From an uncultured Bacteroidaceae bacterium (GTDB taxonomy: Bacteria > Bacteroidota > Bacteroidia > Bacteroidales > Bacteroidaceae): DNA of 64,000 bases. Location of the stretch: positions 3,256-67,255 of the forward strand of contig CAJOIE010000011.1 of the NCBI GenBank assembly GCA_905234605.1, read 5' to 3'. This document shows positions 1 through 64,000 of the stretch, piece by piece (positions within the stretch are counted from its first letter, which is position 1; every line of letters starts with the position of its first letter). The notes under the pieces are model-generated. The model saw nothing but the letters and a program-made list of their open reading frames with translations. It did not search any database and was not told the DNA's origin. A program made the position numbers and the translations under genes.

Positions 1-1
1 C

Positions 2-322
2 AACGACAGCCTTATTCGGGTAAGCAGTGCCGATAACCATTCAGCCCTTTTGTTGGAAATTGATGTGAGTTCTTTGGATGAAGGTCTTCATACCTTTAGC
101 TTTCGTGCAAAAAACAGTTTCGATGAATGGGGAGACGTTTATTCGGAGGAATTTGAAGTAATGGCAGCCTCTTCTATTAGAGAAATGGAGAAAGGAAATG
201 GAACCATTGACGTATATAATCTCCGAGGCGAAAAGGTTCTCGACAATGCTAACTGGAACGAACTTACCCGTCTGCCACATTCCATATATATTATTGAAGG
301 GCGCAAGATTGTGATAAAGTAA
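2..322 (+). CDS. C-terminal fragment of a secreted protein ending in a T9SS (Por) C-terminal sorting domain; the 5' end lies outside the window
   Basis: Frame 2 is open from the window edge to the stop at 320-322. The tail ...GTIDVYNLRGEKVLDNANWNELTRLPHSIYIIEGRKIVIK has the same ending pattern as the other T9SS cargo tails in this window (ends at 46920 and 62236). GC is visibly lower than in the rest of the window. Confidence 0.55.
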   Translation, partial: NDSLIRVSSADNHSALLLEIDVSSLDEGLHTFSFRAKNSFDEWGDVYSEEFEVMAASSIREMEKGNGTIDVYNLRGEKVLDNANWNELTRLPHSIYIIEGRKIVIK

Positions 323-337
323 AAATAGGTGCTTCTG

Positions 338-1225
338 TCACTTCGCACCTGCAAAGTACCGGTTCTGCGGATTTATCCGTTTGGTGAAAGCTTGGTTCAT
401 CAAGAATAAGGTGTTGCCTTGGCCGTCGCGGATGATGTTTATCCCGCGTCGTGGTCGCGACAGCTCGCGCCCGTCTGTTGCATAGATGCGTCTGTGGGCA
501 CTGGCAGCTACTGGTATGTCAACTACCGGCTTGATGCTTGATGAGGCTTTGTCAATAAAGTAGAAACAATCAGCCCCCCCTTGTCTTGTGTGAACGTATG
601 TCTTACGAGTAGAATACGTATATGTCGTACAGATAATGAGTAGTTGGGAATGATGCAACCACTTGCCCATTTTCGGATATAACTTGAAACCCACCGTATG
701 TTGACTCCCTCTCTATTCTGCGTTTGTCGCCATTGAATGTGGTGTCACAATCCTCTTCAGTGAAGGTGTAGATGAGAGTTTCATATTGCTCATCGTCAGT
801 AAAAAGATTTTGAGTAATACATATGCCGTTGCAGTAGTCTTCAAAGTCTGTGTCACCATTGTGGAGGCCAAAATCAGGTGCGGACCAGGAACTGTCGTCG
901 TATTCTTTATAAGTATCCCAATTGCCCAGTGCATCCAATCTTTGATATGTGTAGACTGCCGTTGTGTAGACTGCCGTTTTGCGTGGATACTGGATGCTGA
1001 ACGAGTGTTCCTCCTCAAAGTCGGCATAGTAGATGGTGACCGTAGCCATGAAGGACGCATCTACTTGCATTGTGACGCACTTGCCCGTGGCCAGTGTAGC
1101 TGAAAACCTTAGGCATAAAATGCGTAGCTGCTCCCCTCTGTCTGTAACACGGGTGTTTGAGCCGAGAGATTGAGGGTGCAGGCGAGTGCTGCGGTGAGAA
1201 GTGCGACGTTTCGCATAGTTTCCAT
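338..1225 (-). pseudogene. Small T9SS-type secreted protein apparently broken into three reading frames (signal peptide, body, CTD-like tail)
   Basis: Track ORF 1109..1318 contains METMRNVALLTAALACTLNLSAQ (signal-peptide-like) and stops after about 35 aa. ORF 603..1070 (155 aa) continues in a second frame that stays open upstream of its Met. The third-frame ORF 338..694 ends ...HRRIYATDGRELSRPRRGINIIRDGQGNTLFL, which resembles a T9SS CTD. A G7/C7 run at 574-580 lies at the second junction. The region is low in GC. Confidence 0.4.
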
Positions 1226-1415
1226 CCGCAAGTCACGAGCATAACGCTTCGTAGTATTCCCGATATGTATGTCTGTCACGCAGTGTTGTGACGACGATGC
1301 AGATATACAACTTATCACATTCGCCCCAACCTAAGCAGCCATTTCTTTTTCCGCATGCTTCCCACAGGACTCGCCTGCATAAACATACAACCTGGATGCA
1401 AATATCGACATGGAT

Positions 1416-1465
1416 ATGCATGGCGGGTGCAAGAATATGCATAACTTTGCGGCGATTTAATGCAT
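1416..1465 (+). promoter_or_regulatory. Putative argR promoter with three ATGCAT boxes (candidate ARG-box-like operators) overlapping a TAACTTTG -7 box
   Basis: ATGCAT occurs at 1416-1421, 1437-1442 and 1460-1465 (spacing 21 and 23 bp). TAACTTTG at 1442-1449 matches the Bacteroides TAnnTTTG -7 consensus and sits 28 nt upstream of the argR GTG at 1477. Confidence 0.35.
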
Positions 1466-1476
1466 AAGCACAACTC

Positions 1477-1980
1477 GTGATACAACAGACACCCAGCAAG
1501 CAAGCCCGCTTGGAGATTATAAGGATGCTTGTGTCCATGCAGGAGATGAGCACTCAGGACGACCTCCGCCGCGAACTGTCCGTGGCAGGCTACCCCACCA
1601 CACAAGCCACCCTGAGCCGTGACTTGCGCCAGCTGCGCATAGCCAAGGGGCTCAATGAGCACGGGCAGATGGTGTACCTCCTGCCTGAGCAGCGCCGCTA
1701 CCAGCGTGTCAGCGACCAGCACATCACTGTGCATCAGCTTAACAGGCTCGGAGCCCTGTCGGTGCGCTTCAGCAACAACATTGCTGTCATCCACACCCCA
1801 CCGGGCCATGCTGCACATGTGGCATACGATATAGACCAGGCGCATATTGCCGAGGTGCTGGGCACCATAGCCGGCGACGACACCGTGGTCATCATCCTCA
1901 CGGAGGATGCTGCGCGGCCGGCGTTCCTCAACGCTTTGGCCGATGCTGTGCCGGAGACACGGAAGGGAGCTGACGCGTGA
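1477..1980 (+). CDS. argR: Arginine repressor ArgR
   Basis: 167 aa. The N-terminal winged-helix region is ...QDDLRRELSVAGYPTTQATLSRDLRQLRIAKG. The C-terminal oligomerisation region is ...GTIAGDDTVVIILTED. It heads an arginine biosynthesis gene string. Confidence 0.9.
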   Translation: MIQQTPSKQARLEIIRMLVSMQEMSTQDDLRRELSVAGYPTTQATLSRDLRQLRIAKGLNEHGQMVYLLPEQRRYQRVSDQHITVHQLNRLGALSVRFSNNIAVIHTPPGHAAHVAYDIDQAHIAEVLGTIAGDDTVVIILTEDAARPAFLNALADAVPETRKGADA

Positions 1981-2048
1981 TACTGAATAATGGAGTGTCA
2001 GCCGCATAGCTGCATAACTCTACCTTAACACCATCCACAGAAACGGAT

Positions 2049-2696
2049 ATGATACAGACCGACGTGCGCATAGATATTATCGTGGCCGACGAGAGTCACG
2101 AGCGATACGTGGACACCATCCTCGAGACTATTGCCGAGGCTGCCAAAAACCGTGGCACGGGCATAGCCAAACGCACCCATGAGTATGTAGCCACCAAGAT
2201 GCGCGAGGCAAAAGCCGTGATAGCCATTGCAACCATGCCCGACGGCGAGGAGCGTTTTGCGGGCTTCAGCTATATAGAGACATGGGGCAACAAGCAGTAT
2301 GTCACCACATCCGGACTTATTGTGCACCCCGACTTCAGGGGGATGCATATAGCCAAGCGCATCAAGGACATGACATTCTCCCTGGCGCGCACACGCTGGC
2401 CATACGCCAAGATTTTCTCCCTCACCAGCGGCAAGGCTGTGATGAAGATGAACACCCAGTTGGGCTACCTGCCAGTGACTTTCGACGACCTCACCGACGA
2501 CGAGGCTTTCTGGCGCGGCTGTGAGGGATGTGTCAACGTGGGCGTGCTGCGCGAGCGCAACCGTAAGTTCTGCATCTGCACAGCCATGCTCTTCGATCCC
2601 GAGGAGCATCTGCCTGCAAAGATACCTCAGAAGGTGATTGAGCGTATCAACAGGCTTGACGGCAAGATAACAAGCAGCCAGGAGATGCGCGACTAA
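2049..2696 (+). CDS. GNAT-family N-acyltransferase of the Bacteroidetes arg cluster (candidate N-acylglutamate synthase)
   Basis: 215 aa with a GNAT-like core (...GLIVHPDFRGMHIAKRIKD...). Its position between argR and argG is typical of Bacteroides-type arg clusters. The role as the first pathway enzyme is inference. Confidence 0.75.
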   Translation: MIQTDVRIDIIVADESHERYVDTILETIAEAAKNRGTGIAKRTHEYVATKMREAKAVIAIATMPDGEERFAGFSYIETWGNKQYVTTSGLIVHPDFRGMHIAKRIKDMTFSLARTRWPYAKIFSLTSGKAVMKMNTQLGYLPVTFDDLTDDEAFWRGCEGCVNVGVLRERNRKFCICTAMLFDPEEHLPAKIPQKVIERINRLDGKITSSQEMRD

Positions 2697-2767
2697 GCAC
2701 AACGGGACGGCGCAGTGGCATTATTCCGTTATTCAGAAACTCCGACACTGACAATAAACACAACAAT

Positions 2768-4006
2768 ATGGAAGAGAACAAGACGGCACACGCTAATGTG
2801 GTGCCTGCTAAGAAGAAAGTGGTCGTAGCCTTCTCCGGAGGATTAGACACGAGCTATACCGTGATGTATCTGGCCCAACAGGGCTACGAGGTGCATGCCG
2901 TGTGTGCCAACACCGGAGGCTTCTCGGCTGAGCAGCTACGCACCAATGAGCAGAATGCCTACCGCCTGGGTGCAGCTATGTATGCCACTCTCGATGTCAC
3001 ACAAGAGTACTACGCCAAGTCGCTCAAGTACATGATCTTCGGCAATGTGCTCCGCAATAACTGCTATCCTATCTCCGTCTCCTCGGAACGCATCTTTCAG
3101 GCAATTGCCATTGCGCGCTATGCCAATGAGGTGGGAGCCGATGCCATAGCCCACGGCAGCACAGGTGCCGGCAACGACCAGATACGCTTCGACATGACCT
3201 TCCTCGTCATGGCTCCAGGCGTGGAGATTATCACCCTGACGCGCGACCGCAAGCTCACCCGCAAGGAAGAGGTGGACTATCTCAATGCCCATGGCTTCGA
3301 TGCCGATTTTGCCAAGCTCAAGTATTCATATAATGTGGGCTTGTGGGGCACCAGCATCTGTGGCGGTGAGCTCCTCGACCCCACACAGTCGCTGCCGGAG
3401 GAGGCCTATCTCAAGCATGTCACAGCCAGCGAGCCAGAGACATTGCTGCGCATTGAGTTTGAGCGTGGCGAGGTGGTGGGTGTCAACGGTGAACACTTCG
3501 ACGACCGCGTGCGTGCCATTCAGCGCATAGAGGAGATAGGAGCCTCCTATGCCATAGGTCGCGATGCCAACGTGGGCGACACCATCATAGGCATCAAGGG
3601 GCGCGTGGGCTTCGAGGCCGCTGCTCCCAAGCTCATCATAGAGGCTCACCGTCTGCTTGAGAAGAGCACCCTCTCCAAGTGGCAGCAGTACTGGAAAGAC
3701 CAGGTGGCCACATGGTATGGCATGTTCCTCCATGAGAGCCAGTATCTCGAGCCTGTCATGCCAGACATCGAGGCTATGCTCACCAGCTCACAGCGCAATG
3801 TCACCGGCACTGCCATCCTGCGGCTGCGTCCTTATGGCTTCGACACCGTGGGTGTGGACAGCGGCAACGATCTCACCCGCAGCAAGCTCGGTGAGTATGG
3901 CGAGACACAGAGCGGTTGGACGGCCGACGAGGCCAAGGGCTTCATCAAGCTCCTTTCCACACCGCTGCGAGTGTATTATGGCACACATCCCGACGAGCAA
4001 AGGTAA
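2768..4006 (+). CDS. argG: Argininosuccinate synthase
   Basis: 412 aa. It carries the N-terminal AFSGGLDTS ATP-PPase motif and ...AHGSTGAGNDQIRFD..., both hallmarks of ArgG. Confidence 0.95.
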   Translation: MEENKTAHANVVPAKKKVVVAFSGGLDTSYTVMYLAQQGYEVHAVCANTGGFSAEQLRTNEQNAYRLGAAMYATLDVTQEYYAKSLKYMIFGNVLRNNCYPISVSSERIFQAIAIARYANEVGADAIAHGSTGAGNDQIRFDMTFLVMAPGVEIITLTRDRKLTRKEEVDYLNAHGFDADFAKLKYSYNVGLWGTSICGGELLDPTQSLPEEAYLKHVTASEPETLLRIEFERGEVVGVNGEHFDDRVRAIQRIEEIGASYAIGRDANVGDTIIGIKGRVGFEAAAPKLIIEAHRLLEKSTLSKWQQYWKDQVATWYGMFLHESQYLEPVMPDIEAMLTSSQRNVTGTAILRLRPYGFDTVGVDSGNDLTRSKLGEYGETQSGWTADEAKGFIKLLSTPLRVYYGTHPDEQR

Positions 4007-4015
4007 CACGCAGTG

Positions 4016-4216
4016 ATGGCAAAGGAACGACTGACACGCTCCACCTCCGACAGGTGGGTGGCAGGCGTCTGTGGCGGCATTGCCCGCTACCTCGGCTGGG
4101 ATGCCGACATGTTGCGCCTTATATGGGTGGTGCTCACTGTGGGCACCGCCTTCTGCGGCGTGCTGATATACTTGGTGCTGTGGCTGCTCATGCCTCAGAA
4201 TATATATGTACGTTAA
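4016..4216 (+). CDS. PspC-domain small membrane protein
   Basis: RSTSDRWVAGVCGGIARYLGWDADMLRLIWVVLTVGTAFCGVLIYLVLWLLMP is a textbook PspC-domain motif followed by a TM helix. The ATG is at 4016 (the track uses GTG at 4013). The gene is wedged between argG and argC with gaps of about 10 nt. Confidence 0.75.
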   Translation: MAKERLTRSTSDRWVAGVCGGIARYLGWDADMLRLIWVVLTVGTAFCGVLIYLVLWLLMPQNIYVR

Positions 4217-4225
4217 CAGCTGTAT

Positions 4226-5212
4226 ATGATAAAAGTAGGTATAATCGGCGGTGCCGGCTACGCTGCCGGCGAGCTCATCCGCCTGCTGCTCCATCACCCT
4301 GAAGTCGAGCTGGCTTTTGTGCACAGCAGCTCTAATGCAGGCAATCGCCTGACCGACGTCCATGCCGGCCTCATGGGCGACACCGACGTGCGCTTCACCG
4401 ACCGCCTGCAACTCAAAAGCATAGATGTGCTCTTCCTGTGCATGGGTCACGGCAAGAGTGCCGAATTCCTGGCAGCGAATGCCGTGCCGTCTGGTGTGCG
4501 CATAATAGACCTGGCACAGGACTTCCGTCTTGCCTCGCCAGGCAACGACTATGTCTATGGTCTGCCTGAGCTGCATCGGGAAGATATAACCAAGGCACGC
4601 TATGTGGCCAACCCGGGCTGCTTCGCTACCGCCATACAGATAGCCTTGCTGCCCTTGGCAGCAGGATGGATGCTGCACGACGATGTCAGTGTGAATGCCA
4701 TAACAGGTGCTACGGGAGCAGGCGTCAAGCCCTCTGCCACCACCCACTTTGCGTGGCGGGCCGACAACATGAGCATCTATAAGCCATTCCGCCACCAGCA
4801 TGTGCCCGAGATACGCCAGTCACTATCCGAGCTTCAGCCAGGCTTTGAGGCCGCCATCGACTTCATACCCTATCGCGGCCCATTTGCTCGGGGCATCTTC
4901 TGCACAGCCGTGACCAATATTGACCCCTCATTGCCAGAGGAGGAAGTGGTCAAGCTATATCGTCAGTTCTATCAGCCGGCAGCCTTCACCCACTATGTCG
5001 ACTGCGACATCGACCTCAAGCAGGTGGTCAACACCAACAAAGCCCTCGTGCATGTGGCTAAGGTCGCCACAGAGCGCGGGGCCAAGCTCCTTGTCACCTC
5101 TGTGATAGACAACCTGCTCAAGGGTGCCGCAGGGCAAGCAGTGCAGAACATGAATCTCATGCTCGGCCTCGATGAAACGGCTGGTCTGCACCTCAAGCCC
5201 AGTGCATTCTGA
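4226..5212 (+). CDS. argC: N-acyl-gamma-glutamyl-phosphate reductase
   Basis: 328 aa. It has the N-terminal GIIGGAGYAAGELIRLL Rossmann motif, the catalytic region ...ANPGCFATA..., and a C-terminal DNLLKGAAGQAVQNMNL. Confidence 0.95.
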   Translation: MIKVGIIGGAGYAAGELIRLLLHHPEVELAFVHSSSNAGNRLTDVHAGLMGDTDVRFTDRLQLKSIDVLFLCMGHGKSAEFLAANAVPSGVRIIDLAQDFRLASPGNDYVYGLPELHREDITKARYVANPGCFATAIQIALLPLAAGWMLHDDVSVNAITGATGAGVKPSATTHFAWRADNMSIYKPFRHQHVPEIRQSLSELQPGFEAAIDFIPYRGPFARGIFCTAVTNIDPSLPEEEVVKLYRQFYQPAAFTHYVDCDIDLKQVVNTNKALVHVAKVATERGAKLLVTSVIDNLLKGAAGQAVQNMNLMLGLDETAGLHLKPSAF

Positions 5213-5232
5213 ACATAACTGACAATAAAAGC

Positions 5233-6048
5233 ATGAGCAAATACCTCTCTTACGCCGTTCTGCTATGCATCTCTGGCGCCATCGCAGCCTGCCGGCATGC
5301 TGCCGCAGACATCCGGCCCGTGGCATGTACGCTGGAGGCCCCATTGCCTGCCGACTCTGCACCTGAAGCCGTGCGTGAGGCCATGACTCTCGCTGTCAGG
5401 TTTCATCCCTACGAAATCCTGAGCGATACTTCTGCCGACATCTGTGTTGCGGGCATTGCCGCCGTTGATGTGCCTACACAGACTGCTTCCGTGCAAGAAT
5501 GTTCCACTGAGGGCTACGGCATTGCCGTGACCAAAGGTGCACAGACGACAAACTTCCCTCACATTCGCCACACACGCCAACCACGTGCAGGCTACGACCA
5601 TGCCTCCGATGCCGTTTGGTATGCGTGCAGCGCGATGGAAGGCACAGGCGTGCAGGTGGAGCGTCTGTATATCCTGCGCTTTCAGGCTGATGGCATCGCT
5701 TATGTGGCTGCCACCATCGAGCCCTCCGACATCCTGCAAGCCTGTTGTGCGCGTTTAGGCTATTGCATCAGCGGGCAGCAGATAACCTTCTTCGACGGGC
5801 AGAGGCCCCTCGGCACGTCCACCGTTACCGTCACCGACATGGGCGGCTTCGACGACGAACAGCCGCTGTGGATTGGTGAACAGTTGAGCTATGATTTCAG
5901 TCGTGACAGCATCTATGTACTCATCACACCAGGCGTGAAGTTCACCACCGGTCTTGTCCTCACCTACGATGACATGCCAGTGCTGAAGTCCTGCCTCACC
6001 GTAGATGCCGATGGCGGCTGCTCCCTTGGCGAGTTCACCTTGGAATAA
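5233..6048 (+). CDS. Hypothetical Cys-rich lipoprotein (no family recognised)
   Basis: 271 aa. MSKYLSYAVLLCISGAIAAC reads as a signal peptide plus lipobox-like Cys. I count 11 Cys in total. The coding frame has high GC3 and the gene is tightly packed between argC (stop 5212) and argD (start 6065). Confidence 0.6.
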   Translation: MSKYLSYAVLLCISGAIAACRHAAADIRPVACTLEAPLPADSAPEAVREAMTLAVRFHPYEILSDTSADICVAGIAAVDVPTQTASVQECSTEGYGIAVTKGAQTTNFPHIRHTRQPRAGYDHASDAVWYACSAMEGTGVQVERLYILRFQADGIAYVAATIEPSDILQACCARLGYCISGQQITFFDGQRPLGTSTVTVTDMGGFDDEQPLWIGEQLSYDFSRDSIYVLITPGVKFTTGLVLTYDDMPVLKSCLTVDADGGCSLGEFTLE

Positions 6049-6064
6049 ACATAAACGCATAAAT

Positions 6065-7210
6065 ATGACACTGTTCGACGTCTATCCCCTCTTTCCCATC
6101 AACATAGTGCGTGGCAAGGGATGCCGCGTGTGGGATGACCATGACACTGAGTACCTCGACCTCTACGGAGGCCATGCCGTGATTTCCATCGGTCATGCGC
6201 ATCCTCACTATGTGGAAGCCGTGAGCCGCCAAGTGGCACAGCTGGGCTTCTACAGCAATTCCGTTGTCAACAAGCTTCAGCAGCAGCTGGCAGCGCGCAT
6301 GGGTGCTGCCACAGGCTACGACGACTATCAGCTATTCCTCATCAACAGCGGTGCCGAGGCCAACGAGAATGCCCTGAAGATGGCCTCGTTCCACACAGGG
6401 CGCACACGTGTGCTGGCCGCCGCGCACGCCTTCCACGGGCGCACGAGTCTGGCCGTGGAGGTGACCGACAACCCACGCATCCAGGCACCGATAAACATGG
6501 GCGGGCACGTCACCTTCCTACCGTTCAATGACACCGAGGCATGGCTTTGCGAACTGGCAAAGGACGATGTTGCTGCATGCATCATAGAACCCATACAAGG
6601 TGTGGGTGGCATACAGGTGGCCACGACGCCGTTCCTCAAGGCACTGCGTGAGGCTTGCACGGCGCATGGCACGGTCTTTATTGCCGATGAGATACAGTCG
6701 GGCTATGGCCGCAGCGGTCGTTTCTTCGCCCATCAGTATGCCGACATACGTCCCGACATCATCACCATGGCCAAGGGCATTGCCAATGGCCTGCCCATGG
6801 GCGCAGTGATATTCGGCCCTCAGTTCAGGCCTGTCTACGGACAGCTCGGCACCACCTTTGGCGGCAACCATCTGGCGTGCGCCGCAGCCCTTGCCGTGCT
6901 CGATGTGATGGAGGGGGAACAGCTTGTGAGCAATGCCGAGCGTGTGGGCGGTTATCTGCTCCGGCGCTTGCAGACATTGGCGCATACAGCTGCCGGCAGC
7001 CACATCACCGACTTGCGTGGACGCGGCCTCATGATAGGCATCGAGACCGATGTGTCGCAGAAGGAAGTGCGCTCCAGACTTCTCAGTGAGCACCACATCT
7101 TCACCGGTGCGGCTGGCACCAACACGCTACGCCTGTTGCCGCCGTTGTGCCTGACCGAGGCCGATGCTGATGTCTTCGTCGAGGCGTTGACGGCGGTGCT
7201 GGCAGAATAG
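6065..7210 (+). CDS. argD: N-acyl(acetyl/succinyl)ornithine aminotransferase
   Basis: Class-III PLP aminotransferase features are present (...LINSGAEANENALK..., ...DEIQSGYGRSGRFFA...TMAKGIANG...). I trimmed the start to ATG 6065 (MTLFDVYP...), because track ORF 6005 overlaps the upstream gene. Confidence 0.9.
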   Translation: MTLFDVYPLFPINIVRGKGCRVWDDHDTEYLDLYGGHAVISIGHAHPHYVEAVSRQVAQLGFYSNSVVNKLQQQLAARMGAATGYDDYQLFLINSGAEANENALKMASFHTGRTRVLAAAHAFHGRTSLAVEVTDNPRIQAPINMGGHVTFLPFNDTEAWLCELAKDDVAACIIEPIQGVGGIQVATTPFLKALREACTAHGTVFIADEIQSGYGRSGRFFAHQYADIRPDIITMAKGIANGLPMGAVIFGPQFRPVYGQLGTTFGGNHLACAAALAVLDVMEGEQLVSNAERVGGYLLRRLQTLAHTAAGSHITDLRGRGLMIGIETDVSQKEVRSRLLSEHHIFTGAAGTNTLRLLPPLCLTEADADVFVEALTAVLAE

Positions 7211-7353
7211 AGTGAAAGTAGCGAAAGACGTTAAGCCAATGTATGAGACTGCCATCTTGGCCTGCCTTGCCCACTACACCACGCCAATCGGCTTACCTGC
7301 TCCAACTCCTTTTACTCCTCCAACAACAGTAATATAATACCTCCAATATCAAC

Positions 7354-7911
7354 ATGGACCAACAGTTGCAACAACTCGGGCAGCGTCTGCGCGGTTTGCG
7401 CGATGTGCTCGACATCACCGAGCAAGAGATGGCCGACACCTGTGGCATCAGTCTCGAGAAGTACCAGCGCATAGAGCGCGGCGAGGTGGACATCACCATC
7501 TCCAACATCATGAAGATAGCCCACAAGTATGGCATCTCCGCCGATGCCATCATGTTCGCCGAGGAGCCCCACATGCGCTCCTACTCCGTGGTGCGCAAGG
7601 GACAGGGCATGAGTGTGGAGCGCACGGCGGCCTACAAGTATCAGAGTCTGGCCAGTGGCTTTGCAGGGCGCAAGGCCGAGGTGTTCATCGTCACCGTGGA
7701 GCCTAAGCCCGAGGCACGCACCATCTATAAGAACACCCACAGCGGACAGGAATTCAACCTCGTGCTCGAGGGAGCCATGGAGCTCTATATTGCGGGCAAG
7801 ACTATTGTCCTGGAAGAGGGCGACAGCATTTATTTCGACTCCACCAAACCACACGGCATGAGAGCCATCGGCAGCAATGCCGTGCGCTTCCTTGCCGTGA
7901 CTGTGGAATAA
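7354..7911 (+). CDS. XRE-family HTH transcriptional regulator with C-terminal cupin domain
   Basis: 185 aa. The N-terminal HTH is LGQRLRGLRDVLDITEQEMADTCGISLEKYQRIERGE. The C-terminal cupin region is ...HSGQEFNLVLEGAMELYIAGKTIVLEEGDSIYFDSTKPHGMRA. Confidence 0.85.
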   Translation: MDQQLQQLGQRLRGLRDVLDITEQEMADTCGISLEKYQRIERGEVDITISNIMKIAHKYGISADAIMFAEEPHMRSYSVVRKGQGMSVERTAAYKYQSLASGFAGRKAEVFIVTVEPKPEARTIYKNTHSGQEFNLVLEGAMELYIAGKTIVLEEGDSIYFDSTKPHGMRAIGSNAVRFLAVTVE

Positions 7912-7921
7912 TCTTAGCACC

Positions 7922-9628
7922 ATGATAGAACGTTTCCTTAAGCAGACACATTTCACTTCGGTCGCTGACTACAATCAGCATCTGGAGTTCGTTATCCCCG
8001 ACGGCTTCAACTTTGCCTACGACGTTATGGACGCATGGGCCGACGAGGCTCCCGACCACGATGCCATTCTTTGGACTAACGACGAGGGTGCGGAGCGGCA
8101 CACCACTTTTGCGCAGCTCCGGCAGCAGACCGATGAGGCGGCTGCATTCCTCCACTCTGTCGGTATCGGCAAGGGCGACCCTGTGATGCTCATTCTCAAG
8201 CGGCGCTATGAGTGGTGGGTTACCATGCTTGCCTTGCACAAGATAGGTGCTGTGGTCATACCCGCCACGCACATGCTCACCCGCCATGATATTATATATA
8301 GGAACACACGCGCGAGTGTGAAGGCCATCATCTGTGTCGACGACGACTATGTCACCTCCCAGATAGCCGAGGCCATGGCAGAGAGTCCCACGCTCAGCCT
8401 CGTCATAGAGGTGGGCGAGCATCCGCATACATCATTGGCAGAAACCACGCCAGTGTGCTGGCTCACAGCGACCCAGCTGCCGGCATCATTAGGCGGTACG
8501 GCCCAGATGCAGTTGCCGGCCTGGACGCGCGACACTGTGGAGCGCAATGCCAACAGCGACACTATGCTGATGTACTTCACCTCGGGCACTTCGGGCGAGC
8601 CCAAGATGGTGGCTCACGACTTCCTCTATGCCATGGGACACCTGACCACGGGCGTGTTCTGGCACAACCTCAGCGCAGACAGCATCCACCTCACCGTGGC
8701 CGACACCGGTTGGGGCAAGGCCGTATGGGGCAAGTTCTATGGTCAGTGGTTTGCCGGCGCAACTGTCTTTGTCTTCGACCATGAGAAGTTCGATGCCGAC
8801 AAGTTGCTCCGCCAGATGGAGCACTACCATGTCACGTCGTTCTGCGCACCTCCCACCATATACCGTTTCATGATACGCGAGGACCTCAGCCGCTACGACC
8901 TGTCGTCGCTGCGCTATTGCTGCACTGCCGGCGAGGCTCTCAACCCTGCCGTCTACGACCGTTTCCGCGAGCTCACAGGCATCAGCCTCATGGAGGGCTT
9001 CGGGCAGACGGAAACCACCATGACCCTTGGCACCATGCCGTGGATGACACCCAAGCCGGGCTCCATGGGCATGCCCAACGGGCAGTATGAGATAGCTCTG
9101 CTCAAGGCCGACGGCACGCCGTGCGAAGACGGAGAGAAGGGTGAGATAGTGGTCAAGGTGGGAGAGCACAAGCCCATAGGCCTCTTCAAGGAGTACTACC
9201 GCGACCCTGAGCTCACGGCTCAGGCATGGCACGACGGCTACTACTTCACCGGCGACATGGCCTGGCGCGACGAGGACGGCTACTACTGGTTCGAGGGCCG
9301 CAAGGACGATGTCATCAAGTCCAGCGGCTACCGCATAGGCCCCTTCGAGGTGGAAAGTGCGCTCATGACACATCCCGCCGTGGTGGAGTGTGCCATCACC
9401 GGTGTGCCCGACGACATACGTGGCATGGTGGTCAAGGCAACTGTGGTGCTTGGCCGCGAGTGGAAGGACAAGGCCGGCGACGCTCTCGTCAAGGAGCTGC
9501 AGCAGCATGTCAAGCACGAGACAGCTCCCTATAAGTACCCGCGCATCATAGAGTTTGTCGATGAGCTGCCAAAGACCATCAGCGGCAAGATACGCCGTGT
9601 GGAGATACGGAAGAAGGACGCTAAATGA
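7922..9628 (+). CDS. AMP-forming acyl-CoA synthetase (medium-chain/ACSM-like); substrate unknown
   Basis: 568 aa. It has the AMP-binding motif YFTSGTSGEPKMV, ...YYFTGDMAWRDEDGYYWFEGRKDDVIKSSGYRIGPFEVE..., and a C-terminal ...LPKTISGKIRR. Its stop overlaps the proC start (ATGA at 9625-9628). Confidence 0.85.
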   Translation: MIERFLKQTHFTSVADYNQHLEFVIPDGFNFAYDVMDAWADEAPDHDAILWTNDEGAERHTTFAQLRQQTDEAAAFLHSVGIGKGDPVMLILKRRYEWWVTMLALHKIGAVVIPATHMLTRHDIIYRNTRASVKAIICVDDDYVTSQIAEAMAESPTLSLVIEVGEHPHTSLAETTPVCWLTATQLPASLGGTAQMQLPAWTRDTVERNANSDTMLMYFTSGTSGEPKMVAHDFLYAMGHLTTGVFWHNLSADSIHLTVADTGWGKAVWGKFYGQWFAGATVFVFDHEKFDADKLLRQMEHYHVTSFCAPPTIYRFMIREDLSRYDLSSLRYCCTAGEALNPAVYDRFRELTGISLMEGFGQTETTMTLGTMPWMTPKPGSMGMPNGQYEIALLKADGTPCEDGEKGEIVVKVGEHKPIGLFKEYYRDPELTAQAWHDGYYFTGDMAWRDEDGYYWFEGRKDDVIKSSGYRIGPFEVESALMTHPAVVECAITGVPDDIRGMVVKATVVLGREWKDKAGDALVKELQQHVKHETAPYKYPRIIEFVDELPKTISGKIRRVEIRKKDAK

Positions 9629-10404
9629 GTAGACACATGCAGATAGCCATCATAGGAGCCGGCAATATGGGTGGGGCCATTGCCGATGCCCTCTTGCAGC
9701 AGGGCACGTACACCATAGCTGTCAGCAACCCGACGCCATCCAAGCTGCAACGCTTTGTGCAGCAGGGGGCACACGTCACCACCGACAACTGCGAGGCAGC
9801 CCGCCAGGCGGACATCGTGGTGCTCGCCGTGAAGCCATGGCTTGTGGAGAGTGTGCTTGCGGAGCTGTCCGGACAGGTGGCGCTGACCCACAAGACGGTC
9901 ATCTCCGTGGCGGCAGGCATCACAGGGCAGCAGCTCTGCCAATGGGCAGGCCCTGAGGTCACACTTTTCAGCGTGATACCCAATACAGCCATAGCCCGGC
10001 GGCAGTCGGTGACACTCATCGTGCCTGTCCGTGCCACGGCCGAGGCCACCGATGCTGTGTGCCGTCTCTTTGAACCGATGGGCATGACTTTCGTCACCGA
10101 CGAGGCTCACCTTGCGGCGGCCACAGCACTCACCTCTTGCGGCATTGCCTATGCCTTGCGCTATGTGAGGGCGGCCACAGAGGGTGCCGTGGAGCTTGGC
10201 ATGAAGCCTGCTGAAGCGCAACGCCTCGTGGCGCAGACACTGCGTGGCGCGGCGGCGTTGCTGGAGCCTGAAGGCACACATGCCGAGACGGAGATAGACC
10301 GTGTGACCACTCCTGGCGGGCTCACCATCCGCGGTCTCAATGCCATGGAGCAGGCTGGCTTCACCGCAGCCGTCATTGCCGGGCTCAAGGCATCAACACT
10401 ATAA
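9625..10404 (+). CDS. proC: Pyrroline-5-carboxylate reductase
   Basis: 259 aa. The N-terminal IAIIGAGNMGGAI is a Rossmann motif, and the C-terminal ...VTTPGGLTIRGLNAMEQAGF... is a ProC signature. Confidence 0.9.
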   Translation: MSRHMQIAIIGAGNMGGAIADALLQQGTYTIAVSNPTPSKLQRFVQQGAHVTTDNCEAARQADIVVLAVKPWLVESVLAELSGQVALTHKTVISVAAGITGQQLCQWAGPEVTLFSVIPNTAIARRQSVTLIVPVRATAEATDAVCRLFEPMGMTFVTDEAHLAAATALTSCGIAYALRYVRAATEGAVELGMKPAEAQRLVAQTLRGAAALLEPEGTHAETEIDRVTTPGGLTIRGLNAMEQAGFTAAVIAGLKASTL

Positions 10405-10421
10405 GCAAGGAGGACACGTAT

Positions 10422-11216
10422 ATGAGCATCACACGCAGGATAGCTGTCAAGGTGGGCAGCAATGTGCTCACCCGTGCCGACGGCACACTCGACATCACGC
10501 GCATGTCAGCACTGGTCGACCAGCTGGCTGCCATGCGCCATCAGGGCATCGAGGTGGTGCTCATCACCTCGGGAGCCGTGGCCAGCGGGCGCAGTGAGCT
10601 CCATCTGCCTCAGGAGGCTATCGACCGCATGAGCAGTGTGGAGCAGCGGCAGCTGTATTCGGCCGTAGGTCAGGCCAAGCTCATGAGCCGCTATGTGGAG
10701 CTATTCCGCGACCATGGGTTGCACGTGGGGCAGGTGCTCACCATGAAGGAGAACTTTGCCCCTGGCGAGCAGTACGACAACCAGCGGCAGTGCATGACGG
10801 CCATGCTCTCGCATGGTGTGTTGCCCATAGTCAACGAGAACGACACGGTGTGCGTCACGGAGCTGATGTTCACCGACAACGACGAGCTCTCGGGGCTGGT
10901 GGCCCTCATGCTGGAGTGTGACACTCTCATCATCTTGTCTAATATAGACGGCATCTATACTGGGCTGCCATCCGACCCAGCCTCGCGCCTTATTGCCAGG
11001 ATAGCTCCTGCCGACGACATCTCGCCATGCATACAGGCCTCGAAGAGCGAGCATGGCCGTGGAGGCATGCAGAGCAAGCATGCCACGGCGCGCCGCGTGC
11101 AGATGGCCGGCACAAGGGTGCTCATCGCCAACGGCAAGCGCGACGAGGTGCTCACGCGCCTGCTTGCCGACCCCGCCGGCATACCTCACACTGAGTTTGT
11201 TCCCTACTGCCAATGA
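10422..11216 (+). CDS. proB: Glutamate 5-kinase (short form, no PUA domain)
   Basis: 264 aa with IAVKVGSNVLT..., ...LITSGAVASGR..., ...VNENDTV...FTDNDELS. These are amino-acid-kinase family features typical of ProB. Confidence 0.9.
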   Translation: MSITRRIAVKVGSNVLTRADGTLDITRMSALVDQLAAMRHQGIEVVLITSGAVASGRSELHLPQEAIDRMSSVEQRQLYSAVGQAKLMSRYVELFRDHGLHVGQVLTMKENFAPGEQYDNQRQCMTAMLSHGVLPIVNENDTVCVTELMFTDNDELSGLVALMLECDTLIILSNIDGIYTGLPSDPASRLIARIAPADDISPCIQASKSEHGRGGMQSKHATARRVQMAGTRVLIANGKRDEVLTRLLADPAGIPHTEFVPYCQ

Positions 11217-12448
11217 ATGAAGACCTCCTCCGCGTGCGTCAGGCCAGCCGCTGCCTGACCACCGTCACGCAAGAAAGCATCAATGCAGTGCTCACGGCGT
11301 TGGCCGAGCGCACCATGCAGCGGCAGGCCGAGCTCCTGGCGGCCAATGCCAGAGACCTTGAGCGCATGCCTGACGGCGACCCTCGCCACGACCGTCTGAT
11401 GCTCACCCCCTCGCGTCTGGCCGACATCGCTGCCGACCTGCGCCACGTGGCTACGCTGCCGTCGCCTCTCGGGCGTGTGCTCAGCGAGACCACACGCCCC
11501 AACGGGCTGCGCATGCAGCGGGTGAGTGTGCCCTTCGGCGTGGTGGGCATCATCTTCGAAGCACGTCCCAACGTGTGCTTCGACTGCTTTGCACTATGCC
11601 TCAAGGCTGGCAGTGCGTGTGTGCTCAAGGGCGGCAGCGACGCCGAGTGCACCTGCCGTGCCATTGTCGGACTCATTGCCGGCGTGCTGCGTGACCACCA
11701 TCTGCCCGAGACCCTTGTGCACCTGCTCACCACGCATGCCGACACCGACCGCCTGCTCACTGCCGAAGGGCTGGTGGACGTGGTGATACCGCGTGGCAGC
11801 CGTCGTCTCATCGACCATGTGCGGCACTACGCGCGTGTACCATATATAGAGACAGGGGCCGGCGTGGTGCATTGCTATGTGGATAGCGATGCCGACTTGC
11901 GGAAAGCCATAGACATAGTGGTCAACGCCAAGACACGCCGCGTCTCGGTGTGCAATGCCCTGGACTGTCTCATCATGCACCGCGACCGCCTCGGCGACCT
12001 GCCGGTGCTCTGTCGGCCGCTGTTCGATAAAGGTGTCTTTGTCGAGGCCGACGAGGAGGCCTACGCCGTGTTGCAGCCACTTGCGCCCGCGCTGACAGGA
12101 CAGGCATGCGCGGACTCCTTCGGCACCGAGTACCTCGCCCTGCGCATGGCCGTGAAGGTGGTGGGCAGCATGGATGAGGCCTTGGAGCACATTGCCCGCT
12201 ACGGCTCGGGACACAGCGAGAGCATCGTGACCGAGAGCGAGGCTGCCGCCAGCCGCTTCCTCCGCGAGGTGGATGCCGCATGTGTCTACCACAACGCACC
12301 CACGAGCTTCACCGACGGCGCGCAGTTCGGCCTCGGAGCGGAGATAGGCATCAGCACGCAGAAGCTCCATGCACGCGGCCCCATGGCTCTTGAGGCACTG
12401 ACCACCTACAAGTGGCTCATACGGGGCAACGGGCAGGTGCGCCCGTGA
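11213..12448 (+). CDS. proA: Gamma-glutamyl phosphate reductase
   Basis: 411 aa with ...GVVGIIFEARPNV..., ...VCNALDCLIMH..., ...GHSESIVTE...FTDGAQFGLGAEIGISTQKLHARGPM. The start overlaps the proB stop (ATGA). Confidence 0.95.
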   Translation: MNEDLLRVRQASRCLTTVTQESINAVLTALAERTMQRQAELLAANARDLERMPDGDPRHDRLMLTPSRLADIAADLRHVATLPSPLGRVLSETTRPNGLRMQRVSVPFGVVGIIFEARPNVCFDCFALCLKAGSACVLKGGSDAECTCRAIVGLIAGVLRDHHLPETLVHLLTTHADTDRLLTAEGLVDVVIPRGSRRLIDHVRHYARVPYIETGAGVVHCYVDSDADLRKAIDIVVNAKTRRVSVCNALDCLIMHRDRLGDLPVLCRPLFDKGVFVEADEEAYAVLQPLAPALTGQACADSFGTEYLALRMAVKVVGSMDEALEHIARYGSGHSESIVTESEAAASRFLREVDAACVYHNAPTSFTDGAQFGLGAEIGISTQKLHARGPMALEALTTYKWLIRGNGQVRP

Positions 12449-12495
12449 GCCGGCTCGCCACAGACCGACGAATAACCGAACACACACATACCAGC

Positions 12496-13467
12496 ATGAA
12501 AGTATTCCAGCACGTAACAGACATCGGCGACCTCCGTGCAGCCCTCGCCGAGGCACAGGAGGTGAAGCGCGACCGCTACCAGTGGCAGCATCTGGGCCGC
12601 AACAAGACCGCCCTGCTCATCTTCTTCAACAACTCGCTGCGCACACGTCTCTCCACACAGAAAGCTGCCATGAACCTCGGCATGAACGTCATAGTGCTCG
12701 ACGTGAACCAGGGCGCATGGAAGCTCGAGGCAGAGCGCGGAGTAGTCATGGACGGCGACAAGAGTGAGCACCTGCTTGAAGCCATCCCCGTGATGGCCAG
12801 CTACTGCGACATCATCGGCGTGCGCTCATTCGCACGCTTCGAGAGCCGCGAGGACGACTACGAGGAGCGCATACTCGACCAGTTCATACGCTACAGCGGG
12901 CGTCCGGTGTTCTTCATGGAGAGTGCCACGGTGCACCCCCTGCAGGCATTTGCCGACCTGATAACCATTGAGGAACACAAAGCCACGGCGCGCCCAAAGG
13001 TCGTGCTCACATGGGCTCCTCACCCCAAGGCACTGCCGCAGGCTGTGCCCAACAGCTTTGCCGAGTGGATGCAGGCTGCCGATGTCGACTTCGTAGTCAC
13101 ACACCCCGAGGGCTACGAGCTCGACCCACAGTTCGTGGGCAATGCCCGTGTGGACTACGACCAGATGCGAGCCTTCGAGGGTGCCGACTTCGTCTATGCC
13201 AAGAACTGGAGCTGCCCCGGAGTGACGCGCCCTGCCGACTACGGACGTGTGCTCCACGACTACCACACCATGATGGACTGGACCGTCAGTGCGCGCCAGA
13301 TGGCCGTGACACGCGACGCCCGCTTCATGCACTGTCTGCCTGTGCGCCGCAACATGATTGTCACCGACGACGTCATCGAAGGCCCCCGCTCGCTCGTCAT
13401 CCCCGAGGCTGCCAACCGTGAGGTCTCAGCCCAGGTGGTGCTCAAGCGCATGCTCGAGGCTCTGTAG
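12496..13467 (+). CDS. argF': N-succinyl-L-ornithine carbamoyltransferase (Bacteroides-type ArgF')
   Basis: From memory it is near-collinear with the B. fragilis ArgF' sequence (MK.F..V.DIGDL..AL.E....K.DR...LGRNKT.L.IFFN.SLRTRLSTQKAA.NLGMNVIVLD.NQGAWKLE.ERGV.MDGDK.EHLLEAIPVM...HCLPVRRNMIVTDDVIE). I trimmed the start to ATG 12496. Confidence 0.88.
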   Translation: MKVFQHVTDIGDLRAALAEAQEVKRDRYQWQHLGRNKTALLIFFNNSLRTRLSTQKAAMNLGMNVIVLDVNQGAWKLEAERGVVMDGDKSEHLLEAIPVMASYCDIIGVRSFARFESREDDYEERILDQFIRYSGRPVFFMESATVHPLQAFADLITIEEHKATARPKVVLTWAPHPKALPQAVPNSFAEWMQAADVDFVVTHPEGYELDPQFVGNARVDYDQMRAFEGADFVYAKNWSCPGVTRPADYGRVLHDYHTMMDWTVSARQMAVTRDARFMHCLPVRRNMIVTDDVIEGPRSLVIPEAANREVSAQVVLKRMLEAL

Positions 13468-13486
13468 AGAGCAACGGCATGCAGAG

Positions 13487-13594
13487 GGGGTGCAGGGACA
13501 TGCACAGAGAGCCTGCATGGTGAACGCAAAGAGGGTGCAGGGGGAACGACAACCCCCTGCACCCTCTTTGTGTTCACCCTGCACCCTCTTTGCG
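13487..13594. repeat. Locus A of the CACCCTGCA/TGCAGGGTG intergenic repeat family (about 5 copies, mixed orientation, about 22-bp phasing)
   Basis: Cores lie near 13490 (GTGCAGGG), 13512 (CCTGCATGGTG), 13535 (GTGCAGGG), 13555 (CCCTGCACCC) and 13575 (CACCCTGCACCC). The locus sits between the convergent genes argF' and rlpA. Confidence 0.8.
13522..13575. terminator. Long hairpin, probable bidirectional terminator between convergent argF' and rlpA
   Basis: GAACGCAAAGAGGGTGCAGGGGG (13522-13544), an 8-nt loop, then CCCCCTGCACCCTCTTTGTGTTC (13553-13575). The arms are 23 nt with a single G:T position. Confidence 0.6.
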
Positions 13595-13660
13595 TAGCCG
13601 CCGCAGGCCTTTGTTCAGGCAGCTGTGCACAGTCGCTACGGCATGTGCATGCGCCGCGCC

Positions 13661-14284
13661 TCACTTGTGCAGCAGGCCGCGACGCTTCCGGCTGACAGCC
13701 ACCGGCCTGACAGCACTGCGCAGCGTGGTGTCGGTGCGCAGGGGCTGGCTCAGGGAGTCGGGCTCAACGTGCGGCACGAAGGTGCGGGAGAGACGGTGGC
13801 GTGCGTAGTAGATGCTGTCGTCCATCCACTCCGGCGGCCCGTCGACATCATCGCCGCTGAAGGCAAGGTCAAGCTCCACGGGCTTCTCCGTGGCAATATA
13901 CTTATAAGGTATCTGCAAGGGCAGGTATGGCGTGATGAGCACAGGACGGTAGCCCCAGCGTATGATGTCCAGCTCACGGGCCGCAGCACGAGAGAGGTCT
14001 ATCACGAACTTGCGCGAGTAGGGGCCGCGGTCCGTCACGCGGACCACCACCTCCTTGCCGTTGGTCAGGTTGCGCACCAGCAGCAGGGTGCCCATCGGGT
14101 AGTGCAGGTGGGCGCACGTCATGCTGTCGCGGTGGTAGAGTTCACCGTTGCTCATGCGCCGGCCGTGGAAACGGTCGGAATAGTAGGAGGCATAGCCGCT
14201 CTGTTCGGGCAACTGCTGGGCGTGGAGGCAGACAGCGGTCGTCAGCGCAAGGAGAAGGCTTGGCAGGATGTGCTTCGTGTTCAT
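13661..14284 (-). CDS. rlpA: RlpA-like septal-ring lytic transglycosylase (DPBB domain) lipoprotein
   Basis: MNTKHILPSLLLALTTAVCLHAQ is signal-peptide-like. GYASYYSDRFHGRRMSNGELYHRDSMTCAHLHYPMGTLLLVRNLTNGKEVVVRVTDRGPY is the RlpA double-psi beta-barrel signature. I trimmed the start to ATG 14284. Confidence 0.75.
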   Translation of the reverse strand: MNTKHILPSLLLALTTAVCLHAQQLPEQSGYASYYSDRFHGRRMSNGELYHRDSMTCAHLHYPMGTLLLVRNLTNGKEVVVRVTDRGPYSRKFVIDLSRAAARELDIIRWGYRPVLITPYLPLQIPYKYIATEKPVELDLAFSGDDVDGPPEWMDDSIYYARHRLSRTFVPHVEPDSLSQPLRTDTTLRSAVRPVAVSRKRRGLLHK

Positions 14285-14389
14285 GTGGAGGCAGGAACCA
14301 TGTGCTCCCGTCAGTGGGCGCAAGTTAGGCAATTGTCGCAAATGGACAAACTTTTGGCGGCATTTGCAGAGGCTTATCGATGAAATGAC

Positions 14390-14397
14390 TACCTTTG
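14390..14397 (+). promoter_or_regulatory. Candidate -7 promoter box TACCTTTG upstream of wza
   Basis: It matches the Bacteroides primary-sigma consensus TAnnTTTG and lies 49 nt upstream of the wza ATG, with TTTG elements 23-35 nt further upstream. Confidence 0.3.
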
Positions 14398-14445
14398 CGC
14401 GTTATCCTGTGCAACCAATCACTCTATTCTCCATACATCAAGGAT

Positions 14446-15285
14446 ATGAAGAAACAAAGCAAAATCATCTTCCTCATAGCTGCGCTCATGGCGTCACTCC
14501 TTGCCACGAGCTGTATATCAGACAAGAAGATAGTCTACATCCAGGGCACCGACTCCGTCTATGCCGTGCCCAAGAGCATCGCACAGTCGTTTGACCTGCG
14601 CATACAGCCCGACGACCAGCTGGCAATATCAGTGACCTCGAAGAACCGTGAGCTCATCGAGCCATACAACAACACCACCCTCATCGGTAGCGGTATAGCC
14701 AACCCCACAGGAGCCAACACCGCCAACACCACATCAGGCGTCAGCTACTTCCGCGTCAACAAGGAAGGCGACATACTCTTCCCCGTATTCGGAAGGCTGC
14801 ATGTGGCCGGCATGGGAACATCGGAGCTCAGTGCCACAATCCAGAAACTGTTCCGTGAGGGCGATGCACAGCATGCCCCAAGCATCAAGGACGCACTCGT
14901 CACCACGCGTGTCATGAGCTTCAAGGTCACCATCCTGGGCGATGTCAAGTCGCCAGGCACACAGACATGCTCCAGCGAGCGCCTAACCATACTCGAGGCC
15001 ATAGGCCGTGCCGGCGACCTCAACAGCTCCGCACGCCGCGACAATGTCCTCGTGGTGCGAGAGGAGGACGGACGCCGCGTGGCATACCCCGTCAACCTGC
15101 TCGACCAGGCCAGTGTGTTCAACTCGCCGGCCTACTACCTGCAGCAGAACGACGTAGTCATAATCCAGCCAAACAAGTCGGTGCGGGTGAAAGGCTCCAC
15201 AAGCTACACACTGCTCAGCGTCAGCTCCACACTCGTAAGCATGGTGGTCTCCATCATATCGCTCATAGTGGCTATGAACAGATAG
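14446..15285 (+). CDS. wza: Polysaccharide export outer-membrane protein (Wza family, Poly_export + SLBB)
   Basis: MKKQSKIIFLIAALMASLLATSC is a lipoprotein signal. ...IQPDDQLAISV... and ...VTILGDVKSPGT... LTILEAIGRAGDL... are typical Wza/SLBB motifs. I trimmed the start to ATG 14446. Confidence 0.85.
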   Translation: MKKQSKIIFLIAALMASLLATSCISDKKIVYIQGTDSVYAVPKSIAQSFDLRIQPDDQLAISVTSKNRELIEPYNNTTLIGSGIANPTGANTANTTSGVSYFRVNKEGDILFPVFGRLHVAGMGTSELSATIQKLFREGDAQHAPSIKDALVTTRVMSFKVTILGDVKSPGTQTCSSERLTILEAIGRAGDLNSSARRDNVLVVREEDGRRVAYPVNLLDQASVFNSPAYYLQQNDVVIIQPNKSVRVKGSTSYTLLSVSSTLVSMVVSIISLIVAMNR

Positions 15286-15331
15286 ACCACAACCACAGCC
15301 AAGCAACGTCAGTAACTACCCACACACTCTC

Positions 15332-17713
15332 ATGCAACAGACAACCAACAACACCATACGCCGCACTCAGCAGCAAGGCACGGAGGACATGATATCCATT
15401 AGGGACATCGTGGATCTGGTGCTCTACAACTGGAAATGGTTCCTGCTCTCTGTCATCGTATGTATGGCACTCGGCTACGTATATCTCTCATCACGCCCAC
15501 GCATCTACAAGCGCAACGCTGTGGTGCTCGTCAAGGAGGAGACGGCACGCTCGCGTATCACTACCGATGCGCTCATGCAGCTCAACGGTGTCATGAGCGG
15601 AGTCAACGTGAAAAACGAGGTATATATCCTGCAGAGCCATCAGATACTCGTGGAGGTGGTGCGAAAGCTCGACCTCGATGTCTTCTACACCTACCGCCAG
15701 CACCTGCGCCCCTATTCGCTTTATGAAGAGCGCCCCTTCACCGCCGTATTCGACAGCGTCGAGACCCTTCAGCGCTACTCCTTCCGTGTAAAGCTCGACG
15801 GGAATACCGCACGCATCACACACATGAGGAGCCAGTTGGAGAAATACGACACCACGATAGTGGCACAGCTCGGCACACCCTTCGACAGCCCCATCGGCCG
15901 CATCACACTGGTGCCTGTGCCCGAAAACCTCGAGGCCTTCAATGGCAAGGAAATCACCGTGGCACATGTGCCAGTCGATTATGCAGCCAACGTCTACGGC
16001 AAGCACGTCACCACAAGCGAGGTCACGCAGGAAAGCAGCCTCGTCAACATAGCCTGCACCGACCAGAACCGCAAACGCCTCACAGACATCCTCAACAGCA
16101 TAATAGCAGCATATAAGAGCAGCATCATCGAGGATAAGAACCGCGTGGCAGAAAGCACGGCAGCATTCCTCGAGGACCGTGTGCGCCTCATCAGCGGTGA
16201 GCTTGAGGATGTCGAGGGCAATCTGGCGCGCTTCAAACAGAACAACCGCATTCTCAACCCCGAGCAGAATGCATCCAGCATCATACAGCAGAGCAATCAG
16301 GCACACCAACGCAGCGTGCAGCTCGAGTCGCAGCTCAGTGCCGTGGACTTCCTGCTCGGTGAGCTCCGCAACAATGCCAGCGGCAGCGAGATAATACCAT
16401 CACTCTCAGGACTCGGCGATGCCAGCATACAGTCGCAGATCAACAGCTACAACGAGCTGATGCTCTCACGCAACCGCCTCATCGCAAACTCCAGTGCCGA
16501 GAGCCCACGCATCGTTGAGATGGAGAACAACCTCAAGCAGCTGCGACGCAACATCATAGCATCCACCGAGTCGTTCCGTGGTCAGCTCAACACGCAGCTC
16601 CAGCGGGCCCGTCAGGAAGAGAGAAGCTTCGAAACGTCCATCAGCTCCACGCCAGGCAAGGAGCAGCAGATGATAGACATCACGCGCCAGAGAGCCATCA
16701 AGGAAACACTCTACACCTACCTCCTCAACAAACGCGAGGAGACAGCCCTGCAGCTGGCTGTGCAGGAAGCTAACATCCGCGTGGTGGAAGAGCCCTTCGG
16801 CCCAGAGAAACCCATCTCACCCCGCGGCCGCATCATTATATTGGCAGCCCTGATGTTCGGATTTGTCATACCCTTTGTATTCTTCTATGGGCGCAATATG
16901 CTCAACACGAGCATACGTTCCCGCAAGGATATTGAGGACAACTGCACCATACCTATTATAGGAGAGATACCGCATCGCAAGGAGGCCATTGCCGACAACG
17001 AGATACTGGTGGGCGAGCAGAAGACAGATGCTATCAACGAGGCTTTCCGCATGTTGCGCTACAGCCTGAACTTCGTTGACAAGGAGGCACGTGTCATCAT
17101 GTTCACATCCACTATACCGGGCGAGGGCAAGACGTTCATCTCACGCAACTTCGCTGTCACCCTTGCCATGACGGGAAAGAAAGTGATACTCGTTGACACC
17201 GACATACGCAAGCGCACCCAGAGCAAGCTCTTCGGCCGCCTACACAAGGAAGGACTCACATCATACCTCAGTGGTGCCACTGACGACCTCGATGAGCTCA
17301 TCATCAACGAGACGAGTGTGCACTTGCTCCCTGCCGGTTTCACGCCTCCTAACCCCTCCGAGCTGCTTATGAGCGAGCGTCTGGACCAACTCATAACCGA
17401 ACTGAAGAAGCGTTACGATTACGTCGTCATCGACAATGTGCCTGCACAGGTGGTGGCAGATGCCGGCATCGTGAACCGCGTGGCCGACGTGACCCTCTAC
17501 ATCATACGTGAGGGCAAGATAGACCGTCGTTACCTGCCTGAGCTGGAGCGGCTCTATCAGGAGAAAAAGTTCAACCACCTCTGCATCATACTCAATGATG
17601 CACACTCGGAGCAGAAACGTTACGGCTATGGCTATGGTTACGGCTACGGCTACGGTTATGGCATAGAGAAGAAGCGTAAGAAGCGCCGGTTCAACATGGG
17701 ACGTTCCAAGTGA
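15332..17713 (+). CDS. wzc: Polysaccharide co-polymerase / tyrosine autokinase (Wzc/PCP-2a-like) with a (YG)7 tail
   Basis: 793 aa. It has an N-terminal Wzz-type region with a TM helix, a second TM helix (...IIILAALMFGFVIPFVFFY), a Walker A in FTSTIPGEGKTFISRNFA, a ...VVIDNVP... Walker B-like motif, and the C-terminal tyrosine cluster RYGYGYGYGYGYGYG. Confidence 0.85.
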   Translation: MQQTTNNTIRRTQQQGTEDMISIRDIVDLVLYNWKWFLLSVIVCMALGYVYLSSRPRIYKRNAVVLVKEETARSRITTDALMQLNGVMSGVNVKNEVYILQSHQILVEVVRKLDLDVFYTYRQHLRPYSLYEERPFTAVFDSVETLQRYSFRVKLDGNTARITHMRSQLEKYDTTIVAQLGTPFDSPIGRITLVPVPENLEAFNGKEITVAHVPVDYAANVYGKHVTTSEVTQESSLVNIACTDQNRKRLTDILNSIIAAYKSSIIEDKNRVAESTAAFLEDRVRLISGELEDVEGNLARFKQNNRILNPEQNASSIIQQSNQAHQRSVQLESQLSAVDFLLGELRNNASGSEIIPSLSGLGDASIQSQINSYNELMLSRNRLIANSSAESPRIVEMENNLKQLRRNIIASTESFRGQLNTQLQRARQEERSFETSISSTPGKEQQMIDITRQRAIKETLYTYLLNKREETALQLAVQEANIRVVEEPFGPEKPISPRGRIIILAALMFGFVIPFVFFYGRNMLNTSIRSRKDIEDNCTIPIIGEIPHRKEAIADNEILVGEQKTDAINEAFRMLRYSLNFVDKEARVIMFTSTIPGEGKTFISRNFAVTLAMTGKKVILVDTDIRKRTQSKLFGRLHKEGLTSYLSGATDDLDELIINETSVHLLPAGFTPPNPSELLMSERLDQLITELKKRYDYVVIDNVPAQVVADAGIVNRVADVTLYIIREGKIDRRYLPELERLYQEKKFNHLCIILNDAHSEQKRYGYGYGYGYGYGYGIEKKRKKRRFNMGRSK
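17621..17662 (+). repeat. 42-nt (TAY GGY)7 hexanucleotide repeat encoding the (YG)7 tail of Wzc
   Basis: tac ggc tat ggc tat ggt tac ggc tac ggc tac ggt tat ggc. Confidence 0.9.
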
Positions 17714-17778
17714 CTCCTGGCTGCGGCTGGCAGCAGTCGCTGTAGGGCATACATTTAGTCATACATAATGCTAATCCA

Positions 17779-17828
17779 CGCAGAGGTGGCGCAGACGCAG
17801 TCTTACGACTGCTTGCGACACCTCTGCG
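17779..17828 (+). terminator. Imperfect long hairpin downstream of wzc
   Basis: CGCAGAGGTG (17779-17788) pairs with CACCTCTGCG (17819-17828), and an inner GCAGTC-ttac-GACTGC stem is present. It lies 66 nt after the wzc stop. Confidence 0.5.
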
Positions 17829-17880
17829 CTGTTGTTCCGACACGTATCCCGATGTCTCTTATTATCTTAGTCTGATTATC

Positions 17881-20274
17881 ATGCATCATACCCTCATCGC
17901 AATCCTCTCGGCAGCATGTCTGCTCATGGTGCCAGTGGCCAGGGCCGGGGCACAGCAATCCGGCCGTATTGCACAGCCATACACTATGGCCGGTCCTTAC
18001 GAGGTGGTGGCGCGCGACGGTGCCTTCCGTTCCACCAAGGGCGGCAGCGAGCGCGACATGCGGGCTGCTTGGCAACTGGCCATGGACGGCCGCCACGCCG
18101 AGGCCCTTGCCATAATCAACGCCTATGCCGCCACGCTCCAGCGTCTTGACGGGCACGATGCCCCGCTGTGCCTCATTCAATGCTACTGGCTGTGCCGCGC
18201 CATGTTTATCGAGAAAGCCCACCGCACACAGGCCTGGCACGATATGGTGCAGCGTGCCATGGTGCCCACCATGCGTCAGTTTGAGAGCGACAGTCCCTAT
18301 GCCAACGGCAACTGGGGTGCCATCGTCAACCGCTGCCGTATGGCTGCCGCGCTTGCCATGGGCGACACGGCTATGTACCACGAGGCTGTCGGCTACTACC
18401 TTCATGCTTACGACAACGGTGCACTGCCCAACTACGTTGTCAGCACCACGGGGCAGTGCCAGGAGACGGGGCGCGACCAGAACCATGTGCAGCTGGGTCT
18501 TCAGGCGTTGGCCGAGACGTGCGAGATGGCCTGGGAGCAGGGCGACGACCTTTGGGGTGCTCTCGACAACCGATTGCTGCATGGTTTTGAGTACACTGCA
18601 CGCTACAATCTGGGCTACGACGTGCCCTACACGCAGTGGCACGACCTCACCGGCCTCTACTGCGACTGGGAGCGGCCCGGAGCCATGGGGCGCGGCCGTC
18701 TGTGGGACATATATGAGCTGCCATATCAGCACTATGTAGGCCGTCGTGGCCTGCAGATGCCCTATACGGAGCGTGCGCTAAGGCTGTTCCCTGCCGACAG
18801 GGAGCGCACCATAGGCCGTGAGGCTGTGGTGCAGGCCCCTGGCGTGAAGGAGGGTGCGAAGCTGCACGAGGTGTTCGCATACGCTGCACCCGATGGCACT
18901 CCGCTGCGCCACGACTACGACGTCTACGTCCAGCCCCGCGGCCAGCAGCATTGGACCCGCATTGACACCTATGCCGCCAGGGTGAACAGCCCCGTGCTTG
19001 ACGGCGGCCCTGGCTCGGGAGCCCGCAAGCACCGCATCAGCGACATCAGCTACGCCTTCTTCGACTTCACGGGCGATGTCTTTGTGCGTGTCGTGCTTCG
19101 AGGCGACACCATCCGCTCGGCGCGCATACGGCCCGACTACCGTGGCACCATTGCCAACATCGTCAACGACTCCACGGTGCAGTTCCTGCTCTTCCAGCCT
19201 GAGAATGTGAGCGTCGAGGTCAACGGCCGCACCGACATGCTTCTGTTCACGTCCAAGCCTCCACAGAACCTCGATGATGCCCGCCGGCAGGCTCGCCGCG
19301 AGAAGCGTCGGTTTGCTTATTATGCACCAGGCTTCTACGATGCCGACACCATCCGTCTTGCCTCCAACACTACTGTCTATCTGGCCGGCGGCAGCTACTT
19401 CACCGGCACCTTCGCCATAGACGATGCCGAGAATGTCAGCATCGTGGGGCGTGGTGTGGCGCGCCCGCTGCGCGGCTACGAGGGTTGCCATGTGTACCGC
19501 TCGCGCAACGTGCTTGTGGACGGCCTCATCGTCAACACCTGCCCTGTGGGCGGCAGCGACGGTGTCACCATCCGCGATGTGCGCAGCATCTCGCATCCCA
19601 GTTGGGGCGACGGCCTCAACGTGTTTGCCTCGCAGAATGTGTTCTACGACCGTGTGTTCTGCCGCAACAGCGACGACTGCACCACGGCCTATGCCACGCG
19701 CAAGGGCTTCTCGGGCAACACGCGCAACATCCGCATGCGCAACTCCACGCTGTGGGCCGACGTGGCACATCCCATCTTCATCGGCTTGCATGGCAACCCT
19801 GCCGTGCGCGACACCATAGAGCATCTCGTGTATGAGAACATCGACATACTCGGGCAGGCGGAGCCGCAGGTGGACTACCAGGGATGCCTCGCCATCAACT
19901 GCGGCGACGACAACCTCGTGCGCGACGTGCTCTTCGACAACATACGCATCGAGCAGATTGCCGACGGGTGCCTGCTGCAGGTCAAGGTGGCCCACAACCA
20001 GAAGTACTGCACTGCACCAGGCCGCGGCGTGGAGGGTGTCACCTTCCGCAACGTGCGCTACACGGGCACCCTGCCCAACCTGTCGGTCATCAACGGCTAC
20101 GATGCCACCCGCACTGTCAGCGGCATCACCTTCGAGGGGCTCAAGGTCAATGGCCAGCCCGTCTACGATGCCATGCCCGGCAAGCTTCGCTGGTATGCCA
20201 CGTCCGACTACGTGCCCCTCTTCGTGGGCAACCATGTCAGCGGGTTGCAATTCAAGGTGTCACCTCACGATTGA
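17881..20274 (+). CDS. Secreted two-domain enzyme: N-terminal alginate-lyase-like alpha/alpha toroid plus C-terminal right-handed beta-helix glycoside-hydrolase-like (GH28/GH49-type) domain
   Basis: 797 aa with signal peptide MHHTLIAILSAACLLMVPVARAGAQ. The N-terminal half (...AAWQLAMDGRHAEALAIINAYAATL...YANGNWGAIVNRCRMAAALAMGD...QCQETGRDQNHVQLGL...) resembles the Alginate_lyase (PF05426-type) family. The C-terminal half (...VTIRDVRSISHPSWGDGLNVFASQNVFYDRVFCRNSDDCTTAY...IRMRNSTLWADVAHPIFIG...) shows beta-helix repeat periodicity with acidic catalytic-type motifs. Confidence 0.65.
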   Translation: MHHTLIAILSAACLLMVPVARAGAQQSGRIAQPYTMAGPYEVVARDGAFRSTKGGSERDMRAAWQLAMDGRHAEALAIINAYAATLQRLDGHDAPLCLIQCYWLCRAMFIEKAHRTQAWHDMVQRAMVPTMRQFESDSPYANGNWGAIVNRCRMAAALAMGDTAMYHEAVGYYLHAYDNGALPNYVVSTTGQCQETGRDQNHVQLGLQALAETCEMAWEQGDDLWGALDNRLLHGFEYTARYNLGYDVPYTQWHDLTGLYCDWERPGAMGRGRLWDIYELPYQHYVGRRGLQMPYTERALRLFPADRERTIGREAVVQAPGVKEGAKLHEVFAYAAPDGTPLRHDYDVYVQPRGQQHWTRIDTYAARVNSPVLDGGPGSGARKHRISDISYAFFDFTGDVFVRVVLRGDTIRSARIRPDYRGTIANIVNDSTVQFLLFQPENVSVEVNGRTDMLLFTSKPPQNLDDARRQARREKRRFAYYAPGFYDADTIRLASNTTVYLAGGSYFTGTFAIDDAENVSIVGRGVARPLRGYEGCHVYRSRNVLVDGLIVNTCPVGGSDGVTIRDVRSISHPSWGDGLNVFASQNVFYDRVFCRNSDDCTTAYATRKGFSGNTRNIRMRNSTLWADVAHPIFIGLHGNPAVRDTIEHLVYENIDILGQAEPQVDYQGCLAINCGDDNLVRDVLFDNIRIEQIADGCLLQVKVAHNQKYCTAPGRGVEGVTFRNVRYTGTLPNLSVINGYDATRTVSGITFEGLKVNGQPVYDAMPGKLRWYATSDYVPLFVGNHVSGLQFKVSPHD

Positions 20275-21096
20275 TGTCTGCGCGTTGCGCAGGCCGGTGG
20301 CGCGCGAGAGGTAGGCCTTGGCCGTGCCGAACTTGAGGTATAGGTCAAGGCGCACAGGCATGTGGTTGGCGTCGTCGGTGACGTAGAAGGTCACTATATC
20401 CTTCTCTTTCTTGCCCTCATACTCCACGAAGGAGAACACGAGGCAGCGGTATGTCACGTTGCTGTCCTCCATCTTGAAGCGTTTGCGTCCGCGGTAGATG
20501 AGTGTCTCGCGTGCCACGTCGTCGCCGTCGGCCATCAGGAACTCTATGTGCTGCCCCTCGCTGAAGGCCGTGGGGTCGAAGGAGCGTGCACGCATGAGCA
20601 TGCTCACCATGTCGAACACACACTCGGCACTGTCGTGGCGGCGTGTGCGCACCTCGCCCTTGGGGTTTATGTATCGCTGGTCGAGGTGTGTCTGTCCGTC
20701 GGCATAGGAGTAGTGCACCTCGTCGACGTTGTAGCGTTTACCTTCGAAGGCACCCTTGCGGTAGTAGAGGGGCACGAGGTCGGGCGTGAGGTAGGAGAGC
20801 AGCGTGTCGCGCAACATGAAGTACTTGTCGGTGCGGTCGCTGCCCCGCGTGATGAGGTGGCAACGGTAGGCCTGCTGCCCTTTATAGTTGGTGCGGCTGA
20901 TGTTGAGGTTGGCCGTGCCGGCTTTCAGCCAGATGAATTTCCAGTTAAAGTAGAGCTGGTATTGCAGGTCCTCGCCTGCCGAGAAGGCTGTGTTCTGGAT
21001 GGGGCACTGCGCGGTGGCGGTGACTGCGGCGAGGGTGTGCAGTGCTATGGCGACGACTGTGCGGAGGGTGTGGCGGCGGAGTGCTGTGTGTGTCAT
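20260..21096 (-). CDS. DUF3108 domain-containing protein
   Basis: 278 aa, signal-like N-terminus. ...GEDLQYQLYFNWKFIWLKAGTANLNISRTNYKGQQAYRCHLITRG...YFMLRDTLLSY... fits the DUF3108 family as I remember it from Bacteroides. Confidence 0.65.
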   Translation of the reverse strand: MTHTALRRHTLRTVVAIALHTLAAVTATAQCPIQNTAFSAGEDLQYQLYFNWKFIWLKAGTANLNISRTNYKGQQAYRCHLITRGSDRTDKYFMLRDTLLSYLTPDLVPLYYRKGAFEGKRYNVDEVHYSYADGQTHLDQRYINPKGEVRTRRHDSAECVFDMVSMLMRARSFDPTAFSEGQHIEFLMADGDDVARETLIYRGRKRFKMEDSNVTYRCLVFSFVEYEGKKEKDIVTFYVTDDANHMPVRLDLYLKFGTAKAYLSRATGLRNAQTSIVR

Positions 21097-21102
21097 TTCG
21101 GA

Positions 21103-21224
21103 GTGCAGTATGTTGTGAGAGACCGTGCAGGGTGTCGGCGACAGACCGTGCAGGGTGTTGCAGATGTGGGTGCAGGGTGTCGGCGTTCACCGTGCAGGGT
21201 GCTGACGGCCCGCGGTGCAGGGTG
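21103..21224. repeat. Locus B of the repeat family: six direct copies of GTGCAGGGTG (first copy degenerate) phased 22-23 bp
   Basis: Core starts are 21103 (GTGCAGTATG), 21125, 21148, 21170, 21192 and 21215, so spacings are 22, 23, 22, 22 and 23. The array fills the gap between the Ig-like lipoprotein stop (21229) and the DUF3108 start (21096). Confidence 0.85.
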
Positions 21225-21228
21225 CCGG

Positions 21229-23175
21229 TCAGCGGCTCCGGCGCCGCTGTTGTTCACGCTCCGCGTTGCGGTTGCGCTTCTTGCGGGCCTTGTCGGGTTT
21301 CTGTTTGGTGATTTTCTCGGGCTTCTGCCGGTGGGTGGCAATAGTGCGCGGTGCCCACTGCTGCTCCACCTCCCAGTTGGCTTTCACGGTGATGGCTTTG
21401 GGGAAGTAGAACACCTGCTCGGGCTGGAGCTGCCGGTCGTAGTCGCCGGTTGTCCAGACGCCGTCGCCGTTGGCGTCAATGTAGAGCCGCAGGTAGTAGT
21501 CGCCGGGCTTGAGGTAGAAGAAGTCTGCACGCCCGTCGGCATCGGCGCGCTCGGAGCGCACGGGCTTGTCGGAGGCGTTGAGCAGTTCGACCACTATGGC
21601 CGTGTCCGCCGTCTGCACCTGCACGAAGAGCGCACCGTACTCCTCCTCGCGCCGCACCTTATACTCTTGGCGGAAGGCCTTGTTGTGGTGGCCCATGACG
21701 CTGGTCATGGCTGCGCTGTCGATGGTGAGCTGGTAGGTGTGGCCCAGCTGCCAGTCGGCGTAGAGCGTGGCTTGCAGCGGGTTGCCCTCTGTGGGCACGA
21801 GGGCGAACACGGTGTCCACCCACAGCGTGTCGCGCTTCACGGCGAAGTGGATGGCACTGCTGTCGGGCAGGGCCGTGGGCTCGGAGAATGTCAGCAGCGG
21901 CCACTGGTTGGGGTCGATGCTGCCGGCAGGCTTGCTGCTGATGGTGAGGTAGGTGCTGAGGTAGGGGTTCTCCTCGGTGAGCATGGTGCCTTCGCGCTTC
22001 TGCTTGCGACGCTGCTCCTTCTCCCACTGCTCGGTCTGCTCGGCCAGCTCGCGGAGTATGCGGGCACGTGTCTTGCGCGGCACGAGGTGGAAGGTGTCGG
22101 TGCTCCACGTGAGCTGCTGTGTGGAGTCGGTCTCAAGGAAGTGGTACACCATTGAGAGCGTGTCGGCGTAGGCCAGCGTGGTGTCGGTTATCCAGTAGGT
22201 GATGGTGTCCATGCCGGCCGATGCCACGGTGGTGAAGCCCCCGTCGCCCTCGAATGACAGACCCTCGATGCGCGGCATGCTGTCGGCAGGCGCGGTGAAG
22301 TAGACGGTGAACGTCTCGGGCACGTCGCGCTGCTGCTTGAGCAGATGCCGCTCCGCGCCGCCGGCCTTGAAGGCACGCAGCACGATGTCGTCAGGCCGGA
22401 AGTGAGTGTAGCCCACGGGCACGATGCTGTCGTAGTGGGTACTGTCGCGCCAGACAGTGTCTAAGCGTATGTCGGGCTTGGCCGTCGAGGCAAAGGTCGT
22501 GGTGTCCCACGCCATCATCTCTGAGGGCTGCGAGTAGACCTGGTCGCCGTCGGCATCCAGCAGGGCGTAGGCCGCGTAGCGTGTCCCGCGCGCCACGCCC
22601 TTGATGACGAAGCGTCCGCTGCCGTTGGTGCGGCTGACACGGTCGAAGGGACGCTGCCGCAGCACGCTGTCGGAGAGCACGCTGTCCGGCTCCACGGCAT
22701 ACAGACCCACGAGGATGCCCTTCACGGGCTCCAGGTTGGAGGCATCAAGCACATAGCCCGACACCTCCATCGTGTCGATGCTCTCGCCGGTGGAGAACGC
22801 GTAGGTGAAGTTGCCCATCGGGTTGCCCTCGTTGTTGTCCACGATGGCGTCGGCAAAGTCCACCGTGTAAGTGGTGTTAGGGCGCAGGGTGTCGTAGAGC
22901 GTGATGTGCACATGCTTGCCGCTGGCCCTCACGCTGGGCATCTCACGCTGCTGCGGCGACACCACCACCTTCTCGCTCGCATTCTCTATCTTGATATACT
23001 CGTCGAAGCTGATGGTGATGCGCTTAGAGCGGGCACCCGTGGCCATGTTGGCCGGCGAGGCCGACACCACACGGGGCGGTGTCTCGTCGTAGGCACCTCC
23101 GTCGGGGCTGCCAATGCTGGCGCAGGCTGCGGCCAGCACGGTAGCAAGCACTATGGGCAGCAGCTTGCGCATCAC
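21229..23175 (-). CDS. Ig-like (SbsA/Big_5-type) domain lipoprotein with a strongly basic C-terminal tail
   Basis: MMRKLLPIVLATVLAAAC is a lipobox. ...ETPPRVVSASPANMATGARSKRITISFDEYIKIENASEKVVVSP... resembles the Big_5 N-terminal domain. The C-terminus is KPEKITKQKPDKARKKRNRNAEREQQRRRSR. The start is GTG 23175 or ATG 23172. Confidence 0.7.
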   Translation of the reverse strand: MMRKLLPIVLATVLAAACASIGSPDGGAYDETPPRVVSASPANMATGARSKRITISFDEYIKIENASEKVVVSPQQREMPSVRASGKHVHITLYDTLRPNTTYTVDFADAIVDNNEGNPMGNFTYAFSTGESIDTMEVSGYVLDASNLEPVKGILVGLYAVEPDSVLSDSVLRQRPFDRVSRTNGSGRFVIKGVARGTRYAAYALLDADGDQVYSQPSEMMAWDTTTFASTAKPDIRLDTVWRDSTHYDSIVPVGYTHFRPDDIVLRAFKAGGAERHLLKQQRDVPETFTVYFTAPADSMPRIEGLSFEGDGGFTTVASAGMDTITYWITDTTLAYADTLSMVYHFLETDSTQQLTWSTDTFHLVPRKTRARILRELAEQTEQWEKEQRRKQKREGTMLTEENPYLSTYLTISSKPAGSIDPNQWPLLTFSEPTALPDSSAIHFAVKRDTLWVDTVFALVPTEGNPLQATLYADWQLGHTYQLTIDSAAMTSVMGHHNKAFRQEYKVRREEEYGALFVQVQTADTAIVVELLNASDKPVRSERADADGRADFFYLKPGDYYLRLYIDANGDGVWTTGDYDRQLQPEQVFYFPKAITVKANWEVEQQWAPRTIATHRQKPEKITKQKPDKARKKRNRNAEREQQRRRSR

Positions 23176-24680
23176 GTGTTGAAAGCCAGCATCTGGTCGA
23201 TGAACTCGCGCGTGTTGCTCAGACGGGGCACCTTATGCTGGCCGCCGAGCTTGCCCTTGCTGCGAAGCCAGTCGGTGAAGAGACCCGGCCGTGCCTCTAT
23301 GACCTCCAGCCGCTGCAGGGTGATGTCCTTGTAGCGCTTGGCCTCATAGTCGGAGTTGATGGCTTGCAGAGAGCGGTCGAGGACATCGGCAAAAGCCTCC
23401 ACACTCCCTGGACGCTGCGCGAACTCCACGAGCCACTGGTGGCGACAGTGCCCCTCGGCATCCATGAAGACAGGCGCGGCCGTGTACTCCAGCACCTGAG
23501 CCCCCGTCTGCCGGCACGCTTCAGCCAGGCCCTGCTCGGCATTGTCCACTATCAGCTCCTCGCCAAAGGCGTTGATGAAGAACTTGGTGCGGCCCGTGAT
23601 GACAAACTTATAAGGGTCGCGCCGTGTGAAGCGCACTGTGTCGCCGATGAGGTAGCGCCACAGACCGCTCGACGTGCTTATCACCATGGCGTAGTTGCGA
23701 CCCGTCTCCACCTCCCACAGAGGCACCGTGCGGGGATGCTCCTGCGAGAGCTCGTCCATGGGGATGAACTCGAAGAACACGCCATAGTCCACACACAGCA
23801 GCATGGCCTTGTCGGCAGGGTCGTCCTGTATGCCGAAGAAACCCTCCGAGGCATTGTAGGTCTCCATGTAGCTCATCTGCGGGTTGGCGATGAGGCGGCG
23901 GTACTGCTCGCGGTAAGGGGTGAAAGCCACACCGCCGTGGAAGAACACCTCCAGGTTGGGCCACACCTGGTCTATGCGCTCGGCACCCGAGAGCTCAAGC
24001 ACACGTGTCAGCACGGACAGCATCCACGAGGGCACGCCGCTGAGGCTCGTCACGTCCTTGCCCATGGCCTCGCGGGCGATACGGTCGCGCTTCACCTCAA
24101 AGTCGGAGAGCAGCGCGGTGCTCTTCTTGGGCACGCGCATCATGTTCACCAACGGGTTGATGTTCTCTATTAGGATGGCACTAAGGTCGCCCACGAGGCT
24201 GTCGGCCACGTTGTAATTGGGCGAATGGGACCCTCCAAGTATCAGTGCGCGACCCTGGAAGAGGCGGCTGTCAGGGTGTGTGTGCAGATAGTGCACCACA
24301 CAGTCGGTGCCGCCCTGGTAGTGTGTGTCGTCGAGGGCGTCGGCCGACACGGGGATGAACTTGCTCTTGTCGTTGGTCGTGCCGCTCGACTTGGCGTACC
24401 ACTTCACACGCCCTGGCCACAGCACATCCTTCTCGCCATGGCGCATGCGGTCTATGTCGGCCTTGAGGTCGTCGTAGCTGCTGATGGGCACGCGTGCCGC
24501 CCAGTCGTGATAGGTGTGTATGTCGGCGAAGCCGTAGCGGAGACCCCACTCCGTGTCCTTGGCCATTGTGAGCAGATGGTGCAGCACGCGCCGCTGGATG
24601 GCCTCGGCGGCTGTCGTGTAGGCCTCTAACTGGTGCAGGCGGTGGGAGAGGCAGGTGCGGATGATGCTTGTTCGGTTCAT
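23172..24680 (-). CDS. GH3 (auxin-responsive promoter) family adenylating enzyme homologue
   Basis: ...WGLRYGFADIHTYHDWAARVPISSYDDLKADIDRM...VKWYAKSSGTTNDKSKFIPVS... is the bacterial GH3-family pattern. I trimmed the start to ATG 24680, because the track ORF carries a Pro/Ser/Arg-rich extension. Confidence 0.8.
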   Translation of the reverse strand: MNRTSIIRTCLSHRLHQLEAYTTAAEAIQRRVLHHLLTMAKDTEWGLRYGFADIHTYHDWAARVPISSYDDLKADIDRMRHGEKDVLWPGRVKWYAKSSGTTNDKSKFIPVSADALDDTHYQGGTDCVVHYLHTHPDSRLFQGRALILGGSHSPNYNVADSLVGDLSAILIENINPLVNMMRVPKKSTALLSDFEVKRDRIAREAMGKDVTSLSGVPSWMLSVLTRVLELSGAERIDQVWPNLEVFFHGGVAFTPYREQYRRLIANPQMSYMETYNASEGFFGIQDDPADKAMLLCVDYGVFFEFIPMDELSQEHPRTVPLWEVETGRNYAMVISTSSGLWRYLIGDTVRFTRRDPYKFVITGRTKFFINAFGEELIVDNAEQGLAEACRQTGAQVLEYTAAPVFMDAEGHCRHQWLVEFAQRPGSVEAFADVLDRSLQAINSDYEAKRYKDITLQRLEVIEARPGLFTDWLRSKGKLGGQHKVPRLSNTREFIDQMLAFNT

Positions 24681-24699
24681 GCTTGGTATGTATGCCTTG

Positions 24700-25491
24700 T
24701 CATGCTTCGTGCGACCGCTTCTCGTGGGCCTCGAAGATGGAGCGCACGAAGGGGCGGTTCCTCTTGATGTCGGCGAGCGTGGCGCGGGCGGCATGCTGGT
24801 GGCTCTCTTTCTTGGAGTAGCCCTGGCCGGTGCTGCCGTCTATGCCCTCGATGACTACACGTGTGGTGAACACTGGCGACGACTTGCGGTCGCGTTTCTC
24901 GCTGATGAGGCGGAACTCGAGGTGCAGGTGGTGCTTCTGGCACCATTCAATGAGTTTCGACTTGAAGTTCACCTCCTCGGTCGCCACGCTGTCCATGTTG
25001 AGCAGTTCGCCCAGCACGCGTTTGCGCATGAAGTGCTTGCATGCGTCGTAGCCACGGTCTAAGTAGACGGCTCCCACGATGGCTTCGAAGGCGTTGCCGC
25101 CCATGTTGCTGTTGTGGCTCATGGCGCGGGCCTCGGAGTGTATGAGGCGCACCAGTCCGGTCTCTTCGGCCAGGCGGTTGAGTGTCTCTCTCTGCACTAT
25201 CTTGCTGCGGGTGTTGGTCAGGAAGCCTTCACGCTGCCGGCGGAAGTGGTGGTAGAGTATGTCGCTTGTGATGCTCTCGAGCACGGCGTCGCCGAGGAAC
25301 TCGAGGCGCTCGTTGTGCTCGCCTGCATGACCCGGGCTTGATGCTGCGGCGGAGCTGTGCTGGAGGGCGAGCTTGTAGTGGCGTATGCGCCGTGGGTAGA
25401 AGCCGAGTATCTTGTAGATTGACGCATAAAGCTCCCTGTCCTTGCGGAAGGGGAGCCTTATGCGGTCGATGATATTGGCGCGAATAAACAC
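24700..25491 (-). CDS. rnc: Ribonuclease III
   Basis: NERLEFLGDAVLE is the RNase III signature. ...GGNAFEAIVGAVYLD... and a C-terminal dsRBD (...FKSKLIEWCQK...GQGYSKKESHQHAARATL) are also present. The start is GTG. Confidence 0.9.
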   Translation of the reverse strand: MFIRANIIDRIRLPFRKDRELYASIYKILGFYPRRIRHYKLALQHSSAAASSPGHAGEHNERLEFLGDAVLESITSDILYHHFRRQREGFLTNTRSKIVQRETLNRLAEETGLVRLIHSEARAMSHNSNMGGNAFEAIVGAVYLDRGYDACKHFMRKRVLGELLNMDSVATEEVNFKSKLIEWCQKHHLHLEFRLISEKRDRKSSPVFTTRVVIEGIDGSTGQGYSKKESHQHAARATLADIKRNRPFVRSIFEAHEKRSHEA

Positions 25492-25509
25492 GGTTGTCGG
25501 TGCAGGTGT

Positions 25510-26778
25510 CTAATCGGCGTACTTGCGGAAGATGACGCAGGCGTTGTGCCCTCCGAAGCCGAAGGTGTTGCTCAGGGCGGCGCGCACGCTGCGCTTCTGC
25601 GCGGTGTTGAAGGTGAAGTTGAGGTCGTAGTCTATGGCTTCGTCGCGGTCGTCCTCGCTGTGGTTGATGGTGGGGGGCACGATGTCGTCTCTCACTGCGA
25701 GCACGCAGGCCAGTGCCTCCACGGCTCCTGCTGCTCCGAGCATGTGGCCTGTCATGGACTTGGTGGAGGAGATGTTGAGCTTGTAGGCGTGCTCGCCGAA
25801 CACGGCCTTGATGGCTTTCACCTCTGATATGTCGCCAACGGGTGTCGATGTGCCGTGCACGTTGATGTAGTCGATGTCTTCGGGCTGTAGGCCGGCATCG
25901 TCGAGGGCGTTGCGCATCACGAGTATTGCGCCGAGGCCTTCGGGGTGTGAGGCGGTGATGTGGTGTGCGTCGGCACTCATGCCTTCGCCTACCATCTCGG
26001 CGTAGATCTTGGCGCCGCGTGCCTTGGCGTGTTCCAGTTCCTCAAGTATGAGGCAGCCTGCTCCCTCGGCCATGACGAAGCCGTCGCGGCTGGCGCTGAA
26101 GGGGCGTGAGGCGTGCTCGGGGTCGTCGTTGCGTGTGGAGAGGGCGTGCATGGCGTTGAAGCCTCCCACGCCGCCTTCGGTGACGGCTGCCTCGGAGCCT
26201 CCGCTGACTATCATGTCGGCTTTGCCGAGGCGTATGAGGTTGTAGGCATCGGCCAGGGCGTTGGTGCTGCTGGCGCATGCTGAGGTGGTGACGTAGTTGG
26301 GGCCGTGGAAGCCGTACATGATGGAGATGTGTCCGGTGGCTATGTCGGCTATCATCTTGGGTATGAAGAAGGGGCTGAAGCGTGGACCCTGTTCGGCTCC
26401 GTTGCGGCCGTACACCTCTATTTCTTCCTGGAAGGTCTTGATGCCTCCGATGCCTACGCCGAAGACTACGCCTACGCGGTCGCGGTCGATGGCTTCAATG
26501 TCTACGCCGCTGTCGTCGACGGCTTGCTTGGCTGCGGCTATGGCGTACTGGCAGTAGAGGTCCATCTTGCGGGCGTCCTTGCGGTTGATGCCGTAGTCTT
26601 CGCTGTTGAATCCTTTCACCTGGCAGGCGAAGGTGGTCTTGAATTTCTCTGTGTTGAAGGTGGTGATAGGGGCTGCTCCGCTCACGCCGGCGAGCATGTT
26701 GCGCCATGTCTCCTCGGCGCTGTTGCCTAATGGTGTGATGGCTCCTAAGCCTGTCACTACGACTCTTTTCAATTCCAT
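25510..26778 (-). CDS. fabF: Beta-ketoacyl-ACP synthase II
   Basis: 422 aa with RVVVTGLGAITPLGN..., active-site ...TTSACASS..., ...HGTSTPVGD... and ...NTFGFGGHNA.... Confidence 0.95.
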   Translation of the reverse strand: MELKRVVVTGLGAITPLGNSAEETWRNMLAGVSGAAPITTFNTEKFKTTFACQVKGFNSEDYGINRKDARKMDLYCQYAIAAAKQAVDDSGVDIEAIDRDRVGVVFGVGIGGIKTFQEEIEVYGRNGAEQGPRFSPFFIPKMIADIATGHISIMYGFHGPNYVTTSACASSTNALADAYNLIRLGKADMIVSGGSEAAVTEGGVGGFNAMHALSTRNDDPEHASRPFSASRDGFVMAEGAGCLILEELEHAKARGAKIYAEMVGEGMSADAHHITASHPEGLGAILVMRNALDDAGLQPEDIDYINVHGTSTPVGDISEVKAIKAVFGEHAYKLNISSTKSMTGHMLGAAGAVEALACVLAVRDDIVPPTINHSEDDRDEAIDYDLNFTFNTAQKRSVRAALSNTFGFGGHNACVIFRKYAD

Positions 26779-26790
26779 AAAGAAAGAATT

Positions 26791-26840
26791 AGCGAGTAGG
26801 CGAGTAGACAGGTGATGACTGCGCTACTGGCCTACTCGCT
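26791..26840 (-). terminator. Stem-loop in the acpP-fabF spacer (possible attenuator or stabiliser)
   Basis: AGCGAGTAGGC (26791-26801) and GCCTACTCGCT (26830-26840) are perfect 11-nt inverted repeats. They lie between the acpP stop (26874) and the fabF start (26778). Confidence 0.4.
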
Positions 26841-26873
26841 CTTGGTTGTACTCTTATGTGTGAGATGTTGTTC

Positions 26874-27107
26874 TTACTTGTGCGACTCGATGTATGAGAT
26901 GGCGTCGCCTACGGTCTGTATCTTCTCGGCCTCGTCGTCGGGTATCTTGACCTCGAACTTCTCTTCGAGTGCCATGATGAGCTCTACTGTATCGAGGGAG
27001 TCTGCGCCGAGGTCGTCGGTGAACTTCTTCTCTTCTGTAACTTCTGCGATGTCAACGCCCAGCTTGTCGGCGATGATTTCCTTGACTTGATCTGCGAATT
27101 CAGCCAT
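26874..27107 (-). CDS. acpP: Acyl carrier protein
   Basis: 77 aa with the phosphopantetheine attachment motif ...[18 protein letters not shown].... Confidence 0.95.
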
Positions 27108-27233
27108 TGTCTTGAGTATTTAATGGTGGTTAAATGTTGTTCTTGTTGCAGTTTCAGGGCACAAAGGTCGGTAATTTTTGATGAATACCAAACAAATAGC
27201 GGGAAAAATGGGTGCTGGGTGCTCGTGGGCACT

Positions 27234-27354
27234 GTGCAGGGTGTCTGTCTGCACCCTGCATGGTGTCGGGGCATCAGGGTGCAGGGTGTTTGCCTGCACC
27301 CTGCATGGTGATGGGCATCGGGGTGCAGGGTGCCGGAGGGGCGGGTGCAGGGTG
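27234..27354. repeat. Locus C of the repeat family: six cores in alternating and direct orientation on a 22/44-bp lattice
   Basis: GTGCAGGGTG occurs at 27234, 27279, 27323 and 27345. The inverted CACCCTGCA occurs at 27252 and 27297. Two 44-bp units each form a TGCAGGGTG-n7-CACCCTGCA hairpin and are followed by two 22-bp direct units (GGGTGCAGGGTGCCGGAGG). The locus lies between the pdxB stop and the acpP start. Confidence 0.85.
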
Positions 27355-27405
27355 CCGGAGGGTGTGGCTGTGTGGTGTGGCGGTTGTGGCTGTCGGCGGC
27401 TGCTG

Positions 27406-28443
27406 TCAGAAGTGCTCGCGGCGCAGGGGGTAGGCTCCGCGCAGTGCTTCGAATGCCTGTGGGTCGGCTTTGAGGCGGCGGCTGTCGGTGCGTGGGTCAT
27501 AGAGCTGTAGGGCGCGGCGCATGTTGTCTGCTTCGGGCACGATGGATGGTGGTAGTGGCGGCGGCTCTATGGTGCAGGTCATGGGTGTGCCTGCATGGCG
27601 GCAGATGTGGGTGAGCACCATGCGTGTGGCGTTGGCCTTGCCGTCGGCGCTGTAGCCTGCTATGTGTGGTGTGGCTATGTAGGCGCGGCGGAGCAGCTCG
27701 GTGCTGATGGCGGGCTCGTGCTCCCACGTGTCGATGATGGCGTGGGCTATGTGTCCGCTGTCGATGGCTGCCGTGAGTGCTTGTTCGTCGGCCACCTCGC
27801 CGCGTGCGGCGCTGATGAGTGTGGAGTCTTGCGGCATGAGGGCGAGTGTGGTGGCATTGATGAGGTGGTGTGTGGGGTGTGGCGGCCGTGTCGTGAGTGG
27901 GGTGTGTAGGGTCACTACGTCGGCCTGCCGGAGGGTGTCGCCGAGGGTGCTCCATGCGTAGCCTTGTGGCGCGGGGTGGCCTGCCTGCTGGCGCGGCGGG
28001 TCGTTGAGCAGTATGTGGCTTATGCCTAATGTCTCTGCGGCGTGGAGCACGGCTGTGCCTACGTGGCCCACGCCGATGATGGCGAGGGTGGTGCGGTGGA
28101 GGTCGAGGCCGAAGTCCTGGTGTAGGCAGATGAGTGCCGAGCCTACGTACTGGGCCACGCTCGTGGCGTTGCACCCGGGGCAGTTGGCCCATGCTATGCC
28201 TGCTGCGTCGAGGTATGCGGTGTCGAGGTGGTCGTAGCCGATGGTGGCTGTGAGCACGAGACCTACGCGCGTGCCTTCGAGCAGTGTGCGGTCGCAGCGT
28301 GTGCGTGTGCGCACTACGAGTATGTCGGCGTCGCGCACGTCGGCGTTGCTGATGTCGCGCCCGGGCATCACACGGAGGTCGAAGCCCATGGCGCGCAGTG
28401 GTTGTTCGAGGTATGGTATCTTGTCGTCGGCTACGATGCGCAT
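27406..28443 (-). CDS. pdxB: Erythronate-4-phosphate dehydrogenase
   Basis: MRIVADDKIPYLEQPL... is a PdxB-type N-terminus. ...LAIIGVGHVGTAV... is the NAD motif, in a D-2-hydroxyacid dehydrogenase fold. I trimmed the start to ATG 28443, because the upstream 156 codons of the track ORF overlap murF in another frame. Confidence 0.8.
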   Translation of the reverse strand: MRIVADDKIPYLEQPLRAMGFDLRVMPGRDISNADVRDADILVVRTRTRCDRTLLEGTRVGLVLTATIGYDHLDTAYLDAAGIAWANCPGCNATSVAQYVGSALICLHQDFGLDLHRTTLAIIGVGHVGTAVLHAAETLGISHILLNDPPRQQAGHPAPQGYAWSTLGDTLRQADVVTLHTPLTTRPPHPTHHLINATTLALMPQDSTLISAARGEVADEQALTAAIDSGHIAHAIIDTWEHEPAISTELLRRAYIATPHIAGYSADGKANATRMVLTHICRHAGTPMTCTIEPPPLPPSIVPEADNMRRALQLYDPRTDSRRLKADPQAFEALRGAYPLRREHF

Positions 28444-28456
28444 GGCTGTTTGTGTG

Positions 28457-29833
28457 TCAGAGCATTGGCGGCAGGGTGTGCAGGCGTGTGCTGTTGGAGC
28501 CCTTGATGAGTATGCAGTGTCCTGCCACGGGTGTCTCGGCCAGTGTCTGCCGCACGGCATCGGCATCGGCGAAGGTGCGCACGCGCACTCCCTGCGGCTC
28601 GCCTTCGGCCTGGAGTGCACGTTCCAGCTCGGCTCCCACGAGCCATGCCTCTTCGCAGCCTGTGCCTTGCAGCTGGCGCACCACGGCGCGGTGCTCGCTG
28701 TGGCTGTCGGCTCCGAGCTCGCGCATGTCGCCCAGTATGACCATCTTGTGCGGGTGTGCCACGGCGGCAAAGCTGTCCAGTGCGGCATGCATCGACGTGG
28801 GGTTGGCGTTGTAGGCGTCGCAGATGAGTGTGTTGTGTGCCGTGTGCCGCAGCTCGGAGCGCCCGAGGGTGGGCACGTAGGCTGCCAGGGCGTTGCTGAC
28901 GGCTTGCGCACTGATGCCGAAGTGCGTGCCCACGGCTATGGCCGAGAGCAGGTTGGTCAGGTTATAGAGCCCGAAGAGCTGCGTCTGCACCTCGTGCACG
29001 CTGCCGCCGCGCTGCTGCCAGCACATGGTCAGCAGGGGTGTCGTCCCTGCCACGGAGCCCACCACGTCGGCGTCGGCGTGGCTGCCGGTCGTGGCGTAGG
29101 TGACGGCACGCGATGCCGCGTCCTGGCTGCGGCTGCGGCCGTCGGGCGTGGTGAGGCCGCGCTCGGCAGCCATGGCGGTGAGGTCGGCATCGGAGGCGTT
29201 GAGGAAGATGATAGCCTCGGGCACCGTGGCTATGTAGTCGTAGAGCTCGCCCTTGGTGCGCTTCACCCCCTCGAATGAGCCGAAGCCCTCTATGTGGGCG
29301 TGTCCCACCGAGGTGATGAGCGCCATGTCGGGGCGCACGATGTCGGTCAGTGCGGCAATCTCGCCAGGGTGGTTGGCTCCCGTCTCTATGATGGCCACCT
29401 CGTGTGCGGCCGTGAGGCGCAGCAGCGTGAGCGGCACGCCTATATGGTTGTTGAGGTTGCCCTCCGTGGCCAGGACGTTGTAGGTGGTGGAGAGCACGGC
29501 GCGCAGCAGCTCCTTGGTGGTGGTCTTGCCGTTGGTGCCCGTCACCTGGAGCACTGTGCCGCTGAAATGACGGCGGTGCTCGCGTGCCAGTGCCTGCAAG
29601 GCCCCGAGCACGTCGGGCACAAGCACGTAGCGCTCATCGTGGGGCGGCACCACGGCAGGGTCGTCGACCACGACGGCGGCACAGCCGTCGTGCAGGGCCT
29701 GTGAGGCGAAGTCGTTGCCGTTGAACGACGGTCCCCGCAGGGCGAAGAAGAGGCTGCCCGGAGTGATGCGGCGGCTGTCGGTGGTCACCGCTGGATGGGC
29801 TGTGAAGAGGGAGTACAGGCGGGTGATGTCCAT
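28457..29833 (-). CDS. murF: UDP-N-acetylmuramoyl-tripeptide--D-alanyl-D-alanine ligase
   Basis: ...TTDSRRITPGSLFFALRGPSFNGNDFA..., ...VTGTNGKTTTKE... and the Mur ligase middle and C-terminal domains are present. I trimmed the start to ATG 29833. Confidence 0.9.
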   Translation of the reverse strand: MDITRLYSLFTAHPAVTTDSRRITPGSLFFALRGPSFNGNDFASQALHDGCAAVVVDDPAVVPPHDERYVLVPDVLGALQALAREHRRHFSGTVLQVTGTNGKTTTKELLRAVLSTTYNVLATEGNLNNHIGVPLTLLRLTAAHEVAIIETGANHPGEIAALTDIVRPDMALITSVGHAHIEGFGSFEGVKRTKGELYDYIATVPEAIIFLNASDADLTAMAAERGLTTPDGRSRSQDAASRAVTYATTGSHADADVVGSVAGTTPLLTMCWQQRGGSVHEVQTQLFGLYNLTNLLSAIAVGTHFGISAQAVSNALAAYVPTLGRSELRHTAHNTLICDAYNANPTSMHAALDSFAAVAHPHKMVILGDMRELGADSHSEHRAVVRQLQGTGCEEAWLVGAELERALQAEGEPQGVRVRTFADADAVRQTLAETPVAGHCILIKGSNSTRLHTLPPML

Positions 29834-29855
29834 GATGCTTGCATGAAAGGTCGTG

Positions 29856-29912
29856 CAAAGGTAGAAAAACAACGGGTGCGGCAGGCTGAGGCTCAAAGTT
29901 TTTCTACCTTTG
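29856..29912. promoter_or_regulatory. Mirror-symmetric divergent promoter/operator between murF and folP
   Basis: A perfect 15-bp inverted repeat, CAAAGGTAGAAAAAC (29856-29870) and GTTTTTCTACCTTTG (29898-29912). Each arm carries TACCTTTG (TAnnTTTG -7 consensus) facing outward, toward murF (ATG 29833) and toward folP. Confidence 0.45.
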
Positions 29913-29918
29913 CAGGCA

Positions 29919-30776
29919 ATGGCTCCCTGCACCACACCCACACTATGCCTGCGCGGTCAGATGGTGACACTCTCCACGCCATGGGTGATGGGGATTGTCA
30001 ACGTCACGCCCGACTCCTTCTATGCCGCCAGCCGCACGCCTGCTGCCGGCGGCGTCGTGGAGCGCGTGGAGGCAATGGTGGCGGCGGGCGTGGACATCGT
30101 CGACGTAGGAGCCGCGAGCACGCGTCCTGGTGCCCGTCCCTTAGCGGCCGAGGAGGAGGTGCGCCGTCTGGCCCCTGCCCTCGAAGCCATACGCCGCCGC
30201 TGGCCGGAGCTGCTCCTGTCGGCCGACACCTACCACTCCAGCGTTGCCGCCACGTGTGTAGGCACCTTCGGCGTCGACATGGTCAACGACATCAGCGGCG
30301 GACAGTACGACCCTGCCATGATGGCCACCGTGGGCAGGCTTCGCGTACCATATATACTGATGCACGCCCCGGCCGCAGAGGCTGGCATGCACGACAGCAG
30401 CCCCGAGGCCGACATCGTGTGTGCCGTGGCACGCCACCTTGCCGCCCGCACGCAGATGGCCCACGATGCCGGCATCGCCGACGTGGTGGTGGACCCCGGC
30501 TTCGGTTTCGGCAAGACGCTGCGGCAGAACTACCGCCTCATGCACCACCTTGCCCACCTGCGGCAGCTCTTCGCGCAGCAAGCCATGCTGGTGGGGCTCT
30601 CGCGCAAGTCGATGGTCTACAAGCTACTCGACAGCACGCCCGAGGAGGCTCTCACAGGCACCACGGTGCTCCACACGCTGGCCCTAACGGCCGGAGCCGA
30701 CATCCTGCGGGTGCACGACGTGAGGGCTGCACGCGATGCCGTGCAGGTGTGGCAGGCCGTGCACCGCGAACCTTAA
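29919..30776 (+). CDS. folP: Dihydropteroate synthase
   Basis: ...VMGIVNVTPDSFYA..., ...DIVDVGAASTRPG... and ...DPGFGFGKT... are present. The start is uncertain: the track gives TTG 29910, and ATG occurs at 29919 or 29961. Confidence 0.88.
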   Translation: MAPCTTPTLCLRGQMVTLSTPWVMGIVNVTPDSFYAASRTPAAGGVVERVEAMVAAGVDIVDVGAASTRPGARPLAAEEEVRRLAPALEAIRRRWPELLLSADTYHSSVAATCVGTFGVDMVNDISGGQYDPAMMATVGRLRVPYILMHAPAAEAGMHDSSPEADIVCAVARHLAARTQMAHDAGIADVVVDPGFGFGKTLRQNYRLMHHLAHLRQLFAQQAMLVGLSRKSMVYKLLDSTPEEALTGTTVLHTLALTAGADILRVHDVRAARDAVQVWQAVHREP

Positions 30777-30815
30777 CCCAAGTAAATAACACATAGCACC
30801 CAACACCCCGACAAC

Positions 30816-31583
30816 GTGTTCTTCACCTTCGGCATAAAGGACATACTCGACATCCTCTTAGTAGCACTCCTGCTCTACTACAGCTACAGGCTGATGAAGG
30901 AGTCACGCTCACTCAACATCTTCTTCGGCGTGCTCATCTTCATCATCTTCTGGCTGTTCGTCTCGCAGATACTTGAGATGCGGCTGCTCGGCACCTTGCT
31001 CGACCGCATCGTCTCCGTGGGAGCCATAGCCCTGCTCATACTCTTCCAGGAAGAGATACGCCGCTTCCTCCTCACCATAGGCACGCAGCAGCGAGTGCGC
31101 TCCTTCGTGCGCTTCTTCAGCCGCGATAAGAAGCAGACGCACACGCGGGAGGACATCATACCCATTGTGATGGCATGCCTCTCGATGTCGAAACAGAAGG
31201 TGGGAGCCCTCATCGTGATGCAACGCTCGCTGCCTCTTGCCGACTTCATGCGCTCGGGCGAGCAGATAGATGCACGCATATCGCAACGCCTCATAGAGAA
31301 CATCTTCTTCAAGAACTCGCCGCTCCACGACGGTGGCATGATTATAGCCAACAAGCGCATAGCCTCGGCGGGCTGCATACTGCCCGTGGCCCACGACATG
31401 AACATACCCAAGGAACTGGGCCTGCGCCACCGTGCGGCTCTCGGCATATCGCAGGAGAGCGACGCCCTGGCCATCGTGGTGAGCGAGGAGACAGGCAATA
31501 TCTCCATCGCCCACCGCGGCGACTTCCAGCTGCATGTCTCGGCAGAGGACCTTGAGAGAATACTCACCGCAGACAGCTTCTGA
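30816..31583 (+). CDS. cdaA: Diadenylate cyclase (CdaA/DacA type)
   Basis: Three N-terminal TM helices (ILDILLVALLLYYSY..., IFFGVLIFIIFWLF..., VGAIALLILF) are followed by a DAC domain (...GALIVMQR..., ...SPLHDGGMII..., ...LGLRHRAALGISQESDALAIVVSEETG...). Confidence 0.85.
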   Translation: MFFTFGIKDILDILLVALLLYYSYRLMKESRSLNIFFGVLIFIIFWLFVSQILEMRLLGTLLDRIVSVGAIALLILFQEEIRRFLLTIGTQQRVRSFVRFFSRDKKQTHTREDIIPIVMACLSMSKQKVGALIVMQRSLPLADFMRSGEQIDARISQRLIENIFFKNSPLHDGGMIIANKRIASAGCILPVAHDMNIPKELGLRHRAALGISQESDALAIVVSEETGNISIAHRGDFQLHVSAEDLERILTADSF

Positions 31584-31668
31584 GGCACAGCCTGCCACGG
31601 AGACGGATGCATCCCTGCCGGTAGCCGCCGGCGACACTGTATAGACAAACACCACACCATACATAAAG

Positions 31669-33672
31669 ATGGACACACAGCAAACCACCGTCGGTCTTCC
31701 CGACAACGCCTTCCGCGAGCTGCACGAGGGCGAGGAATACAAACCCGTGATGAGCCCCGAGCACACCTACCCCGAGGTCAACGCCTGGAGCGTGGGCTGG
31801 GGCATAGCCATGGCCGTGCTCTTCTCGGCCGCTGCCGCCTACCTCGGCCTCAAGGTGGGGCAGGTGTTCGAGGCTGCCATACCTATCGCCATCATCGCTG
31901 TCGGCGTCTCCACCGTGGCCAAGCGCAAGGGAGCCCTCGGCGAGAATGTCATCATACAGAGCATCGGAGCCTGCTCGGGTGCCGTGGTGGCAGGAGCCAT
32001 ATTCACATTGCCCGCCTTGTACATACTTCAGGCCAAGTACCCAGAGATGTCGGCCGACTTCATGAGCATCTTCCTCAGCTCGCTGTTAGGCGGCGTGCTG
32101 GGCATACTCTTCATGATACCCTTCCGCAAGTACTTCGTCAGCGACATGCATGGCCGCTACCCATTCCCCGAAGCCACGGCCACGACCCAGGTGCTGGTGA
32201 GCGGCGAGAAGGGCGGCAGCAGTGCCAGACCCCTGCTGCTGGCAGGCGTGGTGGGTGGCTTGTACGACTTTGTCGTGGCCTCATTGGGCTGGTGGAATGA
32301 GAACTTCACCTCACGCGTCTGCCTCTGGGGCGTGCAGCTTGCCGACAAGGCAAAGCTCGTGTTCAAGGTCAACACGGGGGCTGCCGTGCTGGGGCTGGGC
32401 TACATCATAGGACTCAAGTATGCAGCCATCATCACCGTGGGCTCGCTCGCCGTGTGGTGGCTCATCGTGCCGGGCATGGCCCTGCTGTTTCCCGACACGG
32501 TGCTCAACCAGTGGGACCCTTCCATCACGCAGCCTGTAGGAGCGATGACGGCAGAGCAGATTTTCCGTGCCTACGCCAAGAGCATCGGCATCGGCGGCAT
32601 AGCCATGGCCGGCATCATAGGCATCTGGAACAGTCGTGCCATCATAGCGCAGGCCGTGCGGCGCATAGGTGCCAAGCCTGCTGCAAGCGTCGAGACCGGA
32701 CAGCAGAAGGCAGTAGCGGCAGAGCGTCGCACCGAGCGCGACCTGCCCTTCAAGATAATAGGTATAGGCGCTGCGCTGACGCTTGTCGTCACCTTCGTGT
32801 TCTTCTGGCTCGGGGTGATGGATGGCAACCTTCTCTTTGCCACGGTGGGCATCGTGCTGGTGGCACTCATCGCCTTCCTTTTCACCACGGTGGCTGCCAA
32901 CGCCATAGCCATCGTGGGCTCCAACCCTGTGTCGGGCATGACGCTGATGACGCTCATCCTGGCCTCGGTGGTCATGGTGGCCGTGGGTCTGACTGGCACG
33001 GGCGGCATGGTGGCCGCGCTGATTATGGGCGGAGTGGTCTGCACCGCATTGAGCGTAGCCGGCTCCTTCATCACCGACCTCAAGATAGGCTACTGGCTTG
33101 GCACCACACCCCGGAAGCAGGAGACGTGGAAGTTCCTCGGCGTGTTGGTGTCGGCAGCCACGGTGGGCGGTGTGATGCTCTTGCTCAATGCCACCTACGA
33201 CTTTGCCTCGGGCGAGCTGGCAGCCCCGCAGGCCAATGCCATGGCCGCCGTCATTGAGCCGCTGATGAGCGGCGTCGGTGCTCCATGGCTGCTCTATGCC
33301 ATCGGTGCCGTGCTGGCCTTGGCACTGACGTGGTGCGGCGTGCCAGCCCTGCCCTTTGCGCTGGGCATGTTCATACCCCTTGAGCTCAACGTGCCGCTGC
33401 TTGTGGGCGGGGCCGTCAACTACTTTGTCAGCACCCGCTCGGCCGACACGGCCCTCAATGCAGCCCGCAGTGAGCGTGGCACGTTGCTTGCCAGCGGCTT
33501 CATTGCCGGCGGTGCGCTCATGGGTGTGGTGTCGGCTTTGCTGCGCTTTGCAGGCTTCAACCCTATCAACGAGGCCTGGCTGGCCAACCCGCTGTCGGAG
33601 CTGCTCTCGATAGGTGCCTATGCACTGCTCATCATCTACCTTGTGAAGGCATCCATGCGTGCCGCCAAATGA
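31669..33672 (+). CDS. OPT-family oligopeptide transporter
   Basis: 667 aa and polytopic. ...ELHEGEEYKPVMSPE...WSVGWGIAMAVLFSAAAAYLGLKVGQ... and ...ITDLKIGYWLGTTPRKQ... are characteristic of bacterial OPT transporters. Confidence 0.85.
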   Translation: MDTQQTTVGLPDNAFRELHEGEEYKPVMSPEHTYPEVNAWSVGWGIAMAVLFSAAAAYLGLKVGQVFEAAIPIAIIAVGVSTVAKRKGALGENVIIQSIGACSGAVVAGAIFTLPALYILQAKYPEMSADFMSIFLSSLLGGVLGILFMIPFRKYFVSDMHGRYPFPEATATTQVLVSGEKGGSSARPLLLAGVVGGLYDFVVASLGWWNENFTSRVCLWGVQLADKAKLVFKVNTGAAVLGLGYIIGLKYAAIITVGSLAVWWLIVPGMALLFPDTVLNQWDPSITQPVGAMTAEQIFRAYAKSIGIGGIAMAGIIGIWNSRAIIAQAVRRIGAKPAASVETGQQKAVAAERRTERDLPFKIIGIGAALTLVVTFVFFWLGVMDGNLLFATVGIVLVALIAFLFTTVAANAIAIVGSNPVSGMTLMTLILASVVMVAVGLTGTGGMVAALIMGGVVCTALSVAGSFITDLKIGYWLGTTPRKQETWKFLGVLVSAATVGGVMLLLNATYDFASGELAAPQANAMAAVIEPLMSGVGAPWLLYAIGAVLALALTWCGVPALPFALGMFIPLELNVPLLVGGAVNYFVSTRSADTALNAARSERGTLLASGFIAGGALMGVVSALLRFAGFNPINEAWLANPLSELLSIGAYALLIIYLVKASMRAAK

Positions 33673-33706
33673 CTAAGACACTGTAACCATATAAACAACC
33701 AACGTA

Positions 33707-34708
33707 ATGACTCTTATTGAGAAAATCGTAGCCCGTGCGCAGTCCAACAGGCAGCGCATAGTGCTTCCCGAGGCAACCGAGGAGCGCACACTCATCGCTG
33801 CCGACCGCGCCCTGGCCGACCGTCTGGCCGACATCATCCTCATAGGCAACCCTGCTGAGGTGCAAGCCCTGGCCGTGAAGCATGGACTGAAGCATATTGG
33901 CGAGGCCACACTCATTGATCCCGACAACAACCCTCGCGCCGAGGAGTATGCCACCCTGCTCTGCGAACTGCGCAAGAGCAAGGGCATGACCATGGAGCAG
34001 GCACGCCAGCTGGTGCGCAACCCCCTCTATTTAGGGTGCATGATTATCAAGACCGAGGGTGCCGACGGTCAGATCAGCGGTGCCCTCTCCACGACCGGCG
34101 AGACGTTGCGTCCGGCTCTTCAGATTATCAAGTGTGCGCCGGGCATCAGCTGTGTGAGTGGTGCCATGCTGCTCATCACCGACCGCAAGGAGTATGGTGA
34201 GGACGGCGTGCTCGTGGTGGGCGACGTGGCCGTGACGCCCATGCCCGATGCCGACCAGCTGGCACAGATTGCCGTGTGCACTGCCGAGACAGCGCGCAGC
34301 GTGGCAGGCTTCAGCGACCCGCGTGTGGCCATGCTCAGCTTCTCCACCAAGGGCTCGGCCAAGCATGAGGTGGTGGACAAGGTGGTCGAGGCCACGCGCC
34401 TCGTGCATGAGCGCCGTCCGGACATCAAGGTCGACGGTGAGCTGCAGGCCGATGCCGCCCTCGTGCCCTCCGTGGGAGAGAAGAAAGCCCCTGGCAGTGC
34501 CATTGCCGGACATGCCAACGTGCTCGTGTACCCCAACCTCGAGGTGGGCAACATCAGCTACAAGCTCGTGCAGCGTCTGGCCGGAGCCACGGCCATAGGC
34601 CCCATCCTCCAGGGCATCGCCCGTCCCGTCAACGACCTGAGCCGTGGCTGCTCCGTCGACGACATCTACTATCTCATTGCCATCACAGCCTGCCAGGCAA
34701 TGAAGTAG
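33707..34708 (+). CDS. pta: Phosphate acetyltransferase
   Basis: 333 aa with ...RIVLPEATEERTL..., ...GADGQISGALSTTGETLRPALQII... and ...NISYKLVQRLAGATAIGPILQG.... Confidence 0.9.
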   Translation: MTLIEKIVARAQSNRQRIVLPEATEERTLIAADRALADRLADIILIGNPAEVQALAVKHGLKHIGEATLIDPDNNPRAEEYATLLCELRKSKGMTMEQARQLVRNPLYLGCMIIKTEGADGQISGALSTTGETLRPALQIIKCAPGISCVSGAMLLITDRKEYGEDGVLVVGDVAVTPMPDADQLAQIAVCTAETARSVAGFSDPRVAMLSFSTKGSAKHEVVDKVVEATRLVHERRPDIKVDGELQADAALVPSVGEKKAPGSAIAGHANVLVYPNLEVGNISYKLVQRLAGATAIGPILQGIARPVNDLSRGCSVDDIYYLIAITACQAMK

Positions 34709-34754
34709 AGCCTTTCCTGTTCCTCACCCTTAACTCATTATTCATCATCCTGCA

Positions 34755-35948
34755 ATGAAAATCCTTGTCCTCAACTGCGGCTCATCGTCCATCAAGTATG
34801 CCCTCTACGATATGACCGACCATAGCGTGGTCACCAGCGGCGGCATCGAGAAGATCGGGCTGCCGGATTCGTTCATCAAGTATAAGGTGGGTGGCGAGAA
34901 GTTCCAGATGGAGTCGCCCGTGGCCGAGCACACTGCCGGCGTGCAGCTCATCTTCCGTGTGCTCACCGAGGGCAGCCATGCCGTGCTCACCGACCTGCAT
35001 GAGCTCTCGGCGGTGGGACACCGCATGGTGCACGGCGGCGAGCGTTTCTCCGAGAGCGTGGTGCTCACACCCGAGGTGATGGAGCAGTTCGCGGCCTGCA
35101 ACGACCTGGCTCCGCTCCACAACCCTGCCAATATCAAGGGCGTGAACGCCGTGCGCGCACTGCTGCCCGAGCTGCCTCAGGTGGGTGTCTTCGACACGGC
35201 CTTCCACCAGACCATGCCCGACTATGCCTACATGTATGCTCTCCCCTACGAGCTCTACGAGCAGTATGGCGTGCGCCGCTATGGCTTCCACGGCACGAGC
35301 CACCGCTACGTGTCGCAGCGTGTGCTTGCTTTCCTCGGCATGGAGAGGGAGGGCTCACGCGTCATCACCTGCCACATCGGCGGCGGAGCCTCCATAGCAG
35401 CCGTCAAGGACGGCCGTGTGGTGGACACATCGATGGGTCTGACACCTCTCGAGGGTCTGATGATGGGCACTCGCTCGGGCGACATCGATGCTGGAGCCGT
35501 CACCTTCCTGATGGACAAGCTCGGTCTCGACACCAAGGGCATCTCCACCCTGCTCAACAAGCAGAGCGGACTGCTGGGCGTGAGCCAGGGACGCAGCGAC
35601 TTCCGCGACATCCTGGCCGGCATTGCCGAGGGCAGCGACCGTGCCCGTCTGGCCAAGGAGATGTACACCTACCGCATCAAGAAGTACATCGGCAGCTACG
35701 CCGCTGCCATGGGTGGCGTGGATGCCATAGTGTTCACCGCCGGTGCGGGCGAGAACCAGTGGGAGGTGCGCGAGGGAGCCACCAAGGGGCTGGAGTTCAT
35801 CGGCGTTGAGGTGGACCCGCAGCTCAACCGCGCATGTCGTGCCACCGAGGCCGTCATATCGTCGGCTGCCTCGAAGGTCAAAGTGTGCGTCATTCCCACC
35901 GACGAGGAACTGATGATAGCCACCGACACCTACCGTCTCATATCCTGA
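34755..35948 (+). CDS. ackA: Acetate kinase
   Basis: MKILVLNCGSSSIKYALYD..., ...GHRMVHGGE..., ...RRYGFHGTSH... and ...GGVDAIVFTAGAGEN... are present. Confidence 0.95.
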   Translation: MKILVLNCGSSSIKYALYDMTDHSVVTSGGIEKIGLPDSFIKYKVGGEKFQMESPVAEHTAGVQLIFRVLTEGSHAVLTDLHELSAVGHRMVHGGERFSESVVLTPEVMEQFAACNDLAPLHNPANIKGVNAVRALLPELPQVGVFDTAFHQTMPDYAYMYALPYELYEQYGVRRYGFHGTSHRYVSQRVLAFLGMEREGSRVITCHIGGGASIAAVKDGRVVDTSMGLTPLEGLMMGTRSGDIDAGAVTFLMDKLGLDTKGISTLLNKQSGLLGVSQGRSDFRDILAGIAEGSDRARLAKEMYTYRIKKYIGSYAAAMGGVDAIVFTAGAGENQWEVREGATKGLEFIGVEVDPQLNRACRATEAVISSAASKVKVCVIPTDEELMIATDTYRLIS

Positions 35949-35969
35949 GCCCTGCGGCACAGCCGTCGC

Positions 35970-36059
35970 CACCCTGCATGGTGTTACGCCATCACCCTGC
36001 ATGGTGAAGCACATCACCCTGCACCCTCCGCTACATGGGGGTGCAGGGTGATGTGCTTC
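35970..36059. repeat. Locus D of the repeat family: three direct CACCCTGCA copies (22-23 bp apart) plus one inverted copy closing a perfect 21-bp hairpin
   Basis: CACCCTGCA occurs at 35970, 35993 and 36015, and GTGCAGGGTG at 36041. The hairpin is GAAGCACATCACCCTGCACCC (36006-36026), a 12-nt loop, then GGGTGCAGGGTGATGTGCTTC (36039-36059). It lies directly downstream of ackA and is a probable terminator. Confidence 0.85.
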
Positions 36060-36116
36060 ACTGCGCAGGGCCGGCCGCGGTGGCCTGTGTGTGGCTGCAC
36101 AGTTGGCTATTGAGGG

Positions 36117-36233
36117 TCAGACGTCAGCCCCTGTCTCGTGGAGGTATTCGGGTGCAAGGTCTGCAACCTTTGTCTTACCGTTGTTGAACGTCAGTAACAC
36201 CTTGTAGCCATTCAGGTATTTGGCATTTGTCAC
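36117..36233 (-). pseudogene. Truncated DUF2442-like ORF remnant (about 38 codons, not in the ORF track)
   Basis: Hand translation from GTG 36233 gives (M)TNAKYLNGYKVLLTFNNGKTKVADLAPEYLHETGADV*. The y-L-l-F-dG....vDL pattern is the N-terminal part of DUF2442, and the C-terminal half is missing. It lies immediately after the DUF4160-like ORF in a low-GC patch. Confidence 0.3.
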
Positions 36234-36251
36234 TTCGATAAACAGAGGCAG

Positions 36252-36419
36252 TTACTTCAGTGGCGCTATATTACATAGTGGCTCGCCATGCCGGGCTTTC
36301 TTCCAGTTGAGCATCAGTTCCTGCCGGTGCTCCTCAAGCCATTCCAATATCATGCGCAGTGCCCGGCCAGGCATTTCCCCTTTGACAATGCCGTCATAGA
36401 AGCTCCTTGTTTGTGGCAT
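36252..36419 (-). pseudogene. Short DUF4160-like ORF (55 aa) lacking the central His-Pro-Pro-His-Phe-His region
   Basis: MPQTRSFYDGIVKGEMPGRALRMILEWLEEHRQELMLNWKKARHGEPLCNIAPLK. The N-terminal MP.T..FY.GI and the C-terminal LP.RAL..V.EW...H..EL..NW..A..G.PL..I.PL match DUF4160, but about 30 central residues are absent. It corresponds to the C-terminal end of track ORF 36252..37274. Confidence 0.45.
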
Positions 36420-36508
36420 GGCAGAGTCTTTGTGCCTTTGATGTTGCAATGATAACAAGAAGCGTGCGTTTGGCAAAAAATGTTGCGGCACATTTGTTCG
36501 ATGAAACC

Positions 36509-37669
36509 CTACTCCCCGGCGAGTGTCTTCCTGTATATGTCCATGAGTTGCATGGCGAGGTGGCAGGGCTCGAAACGTGCGGCGTATGCGTGTCCGGCAG
36601 CTATCATGTGGCGTCGCATGTCGGGGTAGGCGAGCACCTGGGTCAGGCTGTTGGCCAGTGCCTGTGCATCGTCGGGGTCGACGTATAGCGACAGCCGCCC
36701 GCCGGCCTCCTCGAGGCATGAGCCGGTGCATGCTATGGCCGGCACGCCGCTGCTGATGGCCTCTAACAGGGGTATGCCGAACCCTTCGTAGCGCGACGGG
36801 TAGACAAAGACGGCGGCTTGCTGGTAGATGGCCGGCAGGTCGCTGTCGGCAACGCCGTGGAGCATGTGGAAACGGTTGCCGAGGCGGTGCTCGCGCACGT
36901 AGGCCTCCACCGTGTCGGCGTAGGGTGTGCGGCGGCCCACGGCCACCACCTCGATGTCCTTGTCCCTGAGCAGTGGCAGTGCACGGGCGAGCAGCAGCAG
37001 GTTCTTGCGCGGCTCTATGGTGCCCACGTAGAGTATGTATCGCTCCGGCAGGCGGTGACGCTGCCGCACGTCGGCCTTCAGTGCGTCGGTGGCAGGTTGC
37101 CGGTAGGCAGGGTTGCAGCCTTGATAGAGCACGTCGATGCGTGAGGGGTCGGTGCCGAAGTAGTGCACAATGTCGCGCTTGGTGCACTCGCTCACGGCTA
37201 TGATGCGGTCGGCCGTGTGGCAGGCGTGGCCGAACTTGTAGCTGTAGATGCGGCGGTCTATGGGCTTGTACCACTCAGGGTGACGCATGAATATCAGATC
37301 GTGGATGGTCACCACCGTGCGTGTGTGCCTGGCGCGAGCGATGTTGAGCGGCAGCTCGTTGCTCAGGCCGTGGTAGAGGGCCACGCCGTCGCGGCGCAGC
37401 TGTCCTGTGATGCCCAGTGTGCGCCATAGCGACGGCACCATGCGCCAGGGCCACGACTGCGGCGTGCGGAGTGTGTAGCTGAGGGCGGGCGGCAGGAGGC
37501 TGAGGCCTTGTGCGCGCTGTGGGCTGGGCGTGTAGAGCATGTAGCGCAACGGTGCGTCGATGCTGTGAAGCGATGACAGCACGAAGCGCGAGTAGGCACC
37601 CAGGCCTGTCATGTTCTGTGCCGCCCGTTTGGCGTCGAAGCCTATGGTGATGGTGTTGGGCTTAGGCAT
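36509..37669 (-). CDS. Glycosyltransferase family 4 (GT-B, group 1)
   Basis: 386 aa with ...ITIGFDAKRAAQNMTGLGAYSRF... and C-terminal ...LYVGTIEPRKN..., ...VFVYPSRYEGFGIPLLEA.... Confidence 0.85.
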   Translation of the reverse strand: MPKPNTITIGFDAKRAAQNMTGLGAYSRFVLSSLHSIDAPLRYMLYTPSPQRAQGLSLLPPALSYTLRTPQSWPWRMVPSLWRTLGITGQLRRDGVALYHGLSNELPLNIARARHTRTVVTIHDLIFMRHPEWYKPIDRRIYSYKFGHACHTADRIIAVSECTKRDIVHYFGTDPSRIDVLYQGCNPAYRQPATDALKADVRQRHRLPERYILYVGTIEPRKNLLLLARALPLLRDKDIEVVAVGRRTPYADTVEAYVREHRLGNRFHMLHGVADSDLPAIYQQAAVFVYPSRYEGFGIPLLEAISSGVPAIACTGSCLEEAGGRLSLYVDPDDAQALANSLTQVLAYPDMRRHMIAAGHAYAARFEPCHLAMQLMDIYRKTLAGE

Positions 37670-37684
37670 GTCTGTGTGGTGTGT

Positions 37685-38317
37685 CTATAGCGGGAAATGC
37701 CACTCCTGCCAGCCTGCGAAGGTGAATATGTGCAGGGCCACGCTGTCGGGGTGGTGGCGTGCGGCTATGGAGTCGGCAGATATGGAGGCGTAGATGTGCC
37801 GGCTGTACGACGCGGGGTCGTTGGCCTGGTCGTGGTAGAGCGAGATGTGGAGCGTCTGCTGCCCTGAGGGTGACGTGGCAACGGAGTCGCGCACATAGCC
37901 GTAGGCCTGACGGCCGCCTTGTGTGCGTGGCATGAGGTGCATGTTGATGTAGCCGGCGGCTTTCCACACGCTCACCACGCCTTGCGCATCGTGGAGCCGC
38001 TTCTCGCCGGCCGTGACGTCGCCCACCACAGGCACTTGCTGTGCTGCATAAATCTTGGCTACGCCCTCGCTCTCCACCGCATAGTCTATGAGCGTGCGCA
38101 TGATGGAGTTGGGCAGCATGCCTGTGATGGTGTTGCTCACGCGGTAGACGCTGCCGCCGTCGGTGCGGAAGGCCTGTATGTTGCCCGAGCTGTCGGCCGT
38201 GGCCATGGCCATCTCGGAGAGCAGCGAGGGGTAGGGGGGGCCGCTGTCGTCGTCGCTGCACGAGGCAAGCGTGAGGGCGGCTGCGCACAGGAGTGTGTGT
38301 AGGAGGTGGCGTGGCAT
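37685..38317 (-). CDS. NigD-like lipoprotein
   Basis: The lipobox is ALTLASCSDDD. The overall pattern (...FRTDGGSVYRVSN..., ...AAGYINMHLMPR..., ...LHISLYHDQANDPAS...) resembles Bacteroides NigD_N/NigD_C proteins as I remember them. Confidence 0.5.
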   Translation of the reverse strand: MPRHLLHTLLCAAALTLASCSDDDSGPPYPSLLSEMAMATADSSGNIQAFRTDGGSVYRVSNTITGMLPNSIMRTLIDYAVESEGVAKIYAAQQVPVVGDVTAGEKRLHDAQGVVSVWKAAGYINMHLMPRTQGGRQAYGYVRDSVATSPSGQQTLHISLYHDQANDPASYSRHIYASISADSIAARHHPDSVALHIFTFAGWQEWHFPL

Positions 38318-38353
38318 GGCGTGCAGGTGCTGATGTTGTTGGCGTGATGGGTG

Positions 38354-39544
38354 TCAGTGCCGCCTGGCCATGGCTGCGGCATGGTTGCGCACAGGGTTGG
38401 CATACATCGTCAGCAGGCAGTGGCGCAGGAAGGCTTCGTCGGGCTCTTCCAGGTCGATGAGCGACAGGCGTCCGGCCATGTACGTGTCGAAGGCCTGCAT
38501 GTCGGCCTCCGTGTAGCGGTCGCTGTAGGTGCTTTCGCCATCGAGGCAGTCGGCGGCAATATAGTTGATGGGGTAGAGGCGGTAGGCACTGTGTATCTGG
38601 CTGTCAATGCGCTGTGCCACAAGGGCGAAGAGCTCGCTGCGCGGGGTGGCGGGGTCGAGGGTGGCAAGCCATGCGTCGAGACACTCTGTGGCCTCGAAGT
38701 GGATTCTGCCTTTGCGGCCGAAGATGCCTGTGTGCATGTTCTGCAGGTCGTCGGCAGGACTCTTCTTCCACCCTGGGTTGTCGCGCTTCAGCTGGAACTC
38801 GCGGGCCTTGAGGTAGTCGCACGGGTCGAGCTCATAGCTCAGGGCCATGGGCGTGAGATGCAGCTGCCGCAGTCGCTCCACGGTGCTGCCCTCGCCGCCG
38901 AGGGCCATCATCTTGAGCAGTGCCTCCTGCGTGCGGTCGTCGGAGTCCTTGGCACGCCCTTCGCGCTGGGCTATCCAGATGTTGTCGTGCATCTGGCCGA
39001 CGGCGAAGTGCATGTATTCGCTCATCGTGCGGCTGGCTTGCAGGAGTTCGCGCATGGGCAGGGAACGCTGCACGATGAACGATTTGTTCACCCGCACAAG
39101 ATGGCGTATCCATGGATATATGAGGAGGTTGTCGCCGATGGCTATCTCCACGGTCGTGGGGAATCCGTCCTTCACTAAGAGGTAGCTCAGGAAGGCTGCG
39201 TCGAGCACTATGTCGCGGTGGTTGGTGATGAAGGTGTGGGGCTGCGTGCGGTCGAGGCCTGCGGGTATGCTCAGGTCTATGCCGTCGGAGCAGGTGTGTA
39301 TGATGTGCTCCACAAGCGGATAGAAGAAAGCTTTCTGCACCTCGAGGTTGTCGAAGCCGCCCTGCTCGGCCGTGGGATGCGTGTCGAGGAATGCACGGAT
39401 GCGCGTCGCGGCATGTGGCACGATGCGCTCTGCCATCTGCATGAACTGGCCGTCGGCGAGCAGTGAGGTGAGCACAGCAGGCAGCTCGTCGGCAGCGTAG
39501 GGCCGTATGTCGGCAAAGACTGAGGGTATGCGGTCGCTGGTCAT
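38354..39544 (-). CDS. PlsC-family (lysophospholipid/glycerol) acyltransferase with N-terminal extension
   Basis: 396 aa with an HX4D motif in FITNHRDIVLDAAFL, and ...REGRAKDSDD.... The start overlaps the ddl stop. Confidence 0.75.
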   Translation of the reverse strand: MTSDRIPSVFADIRPYAADELPAVLTSLLADGQFMQMAERIVPHAATRIRAFLDTHPTAEQGGFDNLEVQKAFFYPLVEHIIHTCSDGIDLSIPAGLDRTQPHTFITNHRDIVLDAAFLSYLLVKDGFPTTVEIAIGDNLLIYPWIRHLVRVNKSFIVQRSLPMRELLQASRTMSEYMHFAVGQMHDNIWIAQREGRAKDSDDRTQEALLKMMALGGEGSTVERLRQLHLTPMALSYELDPCDYLKAREFQLKRDNPGWKKSPADDLQNMHTGIFGRKGRIHFEATECLDAWLATLDPATPRSELFALVAQRIDSQIHSAYRLYPINYIAADCLDGESTYSDRYTEADMQAFDTYMAGRLSLIDLEEPDEAFLRHCLLTMYANPVRNHAAAMARRH

Positions 39545-40551
39545 AGGCGGTCGTCGATAATCTCGGTGAGTACGTCCTTAAGCTCGAGTCCTGCGGCGCG
39601 CACCTGCTGCGGGATGAAGCTGGTGGCTGTCATGCCAGGCGTGGTGTTGATCTCGAGCATGTTGATGCGGTCGTGGGTGGTGCCGTCGTCGTCGGTGGTG
39701 TGGGTCACGATATAGTCCACGCGGATTATGCCGTAGCAGCCCAGGATGTCGTAGATGGCACTGGTGAGTGCCTGCACGCGGTCGCGCAGGTCGTCGCTGA
39801 TGCGGGCGGGGGTGATTTCGTCCACCTGACCGTTGTACTTCGCGTCGTAGTCGAAGAACTCGTTGTGCGTCACCACTTCCGTCACAGGCAGCACAGCACC
39901 GCCCTGCGATGTGCGGTAGCAGCCGCAGGTGAGCTCGGTGCCGGGCATGAACGCCTCCACCATCACCTCGTCGCTCTCCTTCATGGCCAGCTCTATGGCC
40001 GGATGGAGCTCCTCGAGCGTCTTCACCTTGGTCACGCCGAAGCTCGAGCCGCCTGCATTGGGCTTGACAAAGCACGGCAGACCTATGTGGTCGAGTATCT
40101 CGCTGTCGGTGACAAGGTCCTCATTGCCGCGGCGTATGACGAGGCTCTCGGAGACACTCACTCCGAAGCCTTTAAGGTATTGGTTGAGGCAGAACTTGTT
40201 GAAGGTCAGGGCCTCCACAAGCACGCCGCTTGTGGAGTAGGGTATGCGCAGAAGGTCGAAGTAGCCCTGTAGCACGCCGTCCTCGCCCGGTGTGCCGTGG
40301 ATGGTGATGTAGGCGAAAGCAGGGTGCACACGCCGGCGCCCGATGCGGAAGGAGAAGTCCTCGCGGCTCACTGCCGTGCGGCTGCCGTCGGGCAGGTGGG
40401 CCTCCCACGTGGTGCCTGTGAGCTCCACGATGTAGGCCTCGAAGCGTGTGGTGTCTATGTTGCTGAGTATGCCCTGGGCACTGCGCAGGCTCACGTCGTG
40501 CTCCGAGCTGTCGCCGCCGCATACGATGGCAACTACTGGTAGTTTGTCCAT
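39541..40551 (-). CDS. ddl: D-alanine--D-alanine ligase
   Basis: 336 aa with ...VAIVCGGDSSEHDVSLRSA..., ...IHGTPGEDGVLQG..., ...PCFVKPNAGGSSFGV... and ...EINTTPGMT.... Confidence 0.95.
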   Translation of the reverse strand: MDKLPVVAIVCGGDSSEHDVSLRSAQGILSNIDTTRFEAYIVELTGTTWEAHLPDGSRTAVSREDFSFRIGRRRVHPAFAYITIHGTPGEDGVLQGYFDLLRIPYSTSGVLVEALTFNKFCLNQYLKGFGVSVSESLVIRRGNEDLVTDSEILDHIGLPCFVKPNAGGSSFGVTKVKTLEELHPAIELAMKESDEVMVEAFMPGTELTCGCYRTSQGGAVLPVTEVVTHNEFFDYDAKYNGQVDEITPARISDDLRDRVQALTSAIYDILGCYGIIRVDYIVTHTTDDDGTTHDRINMLEINTTPGMTATSFIPQQVRAAGLELKDVLTEIIDDRL

Positions 40552-40578
40552 ATTGCTGTATTGATGTTTGTGCGCACG

Positions 40579-41622
40579 CTATGCCGTAGCCTGGGCGTAG
40601 GTGCGCCATTTGGTGAGTAGCTGTTTCAGGTCGGCAGGCAGCTCGGAGGTGAAGTAGAGCTGCTGTCCGCTTGTGGGATGGGTGAAGCCCAGTGTGCGCG
40701 CATGGAGTGCCTGGCGCGGGCACAGGGCAAGGGCGTTCTGGACGAAGGCTCGGTACTTGGCCGTAGGCTGTCCGCGCAGTATCTCGGTGCCTCCGTAGCG
40801 CTCGTCGGCAAAAAGAGGGTGGCCTATGTGGCGCATGTGTGCACGTATCTGGTGCGTGCGCCCCGTCTCCAGGCGGCACTCAATCCATGTCACGGGGCCG
40901 AAGCGTTCCTCCACGCGCCAGTGTGTCACGGCCGGCTTGCCCACTTCGCTGTCGGGAGGGAACACGGCCATGCGCAGGCGGTCGCGCGGGTCGCGGCCGA
41001 TGTTGCCTTCGACGGTGCCATGGTCGGTGTCGAAGCCTCCCCACACTAAGGCGTTATACTCGCGGCGTGTCGACTTGACGTAGAACTGGTGGCAGAGACG
41101 TGTCTTGGCATCGGCCGTCTTGGCCACCACGAGCAGGCCGCTCGTGTCCTTGTCGATGCGGTGGCAGAGGCCCACGGAGGGGTCGTTGGGGTCGTAGGAG
41201 GGCAGGTCGCGCAGGTGCCATGCCAGGGCGTTGACGAGGGTGCCGCTGTAGTTGCCGCAGCCTGGATGCACCACCATGCCGGCCGCCTTGTTGACCACGA
41301 GCAGCTGGTCGTCCTCGTAAACTATGTCAAGCGGAATGTCCTCAGCCACCACCTCGGTCTCGAAGCGCGGGTGGTCGAGCATGAGGGTCACCACGTCGAG
41401 GGGCTTGACGCGGTAGTTGCTCTTCACGGGGCAGTCGTTGACATGTATGTAGCCCGCTTCTGCCGCGCGCTGGATGCGTGCGCGGCTGGTGTCGTGCAGA
41501 TGCTCCATGAGGAATTTGTCCACACGTAGCAGTGTCTGCCCCTTGTCGGCCACGACGCGGCGGTGCTCATAGAGCTCGCTGTCGGGCAGGTCGGTGTCGA
41601 GTGCGCTGTCGTCGGCTGCCAT
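40579..41622 (-). CDS. rluD: 23S rRNA pseudouridine synthase, RluD/RluA family
   Basis: An S4-like N-terminus (...LRVDKFLMEHL...SRARIQRAAEAGYIHVN...) is followed by the catalytic ...HRIDKDTSGLLVVAK... and ...GRTHQIRAHM.... I trimmed the start to ATG 41622. Confidence 0.85.
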   Translation of the reverse strand: MAADDSALDTDLPDSELYEHRRVVADKGQTLLRVDKFLMEHLHDTSRARIQRAAEAGYIHVNDCPVKSNYRVKPLDVVTLMLDHPRFETEVVAEDIPLDIVYEDDQLLVVNKAAGMVVHPGCGNYSGTLVNALAWHLRDLPSYDPNDPSVGLCHRIDKDTSGLLVVAKTADAKTRLCHQFYVKSTRREYNALVWGGFDTDHGTVEGNIGRDPRDRLRMAVFPPDSEVGKPAVTHWRVEERFGPVTWIECRLETGRTHQIRAHMRHIGHPLFADERYGGTEILRGQPTAKYRAFVQNALALCPRQALHARTLGFTHPTSGQQLYFTSELPADLKQLLTKWRTYAQATA

Positions 41623-41632
41623 GGTGTAGGGC

Positions 41633-42262
41633 TTAGATGTCAGTGTCGGTGTCGGACGGCGTGGTGTCGTCGTCGGCATCCTCTTCATCGTCGGAGAGCA
41701 TGTCGAGCTCGTCCTCGTCGGCATAGCTGCCCACCTGCAGCACTATGACGGCATCCACGGGCACGCGCTCGCCGGCATAGACGTTGCGCCCCATGCATTT
41801 CACGCCGTACACCCAGTCCTTGTCGCCGGCCACGTGCTCGGGCGGACCGAGCTTGAAGCCCATGGCCCGCAGGCGTGCCTCGGCCTCGCGCAGCGAGCTG
41901 TTGTCGGCAATGTCGGGGATGGCCAGGGTGGGGGTGCGCGCGGTGTTGACGGTGAGGTATATCTCGCGACCCGGCTTGACGTGTGCTCCGGCAGCGGGAC
42001 TCTGGTCGAGTATGCTTCCTGCGGGCAGGTGTTTATGGTAGGAGGAGTCGACCACGATGGCTGTCAGCTCCATGCGCGACAGCTCGTAGCGCGCGTCGGC
42101 TTCCATCTTGCCCACTACGCCGGGCACCTCCACGCTCACGCCGTGGCGCGTGTAGGCGGCGATGCCTTGCCATATAGCTATGAGCACTACTATTACCACG
42201 GCCGCCATGGCTGCGATGTTGCCCCAGAGCATGGGGCGTGCCAGTGTCTTGAGTATCTTCAT
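41633..42262 (-). CDS. PASTA domain-containing membrane protein
   Basis: 209 aa with an N-terminal TM helix (NIAAMAAVVIVVLIAIW) and two PASTA-like repeats (...VEVPGVVGKMEADARYEL..., ...LAIPDIADNSSLREAEARLRAMGF...). The C-terminus is acidic. Confidence 0.8.
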   Translation of the reverse strand: MKILKTLARPMLWGNIAAMAAVVIVVLIAIWQGIAAYTRHGVSVEVPGVVGKMEADARYELSRMELTAIVVDSSYHKHLPAGSILDQSPAAGAHVKPGREIYLTVNTARTPTLAIPDIADNSSLREAEARLRAMGFKLGPPEHVAGDKDWVYGVKCMGRNVYAGERVPVDAVIVLQVGSYADEDELDMLSDDEEDADDDTTPSDTDTDI

Positions 42263-42327
42263 GCGGGCTGTTGTTGTGGCGGGTGCATGCCGGCGGCGGT
42301 GTGGTGCCGCGGCCGGCAGGAAAGGGC

Positions 42328-42376
42328 GTAGGGCGCAGACGACGCAACTCGGCGGTGTGCATCATCTGCGCCCTAC
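42328..42376 (-). terminator. Hairpin downstream of rpmH
   Basis: GTAGGGCGCAGA (42328-42339) and TCTGCGCCCTAC (42365-42376) are perfect 12-nt inverted repeats with a 25-nt loop. They lie 67 nt past the rpmH stop. Confidence 0.5.
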
Positions 42377-42442
42377 GGGTGGCGCTGGAGCTCGCTGCGG
42401 CGGGATGGCACGCGTGGTGCCTCTCCAGCTGTGAGATGGGCT

Positions 42443-42598
42443 TTACTTGCCGTGGCGCTCGTCGCTCACGGTGAGCTTCTTGCGGCCTTTGGCACGGCGG
42501 GAGGCCAGCACGCGGCGGCCATTGGCGGTGAGCATGCGTTCACGGAAGCCGTGCTTGTTCTTTCTCTTGCGGTTGTGGGGTTGGAACGTTCTTTTCAT
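42443..42598 (-). CDS. rpmH: 50S ribosomal protein L34
   Basis: Not in the ORF track because it is shorter than 60 aa. Hand translation of the minus strand gives [51 protein letters not shown], the canonical L34 sequence. Confidence 0.92.
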
Positions 42599-42648
42599 TG
42601 CAATGTTATGTTGTGTGTATCGTTTTAGCGTCGACTCTTAACGGGCTG

Positions 42649-42656
42649 CAAAAATA
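42649..42656 (-). promoter_or_regulatory. Candidate -7 box TATTTTTG for rpmH
   Basis: The reverse complement of CAAAAATA matches TAnnTTTG and lies 51 nt upstream of the rpmH ATG. Confidence 0.35.
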
Positions 42657-42719
42657 GCCACTTCTTTTCACTCATGCAAGATTTGGTGCCGACTTTTGTG
42701 CTATTACACTAATTTACAC

Positions 42720-42727
42720 TACATTTG
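42720..42727 (+). promoter_or_regulatory. Candidate -7 box TACATTTG for efp
   Basis: It matches TAnnTTTG and lies 105 nt upstream of the efp ATG. Confidence 0.3.
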
Positions 42728-42831
42728 CGGCTGGTTCCGGATGGGCGCAGGCGCACGCTGCTGCTGCGTGGCTTGCAAGAATGTGCCCGCCGGCATGCTG
42801 ACAGGCATTCACCTATTTATAATAAGTATAT

Positions 42832-43398
42832 ATGATCAACTCACAAGACATCAAGAAGGGCACCTGCATCCGCATGGACGGGAAGCTCTATTTCTGCATC
42901 GATTTCCTGCACGTCAAGCCCGGCAAGGGCAACACCATCATGCGCACCACGCTCAAGGATGTTGTCACGGGCAATGTGCTTGAGCGCCGCTTCAACATCG
43001 GCGAGAAGCTCGAGGATGTGCGTGTGGAGCGCCGCCCATATCAGTTCCTCTACATCGAGGGTGAGGACTACATCTTCATGAACAACGAGACCTTCGAGCA
43101 GATACCCATCGCCAAGTCGCTCATCAACGGTGTAGCCTTCATGAAGGAGGGTGAGACCGTGGAGGTGGTCACCGACGCCAGCACCGAGACTGTGCTCTAT
43201 GCCGACGTGCCCGTGAAGGTGCGCCTCGCCATCACATGGACCGAGCCCGGCCTCAAGGGCGACACCGCCACCAACACACTCAAGCCCGCACGTGTGGAGA
43301 CAGGTGCCGAGATACGCGTGCCCCTCTTCATCGAGGAAGGCGAGATTGTCGAGGTCGACACACGCGACGGCAGCTACTTAGGCCGCGTCAAGGCATAA
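42832..43398 (+). CDS. efp: Elongation factor P
   Basis: 188 aa with MINSQDIKKGTCIRMDGKLYFCIDFLHVKPGKGNTIMRTTLKDV..., the canonical EF-P N-terminus with the KPGKG loop. Confidence 0.95.
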   Translation: MINSQDIKKGTCIRMDGKLYFCIDFLHVKPGKGNTIMRTTLKDVVTGNVLERRFNIGEKLEDVRVERRPYQFLYIEGEDYIFMNNETFEQIPIAKSLINGVAFMKEGETVEVVTDASTETVLYADVPVKVRLAITWTEPGLKGDTATNTLKPARVETGAEIRVPLFIEEGEIVEVDTRDGSYLGRVKA

Positions 43399-43401
43399 GT
43401 G

Positions 43402-44454
43402 ATGCTCACCTTCATAGTACCTGTCTACAACCGCCCCGACGAGGTGGACGAACTCCTGCAGAGCCTGTGTGAGCAGACTCTGCGGGAGTTCGACGTTATT
43501 GTGGTGGAAGACGGCAGCGACGTGTCTTGCCGGCAGGTGTGCAGCCGCTACGGGCAGCGTCTGCGTCTCGCTTACTATGCCAAGGAGAACGCCGGCCCGG
43601 GCATGGCGCGCAACTACGGTGCCGAGCGTGCGAGCGGCGACTGGTTCGTGGTGCTCGACTCCGACGTGGTGCTGCCGCCGCACTATGTGGAGAGCGTCGT
43701 GCGCAGTCTGCATGAGATGCCGTGCGACGCCTTCGGCGGTCCCGACCGTGCCCACGAGAGCTTCACGCCCGTGCAGAAGGCCATCAGCTACGCCATGACC
43801 AGCTTCTTCACTACGGGCGGCATACGTGGCAGCCGGCGGGGGCTCGACCGTTTCTATCCACGCTCCTTCAACATGGGCGTGTCGCGGCAGCTGTGGCAGC
43901 AGCTCGGCGGCTTCCGTCCCATGCGTTTCGGCGAGGACATCGACTTCAGCCTGCGCATGGTGGAGGCCGGGGCGCGCACGCGCCTCTATCCCGACGCATG
44001 GGTGTGGCACAAGCGGCGCACCGACCTTGGCAAGTTCTACCGGCAGGTGCGCAACTCAGGCATAGCTCGCATCAACCTCCACATCCTGCATCCTGGCTCG
44101 ACAAAGCTGGTACACTTGTTGCCGGCGGCATTCACCGTGGGCTGCGTGCTGCTGGCGGCCATAGTCCTCATGGGGGCACTGGGGCTTGCCTGTCACGCCA
44201 CACCACTCGGCATCGCGCCTTGCACACTCATCGCCGCAGGGGGGCTGCCCCTCGTGGCATACTCTGTGCTTATCTGTGCCGACTCCACGCTGCGAGCGCG
44301 CAGCCTGCGTGTCGGGCTGCTCTCCGTGCCTGCCGCCTTCATCCAGCTCACGGGCTACGGCAGCGGCTTCATCCATGCCGCCTGGCAGCGCCTCGTGCTG
44401 CGCCGTGGCGGCGAGCACTTCGCCTTCACCGACAACCGCACCTTCTACGCATGA
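43402..44454 (+). CDS. Glycosyltransferase family 2 with C-terminal membrane domain
   Basis: MLTFIVPVYNRPDEVDELLQSLCEQT...VIVVEDGSD..., ...VVLDSDVV... (DXD motif), ...FRPMRFGEDIDFSLR..., followed by 2-3 TM helices. GTG 43399 is an alternative start. Confidence 0.8.
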   Translation: MLTFIVPVYNRPDEVDELLQSLCEQTLREFDVIVVEDGSDVSCRQVCSRYGQRLRLAYYAKENAGPGMARNYGAERASGDWFVVLDSDVVLPPHYVESVVRSLHEMPCDAFGGPDRAHESFTPVQKAISYAMTSFFTTGGIRGSRRGLDRFYPRSFNMGVSRQLWQQLGGFRPMRFGEDIDFSLRMVEAGARTRLYPDAWVWHKRRTDLGKFYRQVRNSGIARINLHILHPGSTKLVHLLPAAFTVGCVLLAAIVLMGALGLACHATPLGIAPCTLIAAGGLPLVAYSVLICADSTLRARSLRVGLLSVPAAFIQLTGYGSGFIHAAWQRLVLRRGGEHFAFTDNRTFYA

Positions 44455-45134
44455 ACATCAAGGACCTGCCGCTGTCCGAGCGGCCACGTGAACGCCTCAT
44501 CGCACTGGGCCCCACGGCCCTGACCGAGGCCGAGCTGCTGGCCATACTCATAGGCTCAGGCAATGCCGGCGAGACAGCCGTGCAACTGTGCCAGCGGCTG
44601 CTGGCCGACTGCGGCGGGAGCCTCAAGCGCGTAGGGCAGCTCTCGCTCTCCGACATCACACAGTCCTACAAGGGGCTGGGTCCTGCCAAGGCCGTTGCCA
44701 TCATGGCGGCCGTGGAGCTCGGACGCAGACGCATGATGGAGAGCGCGGCCGAGAAGCAGACCATAGCCACCACGGCCGATGTCTACGACATCATGCTGCC
44801 GCGCATGGCCGACTTGCAGCATGAGGAGGTCTATGCCCTCTACCTGCGCACCGACCACAGCCTCATCGGGCAGCCGCACCTCGTCAGCCGCGGAGCCATT
44901 GACAGTGCCGTGTGCGACGTGCGCATGGTGCTCCGCGAAGCTCTCATGCGGCAGGCCACAGCCCTCATACTGTGCCACAACCACCCGTCGGGCAACACAC
45001 GGCCATCCACGGCCGACGACCGCCTGACAGACCGCCTCAGGCGTGCCGCCGAGGTCATGGACATACGCCTGCTCGACCACGTCATCATTGCCGATGGAGC
45101 CACATACAGCTACAGCGAGATGGGCAAGCTGTAG
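44451..45134 (+). CDS. radC: RadC-family JAB/MPN domain protein
   Basis: 227 aa with MNIKDLPLSERPRERLIALGPTALTEAELLAILIGSGNAGE... and the JAMM motif ...LILCHNHPSGNTRPSTADDRLT.... The ATG overlaps the GT2 stop (ATGA). The first 243 codons of track ORF 43722..45134 are an out-of-frame overlap with GT2. Confidence 0.85.
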   Translation: MNIKDLPLSERPRERLIALGPTALTEAELLAILIGSGNAGETAVQLCQRLLADCGGSLKRVGQLSLSDITQSYKGLGPAKAVAIMAAVELGRRRMMESAAEKQTIATTADVYDIMLPRMADLQHEEVYALYLRTDHSLIGQPHLVSRGAIDSAVCDVRMVLREALMRQATALILCHNHPSGNTRPSTADDRLTDRLRRAAEVMDIRLLDHVIIADGATYSYSEMGKL

Positions 45135-45164
45135 AAGCAGACCATCCAGGCTGCCTCACCACAG

Positions 45165-45198
45165 CCTCTCTCCCGTGGGAGAGGGGAGAAGTCTCCCC
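45165..45198 (+). terminator. Overlapping G/C-rich hairpins downstream of radC
   Basis: CCTCTCTCCC-gtg-GGAGAGGGG (45165-45186) and GGGGAG-aagt-CTCCCC (45183-45198). The first shares the CCTCTCTCCC...GAGAGGG module with the terminator at 62262. Confidence 0.4.
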
Positions 45199-45263
45199 CC
45201 GACCCCTTTCCCGTGGGATAGTAGATACTAAAAGATTAATATCACTGTTAATATAGCAAGCTA

Positions 45264-45695
45264 ATGGTACAAGAAACAATTCATGAAGGCAATACAGGCA
45301 CGCCTCATGAGACACACGCACCTCAGGGTCATACTCCCCACTCCCACAGGAGAGGGGGCGGTGGTGAGGCTTCCGGGGTTGAGGCTACCACCCTTCTTGA
45401 TAGTGTCGTCGACATGCTGCGCACGGTCTACGACCCCGAGATACCTGTCAACATCTACGACCTCGGCCTCGTGTACCGCATCGACCTGAGCGACGACGTG
45501 CCGCCCGTGCTCAACGTGGACATGACCATGACGGCACCCACGTGCCCCATGGCCGACTTCATCATGGAGGACGTGCGGCAGAAGCTCGCCACCATCGACG
45601 GCCTGGCCGCCGTCAATGTCAACCTCGTGTTCGAGCCCGAATGGGACCGCAGCATGATGAGCGACGAAGCAAAGCTTGAACTTGGCATGATGTAA
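45264..45695 (+). CDS. DUF59 (SufT/PaaD-like) Fe-S assembly protein with a His-rich N-terminal extension
   Basis: The core ...LRTVYDPEIPVNIYDLGLVYRIDL...MTMTAPTCPMADFI... is the DUF59 signature. The N-terminal 35-40 aa (HEGNTGTPHETHAPQGHTPHSH) are extra, and there is no in-frame alternative start before Met51. Confidence 0.8.
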   Translation: MVQETIHEGNTGTPHETHAPQGHTPHSHRRGGGGEASGVEATTLLDSVVDMLRTVYDPEIPVNIYDLGLVYRIDLSDDVPPVLNVDMTMTAPTCPMADFIMEDVRQKLATIDGLAAVNVNLVFEPEWDRSMMSDEAKLELGMM

Positions 45696-45699
45696 GGAT

Positions 45700-46458
45700 A
45701 TGGTATACTTTATCTCCGACGCACACCTCGGTTCGCGTGCCACGCAGCACCGCCGCACGCAGGAACGCCGCCTCGTGGCCTTCCTCGACAGCATCAAGCA
45801 CACAGCCACAGCTGTATACATGCTGGGCGATATGTTCGACTTCTGGCATGAGTACCGCCTCGTGGTGCCCAAGGGCTACACACGCTTCCTCGGCAAGGTG
45901 AGCGAGCTCACCGACATGGGCGTGGAGGTGCACTTCTTCACCGGCAACCACGACATCTGGTGCGGCGACTACCTCGAGAAGGAGTGCGGCGTGCAACTGC
46001 ACCGCGAGCCGGCTACGGTGGAGATAGGCAGTGCGGTGTTCTACCTCGCACATGGCGACGGACTGGGCGACCGCGACCCCAGGTTCCGCTTCCTGCGCGC
46101 ACTCTTCCACTCGCCTGTGGCACAGACGCTCTTTGCCGCGGTGCATCCGCGATGGGGCATGGACTTCGGCCTGGAGTGGGCCAGGCACAGCCGTCTCAAG
46201 CGTGCCGGCGGGCAGGAACCGCCCTACATGGGTGAGGACCGCGAGCCCCTTGTGCGCTTTGCCAAAGCCTACCTTGCTGAGCACACTGAGGTGAACTACT
46301 TCATCTTCGGCCACCGCCACATCGAGCTCGACCTCATGCTCTCCCGCACGGCGCGCATGCTCATCATCGGCGACTGGATAACGCAGTTCACCTACGCTGT
46401 CTTCGACGGCGAACACCTCATCATGGAGCGATACGTGGAGGGGGAGACCAGGCTGTGA
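45700..46458 (+). CDS. lpxH: UDP-2,3-diacylglucosamine diphosphatase
   Basis: MVYFISDAHLG..., ...MLGDMFDFW..., ...FTGNHD... and ...LAHGDGLG... are calcineurin-like metallophosphoesterase motifs in LpxH order. Confidence 0.85.
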   Translation: MVYFISDAHLGSRATQHRRTQERRLVAFLDSIKHTATAVYMLGDMFDFWHEYRLVVPKGYTRFLGKVSELTDMGVEVHFFTGNHDIWCGDYLEKECGVQLHREPATVEIGSAVFYLAHGDGLGDRDPRFRFLRALFHSPVAQTLFAAVHPRWGMDFGLEWARHSRLKRAGGQEPPYMGEDREPLVRFAKAYLAEHTEVNYFIFGHRHIELDLMLSRTARMLIIGDWITQFTYAVFDGEHLIMERYVEGETRL

Positions 46459-46506
46459 GAGAGCCGTGCATAAAGGGCGCGGTGCAGGCGGCAGGCAATA
46501 CACAGA

Positions 46507-46532
46507 AAGGCCCTGCTTCGCAGCAGAGCCTT
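46507..46532 (+). terminator. Hairpin downstream of lpxH
   Basis: AAGGCCCTGCT-tcgc-AGCAGAGCCTT forms an 11-bp stem with one mismatch. Confidence 0.4.
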
Positions 46533-46596
46533 CCTTTCACTTATTATTAAATTACAACTTGGTGCGGGCGCGCGGCCTGCGCCAGATTGCGGGAGT

Positions 46597-46632
46597 AAAA
46601 GGGGGCATTCCTTGGCGGAGATGCCCCCTTTT
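46597..46632. terminator. Bidirectional intrinsic terminator
   Basis: AAAAGGGGGCAT (46597-46608), a 12-nt loop, then ATGCCCCCTTTT (46621-46632). The stem is a perfect 12 bp with A/T runs on both sides. It lies 24 nt after the stop of the 52-codon ORF. Confidence 0.65.
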
Positions 46633-46655
46633 GTTGGGGATGGTCAGAGTGTGGC

Positions 46656-46814
46656 TTACCAGATGCCCTTCACGTCGGCTTCGGCACCTTCCTGGTCCTC
46701 GCCGCCGAGCTCAAGGCCGCTGTTGCCGCCAATGCCCTTGATGGAGGCTGCTATCATGCTCTGCATGGCGTAGGCCTCGGCCTCGATGGCGGGAGCGAAA
46801 TATGTCTTCTTCAT
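46656..46814 (-). CDS. Unannotated small ORF, 52 aa, acidic and Gly-rich, no family recognised
   Basis: Hand translation gives MKKTYFAPAIEAEAYAMQSMIAASIKGIGGNSGLELGGEDQEGAEADVKGIW*. Third-codon positions are mostly G/C, as in neighbouring genes. The ORF is bracketed by a hairpin upstream (46847-46868) and a strong terminator downstream (46597-46632). Confidence 0.45.
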   Translation of the reverse strand: MKKTYFAPAIEAEAYAMQSMIAASIKGIGGNSGLELGGEDQEGAEADVKGIW

Positions 46815-46846
46815 AGTGAGTGGTTGTTTTAATGACCCTCCCCGTG

Positions 46847-46868
46847 CCCCTCCCGCTGTGGGGAGGGG
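46847..46868 (-). terminator. Short G/C hairpin downstream of the T9SS adhesin gene
   Basis: CCCCTCCC-gctgtg-GGGAGGGG, about 50 nt after the stop at 46920. Confidence 0.35.
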
Positions 46869-46919
46869 GCTTGGGGTGAGCCGTGATGATTATTATGTTG
46901 TCTTCTCTCCGGCAGCGGC

Positions 46920-49900
46920 TTATTTGAGCACCTTCTTGCCGCCGATGATGTAGAGGCCCTTCTGGACGCGTGCCACACGCTGGCCGGCGATGTTGAAGAT
47001 GGCGCCCTGCTCAGCCTGGATGCCGTTGATGGCCTGGATGCCGGTGGTGATGCCGTCGATGGCAATCTTCACCTCGCCCACCTCAGTCTTGGGCTCGAGG
47101 TATGCGCGGAAGGCATTGATGCTGTGAGCCGTGGCAGCCTTGTAGAGCTTGCCGCCGTTGATGTAGTAGCTGTCGATGGCTACCTCGGCGGGAGCATAGA
47201 CACCCACGAAGTCGATGTTGGCACCAGTCACGATGGCCTCGTCGGCAGCCACAACCTGCACGCCGCTGAACACCTGCTCGGTGCTGGCTGCGGTGGCCTT
47301 GACGAGCACGGGCACGTTGGCGGAGATGGTATTAACATTGGTGAAGTTGATGGTCACGTTAGAGGCATCCTCGCTGGTCTCGCTGTAGGCATACACCTCA
47401 GCTCCGGTGCCGAAGGCGGCCACCACCTGGGCTGTTGTGAGGTCGAAGGGCAGCACTACAGTGTTGAGGCCCTCCTTGATGTTGCGTGTGATGGTGACGT
47501 TGGCCACTTCGACATCCTCAATGACGTTCTCGGCTGCCTCGTCATAGGCAACAGCCTCGGCGATGTTGTTGGCAGAGAGGAGCTCGCCGTCGGCGATGGA
47601 CATCCACTGATACTGTGTAGAGGCTTCAGCATAGAATGTGATGGTCACCTCAGTCTCCTCATCAAGAGTGAAGGGGAGGAAGCGCCACTGCCAGCCGGCA
47701 CCAGAGTTGCCAACGGCAGCAGCAGGGTCGTTATGGATACCGCCGGTTCTGATGAACTCGTCGTTCTCATCCCAGCTGGCCTTGCCGGCGGTGTTGATAC
47801 CGCGGGTGTTGTTGCCGGCGCAGGGCAGGGAAATAGTGGTGGCGAGAGCCGTGCAGCTTATGGAGCTGGTGACTCCGGCCGATGAGCGGGCTGCAACCTT
47901 CACGACATAGCTGCCGGCGGGCAGTGTGGTGGTCTTGGTGTACTCGATGGTCCAGCCTCCTGCGTTGCTGTAGCCATTGCCGCACTGCTCGTAGTAGGGA
48001 TGAGTAACACCGCTATAGTGCTCCCAGTTGAGTGAGTTGGGGCTATCATCTGTGCGGTCTGCGCCGAGGGTAGCTGTGCCGGTCCATGTGCTGAAGTCGC
48101 CAATCTTGGATGTGAGCGAGTAGGGGTAGCTTGCGGTGGCTTCGTCGTACTGTGCAATATTGAGGTTCTGGACGGCGGTCACAGCCTCGGCAGCGGTGGT
48201 GGGAGCTGGGACATCGAAGTCGGAGCCGAAGAGGGCAATGGTCTCGGCCTTGTATGCCACGTATGCGTCGTAGGAAGCGGCGGCAGCGGTGAAGGCTGTT
48301 GTAGCGTCGATGATGGCGTTGGTGGCTGCAAGGATGGATGCCTTGGTCTCGCCCTCGTCAGCATCCAGAGCTTCGGTGAGTGCTGTGAGCTCGTCGCCGG
48401 TCACGTTGACGTAGGCTTCATCTTCGAGAGCTGCCACAGCTGCGTCAGCAGCCTCAGCGTAGGCTGCTTTATACATGGTGAGGTCGACGTATGCGCCGTA
48501 GTACTTCAGGGTGAAGTCGCGGAAGATGGTCCACTTGTCGGTCTGGGTGTCGGTGTGTTGCTCTCCTCCTCGAGGGAGAACTTGAGGGCCACCTTGCCGT
48601 TGCCATTGTCGAAGTATGTCTTGGCTTCAGCCATGGTATTCACAACGGAAGATTCTACGCCAGGGATGAGCACGCGGTCCTCGCCGGCATAGAAATATGT
48701 ATTGAAGTCACCTTGACCGCCGCGGTGGAAGCCCGTCACGCCGAACTCCCATGTGCCGAGCGGCAGGGTCAGGGTCTGGTAGAACTTGAAGTTCTGCTGG
48801 TAGAACTCACACTCCTCATCGCCCACCTTGCCGAAGCTGTAGTTGCCAACCTGTGTGCCTTCGATGGTCCAGTAGTTGGTGTTCTGACGCACGGAGGCGT
48901 TGTCCACGAGCACGGCGGTCACGTCGATGTAGCTGCCTTCGAGGAATGCCTCACGCAGGCTGACCACGGCGGCGTTGACAGCCTCTGTTGTGATGGCAGT
49001 CTCCACTTCATCGTCGGCAGCGGCAACATCCACATTCTCGGAGACGGCCAAGGCTGCTGCCTTCACGGTCTGATAGCGGGCATAGCTGCTCTGGAGAGCC
49101 TTGGCGGCATTCACCTTCTCAGTAAGAGCTGAGGATGCTGCGCTGATGGCCTCCTCAGTGGTGAGGCTTGCTACGTCGATGCCATCGGCACATTCCTTGG
49201 CTGCATTGTAGGCGGCAGTAGTTGTCGTACTCTCCAAATCGGCAACGGCATCTATCTGCTCCTGAAGAGCCTCACGGAGTGCTGTGAGGTCAACGCCCAG
49301 ATACAGCAGCTGGAAGTTGTCCCAGATACACCAAGTATCGGTACGTGTACCCTTCACGCCAATGGTAAGAGAGCCATCTGTAACGGTCACTTCAATATAG
49401 TCGGTGAAGTACTTCCCAGCAGTGAAACTTGCTGATAATTGGGTCATGCTTGAACCCCGGTCAGATGCGTCCATCTCATTAAACGGAACAGAAGCACTAC
49501 CGGCATAAACCACGGGATAGTTAGCACCATCGTATGCATTGGAATAATCGGTCAATGCGGCCTGAGCACGCAGCTTGTAGTTACCATTGGGAACGGTGAT
49601 GGTCTGGCTCAACGTGAAGGTCGACCGCCAAGACTCAGCACAACAGTTGGTGTTGTTGCCACCACAGAGGTTCTGGTTGCTGGCAACCATCGTCCAAGCA
49701 CCTGTCCAATTGTTATCAGCAACCTTTGTCTCGTTACGGTTGTTGCGGTCGAAGTTGGAATCCAGGATCATGTAAGTGACATCCACGGGATTCTCTGTAG
49801 AAGCACCGGCGTAAGCCTCGTCGTATGCCATAATCTTCCACTGGGCATTAGGATTCGTGGCATCGGTCAGAGTGCTGGCCAGAACATAGCTGCTTCCATC

Positions 49901-50260
49901 GTATCCATAATAAGTGGTTCCGTTGGACATGGTGTAAACACCATCGCTCACCTCGTTGATGGTGACCTCGGCGGCAGTACCGTCCATATAAGAGCCTGTG
50001 AAATAGTAGTTGGTTCCGCCATTGCTGACCTGTGACTCGATGGTATAGGCACCATTGGACAGCTTTGCCAGGGTGTTGTAGTGGCTGAACTCAATCAGCG
50101 AAGCCTGAGTACCCCATGAGTTTCCGGGGCCAAAATAGCGACCCGAGCCAATGTTCTGGAAGACGTACTTCCCATCAGCAAAGTCTGCAGCGGTCTGAGC
50201 ATTCACGCTCAGGCTGAACATTGCCGCCACAGCGGCCAGAAGAAGTTTGATTTTCTTCAT
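46920..50260 (-). pseudogene. About 1100-aa modular T9SS-secreted lectin/adhesin-like protein split by a single frameshift near 48554-48557
   Basis: ORF 48506..50260 has a signal peptide (MKKIKLLLAAVAAMFSLSVNAQ) but no CTD. ORF 46920..48476 has no signal peptide but ends in a T9SS CTD (...IFNIAGQRVARVQKGLYIIGGKKVLK). Shifting frame at AACACACCGAC restores ...SLEEESNT(x)DTQTDKWTIFRDFTLKYYG-AYVDLTMYKAAYAEA..., which parallels the end of module 1 (...TRTDTWCIWDNFQLLYLG-VDLTALREA...). Confidence 0.7.
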
Positions 50261-50373
50261 GTTGTTAGAAAGTTGTTAGTTAATAATAATGTATATAAAA
50301 GGGTGAACCTATGGAGGTGGATGGAACTCGCACAGGCGGTTCCACGCAATGCACTCACGTGCATATCACGCGG

Positions 50374-50381
50374 CAAATATA
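50374..50381 (-). promoter_or_regulatory. Candidate -7 box TATATTTG for the T9SS adhesin gene
   Basis: The reverse complement of CAAATATA matches TAnnTTTG. It lies 113 nt upstream of the ATG at 50260. Confidence 0.3.
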
Positions 50382-50400
50382 TAGACTAATTAGCCACTCA

Positions 50401-50408
50401 CCCCCCCC
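50401..50408. repeat. C8/G8 homopolymer tract
   Basis: Eight consecutive C on the plus strand, 19 nt upstream (gene sense) of the candidate -7 box. Confidence 0.9.
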
Positions 50409-50516
50409 GTACCGTTAATTTTTATTAAAAGTGATAGCGGGCTGTTCTTTTTATCCTCACATGGCTACTTTCTGCCTCATGCATGCATGCATTTGCACAG
50501 CAGGATGGCTCTGTCG

Positions 50517-50622
50517 GCCACCCTTCATCCTTCTCTGCCATCACCCTTCATCCTCTCTGCCATTACCCTGCACCCTTCTGTGCCATCACCCTGCACCCTT
50601 CTCTGCCATCACCCTGCACTCG
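50517..50622. repeat. Locus E of the repeat family: 5 tandem copies of a unit of about 22 bp, consensus GCCATCACCCTGCACCCTTCTCT
   Basis: Units start at 50517, 50537, 50559, 50582 and 50605. The first two are degenerate (CACCCTTCA), and the last three carry CACCCTGCA or TACCCTGCA. Confidence 0.9.
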
Positions 50623-50824
50623 TTTTTGAGGCTCTCGGCATGCTAACGGCGTGCCACCGTGCAACGCTCTGTCGGACAGGTATATAGCACACAGCGATGC
50701 AGGCGCGAGACGCGTGTGTGCCATGACTTATCCGCTTGCTCCGCTTCTTGCGGGCAAACGTATGGCGCACAGGCGTCCCTGCCTGCATCGCTCTCAGCTA
50801 CGCTCTTATGCGAATTGGCAACTG

Positions 50825-52615
50825 TCAGCTCGCTGGTGTGTCGTAGGGGTCGTCCTTGATGTGCTTGGTGCCGTGCATGCAGGTGAGCTCGTCGCGTGTG
50901 AAGCGGTAGGATGGCGAGGCGAGCGATGCCGAGGGGTCGAAGTGCGACGAGCGCACGTCCATGATGCCGAGCACGAGGTCGTAGAGGAGGTCGTTGGTCC
51001 AGTAGCGGCCGGCGTTGGCGTGCAGTGCCGAGGCCACGTCGGGGCGTGCGGCGCGGTAAGTGTCGGCGAGCCACACGAAGAGTGGTATGCGTGTGCGTAG
51101 GAAGCCGCCGAAGTTGGGCATGCGGCGTCCGCCAGGCGACTCGGCATGGTCGGAGCAGTAGACCATGGCTTGAAGGTTGAGGTGCCGGCGGGCGTAGTCG
51201 TAGGCCGCGTGGAGCACGCTGTCGGTGTAGTGGAGCGAGTTGTGGTAGTTGGTGATGCGGTCGCGGTCGGCGGCCGTGCCCCATTGGCGGTCGGCGGGCG
51301 GGAAGCGGTTCTCGTAGTTGAAGTGGCTGCCCTTGAGGTGTAGCACCACGAGGTTGTTGTGTGCAGGGTCTACCTCGCGTAGCATGTCGATGAGCGTGTG
51401 GTCGTACTGCACGCGCCCTGCCACCTGGTGTGTCCAGCGTGCCGCATCGGATGTGTTGGCCACGAGTGTCACTGGCGTGTCGGCGGCACCGAGGTGTCCT
51501 TGGTTGCTGTACCAGTGAACGTGGTAGCCTATGGCATGGGCCATGTCGACGATGGATGGCGACGTGGCAAACTCTCCGCCGGCATACTGGTTGGCTTCGG
51601 TGAGAGCGAGCTCCAGCGATGGCACTGTCTGTATGTTGCAGCTGTAGGCGTGCGGGAAGAGTATGGTGGCGTCAGTGTCGGCTGCCAAGGCTCGCAGCCA
51701 CGGCGTGGTGTCGTGCTCCATGGTGGTGAATGCACTTATATGGTCGCGCGATGCCGACTCTCCGATGACGAGCATCAGTGTGTGTGGCGTGTCGAGCATG
51801 GTGGCTTGCGTGGTGACGTGGCGCAGTGCGTCGAGCCGTTTGCTGGCATTGGCCATGTAGGCAGCGTTGCGCCGCACATAGTCCTGCACGACGAGATACA
51901 GCAGCGGCACACCGCAGCGCACTATGAGGCCACGGCGCGGGCGGAAACAGTATGTGGCCGTGAAGAGCAGCACCGCCGTCACGGCTGCCAGGCGCCATGG
52001 CTCGTCGTGCCCTGTCGTCAGGGGCCACCGTGTGGGCAGCCATACGCACAGGGCTGTGGCACTCACGATGGCCAGGGCCACGGCTATGACGCGCCACAGA
52101 GGGTAGGAGCGCAGGTATTCTATCACTTCGTTGACGTGTGTCTCCTGCAGCATGGTCATGCCTGGCGCGTCGATGACCACGTGGCAGGCAGCGTAGTAGA
52201 CCCACACGGCAATGGGCACAAGAGCCGCCGCGGCCGCCATGATGCCCACCGCCCATTGGTATGCCGGCGGCAGGAGTATGGCCGTGGCCGTGAGCATGGC
52301 AAAGAGGTAGCTGCCGAAGGCCTCGTCGATGCGGTTGTCGTAGTCGGGCGAGGTGTGGCGGTGTGTCAGGTGGTAGGCCAAGGGGTATGTCGTCTGCCAC
52401 AGCAGTGCCACCGCCAGCAGCAGTGCCATGGTTGGCTGGCATGGTTGTGTGGCTGTCAGCCATAGTGGCAGGGTGGCAACTATGGCTGCCGCTACGTAGC
52501 GGCGCAATTGCTGCCCGCGGGTGTTGGGGGCTATGCCGTGGTTGAAGAGCATGTAGGAGGCAAAGGCCGTGGCCCACAGCATCAGTGTGAGCAGGGCGTC
52601 AGCGAGGTATGTCAT
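50825..52615 (-). CDS. Phosphoethanolamine-transferase-like membrane sulfatase-family enzyme (EptA/CptA-like)
   Basis: 596 aa after trimming to ATG 52615. The N-terminus is multi-TM, followed by ...HTLMLVIGESASRDHISAF..., ...NLVVLHLKGSHFNYENRFP... and ...YCSDHAES.... The 194-codon upstream extension of the track ORF overlaps lpxL out of frame. Confidence 0.72.
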   Translation of the reverse strand: MTYLADALLTLMLWATAFASYMLFNHGIAPNTRGQQLRRYVAAAIVATLPLWLTATQPCQPTMALLLAVALLWQTTYPLAYHLTHRHTSPDYDNRIDEAFGSYLFAMLTATAILLPPAYQWAVGIMAAAAALVPIAVWVYYAACHVVIDAPGMTMLQETHVNEVIEYLRSYPLWRVIAVALAIVSATALCVWLPTRWPLTTGHDEPWRLAAVTAVLLFTATYCFRPRRGLIVRCGVPLLYLVVQDYVRRNAAYMANASKRLDALRHVTTQATMLDTPHTLMLVIGESASRDHISAFTTMEHDTTPWLRALAADTDATILFPHAYSCNIQTVPSLELALTEANQYAGGEFATSPSIVDMAHAIGYHVHWYSNQGHLGAADTPVTLVANTSDAARWTHQVAGRVQYDHTLIDMLREVDPAHNNLVVLHLKGSHFNYENRFPPADRQWGTAADRDRITNYHNSLHYTDSVLHAAYDYARRHLNLQAMVYCSDHAESPGGRRMPNFGGFLRTRIPLFVWLADTYRAARPDVASALHANAGRYWTNDLLYDLVLGIMDVRSSHFDPSASLASPSYRFTRDELTCMHGTKHIKDDPYDTPAS

Positions 52616-52715
52616 AGGTGTTGAGGATGGTGTGGTAGAAGGTGGAGTAGGAGTGCAGGTCGGCGGCTTGCATGTAGAGTTGCAACTGTTTGTGCCCTTG
52701 TTTCGTGAAGCAGAC

Positions 52716-53669
52716 TCACACGTGTCCCCACTCGCGGAGGCGGCGGTCATACTCCTCGCGGGTGCGTTTCCAGCGGTTGTGCGTCCACAGCCAGCAGGCG
52801 GGGTCGCGGTCGATGGTCTGCTCGAGGCGTCGGGCATAGTCTTCGGTGAGGGTGTAGTCGGGCCATGTGTCGGGCTGCCGCGTGACGAGCCGGTAGGCGG
52901 CGACATAGTGGCCACGGCTCTCGCGGCGCAGGTCGAGGTATACCACGGCGGTGTTGAAGCGTTTGGCCAGTCGCTCGCCGCCGGTGAAGAACGGTGTCTC
53001 GGTGTGACGCAGGAAGGGTGTCCATAGGTGTATGTCGCTCCATAAGGGCACTTGGTCGGCGATGAAGCCAGCCACGAAGGGGCGTCCGTCGCGCTGTGCC
53101 GTGACCATGGCGCGCAGTGTGTGGCGCATGGCCACGTTGTTGACGCCGTGGCGGCTGCGTATGCCGAGGAAGAGGGCGTCGACGGCGGCGTTCTCAAGCG
53201 GGTGGTAGAGCTGCATGGGCATCCATGCCTCGGCGGGTATGTGTGTGTGCAGCGGTATGGTGGATACCCACTCCCAGTTGCAATAGTGGCCGAGCATGAG
53301 CACCACGCTGCGCCCTTCGCCCACGAGCTGCTCGAGCACCTCGGTGTGTTCGAAGCGCATGCGGCGGCGCATCTCGTCGGGGCCTATGGTGGTGAGCTTG
53401 ACGGTTTCCACCATGTAGTCGCAGAACCAGCGGTAGAAGCGTCTCTCCAGTGTCCTGAGCTCGGCCGCCGTTAGCTGCGGGTAGGCGTCGTGCATGTTGC
53501 GGTGCACAATGCTGCGGCGGTAGCGTGCCACGTGGCAGACGAGCACGTAGAGCACGTCGGAGAGCCCGTAGAGCACGCGCAGCGGCAGCCGCGACAGCAC
53601 TGTGAAGAGCCATCGGAGCATGCCTGCGAGTGCGTGCTGTGTGGCGGTGAGAGGCTTGGGTGTTGGCAT
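52716..53669 (-). CDS. lpxL: Lipid A biosynthesis late acyltransferase (LpxL/HtrB family)
   Basis: 317 aa with ...LSRLPLRVLYGLSDVLYVLVCHVARYRRSIVHRNM..., ...MLGHYCNWEW... (HX4-type motif) and ...AGFIADQ.... Confidence 0.8.
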   Translation of the reverse strand: MPTPKPLTATQHALAGMLRWLFTVLSRLPLRVLYGLSDVLYVLVCHVARYRRSIVHRNMHDAYPQLTAAELRTLERRFYRWFCDYMVETVKLTTIGPDEMRRRMRFEHTEVLEQLVGEGRSVVLMLGHYCNWEWVSTIPLHTHIPAEAWMPMQLYHPLENAAVDALFLGIRSRHGVNNVAMRHTLRAMVTAQRDGRPFVAGFIADQVPLWSDIHLWTPFLRHTETPFFTGGERLAKRFNTAVVYLDLRRESRGHYVAAYRLVTRQPDTWPDYTLTEDYARRLEQTIDRDPACWLWTHNRWKRTREEYDRRLREWGHV

Positions 53670-53699
53670 CGGTGTGGCTGTGTGCGTGGCTGTCCGTGG

Positions 53700-55679
53700 T
53701 CAGCGCACGATGAGCTCGTTGGCACTCATGCGTGACATGTACTGATATACTATTGAGCGCAGGCGCTGCTCCATGAGCGTGTCGGGCTGCTCGGCCATGA
53801 GGTTGTGCCGGAGCAGGCTGTCGGACAGGGAGTAGAGTGCGCGTGCCTGCCCCGTGGTGCCGTCCATCTGTAGCAGGCGTCCGCCGGCGACATACTGGTA
53901 TATGCCGCCCGTGTAGCTGACAGCCCAGGTGCTGTCGGCAGGGGTGGCAAAGAGGTCTTTGCCGAAAGCCACGTAGGGCTCCTTGTGTCCGAGCAGTCCG
54001 AGCACAGAGGGCATGATGTCGATCTGCTGTGCTATGCCATCGCGGCAGCCCGGGGTGAGCAGCGTGGCCGACGGGTCGAAGAACAGGATGGGCACACGGA
54101 AGCGGCCGAGGTCGGTCTGATAGACGTCGTGGTCGCTCAGGTTGGTGTGGTCGGCCGTGAGCACGAAGAGCGTGTGGCCGTACCATGGCTGGCGGCTGGC
54201 TGTCTGGAAGAAGCGGCGCAGGGCATGGTCGGTGTAGCGTATGCAGCGGTGTATGGGCAGTGCGCCGTCGGGGAAGGTGTCGCGGTATTCCTCGGGGATG
54301 CGGAAGGGGTGGTGGCTGGATGCCGTGAACACGGTGGTGAGGAAGGGCTCCTGCATGGTGCCCATCGTGCGGCAGAAGTATTGCAGGAAGGGCTCGTCCC
54401 AGATGGCCCACATGCCGTCGAAGTCGGCATCGCCTGCGGTGGCGGGGTCGGCATTATACTCGGTGCGCCCGTAGTAGCTGCCATAGCCCGTCTTGCGGGC
54501 AAAGGCCTGGAAGCCCATCGAACCGTTCTCGGCACCGTGGAAGAATGCCGTGGCATAGCCCCTGCGCGACAGCTCTGCCGCCAGGCCTCCCACGTCGTTC
54601 ATCGACGATGGCGTGAGGAAGAAGGGCTCCACGAACATGGGTATCGACGAGAGTATGCTGGGCATCCCGTCGATGCTCTTGCGCCCGTTGGCCAGCGAGG
54701 TGGCAAAGGTGGCGGAGCGGGCTATGAGCTCATCGGTGAATGGCGTGTAGCCGGCGTAGCGGCCACCGTCGAGCGTGGGGTTGAGTGCCCCGATGTACTC
54801 TGCGCCGAAGCTCTCCACGATGAGCACCACCACGTTGAACGGCCTTGGCTGCGTGTCGGCGTCAGGCGTGTGAAGGGGACTATAGTAGCGTTCTGCCTCG
54901 GCTGTGGAGGCGAAGAACGGCGGCGGCGTGAAGGCGTGTTTGCCCAGTGTGCGCAGCAGGGCAAACGGTGTGTTGAGCACTGCTGCGGCATGCGCGGGGC
55001 GTGCCACATACTGGGTGGCGTTGCTGATGGTGATTGGGCGCACGGCATGGCTCAGCCCGCCGCGCATGCTGGAGATGCAGTATGGCAGGTAGGCAGCCAA
55101 GGCAACGACCTGGACGATGTAGTATGCCGCCGTGGCATGCCCTGCCTGACGGCGTGGCTGCTGCCGTGAGCCGCCGCGGCGGTAGCCAGTACAGAGGATG
55201 GCAATGAGCGCTATGCCAGCCACGACGAGATACCAGTGGCGGAGCATCTCGGTGGCAAAGATGCTGCCAATGTTGCCCTCGGCGGCAAACTCGCTGAACA
55301 CCGACACTGTGGTGCGGCGTCCGGTGTAGGGGAAGTAGGCCGCATCGGCAAGGTTGACCACCACGGCCACGCTGTTGGTGACCACGAACAGCCATTTGGC
55401 TGCGTCCTGCCACACATGGCTCTCCTTGACATGGAGCGGTATGAGCATGAGCAGTGCGTAGGGCGCATTGGTGTAGCATATGGCCGAGGCGTCGAAAGCG
55501 TAGGCTCCGGCCATGATGTCGGCCAGGCTGTTGTCGCTCCATAGGGTGGCGAAGGCCGCTGCGTTCTCTGCAATGTAGATGATGCGGCACAGCCAGTAGA
55601 CCACGAAGCACAGCATGAGGTTGCACACCATGGCAAGTGGCGAGCGCAGGTGGTTGGCTATGGCTGTTGAGGTGGTCAT
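53700..55679 (-). CDS. LTA-synthase-like membrane sulfatase (alkaline phosphatase superfamily)
   Basis: 659 aa. Five N-terminal TM helices are followed by an extracytoplasmic domain with ...NVVVLIVESFGAEYIG..., ...FFHGAENGSMGF... and ...LFVLTADHTN.... Confidence 0.75.
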   Translation of the reverse strand: MTTSTAIANHLRSPLAMVCNLMLCFVVYWLCRIIYIAENAAAFATLWSDNSLADIMAGAYAFDASAICYTNAPYALLMLIPLHVKESHVWQDAAKWLFVVTNSVAVVVNLADAAYFPYTGRRTTVSVFSEFAAEGNIGSIFATEMLRHWYLVVAGIALIAILCTGYRRGGSRQQPRRQAGHATAAYYIVQVVALAAYLPYCISSMRGGLSHAVRPITISNATQYVARPAHAAAVLNTPFALLRTLGKHAFTPPPFFASTAEAERYYSPLHTPDADTQPRPFNVVVLIVESFGAEYIGALNPTLDGGRYAGYTPFTDELIARSATFATSLANGRKSIDGMPSILSSIPMFVEPFFLTPSSMNDVGGLAAELSRRGYATAFFHGAENGSMGFQAFARKTGYGSYYGRTEYNADPATAGDADFDGMWAIWDEPFLQYFCRTMGTMQEPFLTTVFTASSHHPFRIPEEYRDTFPDGALPIHRCIRYTDHALRRFFQTASRQPWYGHTLFVLTADHTNLSDHDVYQTDLGRFRVPILFFDPSATLLTPGCRDGIAQQIDIMPSVLGLLGHKEPYVAFGKDLFATPADSTWAVSYTGGIYQYVAGGRLLQMDGTTGQARALYSLSDSLLRHNLMAEQPDTLMEQRLRSIVYQYMSRMSANELIVR

Positions 55680-55740
55680 TGCGGGTAGCGCGTGTATATA
55701 TATTAAGGTATAGATGTGGCAGCGTGTCAGGGCGGGGGGG

Positions 55741-56781
55741 CTATGCGAGGTAGTGCTCTATCCGCTCCAGCACATAGTGTGGGTCGATGCCTCTCAGGCA
55801 CGGGTATCCGCCGAGTGCGCATGGTTTGTTGCCATAGATGGAGCATGGCCGGCATGGCAGGTCGGTGAGCTGCACGGCATCTGCCTGCCTCTGTCCGTAG
55901 CCCATGAAGCCGCTGTAGGGATGCGTGGCTCCCCAGATGCTCACCACGGGCAGTGCCACGAGCGATGCCAGGTGCATGTTGGCCGAGTCCATGGCCACCA
56001 TCACCTTGCAGTGCGACAGCACGGCGGCCTCGGCGGCCATGTTGCCCAGCTTGCCTGCCAGCGACTCCACATGGCCGTAGCTCGCGGCCCACTGCTCCAG
56101 CAACGCGCGCTCCGATGCTCCTGCTCCGAGCAGCAGCACACGCACATCGCCGCGCCGAGCGAGGGCTGCCACCACCTGCTCCATGAGGTCGGGCGGATAG
56201 GTCTTGCCCTCGTAGGTGGCGAAGGGGGCTACGGCCACCCAGTTCCTCTCAGGGCGTAGCGCGGCATCGAAGGTGGGGGCGTGAAGGGTCAGGTCGGCAC
56301 CGGCCGGCGGGAAGAGACTGCTGAAGGTGATGCTGAAGTCGGGGTAGCCGGCACGGCGCACCACGTCGGCATACTTCTCGAAGACGCTGAGCTGCAGGGT
56401 CTTAGGCGTCTGTGTCAGGAAACGGCGTCGCGCACGGCGGTCCTTGCGTATGGCATACACCTTCAGGCCGGCACCGCGAAAGCGCAGTCGCAGCCATTGG
56501 GTGCGCAGCACGTCGTGGAGGTCGGCCACGGCGGCTGGGTGCAATGCGAGCAGGCGACGGTAGAGACGGTTGAGGCCCCGCAATCCATGGTGCCTGCCTT
56601 TGAGGTCGGCTTCGACGAACATCACGTTTCTTGGCAGCAGCCCGAAAATGGGACGTGCCCATCCGCGGCTGCACACAATGATGCGCATGTCGGGGTGCTG
56701 GCGGGCAAAGGAGTCGATGACGGGCACCGTCATCAGCACGTCGCCGATAGCCGAGAAACGCAGGAACAGTATGTTGGCCAT
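55741..56781 (-). CDS. Glycosyltransferase family 9 (LPS heptosyltransferase-like)
   Basis: MANILFLRFSAIGDVLMTVPVI... and ...MVAMDSANMHLASLVALPVVSIWG... fit the GT9 pattern. Confidence 0.85.
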   Translation of the reverse strand: MANILFLRFSAIGDVLMTVPVIDSFARQHPDMRIIVCSRGWARPIFGLLPRNVMFVEADLKGRHHGLRGLNRLYRRLLALHPAAVADLHDVLRTQWLRLRFRGAGLKVYAIRKDRRARRRFLTQTPKTLQLSVFEKYADVVRRAGYPDFSITFSSLFPPAGADLTLHAPTFDAALRPERNWVAVAPFATYEGKTYPPDLMEQVVAALARRGDVRVLLLGAGASERALLEQWAASYGHVESLAGKLGNMAAEAAVLSHCKVMVAMDSANMHLASLVALPVVSIWGATHPYSGFMGYGQRQADAVQLTDLPCRPCSIYGNKPCALGGYPCLRGIDPHYVLERIEHYLA

Positions 56782-56838
56782 TGTCTACATGATGTGCAGC
56801 CGCAGGGGCTGTGCTGTGTGTATGCCTACGGCAGCGGC

Positions 56839-57456
56839 TCAGTAGCTCTTGCCGTAGAGCGAGGGGTTGGTCGACGGGTCGTTGTACATCTTCATCTGGC
56901 GGTACACCTTCATCCATTTGCGGCCGGCCTCGATGTCTGCCAGCAGTTGGTCGATGGCCGTGGAGAGGTCTGTCTGCTGCTCTAAGAGCACTGCCAGCTT
57001 CTTGCCGCACTGCTCGATGTGGGCGGCGTCGGCGTCGGTGCGCTGTGTCTGCTCGCGCATGTGGTAGATCTTCAGTGCAAGGATGCTCAGGCGGTCAACG
57101 GCCCATGCCGGGCTCTCGGTGTTGATGGTGGCCTCGGGCAGCGGCTTGACATCGTGGAAGCGCGTGTAGAAATAGCTGTCGATGGTCTCCACCAGGTCGG
57201 TGCGTTCCTGGTTGCTGCGGTCAATGCGCCTTTTCAGCACGACGACCTGTGCCGGCTCTATGTCGGGGTCGCGGATGATGTCTTCCAGGTGCCACTGCAC
57301 GGTGTCTATCCAGCATTTGCGGTAGAGGTCGGCTTCTATGGTGCCCTGGGCGTATGGGTTATGCAGCGGGGCATCGACATTGTCGTGGACGTGATAGTCG
57401 GCAATGGCCTGCCCGAAGATGGGACAGGCGTGTTGGGTGAATGTCGGCTGTGACAT
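56839..57456 (-). CDS. DUF4254 domain-containing protein
   Basis: 205 aa after trimming to ATG 57456. ...LYRKCWIDTVQWHLEDIIRD...LKRRIDRSNQERTDLVE...SPAWAVDRLSILALKIYHM... fits the family, which I recall as commonly sitting next to GT9 genes in Bacteroidota. Confidence 0.55.
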   Translation of the reverse strand: MSQPTFTQHACPIFGQAIADYHVHDNVDAPLHNPYAQGTIEADLYRKCWIDTVQWHLEDIIRDPDIEPAQVVVLKRRIDRSNQERTDLVETIDSYFYTRFHDVKPLPEATINTESPAWAVDRLSILALKIYHMREQTQRTDADAAHIEQCGKKLAVLLEQQTDLSTAIDQLLADIEAGRKWMKVYRQMKMYNDPSTNPSLYGKSY

Positions 57457-57492
57457 GATGTGACTGTCAGTTACTATATAAGGTGATGCACA

Positions 57493-57500
57493 CAAAGGTA
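57493..57500 (-). promoter_or_regulatory. Candidate -7 box TACCTTTG for the DUF4254-GT9-LtaS-lpxL-ept gene string
   Basis: The reverse complement of CAAAGGTA lies 37 nt upstream of ATG 57456. The octamer is the same as at wza, murF and folP. Confidence 0.35.
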
Positions 57501-57575
57501 GGCCGTTTGGGGTGAAGGGACAAAAATCAAAGGTGAAAATGCACAAAACAAAGACATCTCAATGCGTTTTGCCCA

Positions 57576-57583
57576 TATCTTTG
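57576..57583 (+). promoter_or_regulatory. Candidate -7 box TATCTTTG for the PL11 gene
   Basis: It matches TAnnTTTG and lies 58 nt upstream of ATG 57641. Confidence 0.3.
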
Positions 57584-57640
57584 CAACATCGCCTATTGCG
57601 TGTACCAGACAGACTCAACACACATATATCCATATTACCC

Positions 57641-60600
57641 ATGAAAACAAGACTCCTTTTGCTCATGGCTGTCAGCCTGATGGCGGGCACGGCTCGTGCG
57701 CAGCGCCACACCGACCGGCTCGACCGTGGTCTGGTGGCCGTTCCTGCCAATGTCAACGGTGCCAGCGGCAGCGGCAACTTCGTCAGTTGGAAGATATTCG
57801 GGGAAGAATACTACGACGTCACCTACAACCTCTACTGCAACGGTGCCAAGGTGGCCTCCAACCTCAAGGTGGGATGCTACAGCCATGCCGCAGGCACGGC
57901 CTCGAGCCGCTATCAGGTGGCTGCCGTGGTGGGCGGCGTGGAGCAGGAGCTGTGCGCGGCTGTCACACGGTGGAACAACGGCTACAAGGACATCCCCGTG
58001 GCTGCCGTCGTCGACCGTACGGGCACCGACGTGACGTCGCAGTATATCCTCAACGACATCTCGCTGGGCGACGTCACGGGCAACGGCATTCCCGAGTTCA
58101 TTGTCAAGCGCAACTACACGGGCGACATACTCAACGCCAGCAACCGCACACTCTTCCACCACTATGAGTGCTACACCCTTGGCGGTGAGCGTCTGTGGTG
58201 GATAGACCTCGGCCCGAACCTCATGGCCGGTCCCGACGAGCAGTGGGACCTCGTGGCCTACGACTGGGACGAGGACGGCCGCGCCGAGTGCATCATGCGC
58301 GGTGCCGACAACATGATTATCCATACTGCCACGGGCAAGGTCATCAACATTGGCAACATGAACTACTATGCTCCGCGCTATGAATACACACGCGACGGAG
58401 CCGAGTATCTGCTCTACCTCAACGGAGCCACGGGCGAGCCCTATGGCTGGGATGGCACGAGCACAGCGTTCACGCCCATGGCCTACCCGCTGCCGCGCTT
58501 CGAGAGTGGCGAGAGCGACTACGAGGCCGTCTGGGGCAAGAACGACACCGGCCACCGTGCCACCAAGCACTATTTCGGTGCGCCGTTCCTCGACGGCCGC
58601 CACGCCAGCATCTTCCTCGGCCGCGGCTGCTACACGCGCCATAAGATGTGTGCCCTCGACGTAGACCCCGCCACCCACGTGCTGACACAGCGCTGGCGAT
58701 GGAACGAGTACAGCGGCGGCAGCCCCTGGTTTGGCAACGGCTTCCACAACTTCGCCATTGCCGACGTGGACTGGGACGGTCGCGATGAGATAGTCTTCGG
58801 CTCGATGGTTATCGACGACAACGGGCGCGGACTCTGCACTACGGGGCTCGGTCACGGCGACGCGCAGCACTGTGCCGACCTTGACCCTTACCGGCACGGC
58901 AACGAGCAGTTCGTGTGCAACGAGACGTCGCCGGCATGCACATACTACAATGCCACCACGGGCAAGATATACTACCGCCTGCAAAGCACGTCCGACGACG
59001 GCCGTGCCCTCTGTGCCAACTTCTCCAATGCCTTCCCTGGCAGCATGGGGCGCAGCACACAGTCGGGTCTCGTCTCGACAGTGTCGGACAAGGTGATAAG
59101 CGGCGGTCCCTCCACGGGCGGCACCAATGATGCCCTCTTCTGGAGCCACCTCAACCAGCGCATATACTGGGACGGCGACCTGCTCGACGAGGTGCTCGAC
59201 AGCCCTGGCACCGAGCGTGAGGCTGCTGTCTACAAGCCCGACGGCGGGCGTCTCTTCACCTCGAGCGGCTGCCAGATGAACAACGACTCGAAGAACAACC
59301 CCGGTGCCCTGGCCGACATCTTCGGCGACTGGCGCGAGGAGATAGTGTGCCGTGCCAACGGCAGCACGGCCATACGCATATATACCACTGCCATACCCAC
59401 CACCTACCGCATCTACACTCTCTGGCACGACCATCAGTACCGCAATGCCATGGTATGGCAGTGCGTGGGCTACAACCAGCCGCCCCACAAGAGCTACTTC
59501 CTCGGTCAGCTTGAGGGCATCACCGTGGCTCCGCCGCCATTGACCACGGCAGGTCGCACCGTCATTGCCGACGGCGGCACCATCGGGGCAGCACAGGCCG
59601 GCCAGCATGTGCTGGTGTGCGAGACAGCCAACACCACAGTCAGTGTCGACAATGGCGCAGCTCCGCATGTAGCCACATTCAACGTGCCCACATGGGTGCA
59701 GGGCACCAACAGCAATGTGCTCAACGGCACGGCGGTGGTGCGCACAGAGGTCTACACCTGCAACGTCACAGGCGGGGCTTTCGCGGGCGACATGCGTCTG
59801 GTCAAGCAGGGCGACGGCGTGCTCAACCTGCCCGCCGTGGAGCAGACCTACACGGGCAACACCGACATCTGGGCCGGCACCCTCAACTTCGACGGCAAGC
59901 TCCATCACAGCAGCCTGTGGCTCAACCGTTTTGCCGAGCTCAACTCCGCCGGCGGCGAGTTCCGCAGCATCAAGATGGACTATGCCTCCGTCCTGCGCCC
60001 CGGCAAGGGCAACAACCGCGGCAGCATAACCACCGACTCCCTGCTGCTGGGCTTCGGCTCGCGCTTGCAGATGGATGTCTACAGCACCGACATCACGGCC
60101 GATGTCATTTCCACCAACCTCCTCTCCATCGGGACCAAGCTCACCGGCAACTGGCTCACCTATGGCCCGCAGTATCTGGCCCCCGTCTTGGAGCTCGTGC
60201 CCCACATACCGGCCGCCGAGACCATGTTCGCCCCTGGCCGCTATCTCCTCTTCACGAATGTGGCCAAGGTGTCGGGCAACCTCTCCGACATCATTCTCGA
60301 GGGTCTCGGCACCACGGTCAAGGCACGCCTCGTGCAGGACGGCACCGACATCTACCTCGTGGTGGAGGGCGTGCGCAGCCCCTCGGACATCGTCTGGACG
60401 GGTGCCGAGAGTGCCACATGGCAGTTCGGCGGCGATGCCAACTTCGCCCTGTCATCCGCTGTGGCAGGTCCGGGTGAGAGCTTTGTCACCGGCGACGTGG
60501 TGCGCTTCACCGACACAGCCACCCGCGTGGCCGTCACTGTCAAGGGCGACATCGAGGCCGACAGCATCATCGTCGATGCAGCCAAGAACTACACCTTCAG

Positions 60601-62236
60601 CGGCACAGGGGCCATCGTGGGAGCCACCACGCTGGTGAAGCGCGGCACGGGCATGCTCACCGTAGCCACCGACAACAGCTACACCGGCGGCACGCGCATC
60701 AGCGGCGGCGTCGTGGCTGCCAACTCCTTGTCGAATGCCAACCAGGCTTACGGACATCTGGGAGCCATGAACACGGCACCTGCCAAGTTCATCATTGAGA
60801 ACGGTGCGGAGCTGCGCACCACACAGGCTGTCACCCAGGGCTCGCCCATGCAGATGCTCACTGCCGAGGGCGGTGTCATCAACAATGCCGCCGACTTCGT
60901 TGTCAACAGTGCCATCTCGGGCACCAAGCTTACCAAGAAAGGCTCCGGCTGGATGAAGATGAACGTGGCCGGCAACCTCAGCCGCCTCGTTGTCCAGGGA
61001 GGCACCGTGCAGTGCATCAACGCCGCCAAGGTGGCCTCCATCGTGGAGTTCGAGGGCGGCACCTACACCGAGAACACCGGCTCCAACTTTGCCATCAACG
61101 TGGCCAAGGGCAAGACCGGCGTGTGGAACACTGCCAACCGTGCGACCTACTCCAACAAGATAACCGGACAGGGCACACTCACCATCTTCTGCGAGGAGGA
61201 GAAGGGCAACACATGGTTTGCCACACGCACGCAGTTAGGCATCAACCTTGCCGACTTCGAGGGCACCATCAACGCCACCGGACGCAGCGACGACAGCGGT
61301 GCGCGCTGGACTCTCAACACCGCCAGCGGCATGCCCAAGGGCACGCTCAACATAGCTGCCGGCTTAGAGGTGCAGAACACCGGCAAGAGCTTTGCCATCG
61401 GGCGTGTCGCCGGCACGGGCAAGCTGGGCGGCTACGCCTCATTCTCCAACAGCGGCGGCTCGGGAGCCAACACATGGGTGCTGGGCGACGACACCAACTG
61501 GACATGGGGCGGCACCGTGACCTCCAACTCCAACTTCACCAAGGGCGGCAGCGGCAAACTCACCATCACGACCAACACCAAGCACGACTTCACGGGTGTT
61601 GCCCGTGTCAATGCCGGCGAGCTGCACATCAACGCAGGCGTGACGCTCGGCACGGGAACCCTCACCGTGGCCAACGGAGCCATACTCTCCGGCGTGACAG
61701 GCAACAGCGGGCTCACCAACTCGGCATTCACCTTCAGCTCCGGCTCCACGCTACAGGTGGGTGCCACGGCTGCTGCCACTTCGGGTGTCATCGACTTTGG
61801 CGGCAAGAACGTCGTCTTTGCCCGCAACTCTGTGCTGCAGTTAGGCATAGGCCGTGCGGCCACGGCCACGCTCACCGGAGGCACGTCGTTGCAGAACATC
61901 GCGCGCCTCAACATGAACGGCATCATCGACCTGCACTACGCCTCGAGCCTCAACCTGCAGGCAGGCGACAGTGTGCTCCTATGGAAGAATGTAGCCACCT
62001 TCAGCGGCACGCCCGAGCTGTTGGACACCGTCATCAACGAGCACCTCTACTGGGACACGGCCGACATAGCCCAGGGCATACTGCGTGTGGCACAGCGACC
62101 CGACGCCGTGGGTGCACCGGTGGCCGAGGGTGCCGCTGCCGATGCTGAGGTCTACTCGCTCGACGGCCGGCGCGTGGCAGCCCCGCGGCGCGGACAGGTC
62201 TACGTCGTTGGCCGCCGCAAGGTGCTCTGCAAGTGA
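57641..62236 (+). CDS. Rhamnogalacturonan lyase (PL11 beta-propeller) fused to autotransporter-associated beta-strand (PATR) repeats and a T9SS C-terminal sorting domain
   Basis: 1531 aa after trimming to MKTRLLLLMAVSLMAGTARAQ. The N-terminal 650 aa or so (...DRLDRGLVAVPA...SWKIFGEEYYDVTYNLYCNG..., FG-GAP-like ...DVTGNGIPEF..., ...YDWDEDGRAECI..., ...ADVDWDGRDEIVFG..., ...IFGDWREEIV...) follow the YesW/PL11 pattern. The middle region has PATR motifs (LVKQGDGVLNL...TYTGNTDIWAGTL, LVKRGTGMLTVATDNSYTGGTRISGGVV, FTKGGSGKLTITTNT...ARVNAGELHIN). The tail is ...EVYSLDGRRVAAPRRGQVYVVGRRKVLCK. Confidence 0.8.
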   Translation: MKTRLLLLMAVSLMAGTARAQRHTDRLDRGLVAVPANVNGASGSGNFVSWKIFGEEYYDVTYNLYCNGAKVASNLKVGCYSHAAGTASSRYQVAAVVGGVEQELCAAVTRWNNGYKDIPVAAVVDRTGTDVTSQYILNDISLGDVTGNGIPEFIVKRNYTGDILNASNRTLFHHYECYTLGGERLWWIDLGPNLMAGPDEQWDLVAYDWDEDGRAECIMRGADNMIIHTATGKVINIGNMNYYAPRYEYTRDGAEYLLYLNGATGEPYGWDGTSTAFTPMAYPLPRFESGESDYEAVWGKNDTGHRATKHYFGAPFLDGRHASIFLGRGCYTRHKMCALDVDPATHVLTQRWRWNEYSGGSPWFGNGFHNFAIADVDWDGRDEIVFGSMVIDDNGRGLCTTGLGHGDAQHCADLDPYRHGNEQFVCNETSPACTYYNATTGKIYYRLQSTSDDGRALCANFSNAFPGSMGRSTQSGLVSTVSDKVISGGPSTGGTNDALFWSHLNQRIYWDGDLLDEVLDSPGTEREAAVYKPDGGRLFTSSGCQMNNDSKNNPGALADIFGDWREEIVCRANGSTAIRIYTTAIPTTYRIYTLWHDHQYRNAMVWQCVGYNQPPHKSYFLGQLEGITVAPPPLTTAGRTVIADGGTIGAAQAGQHVLVCETANTTVSVDNGAAPHVATFNVPTWVQGTNSNVLNGTAVVRTEVYTCNVTGGAFAGDMRLVKQGDGVLNLPAVEQTYTGNTDIWAGTLNFDGKLHHSSLWLNRFAELNSAGGEFRSIKMDYASVLRPGKGNNRGSITTDSLLLGFGSRLQMDVYSTDITADVISTNLLSIGTKLTGNWLTYGPQYLAPVLELVPHIPAAETMFAPGRYLLFTNVAKVSGNLSDIILEGLGTTVKARLVQDGTDIYLVVEGVRSPSDIVWTGAESATWQFGGDANFALSSAVAGPGESFVTGDVVRFTDTATRVAVTVKGDIEADSIIVDAAKNYTFSGTGAIVGATTLVKRGTGMLTVATDNSYTGGTRISGGVVAANSLSNANQAYGHLGAMNTAPAKFIIENGAELRTTQAVTQGSPMQMLTAEGGVINNAADFVVNSAISGTKLTKKGSGWMKMNVAGNLSRLVVQGGTVQCINAAKVASIVEFEGGTYTENTGSNFAINVAKGKTGVWNTANRATYSNKITGQGTLTIFCEEEKGNTWFATRTQLGINLADFEGTINATGRSDDSGARWTLNTASGMPKGTLNIAAGLEVQNTGKSFAIGRVAGTGKLGGYASFSNSGGSGANTWVLGDDTNWTWGGTVTSNSNFTKGGSGKLTITTNTKHDFTGVARVNAGELHINAGVTLGTGTLTVANGAILSGVTGNSGLTNSAFTFSSGSTLQVGATAAATSGVIDFGGKNVVFARNSVLQLGIGRAATATLTGGTSLQNIARLNMNGIIDLHYASSLNLQAGDSVLLWKNVATFSGTPELLDTVINEHLYWDTADIAQGILRVAQRPDAVGAPVAEGAAADAEVYSLDGRRVAAPRRGQVYVVGRRKVLCK

Positions 62237-62261
62237 GGCACTGCGGCGTTGCTCCACACAT

Positions 62262-62309
62262 CCTCACCCCCGCCTCTCTCCCACCGAGAGGGCGGGGGTG
62301 AGGCTTTTT
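62262..62309 (+). terminator. Intrinsic terminator after the PL11 gene
   Basis: CCTCACCCCCGCCTCTC-tcccacc-GAGAGGGCGGGGGTGAGG forms a stem of about 17 bp with one bulge, followed by CTTTTT. Confidence 0.7.
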
Positions 62310-62367
62310 CTTCATGCCTGTAACATTGTTTAACAGCAGCAAGGTAAGCGGGCTGCGCCGTATGCGT

Positions 62368-62375
62368 TAGTTTTG
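62368..62375 (+). promoter_or_regulatory. Candidate -7 box TAGTTTTG for the BACON-repeat gene
   Basis: It matches TAnnTTTG and lies 51 nt upstream of ATG 62426. Confidence 0.3.
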
Positions 62376-62425
62376 TCACATCTTAGGTGCATCCGTACAT
62401 GAGATGCACATGCCATATCAATATT

Positions 62426-64000
62426 ATGAGACACATCACTACCAACTTCCTACCCGCTGTGGCTCTCGCGGGTGCCGCGCTGCTCACCTCATGTGCCGAC
62501 GGCAACGACTGGGGCGATGGCTGGACGGCATCGTCCATCGGTCGCTATCTCAACATCGCAGCCACCACGTTCCAGCTTCCGGCCGGCAGCTCTCAAGGTA
62601 AGGTCGCCGTCGAGGCGGTGACCACTCCGTGGCGTTTCAGCGGCATGGCACCGTGGCTCACGGTGTCACCCGTGGAGGGCAACGCCGATGCCACGGTCAC
62701 GCTCAGTGCCACAGCCAACCTGTCCGGCGAGCACCTTCGCACGAGCGTGTTCACCCTCGCCTCCCTGACCCCCGACTACCCCGTCAGCCGCACACTCTCT
62801 GTCACGCAGGTTGCCGCCACGCCCTACATCACCCTGTCGCGCACGACGCTCGCGGTGCCTGCCGCTTCCACGCAGCTCAGCGTAGGGGTCGACGCCAATG
62901 TCGGCTGGAGCCTTGCTGCCGACGGCGCGTGGCTCCGTGCCACGGTGAGTGCCGACAGCACGCTCATCACCATCTCCGCTGATGAGCACACGGGCAGCAC
63001 CACGCGCACTGCCGTCGTCAGCGTCACCTCGGCAGCAGGGGCATCGACAGAGCTCATCGTGACGCAGGCCGCGGCCTCCGACCCTGTCGTCGAGGGTGCG
63101 TCGCTCAGCTATCCCAGCACCGGCGGAGCCTACCAGCTCACGCTTGAGAGCGAGGTGGCGTGGACCACCGAGGCCTCGGCATCGTGGGTGGAGATAGCTC
63201 CTTCGGCCGGCGAAGCCGGCACCCACACGCTCACCGTGACAGCCCTGCCCAACGGCAGCCTGACGGAGCGCACGGCATTCGTGTATGTCAACATCGGCGG
63301 AGAGCGACGCCTCTCCATACCCGTGGAGCAGGAGGGGCTCTACCTGCGGCTCTCGGCATCATCGCTCACCTTCGACGCCTCGGCATCGGCCGCCTCGCTC
63401 ACCCTCACCTCCAACACCTCGTGGCAGGTGCTCGACGCTCCCGAGTGGCTCAGCGTGGAGCCAGCATCGGGCAGCGGCGGAGCCACACTCAGCGTCGTGC
63501 CCTCCGACAACTGGGACACCGCCTCGCGCTCCGGCACACTGCGCATAGGGCAGGCCTCCACGGGTCTCGCCGCCAATGTCGCCGTGACGCAGTCGGGGCG
63601 CACCTTCCCCAACCTGATAGCCTCGATAGACTTCGGTGTCGACGGCGGCACGTCGGACGTGGACATCGCCACCGACGGACGCTGGACAGCCACGGTCTCC
63701 CACGAATGGCTCACCGTGGAGCCTGCCTCGGGCACGGGTCCGGCCACGCTCACGGTGACGGCCGCCGCCAACCTCTCCGACGCCGCGCGCCTCGGCAGCG
63801 TGAGCGTCAGCGTGGGCAGCACCACGCACACCATCTCCGTGACGCAGGCAGGCCGCTACTTCACCCTCGAGCCCACAGCCTTCGGCGAGATAAGCTCGCG
63901 CGGCGGCTCCCACAGCGTGCACATCTCCACCAACGAGACGTGGAAGGCCACCTCCACGTCGGCATGGATGCAGCTGTCGCAGCGCGAGGGCACGGGCGAC
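62426..64000 (+). CDS. Lipoprotein with tandem BACON domains (5' partial; continues beyond the window)
   Basis: Not in the ORF track because no stop falls within the window. I hand-translated the frame and it is open for all 525 codons. MRHITTNFLPAVALAGAALLTSCADGND is a lipobox. At least six repeats of about 80 aa follow the pattern W...s...WL.v.P.sG.g...ltvtA..N....R.a.v.V......... i.VtQ, typical of BACON domains. Confidence 0.75.
   Translation, partial: MRHITTNFLPAVALAGAALLTSCADGNDWGDGWTASSIGRYLNIAATTFQLPAGSSQGKVAVEAVTTPWRFSGMAPWLTVSPVEGNADATVTLSATANLSGEHLRTSVFTLASLTPDYPVSRTLSVTQVAATPYITLSRTTLAVPAASTQLSVGVDANVGWSLAADGAWLRATVSADSTLITISADEHTGSTTRTAVVSVTSAAGASTELIVTQAAASDPVVEGASLSYPSTGGAYQLTLESEVAWTTEASASWVEIAPSAGEAGTHTLTVTALPNGSLTERTAFVYVNIGGERRLSIPVEQEGLYLRLSASSLTFDASASAASLTLTSNTSWQVLDAPEWLSVEPASGSGGATLSVVPSDNWDTASRSGTLRIGQASTGLAANVAVTQSGRTFPNLIASIDFGVDGGTSDVDIATDGRWTATVSHEWLTVEPASGTGPATLTVTAAANLSDAARLGSVSVSVGSTTHTISVTQAGRYFTLEPTAFGEISSRGGSHSVHISTNETWKATSTSAWMQLSQREGTGD

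Follow-up and report, generated by a model that had tools for sequence, protein, structure and literature searches.

Five intergenic gaps of the window, the whole 64-kb stretch of DNA that was analysed, hold arrays of a short dispersed repeat whose units keep a strict 22-23 bp register. The repeat family is real and genome-specific; it is akin to REP elements and to the BrickBuilt element, and is no new kind of system. Our tentative preference is for a genome-specific dispersed intergenic minisatellite with a dyad core that would be read by a putative sequence-specific protein.

The core motif and its abundance

The host of this DNA is an uncultured high-GC Bacteroidales bacterium from gut or rumen. 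The 9-mer CACCCTGCA is the top-ranking 9-mer of the window by count, with 19 exact copies on the two strands. Dinucleotide-preserving shuffles (n = 100) contained a mean of 1.69 copies and a maximum of 5, and none of the 100 reached 19. The copies are concentrated between genes, as the original prediction had anticipated: 18 of the 19 are intergenic and fall in five gaps, intergenic DNA making up about 11% of the window. The binomial chance of this placement is about 1e-16 when calculated by copies, and 0.11^5, or about 2e-5, when the five arrays are taken as single events. The remaining exact copy (23314-23322, reverse strand) is located inside a GH3-family gene, off the lattice. It is not a member of the family, about 1.7 copies per window being predicted by chance.

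When copies with one and two mismatches are included, the family comprises 27 units. All five arrays were found where they had been predicted; the expected 4-6 copies per array become 4-7 once these degenerate copies are counted. The unit is 22-23 bp long and consists of a 9-12 nt core, CACCCTGCA(C/T)(C/G)(C/G), placed on the dyad TGCA, followed by a spacer of about 11-13 nt. In 13 units the core corresponds to about 1.7 copies of a heptamer (CACCCTG CACCC), and in 4 units it is the near-palindrome CACCCTGCATGGTG. The GC content of the array gaps is 52-66%.

A strict lattice with a conserved core and free spacers

All 22 centre-to-centre intervals between consecutive TGCA motifs measure 22 bp (n = 14) or 23 bp (n = 8), and TRF periods at the five loci are 22, 23 and 45. 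The predicted 22-23 bp phasing is thus seen throughout; the 44-45 bp spacing proposed for alternating orientations is also present, but it equals two lattice steps. Neither an orientation flip nor a hairpin loop, of 8 or 12 nt, disturbs the register. Since it is common to both strands, it is a property of the DNA.

The sequence between the cores had been described as loosely conserved, and so it proved. Core identity is 0.93 within arrays and 0.91 between them, as compared with 0.45 and 0.36 for the spacers, where chance gives 0.29. Departures from the consensus of the parent array affect 11 of 243 core positions versus 124 of 351 spacer positions (Fisher p 4e-21). Information content is high only from -5 to +3 around TGCA, moderate from +4 to +7 and near zero elsewhere. 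As the core is conserved and the spacer near random, a sequence-specific constraint bears on the core and the spacing only, which disfavours neutral slippage. Under that alternative, the arrays would be replication-slippage minisatellites with no function or recognition, and the common core would reflect recent ancestry or chance. It draws on the clade-wide presence of intergenic short tandem arrays, with many unit sequences and variable copy number, and on the TGCAGGG heptamer arrays that occur in many phyla among the matches listed. However, core and spacer would then be expected to decay equally, contrary to the counts above. Moreover, cores are as alike between arrays as within them while between-array spacers are near chance, and none of the 22 intervals contains a register-breaking indel. 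Neutral slippage is therefore very improbable. The clean split between a constrained core and register and a free spacer argues for a specific protein reader, for which the family provides a defined bait.

Organization of the five arrays

Array 1 (13480-13594) is composed of five lattice units, with TGCA at 13491, 13514, 13536, 13558 and 13580. It lies between the convergent ends of a carbamoyltransferase gene (end at 13467, forward strand) and an RlpA-like gene (end at 13661, reverse strand). Three units are oriented one way and two the opposite way, and a nested palindrome extends over the full array (MFE -102 kcal/mol, z -11.4 relative to shuffled sequence). The central hairpin (13519-13578) pairs arms 13519-13544 and 13553-13578 over 26 bp, with one G-T pair and a loop of 8 nt.

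Array 4 (35970-36061), which is also flanked by convergent genes, contains 4 perfect cores (TGCA at 35975, 35998, 36020 and 36042) between the end of ackA (35948, forward strand) and that of a DUF4160 gene (36252, reverse strand). The final unit is flipped and forms a perfect 23-bp stem (36004-36026 with 36039-36061) closed by a 12-nt loop, with z values of -8.3 and -8.6 for folding.

The other three arrays separate co-directional genes. Array 2 (21103-21224, reverse strand) consists of six direct units, five of them with a perfect core (TGCA at 21104, 21126, 21149, 21171, 21193 and 21216). Its neighbours, both on the reverse strand, are a Big_5 gene with its stop at 21229 and a DUF3108 gene that starts at 21096. 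The array occupies the entire 132-bp gap between them, and its secondary structure is not significant (z -0.8 relative to shuffled sequence). Array 3 (27209-27354, reverse strand) contains seven units centred at 27213 (TGCT), 27235, 27257, 27280, 27302, 27324 and 27346 (TGCA), and is located 52 bp after the stop of a pdxB-like gene (27406) and 127 bp before the start of acpP (27107). Every other unit carries the near-palindromic core, which gives rise to a 45-bp higher-order repeat and to hairpins of 9-14 bp (z -4.5 and -5.5). Array 5 (50519-50622, forward strand) is made of five direct units with T(G/T)CA at 50524, 50547, 50569, 50592 and 50615; two cores are perfect and three have one mismatch. 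The array lies between two reverse-strand genes, a sulfatase-domain gene with its stop at 50825 and a DUF5013 gene that starts at 50260. Its core is oriented against transcription, so that the G-rich strand would be present in the mRNA, and no structure beyond that of shuffled sequence was detected (z -0.6 and -0.85).

Some arrays thus have direct units and others inverted ones, and hairpins form in the latter, in agreement with the original prediction. The perfect hairpins of 21-23 bp that it announced are found at array 4 only, the stem of array 1 being longer and imperfect and those of array 3 much shorter.

Gene context and secondary structure

Each array lies next to a stop codon (distances of 5, 20, 22, 52 and 203 bp), and divergent promoter gaps hold none of the five. 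Of the placements first proposed (3' ends of convergent genes, gaps between co-directional genes, and sites just upstream of gene starts), proximity to a gene 3' end, in a convergent or co-directional setting, is seen for every array. The two arrays at convergent ends, 1 and 4, are the two long palindromes, with stems of 26 bp and 23 bp (n = 5 loci in all). In co-directional gaps, arrays 2 and 5 are unstructured and array 3 has short hairpins.

Such a context could suggest an RNA-level 3'-UTR or intercistronic element, in which the transcribed arrays would serve as terminators, as barriers to RNases or as RNA repeats that bind proteins, and the DNA lattice would be a by-product. Every array is located 3' of a stop codon, the folding of arrays 1, 3 and 4 far exceeds that of shuffled sequence, and such roles have been credited to REPs and BrickBuilt (PMC3733652, PMC4596501). 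However, two of the arrays lack structure, and the units keep no constant orientation relative to transcription: array 2 would yield a C-rich RNA, array 5 a G-rich one and the other arrays a mixture. The hairpins contain no U-tract, and a register extending across both strands belongs to the DNA. In Rfam, no match was obtained at gathering score; the matches below threshold were all of generic long-hairpin type (miRNA-precursor or FinP-like), over arrays 1 and 4. A primarily RNA-level element is improbable.

Several narrower readings were also considered. Canonical intrinsic terminators were rejected for the array hairpins, which lack the U-run: a consensus scan gave 9 sites versus 9.2 in shuffles, none of them at these hairpins. 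A canonical intrinsic terminator is present elsewhere in the window (46597-46632). Rho-utilisation sites and other RNA-motif readings were discarded on the inconsistent orientation of the units relative to transcription. Four G3 tracts occur in only some unit pairs, so G-quadruplexes leave the family as a whole unexplained. An ArgR gene is located at 1525-1980 in the window, but the core is unlike ARG boxes, which are AT-rich palindromes.

Flanking sequences and gene content

The five arrays share no leader, tail, terminal inverted repeats or target-site duplications, and an all-against-all comparison of their 200-bp flanks gave chance matches only, of at most 14 nt. With terminal inverted repeats, target-site duplications and common flanks all absent, no direct sign of mobility was detected. 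Neither a RAYT or other transposase gene, as had been predicted for RAYT, nor a rep or integrase gene is encoded in the window. The 29 kb that separate array 2 from array 5 contain only housekeeping genes (fabF, acpP, murC, folP, pta, ackA, ddl, rpmH, efp).

These data bear on the proposal of an iteron-type array. Iterons are direct repeats of about 17-22 bp that follow a lattice of about 22 bp at one locus beside a rep initiator gene, where DnaA boxes and an AT-rich unwinding region are also present; classical iterons, like 22-bp transposase end sites, have a period of 22-23 bp. The window arrays resemble them in their 4-7 short sites, their conserved core and their 22-23 bp, two-turn period, and arrays 2 and 5 are mutually inverted, as the ends of a Tn7- or Mu-type transposon might be. 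In contrast to iterons or centromeres, they are five in number, more than one origin would need, and are dispersed among chromosomal housekeeping genes over a span of 37 kb, outside any origin or partition context. Furthermore, unit orientation flips within arrays, and no Rep or Par gene is present in the window. The match in phasing does not suffice for iteron membership, and gene content refutes both the plasmid or phage iteron and the transposon-end reading for the window. An assembly artefact is contradicted by the identical sequence of independent assemblies and by the length of each array, which is shorter than a sequencing read. These explanations, taken together, are scarcely credible.

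Relatives, strains and wider occurrence

The family was not found in the syntenic stretches, of about 20 kb, of five related species whose AckA is 84-88% identical; the protein collection contained no closer relative. In three of the five, the gap 3' of ackA holds unrelated short repeats. Judged from these sequences, the apparent replacement of the array corresponds to the turnover that is typical of selfish or REP-like elements. The relatives have short arrays of their own between genes; the units frequently measure 22 or 44 bp, and their cores are quite different. Copy number differs between strains of one relative (3.9, 7.9 and 3.9 for a 24-bp unit; 3.9, 1.9 and 4.9 for a 40-bp unit). Three independent assemblies that carry the present loci are 100% identical over 12-21 kb, with no copy-number variation seen, and the window sequence is the same in assemblies of two ENA analyses, ERZ27234819 and ERZ1667847.

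A search of genome contigs for two cores 22-23 bp apart gave at least 65 matches, in Acidobacteriota, Gemmatimonadota, Streptomyces and several Bacteroidales and Flavobacteriales. Many of the matches listed are (TGCAGGG)n heptamer runs or composite inverted runs. Pure runs of this heptamer, among the matches listed, belong to other organisms and phyla; the window has none. Three phased cores were found at 103 metagenome loci with unrelated unit sequences and a GC content of 33 to 69%, and tblastx of these loci revealed no relative of the window organism. They were not used as evidence, because any 22-23 bp tandem repeat containing the 9-mer matches. Among viral contigs, 7 matches of two cores each were uninformative.

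Comparison with known repeat families

The family has a REP/BIME-like distribution, an iteron-like architecture and a BrickBuilt-like unit length, and meets the definition of none of the three. REP units are imperfect palindromes of 20-40 bp that form a hairpin by themselves, carry a conserved GTAG or CGTC tag at one end and are associated with RAYT, an IS200/IS605-like Y1 transposase (PMC3733652). Like REPs and BIMEs, the window family, as counted within the 64 kb, is genome-specific, abundant, extragenic and mostly 3' of genes. Both occur singly or clustered and in both orientations, with inverted pairs that form hairpins and with proposed roles in termination or mRNA stability. The membership put forward in the original prediction was nevertheless not upheld. 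A single window unit, made of a core and a non-complementary spacer, is no palindrome and forms a hairpin only with an oppositely oriented partner. Arrays 2 and 5 are hairpin-free, and the units have no GTAG or CGTC column. Finally, the units follow a strict 22-23 bp register, whereas REPs and BIMEs have no lattice.

BrickBuilt of Porphyromonas gingivalis is a minisatellite or MITE with a 23-nt unit, present at 19 loci per genome (Klein et al. 2015, PMC4596501). It is strictly intergenic, dispersed and species-specific, the first half of its unit being conserved and the second variable; copy number ranges from 1 to 23, some copies are predicted to fold into long stem-loops, Rfam gave no match and promoter activity was reported (PMC4596501). 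A leader and a tail end in IS5-like terminal inverted repeats, at least one of which is kept in 16 of 19 copies (PMC4596501). By description, the window family belongs to the same order and is likewise dispersed and intergenic, with a tandem unit of 22-23 nt, devoid of extra spacer, that is part conserved and part variable. Both are restricted to a single species and lack an Rfam match. On the other hand, the window arrays have no leader, tail or terminal inverted repeats and nothing in common outside the units; BrickBuilt is AT-richer, and a TGCA-centred, orientation-independent lattice is not part of its description. The original statement that the arrays were not recognised as a described Bacteroidales element has to be qualified, since BrickBuilt is comparable (PMC4596501). 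The family resembles REP/BIME and BrickBuilt in its genomic behaviour, but because it fails a tested defining feature of each, it was filed under neither.

Intergenic heptamer repeats are a further point of comparison: (GGGAATC)n in Xanthomonas, (GGGGAYT)n in Nostoc and STRR (PMC4692102), and TAACTGA in Beggiatoa (PMC4679880). The window family shares with them a G-rich heptamer motif (GGGTGCA) and many intergenic loci with direct and inverted arrangements able to form stem-loops. The length and sequence of heptamer families change fast between related species. The window core, however, contains only about 1.3-1.7 heptamers, with at most two overlapping per unit, and its 22-23 bp unit is no 7-bp run.

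A model for the maintenance of the arrays

In the minisatellite model that we tentatively prefer, a sequence-specific DNA-binding or DNA-processing protein would recognise the core, and its gene would lie elsewhere in the genome. This putative protein would seed or maintain units, and for that reason the core and register would persist while the spacers drift. Slipped-strand or unequal exchange would then add or remove units in register, a process seen in the relatives and presumed here. Units flip about the TGCA dyad with the lattice kept. At convergent gene ends, flipped units form the 23-26 bp hairpins, which by analogy with REP/BIME are probably bidirectional transcript-end or stabiliser structures; the unstructured arrays between co-directional genes would be read through. 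The window encodes no candidate recognising protein, transposase or RAYT gene, which was counted against this model. Also counted against it were the lack of any direct sign of mobility, the identity of the three assemblies, in which the family itself does not change in copy number, and the missing U-run of the hairpins.

Unlikely, but to be taken seriously, is a host architectural or regulatory platform, in which a dimeric chromosomal protein would bind the dyad CACC(C)TGCA(G)GGTG and oligomerise two turns apart, much as on plasmid centromeres or iterons. Gaps at gene ends would thereby be covered by nucleoprotein filaments that serve as insulators, roadblocks or nucleoid anchors, and the arrays would be functional host sites, not selfish ones. 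A strict lattice, equal for either orientation and held over the 8- and 12-nt loops, would suit such a platform, as would the conserved core with free spacers, the near-palindromic core of 4 units and the missing mobility signature. However, the family is missing from related species, syntenic gaps included, so that it is no conserved regulon, and promoter-type divergent gaps are devoid of arrays. Most units have a single good half-site, a candidate protein is absent nearby, and the different cores of the relatives' 22-bp arrays point to lineage-wide array-making rather than to one regulator.

A broader proposal, which we consider rather unlikely, starts from the same dyad. The arrays would be phased landing pads for a dimeric protein that reads CACC(C)TGCA(G)GGTG and polymerises on a 22.4-bp lattice at transcription-unit ends, as an insulator, roadblock or nucleoid anchor. 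The 22-23 (and 44) bp arrays with other cores in the relatives and in Porphyromonas would then reflect a Bacteroidales-wide two-turn lattice mechanism. Should the 22-23 bp preference hold beyond this genome, its relatives and P. gingivalis, a common and unexplained mechanism would shape Bacteroidales intergenic DNA, with a bearing on operon boundaries, transcript ends and strain typing by copy number. Dispersed non-coding families of tandem arrays have been reported to be rare in prokaryotes (PMC6749651). In metagenome annotation, such arrays risk being mistaken for iterons, CRISPR-like arrays or structured RNAs.

The core is overrepresented, intergenic and phased

The core CACCCTGCA, whose dyad centre is TGCA, is the most frequent 9-mer of the window, with 19 exact copies over both strands; dinucleotide-preserving shuffles predict 1.69 and never exceed 5. 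Placement was scored on a gene map that took its gene calls from public contigs of identical sequence and, elsewhere, relied on ORFs having Pfam matches. By this map intergenic DNA makes up about 11% of the window, yet 18 of the 19 exact cores lie in it, in line with the proposal that the core is commoner between genes than within them. The lone coding copy (23314-23322, within a GH3-family gene) corresponds to the number expected by chance. Re-reading the five repeat-bearing gaps of the original prediction recovered all of them as described, at 13480-13594, 21103-21224, 27209-27354, 35970-36061 and 50519-50622 (arrays 1 to 5). The CACCCTGCA repeat family is thus real, well defined and dispersed among intergenic regions. 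Contigs carrying these loci from two ENA analyses (ERZ27234819 and ERZ1667847) are 100% identical to the window and every array is shorter than one sequencing read, which rules out an assembly artefact. That they represent such an artefact, a replication origin or a transposon end is extremely improbable.

When copies with one or two mismatches are counted, the arrays contain 27 units, four to seven in each, compared with the four to six copies first reported. Fourteen of the 22 TGCA-to-TGCA steps measure 22 bp and eight measure 23 bp, with no other value, and Tandem Repeats Finder returned periods of 22, 23 and 45 bp at all five loci, as expected from the 22-23 bp period originally claimed. 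The register is the same for co-oriented and opposed neighbouring units, and it is kept across hairpin loops of 8 nt (arrays 1 and 3) and 12 nt (array 4). The 44-45 bp spacing formerly assigned to alternating arrays is hence two lattice steps and not a separate spacing. The mixed orientation noted at the outset, direct in some arrays and inverted in others, is indeed present: arrays 1 and 4 are palindromic, and orientation flips stay on the lattice. This strict, orientation-independent register around a TGCA dyad is the unusual feature of the family and makes it a good bait for seeking a putative binding factor.

Core and register are constrained, spacers are free

Per-position information content is high at the nine core positions, moderate at the next four and close to zero over the remainder of the unit. 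The core is extended to CACCCTGCACCC in 13 units, which amounts to about 1.7 copies of the heptamer CACCCTG, and takes the near-palindromic form CACCCTGCATGGTG in four. Core identity is 0.93 within arrays and 0.91 between arrays. The corresponding spacer values are 0.45 and 0.36, compared with 0.29 expected by chance from spacer composition (a figure not applicable to the core), so that the spacer is only loosely conserved, as had been stated. Departures from the consensus of the same array affect 11 of 243 core positions vs 124 of 351 spacer positions (Fisher p 4e-21). Core and register are thus under sequence-specific constraint while the spacer is free. The same contrast excludes plain neutral slippage, and an origin of the arrays by neutral slippage is highly doubtful. 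Recent copying of whole units, in its simple form, is excluded by the difference in identity between core and spacer. Comparison of the 200-bp flanks of the five arrays gave only chance matches of up to 14 nt; no leader, tail, terminal inverted repeat or target duplication was found in them.

Gene context and hairpin formation

The window is chromosomal housekeeping DNA from a bacterium of 61% GC, whose nearest named relatives are 'Bacteroidaceae bacterium' MAGs. Among the genes encoded are an arginine biosynthesis cluster, fabF-acpP, murC, folP, pta-ackA, ddl, rpmH and efp. No transposase, integrase or replication initiator is encoded within it, and the reported lack of a RAYT gene holds for gene calls and Pfam matches alike. 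A stop codon adjoins each of the five arrays, and none occupies a divergent promoter gap. Array 1 lies 20 bp past a carbamoyltransferase gene and 67 bp past a convergent RlpA-like gene. Array 2 begins 5 bp past a Big_5-domain gene and extends through the entire gap as far as the following start codon, and is therefore necessarily read through. Array 3 is located 52 bp past a pdxB-like gene and 127 bp ahead of acpP, array 4 is 22 bp past ackA, which is convergent with a DUF4160 gene, and array 5 is about 200 bp past a sulfatase-domain gene.

Both arrays that lie between convergent genes are long palindromes. Array 1 forms a stem of 26 bp, including one G-T pair, inside a larger palindrome (MFE -102 kcal/mol, z -11.4), and array 4 a perfect stem of 23 bp (z about -8.5). 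The hairpins of array 3 reach only 9-14 bp (z about -5), and arrays 2 and 5, which separate co-directional genes, are no more stably folded than shuffled sequences (z -0.6 to -1.1). The perfect 21-23 bp hairpins attributed to inverted arrays are therefore found as such in array 4 only. Hairpin formation seemingly goes with gene arrangement. No U-run accompanies the array hairpins, which a consensus terminator scan does not detect. A canonical bidirectional intrinsic terminator is present at 46597-46632 (AAAAGGGGGCAT, a 12-nt loop and ATGCCCCCTTTT), indicating that standard terminators are in use in the source organism. The would-be RNA is C-rich at array 2, G-rich at array 5 and mixed at arrays 1, 3 and 4, and no consistent rule relates unit orientation to transcription among the five arrays. 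There were no Rfam matches at gathering score; below threshold only generic long-hairpin matches appeared (miRNA precursors, FinP). Taken together, structure and orientation assign the hairpins to some arrays and not to the family, whose own features, core and register, belong to double-stranded DNA. A primary RNA function of the arrays, to which the stable folds of arrays 1, 3 and 4 might point, is improbable.

Other repeats were observed in the window. A degenerate 13-bp repeat, GGTGTGGCGGTTGT (2.7 copies, 27361-27399), adjoins array 3 and reaches the stop codon of the pdxB-like gene. A second small palindromic family (CCYCTCTCCCGTGGGAGAGGGG-like; 45165-45186, 45203-45224, 45336-45357 and 46847-46870), unrelated to CACCCTGCA, occupies two other intergenic gaps. 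The DNA upstream of the window (3.9 kb preceding position 1, positions 1-3877 of the fetched stretch L191, viewed together with window positions 1-2700) has a GC content of 47% vs 61% for the window and encodes a YWFCY-domain protein and uncharacterised ORFs, so that it is probably an acquired or mobile segment. It contains no copy of the core.

Turnover of intergenic arrays in relatives

No protein more than 88% identical to the AckA of the window is on record. Relatives were sampled as stretches of about 20 kb around ackA from five species with AckA 84-88% identical (L numbers denote fetched stretches, each with its own coordinates). The core is absent from all five, including L190, which retains the pdxB-acpP and ackA neighbourhoods, and the intergenic gaps are instead rich in other short arrays. 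L069 carries two arrays of 22-bp units (CCAAGGGGCTTCATCATCATCG and CCCACGAACGTGGGACAATGAG) besides separate arrays of 24-bp and 40-bp units. In L070, a 22-bp array of TGTTCCTGTATCAGGTCCTTGT (9.5 copies) begins immediately ahead of a start codon, with 4.7 copies of a 44-bp unit next to it, and a run of about nine AGTGAGG heptamers occupies another gap; these features lie at 20190-20627 and 12246-12308. L186 has one 22-bp unit; units in L190 and L073-L075 are 7, 9, 12, 18 and 20 bp long. A 22-bp unit or its double occurs in four of the six species sampled, with a different core each time. A relative that stands further apart (AckA 84% identical, about 50% GC) has a dispersed array family of its own, built from the palindromic 9-mer TCTATAGAA and seen in several gaps between co-directional genes, at L073 17471-17524, L074 11584-11617 and 15594-15628, and L075 12450-12483 and 16636-16679.

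The gap of array 4, downstream of ackA, is occupied in relatives by short repeats of unrelated sequence. The 9-mer GCAATTCGT occurs there in inverted sets (L070 11277-11400, the same as L071 7165-7288), and in L190 (11198-11527) a large palindrome is flanked by runs of GAACCCTCA (4.8 copies) and CTTGAACTT. This gap has been colonised repeatedly by different repeats. In a related species with AckA 88% identical to that of the window, a single 850-bp gap holds four arrays with units of 24, 22, 22 and 40 bp (L069 16014-16816, L188 13762-14513 and L189 13977-14915; the AckA protein is identical in two of the three). The 24-bp unit is present in 3.9, 7.9 and 3.9 copies, respectively, and the 40-bp unit in 3.9, 1.9 and 4.9, which is VNTR-like behaviour. 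Rapid, genome-specific turnover of intergenic arrays is thus a trait of the clade.

These data bear on the main rival explanation, in which the arrays are host functional sites where an architectural or regulatory protein would bind at two-turn intervals, the array serving as its platform. Such a platform would best account for the lattice, but the family is not conserved in relatives and 22-bp arrays bearing other cores occur across the clade, both of which sit badly with it, and we consider it somewhat unlikely.

Comparison with described elements

The likeness to REP/BIME elements first proposed is partial. The CACCCTGCA family shares their extragenic location downstream of genes, two orientations, inverted-pair hairpins and genome specificity; it lacks their defining self-palindromic unit and GTAG or CGTC tag (PMC3733652), and its strict register has no equivalent in REPs. 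Iterons, also invoked, have a common architecture with the arrays but not a common context, namely an origin with an initiator gene. The heptamer families of Xanthomonas and Nostoc likewise combine a G-rich heptamer, many intergenic loci, inverted arrangements and rapid change between species (PMC4692102), but repeat by 7 bp instead of 22-23 bp. Dispersed non-coding tandem-array families are reportedly rare among prokaryotes (PMC6749651).

Going by its published description, the closest described element within the same order would be BrickBuilt of Porphyromonas gingivalis. Its tandem unit of 23 nt has one conserved and one variable half; the element is confined to one species, lies at 19 loci, all strictly intergenic, and matches no Rfam family. 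Tandem repeats of 22, 23 and 41 nt had previously been reported in strain W83 (PMC4596501). BrickBuilt units are part of a MITE that has leader and tail segments as well as IS5-like terminal inverted repeats (PMC4596501), all of which the CACCCTGCA arrays lack. The view that the arrays match no described Bacteroidales element calls for some qualification, a similar element being present in the order. We tentatively regard the family as dispersed intergenic minisatellites of a REP-like or BrickBuilt-like kind, a reading that is quite possible. For such minisatellites, a sequence-specific protein encoded elsewhere would recognise the dyad core and seed or maintain units, array length would change in register through slippage or unequal exchange, like the counterparts in relatives, and the palindromic arrays would act as transcript-end or stabilising structures.

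Wider sequence searches

Scanning a single genome of each prokaryotic species for pairs of cores 22-23 bp apart gave at least 65 loci in many phyla. Among the listed matches, none is from the source genome, many are pure (TGCAGGG)n heptamer runs (Flavobacteriales, Bacteroidales and Acidobacteriota), and others are intergenic (TGCAGGG)n ... (CCCTGCA)n composites in Acidobacteriota and Gemmatimonadota. The Vicinamibacterales and Gemmatimonadota composites consist of a G-rich run and, some 50-100 nt further on, C-rich copies that point the other way. Loci of the TGCAGGG type were located on fetched stretches L007 (4176-4462), L021 (846-896), L044 (4462-4645), L052 (2216-2267) and L057 (7808-7929), and further ones on L016, L049, L053, L023 and L002. 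A few of the listed matches are 21-23 bp arrays (Prevotellaceae, Dysgonomonadaceae, Chlorobiaceae and Chitinophagaceae). The GTGCA(N)GG motif family is widespread, and no description of it was found. A metagenome scan for three phased cores yielded 103 loci with unrelated units, none from relatives of the window organism. These loci are best read as coincidental matches, tandem repeats of 22-23 bp being exceedingly numerous. One stretch, L013 (3821-7981), from a contig binned as Metamycoplasmataceae with 49% GC, is nearly all 23-bp satellite with at least 100 core copies; the contig was probably placed in the wrong bin and derives from a host or another eukaryotic source.
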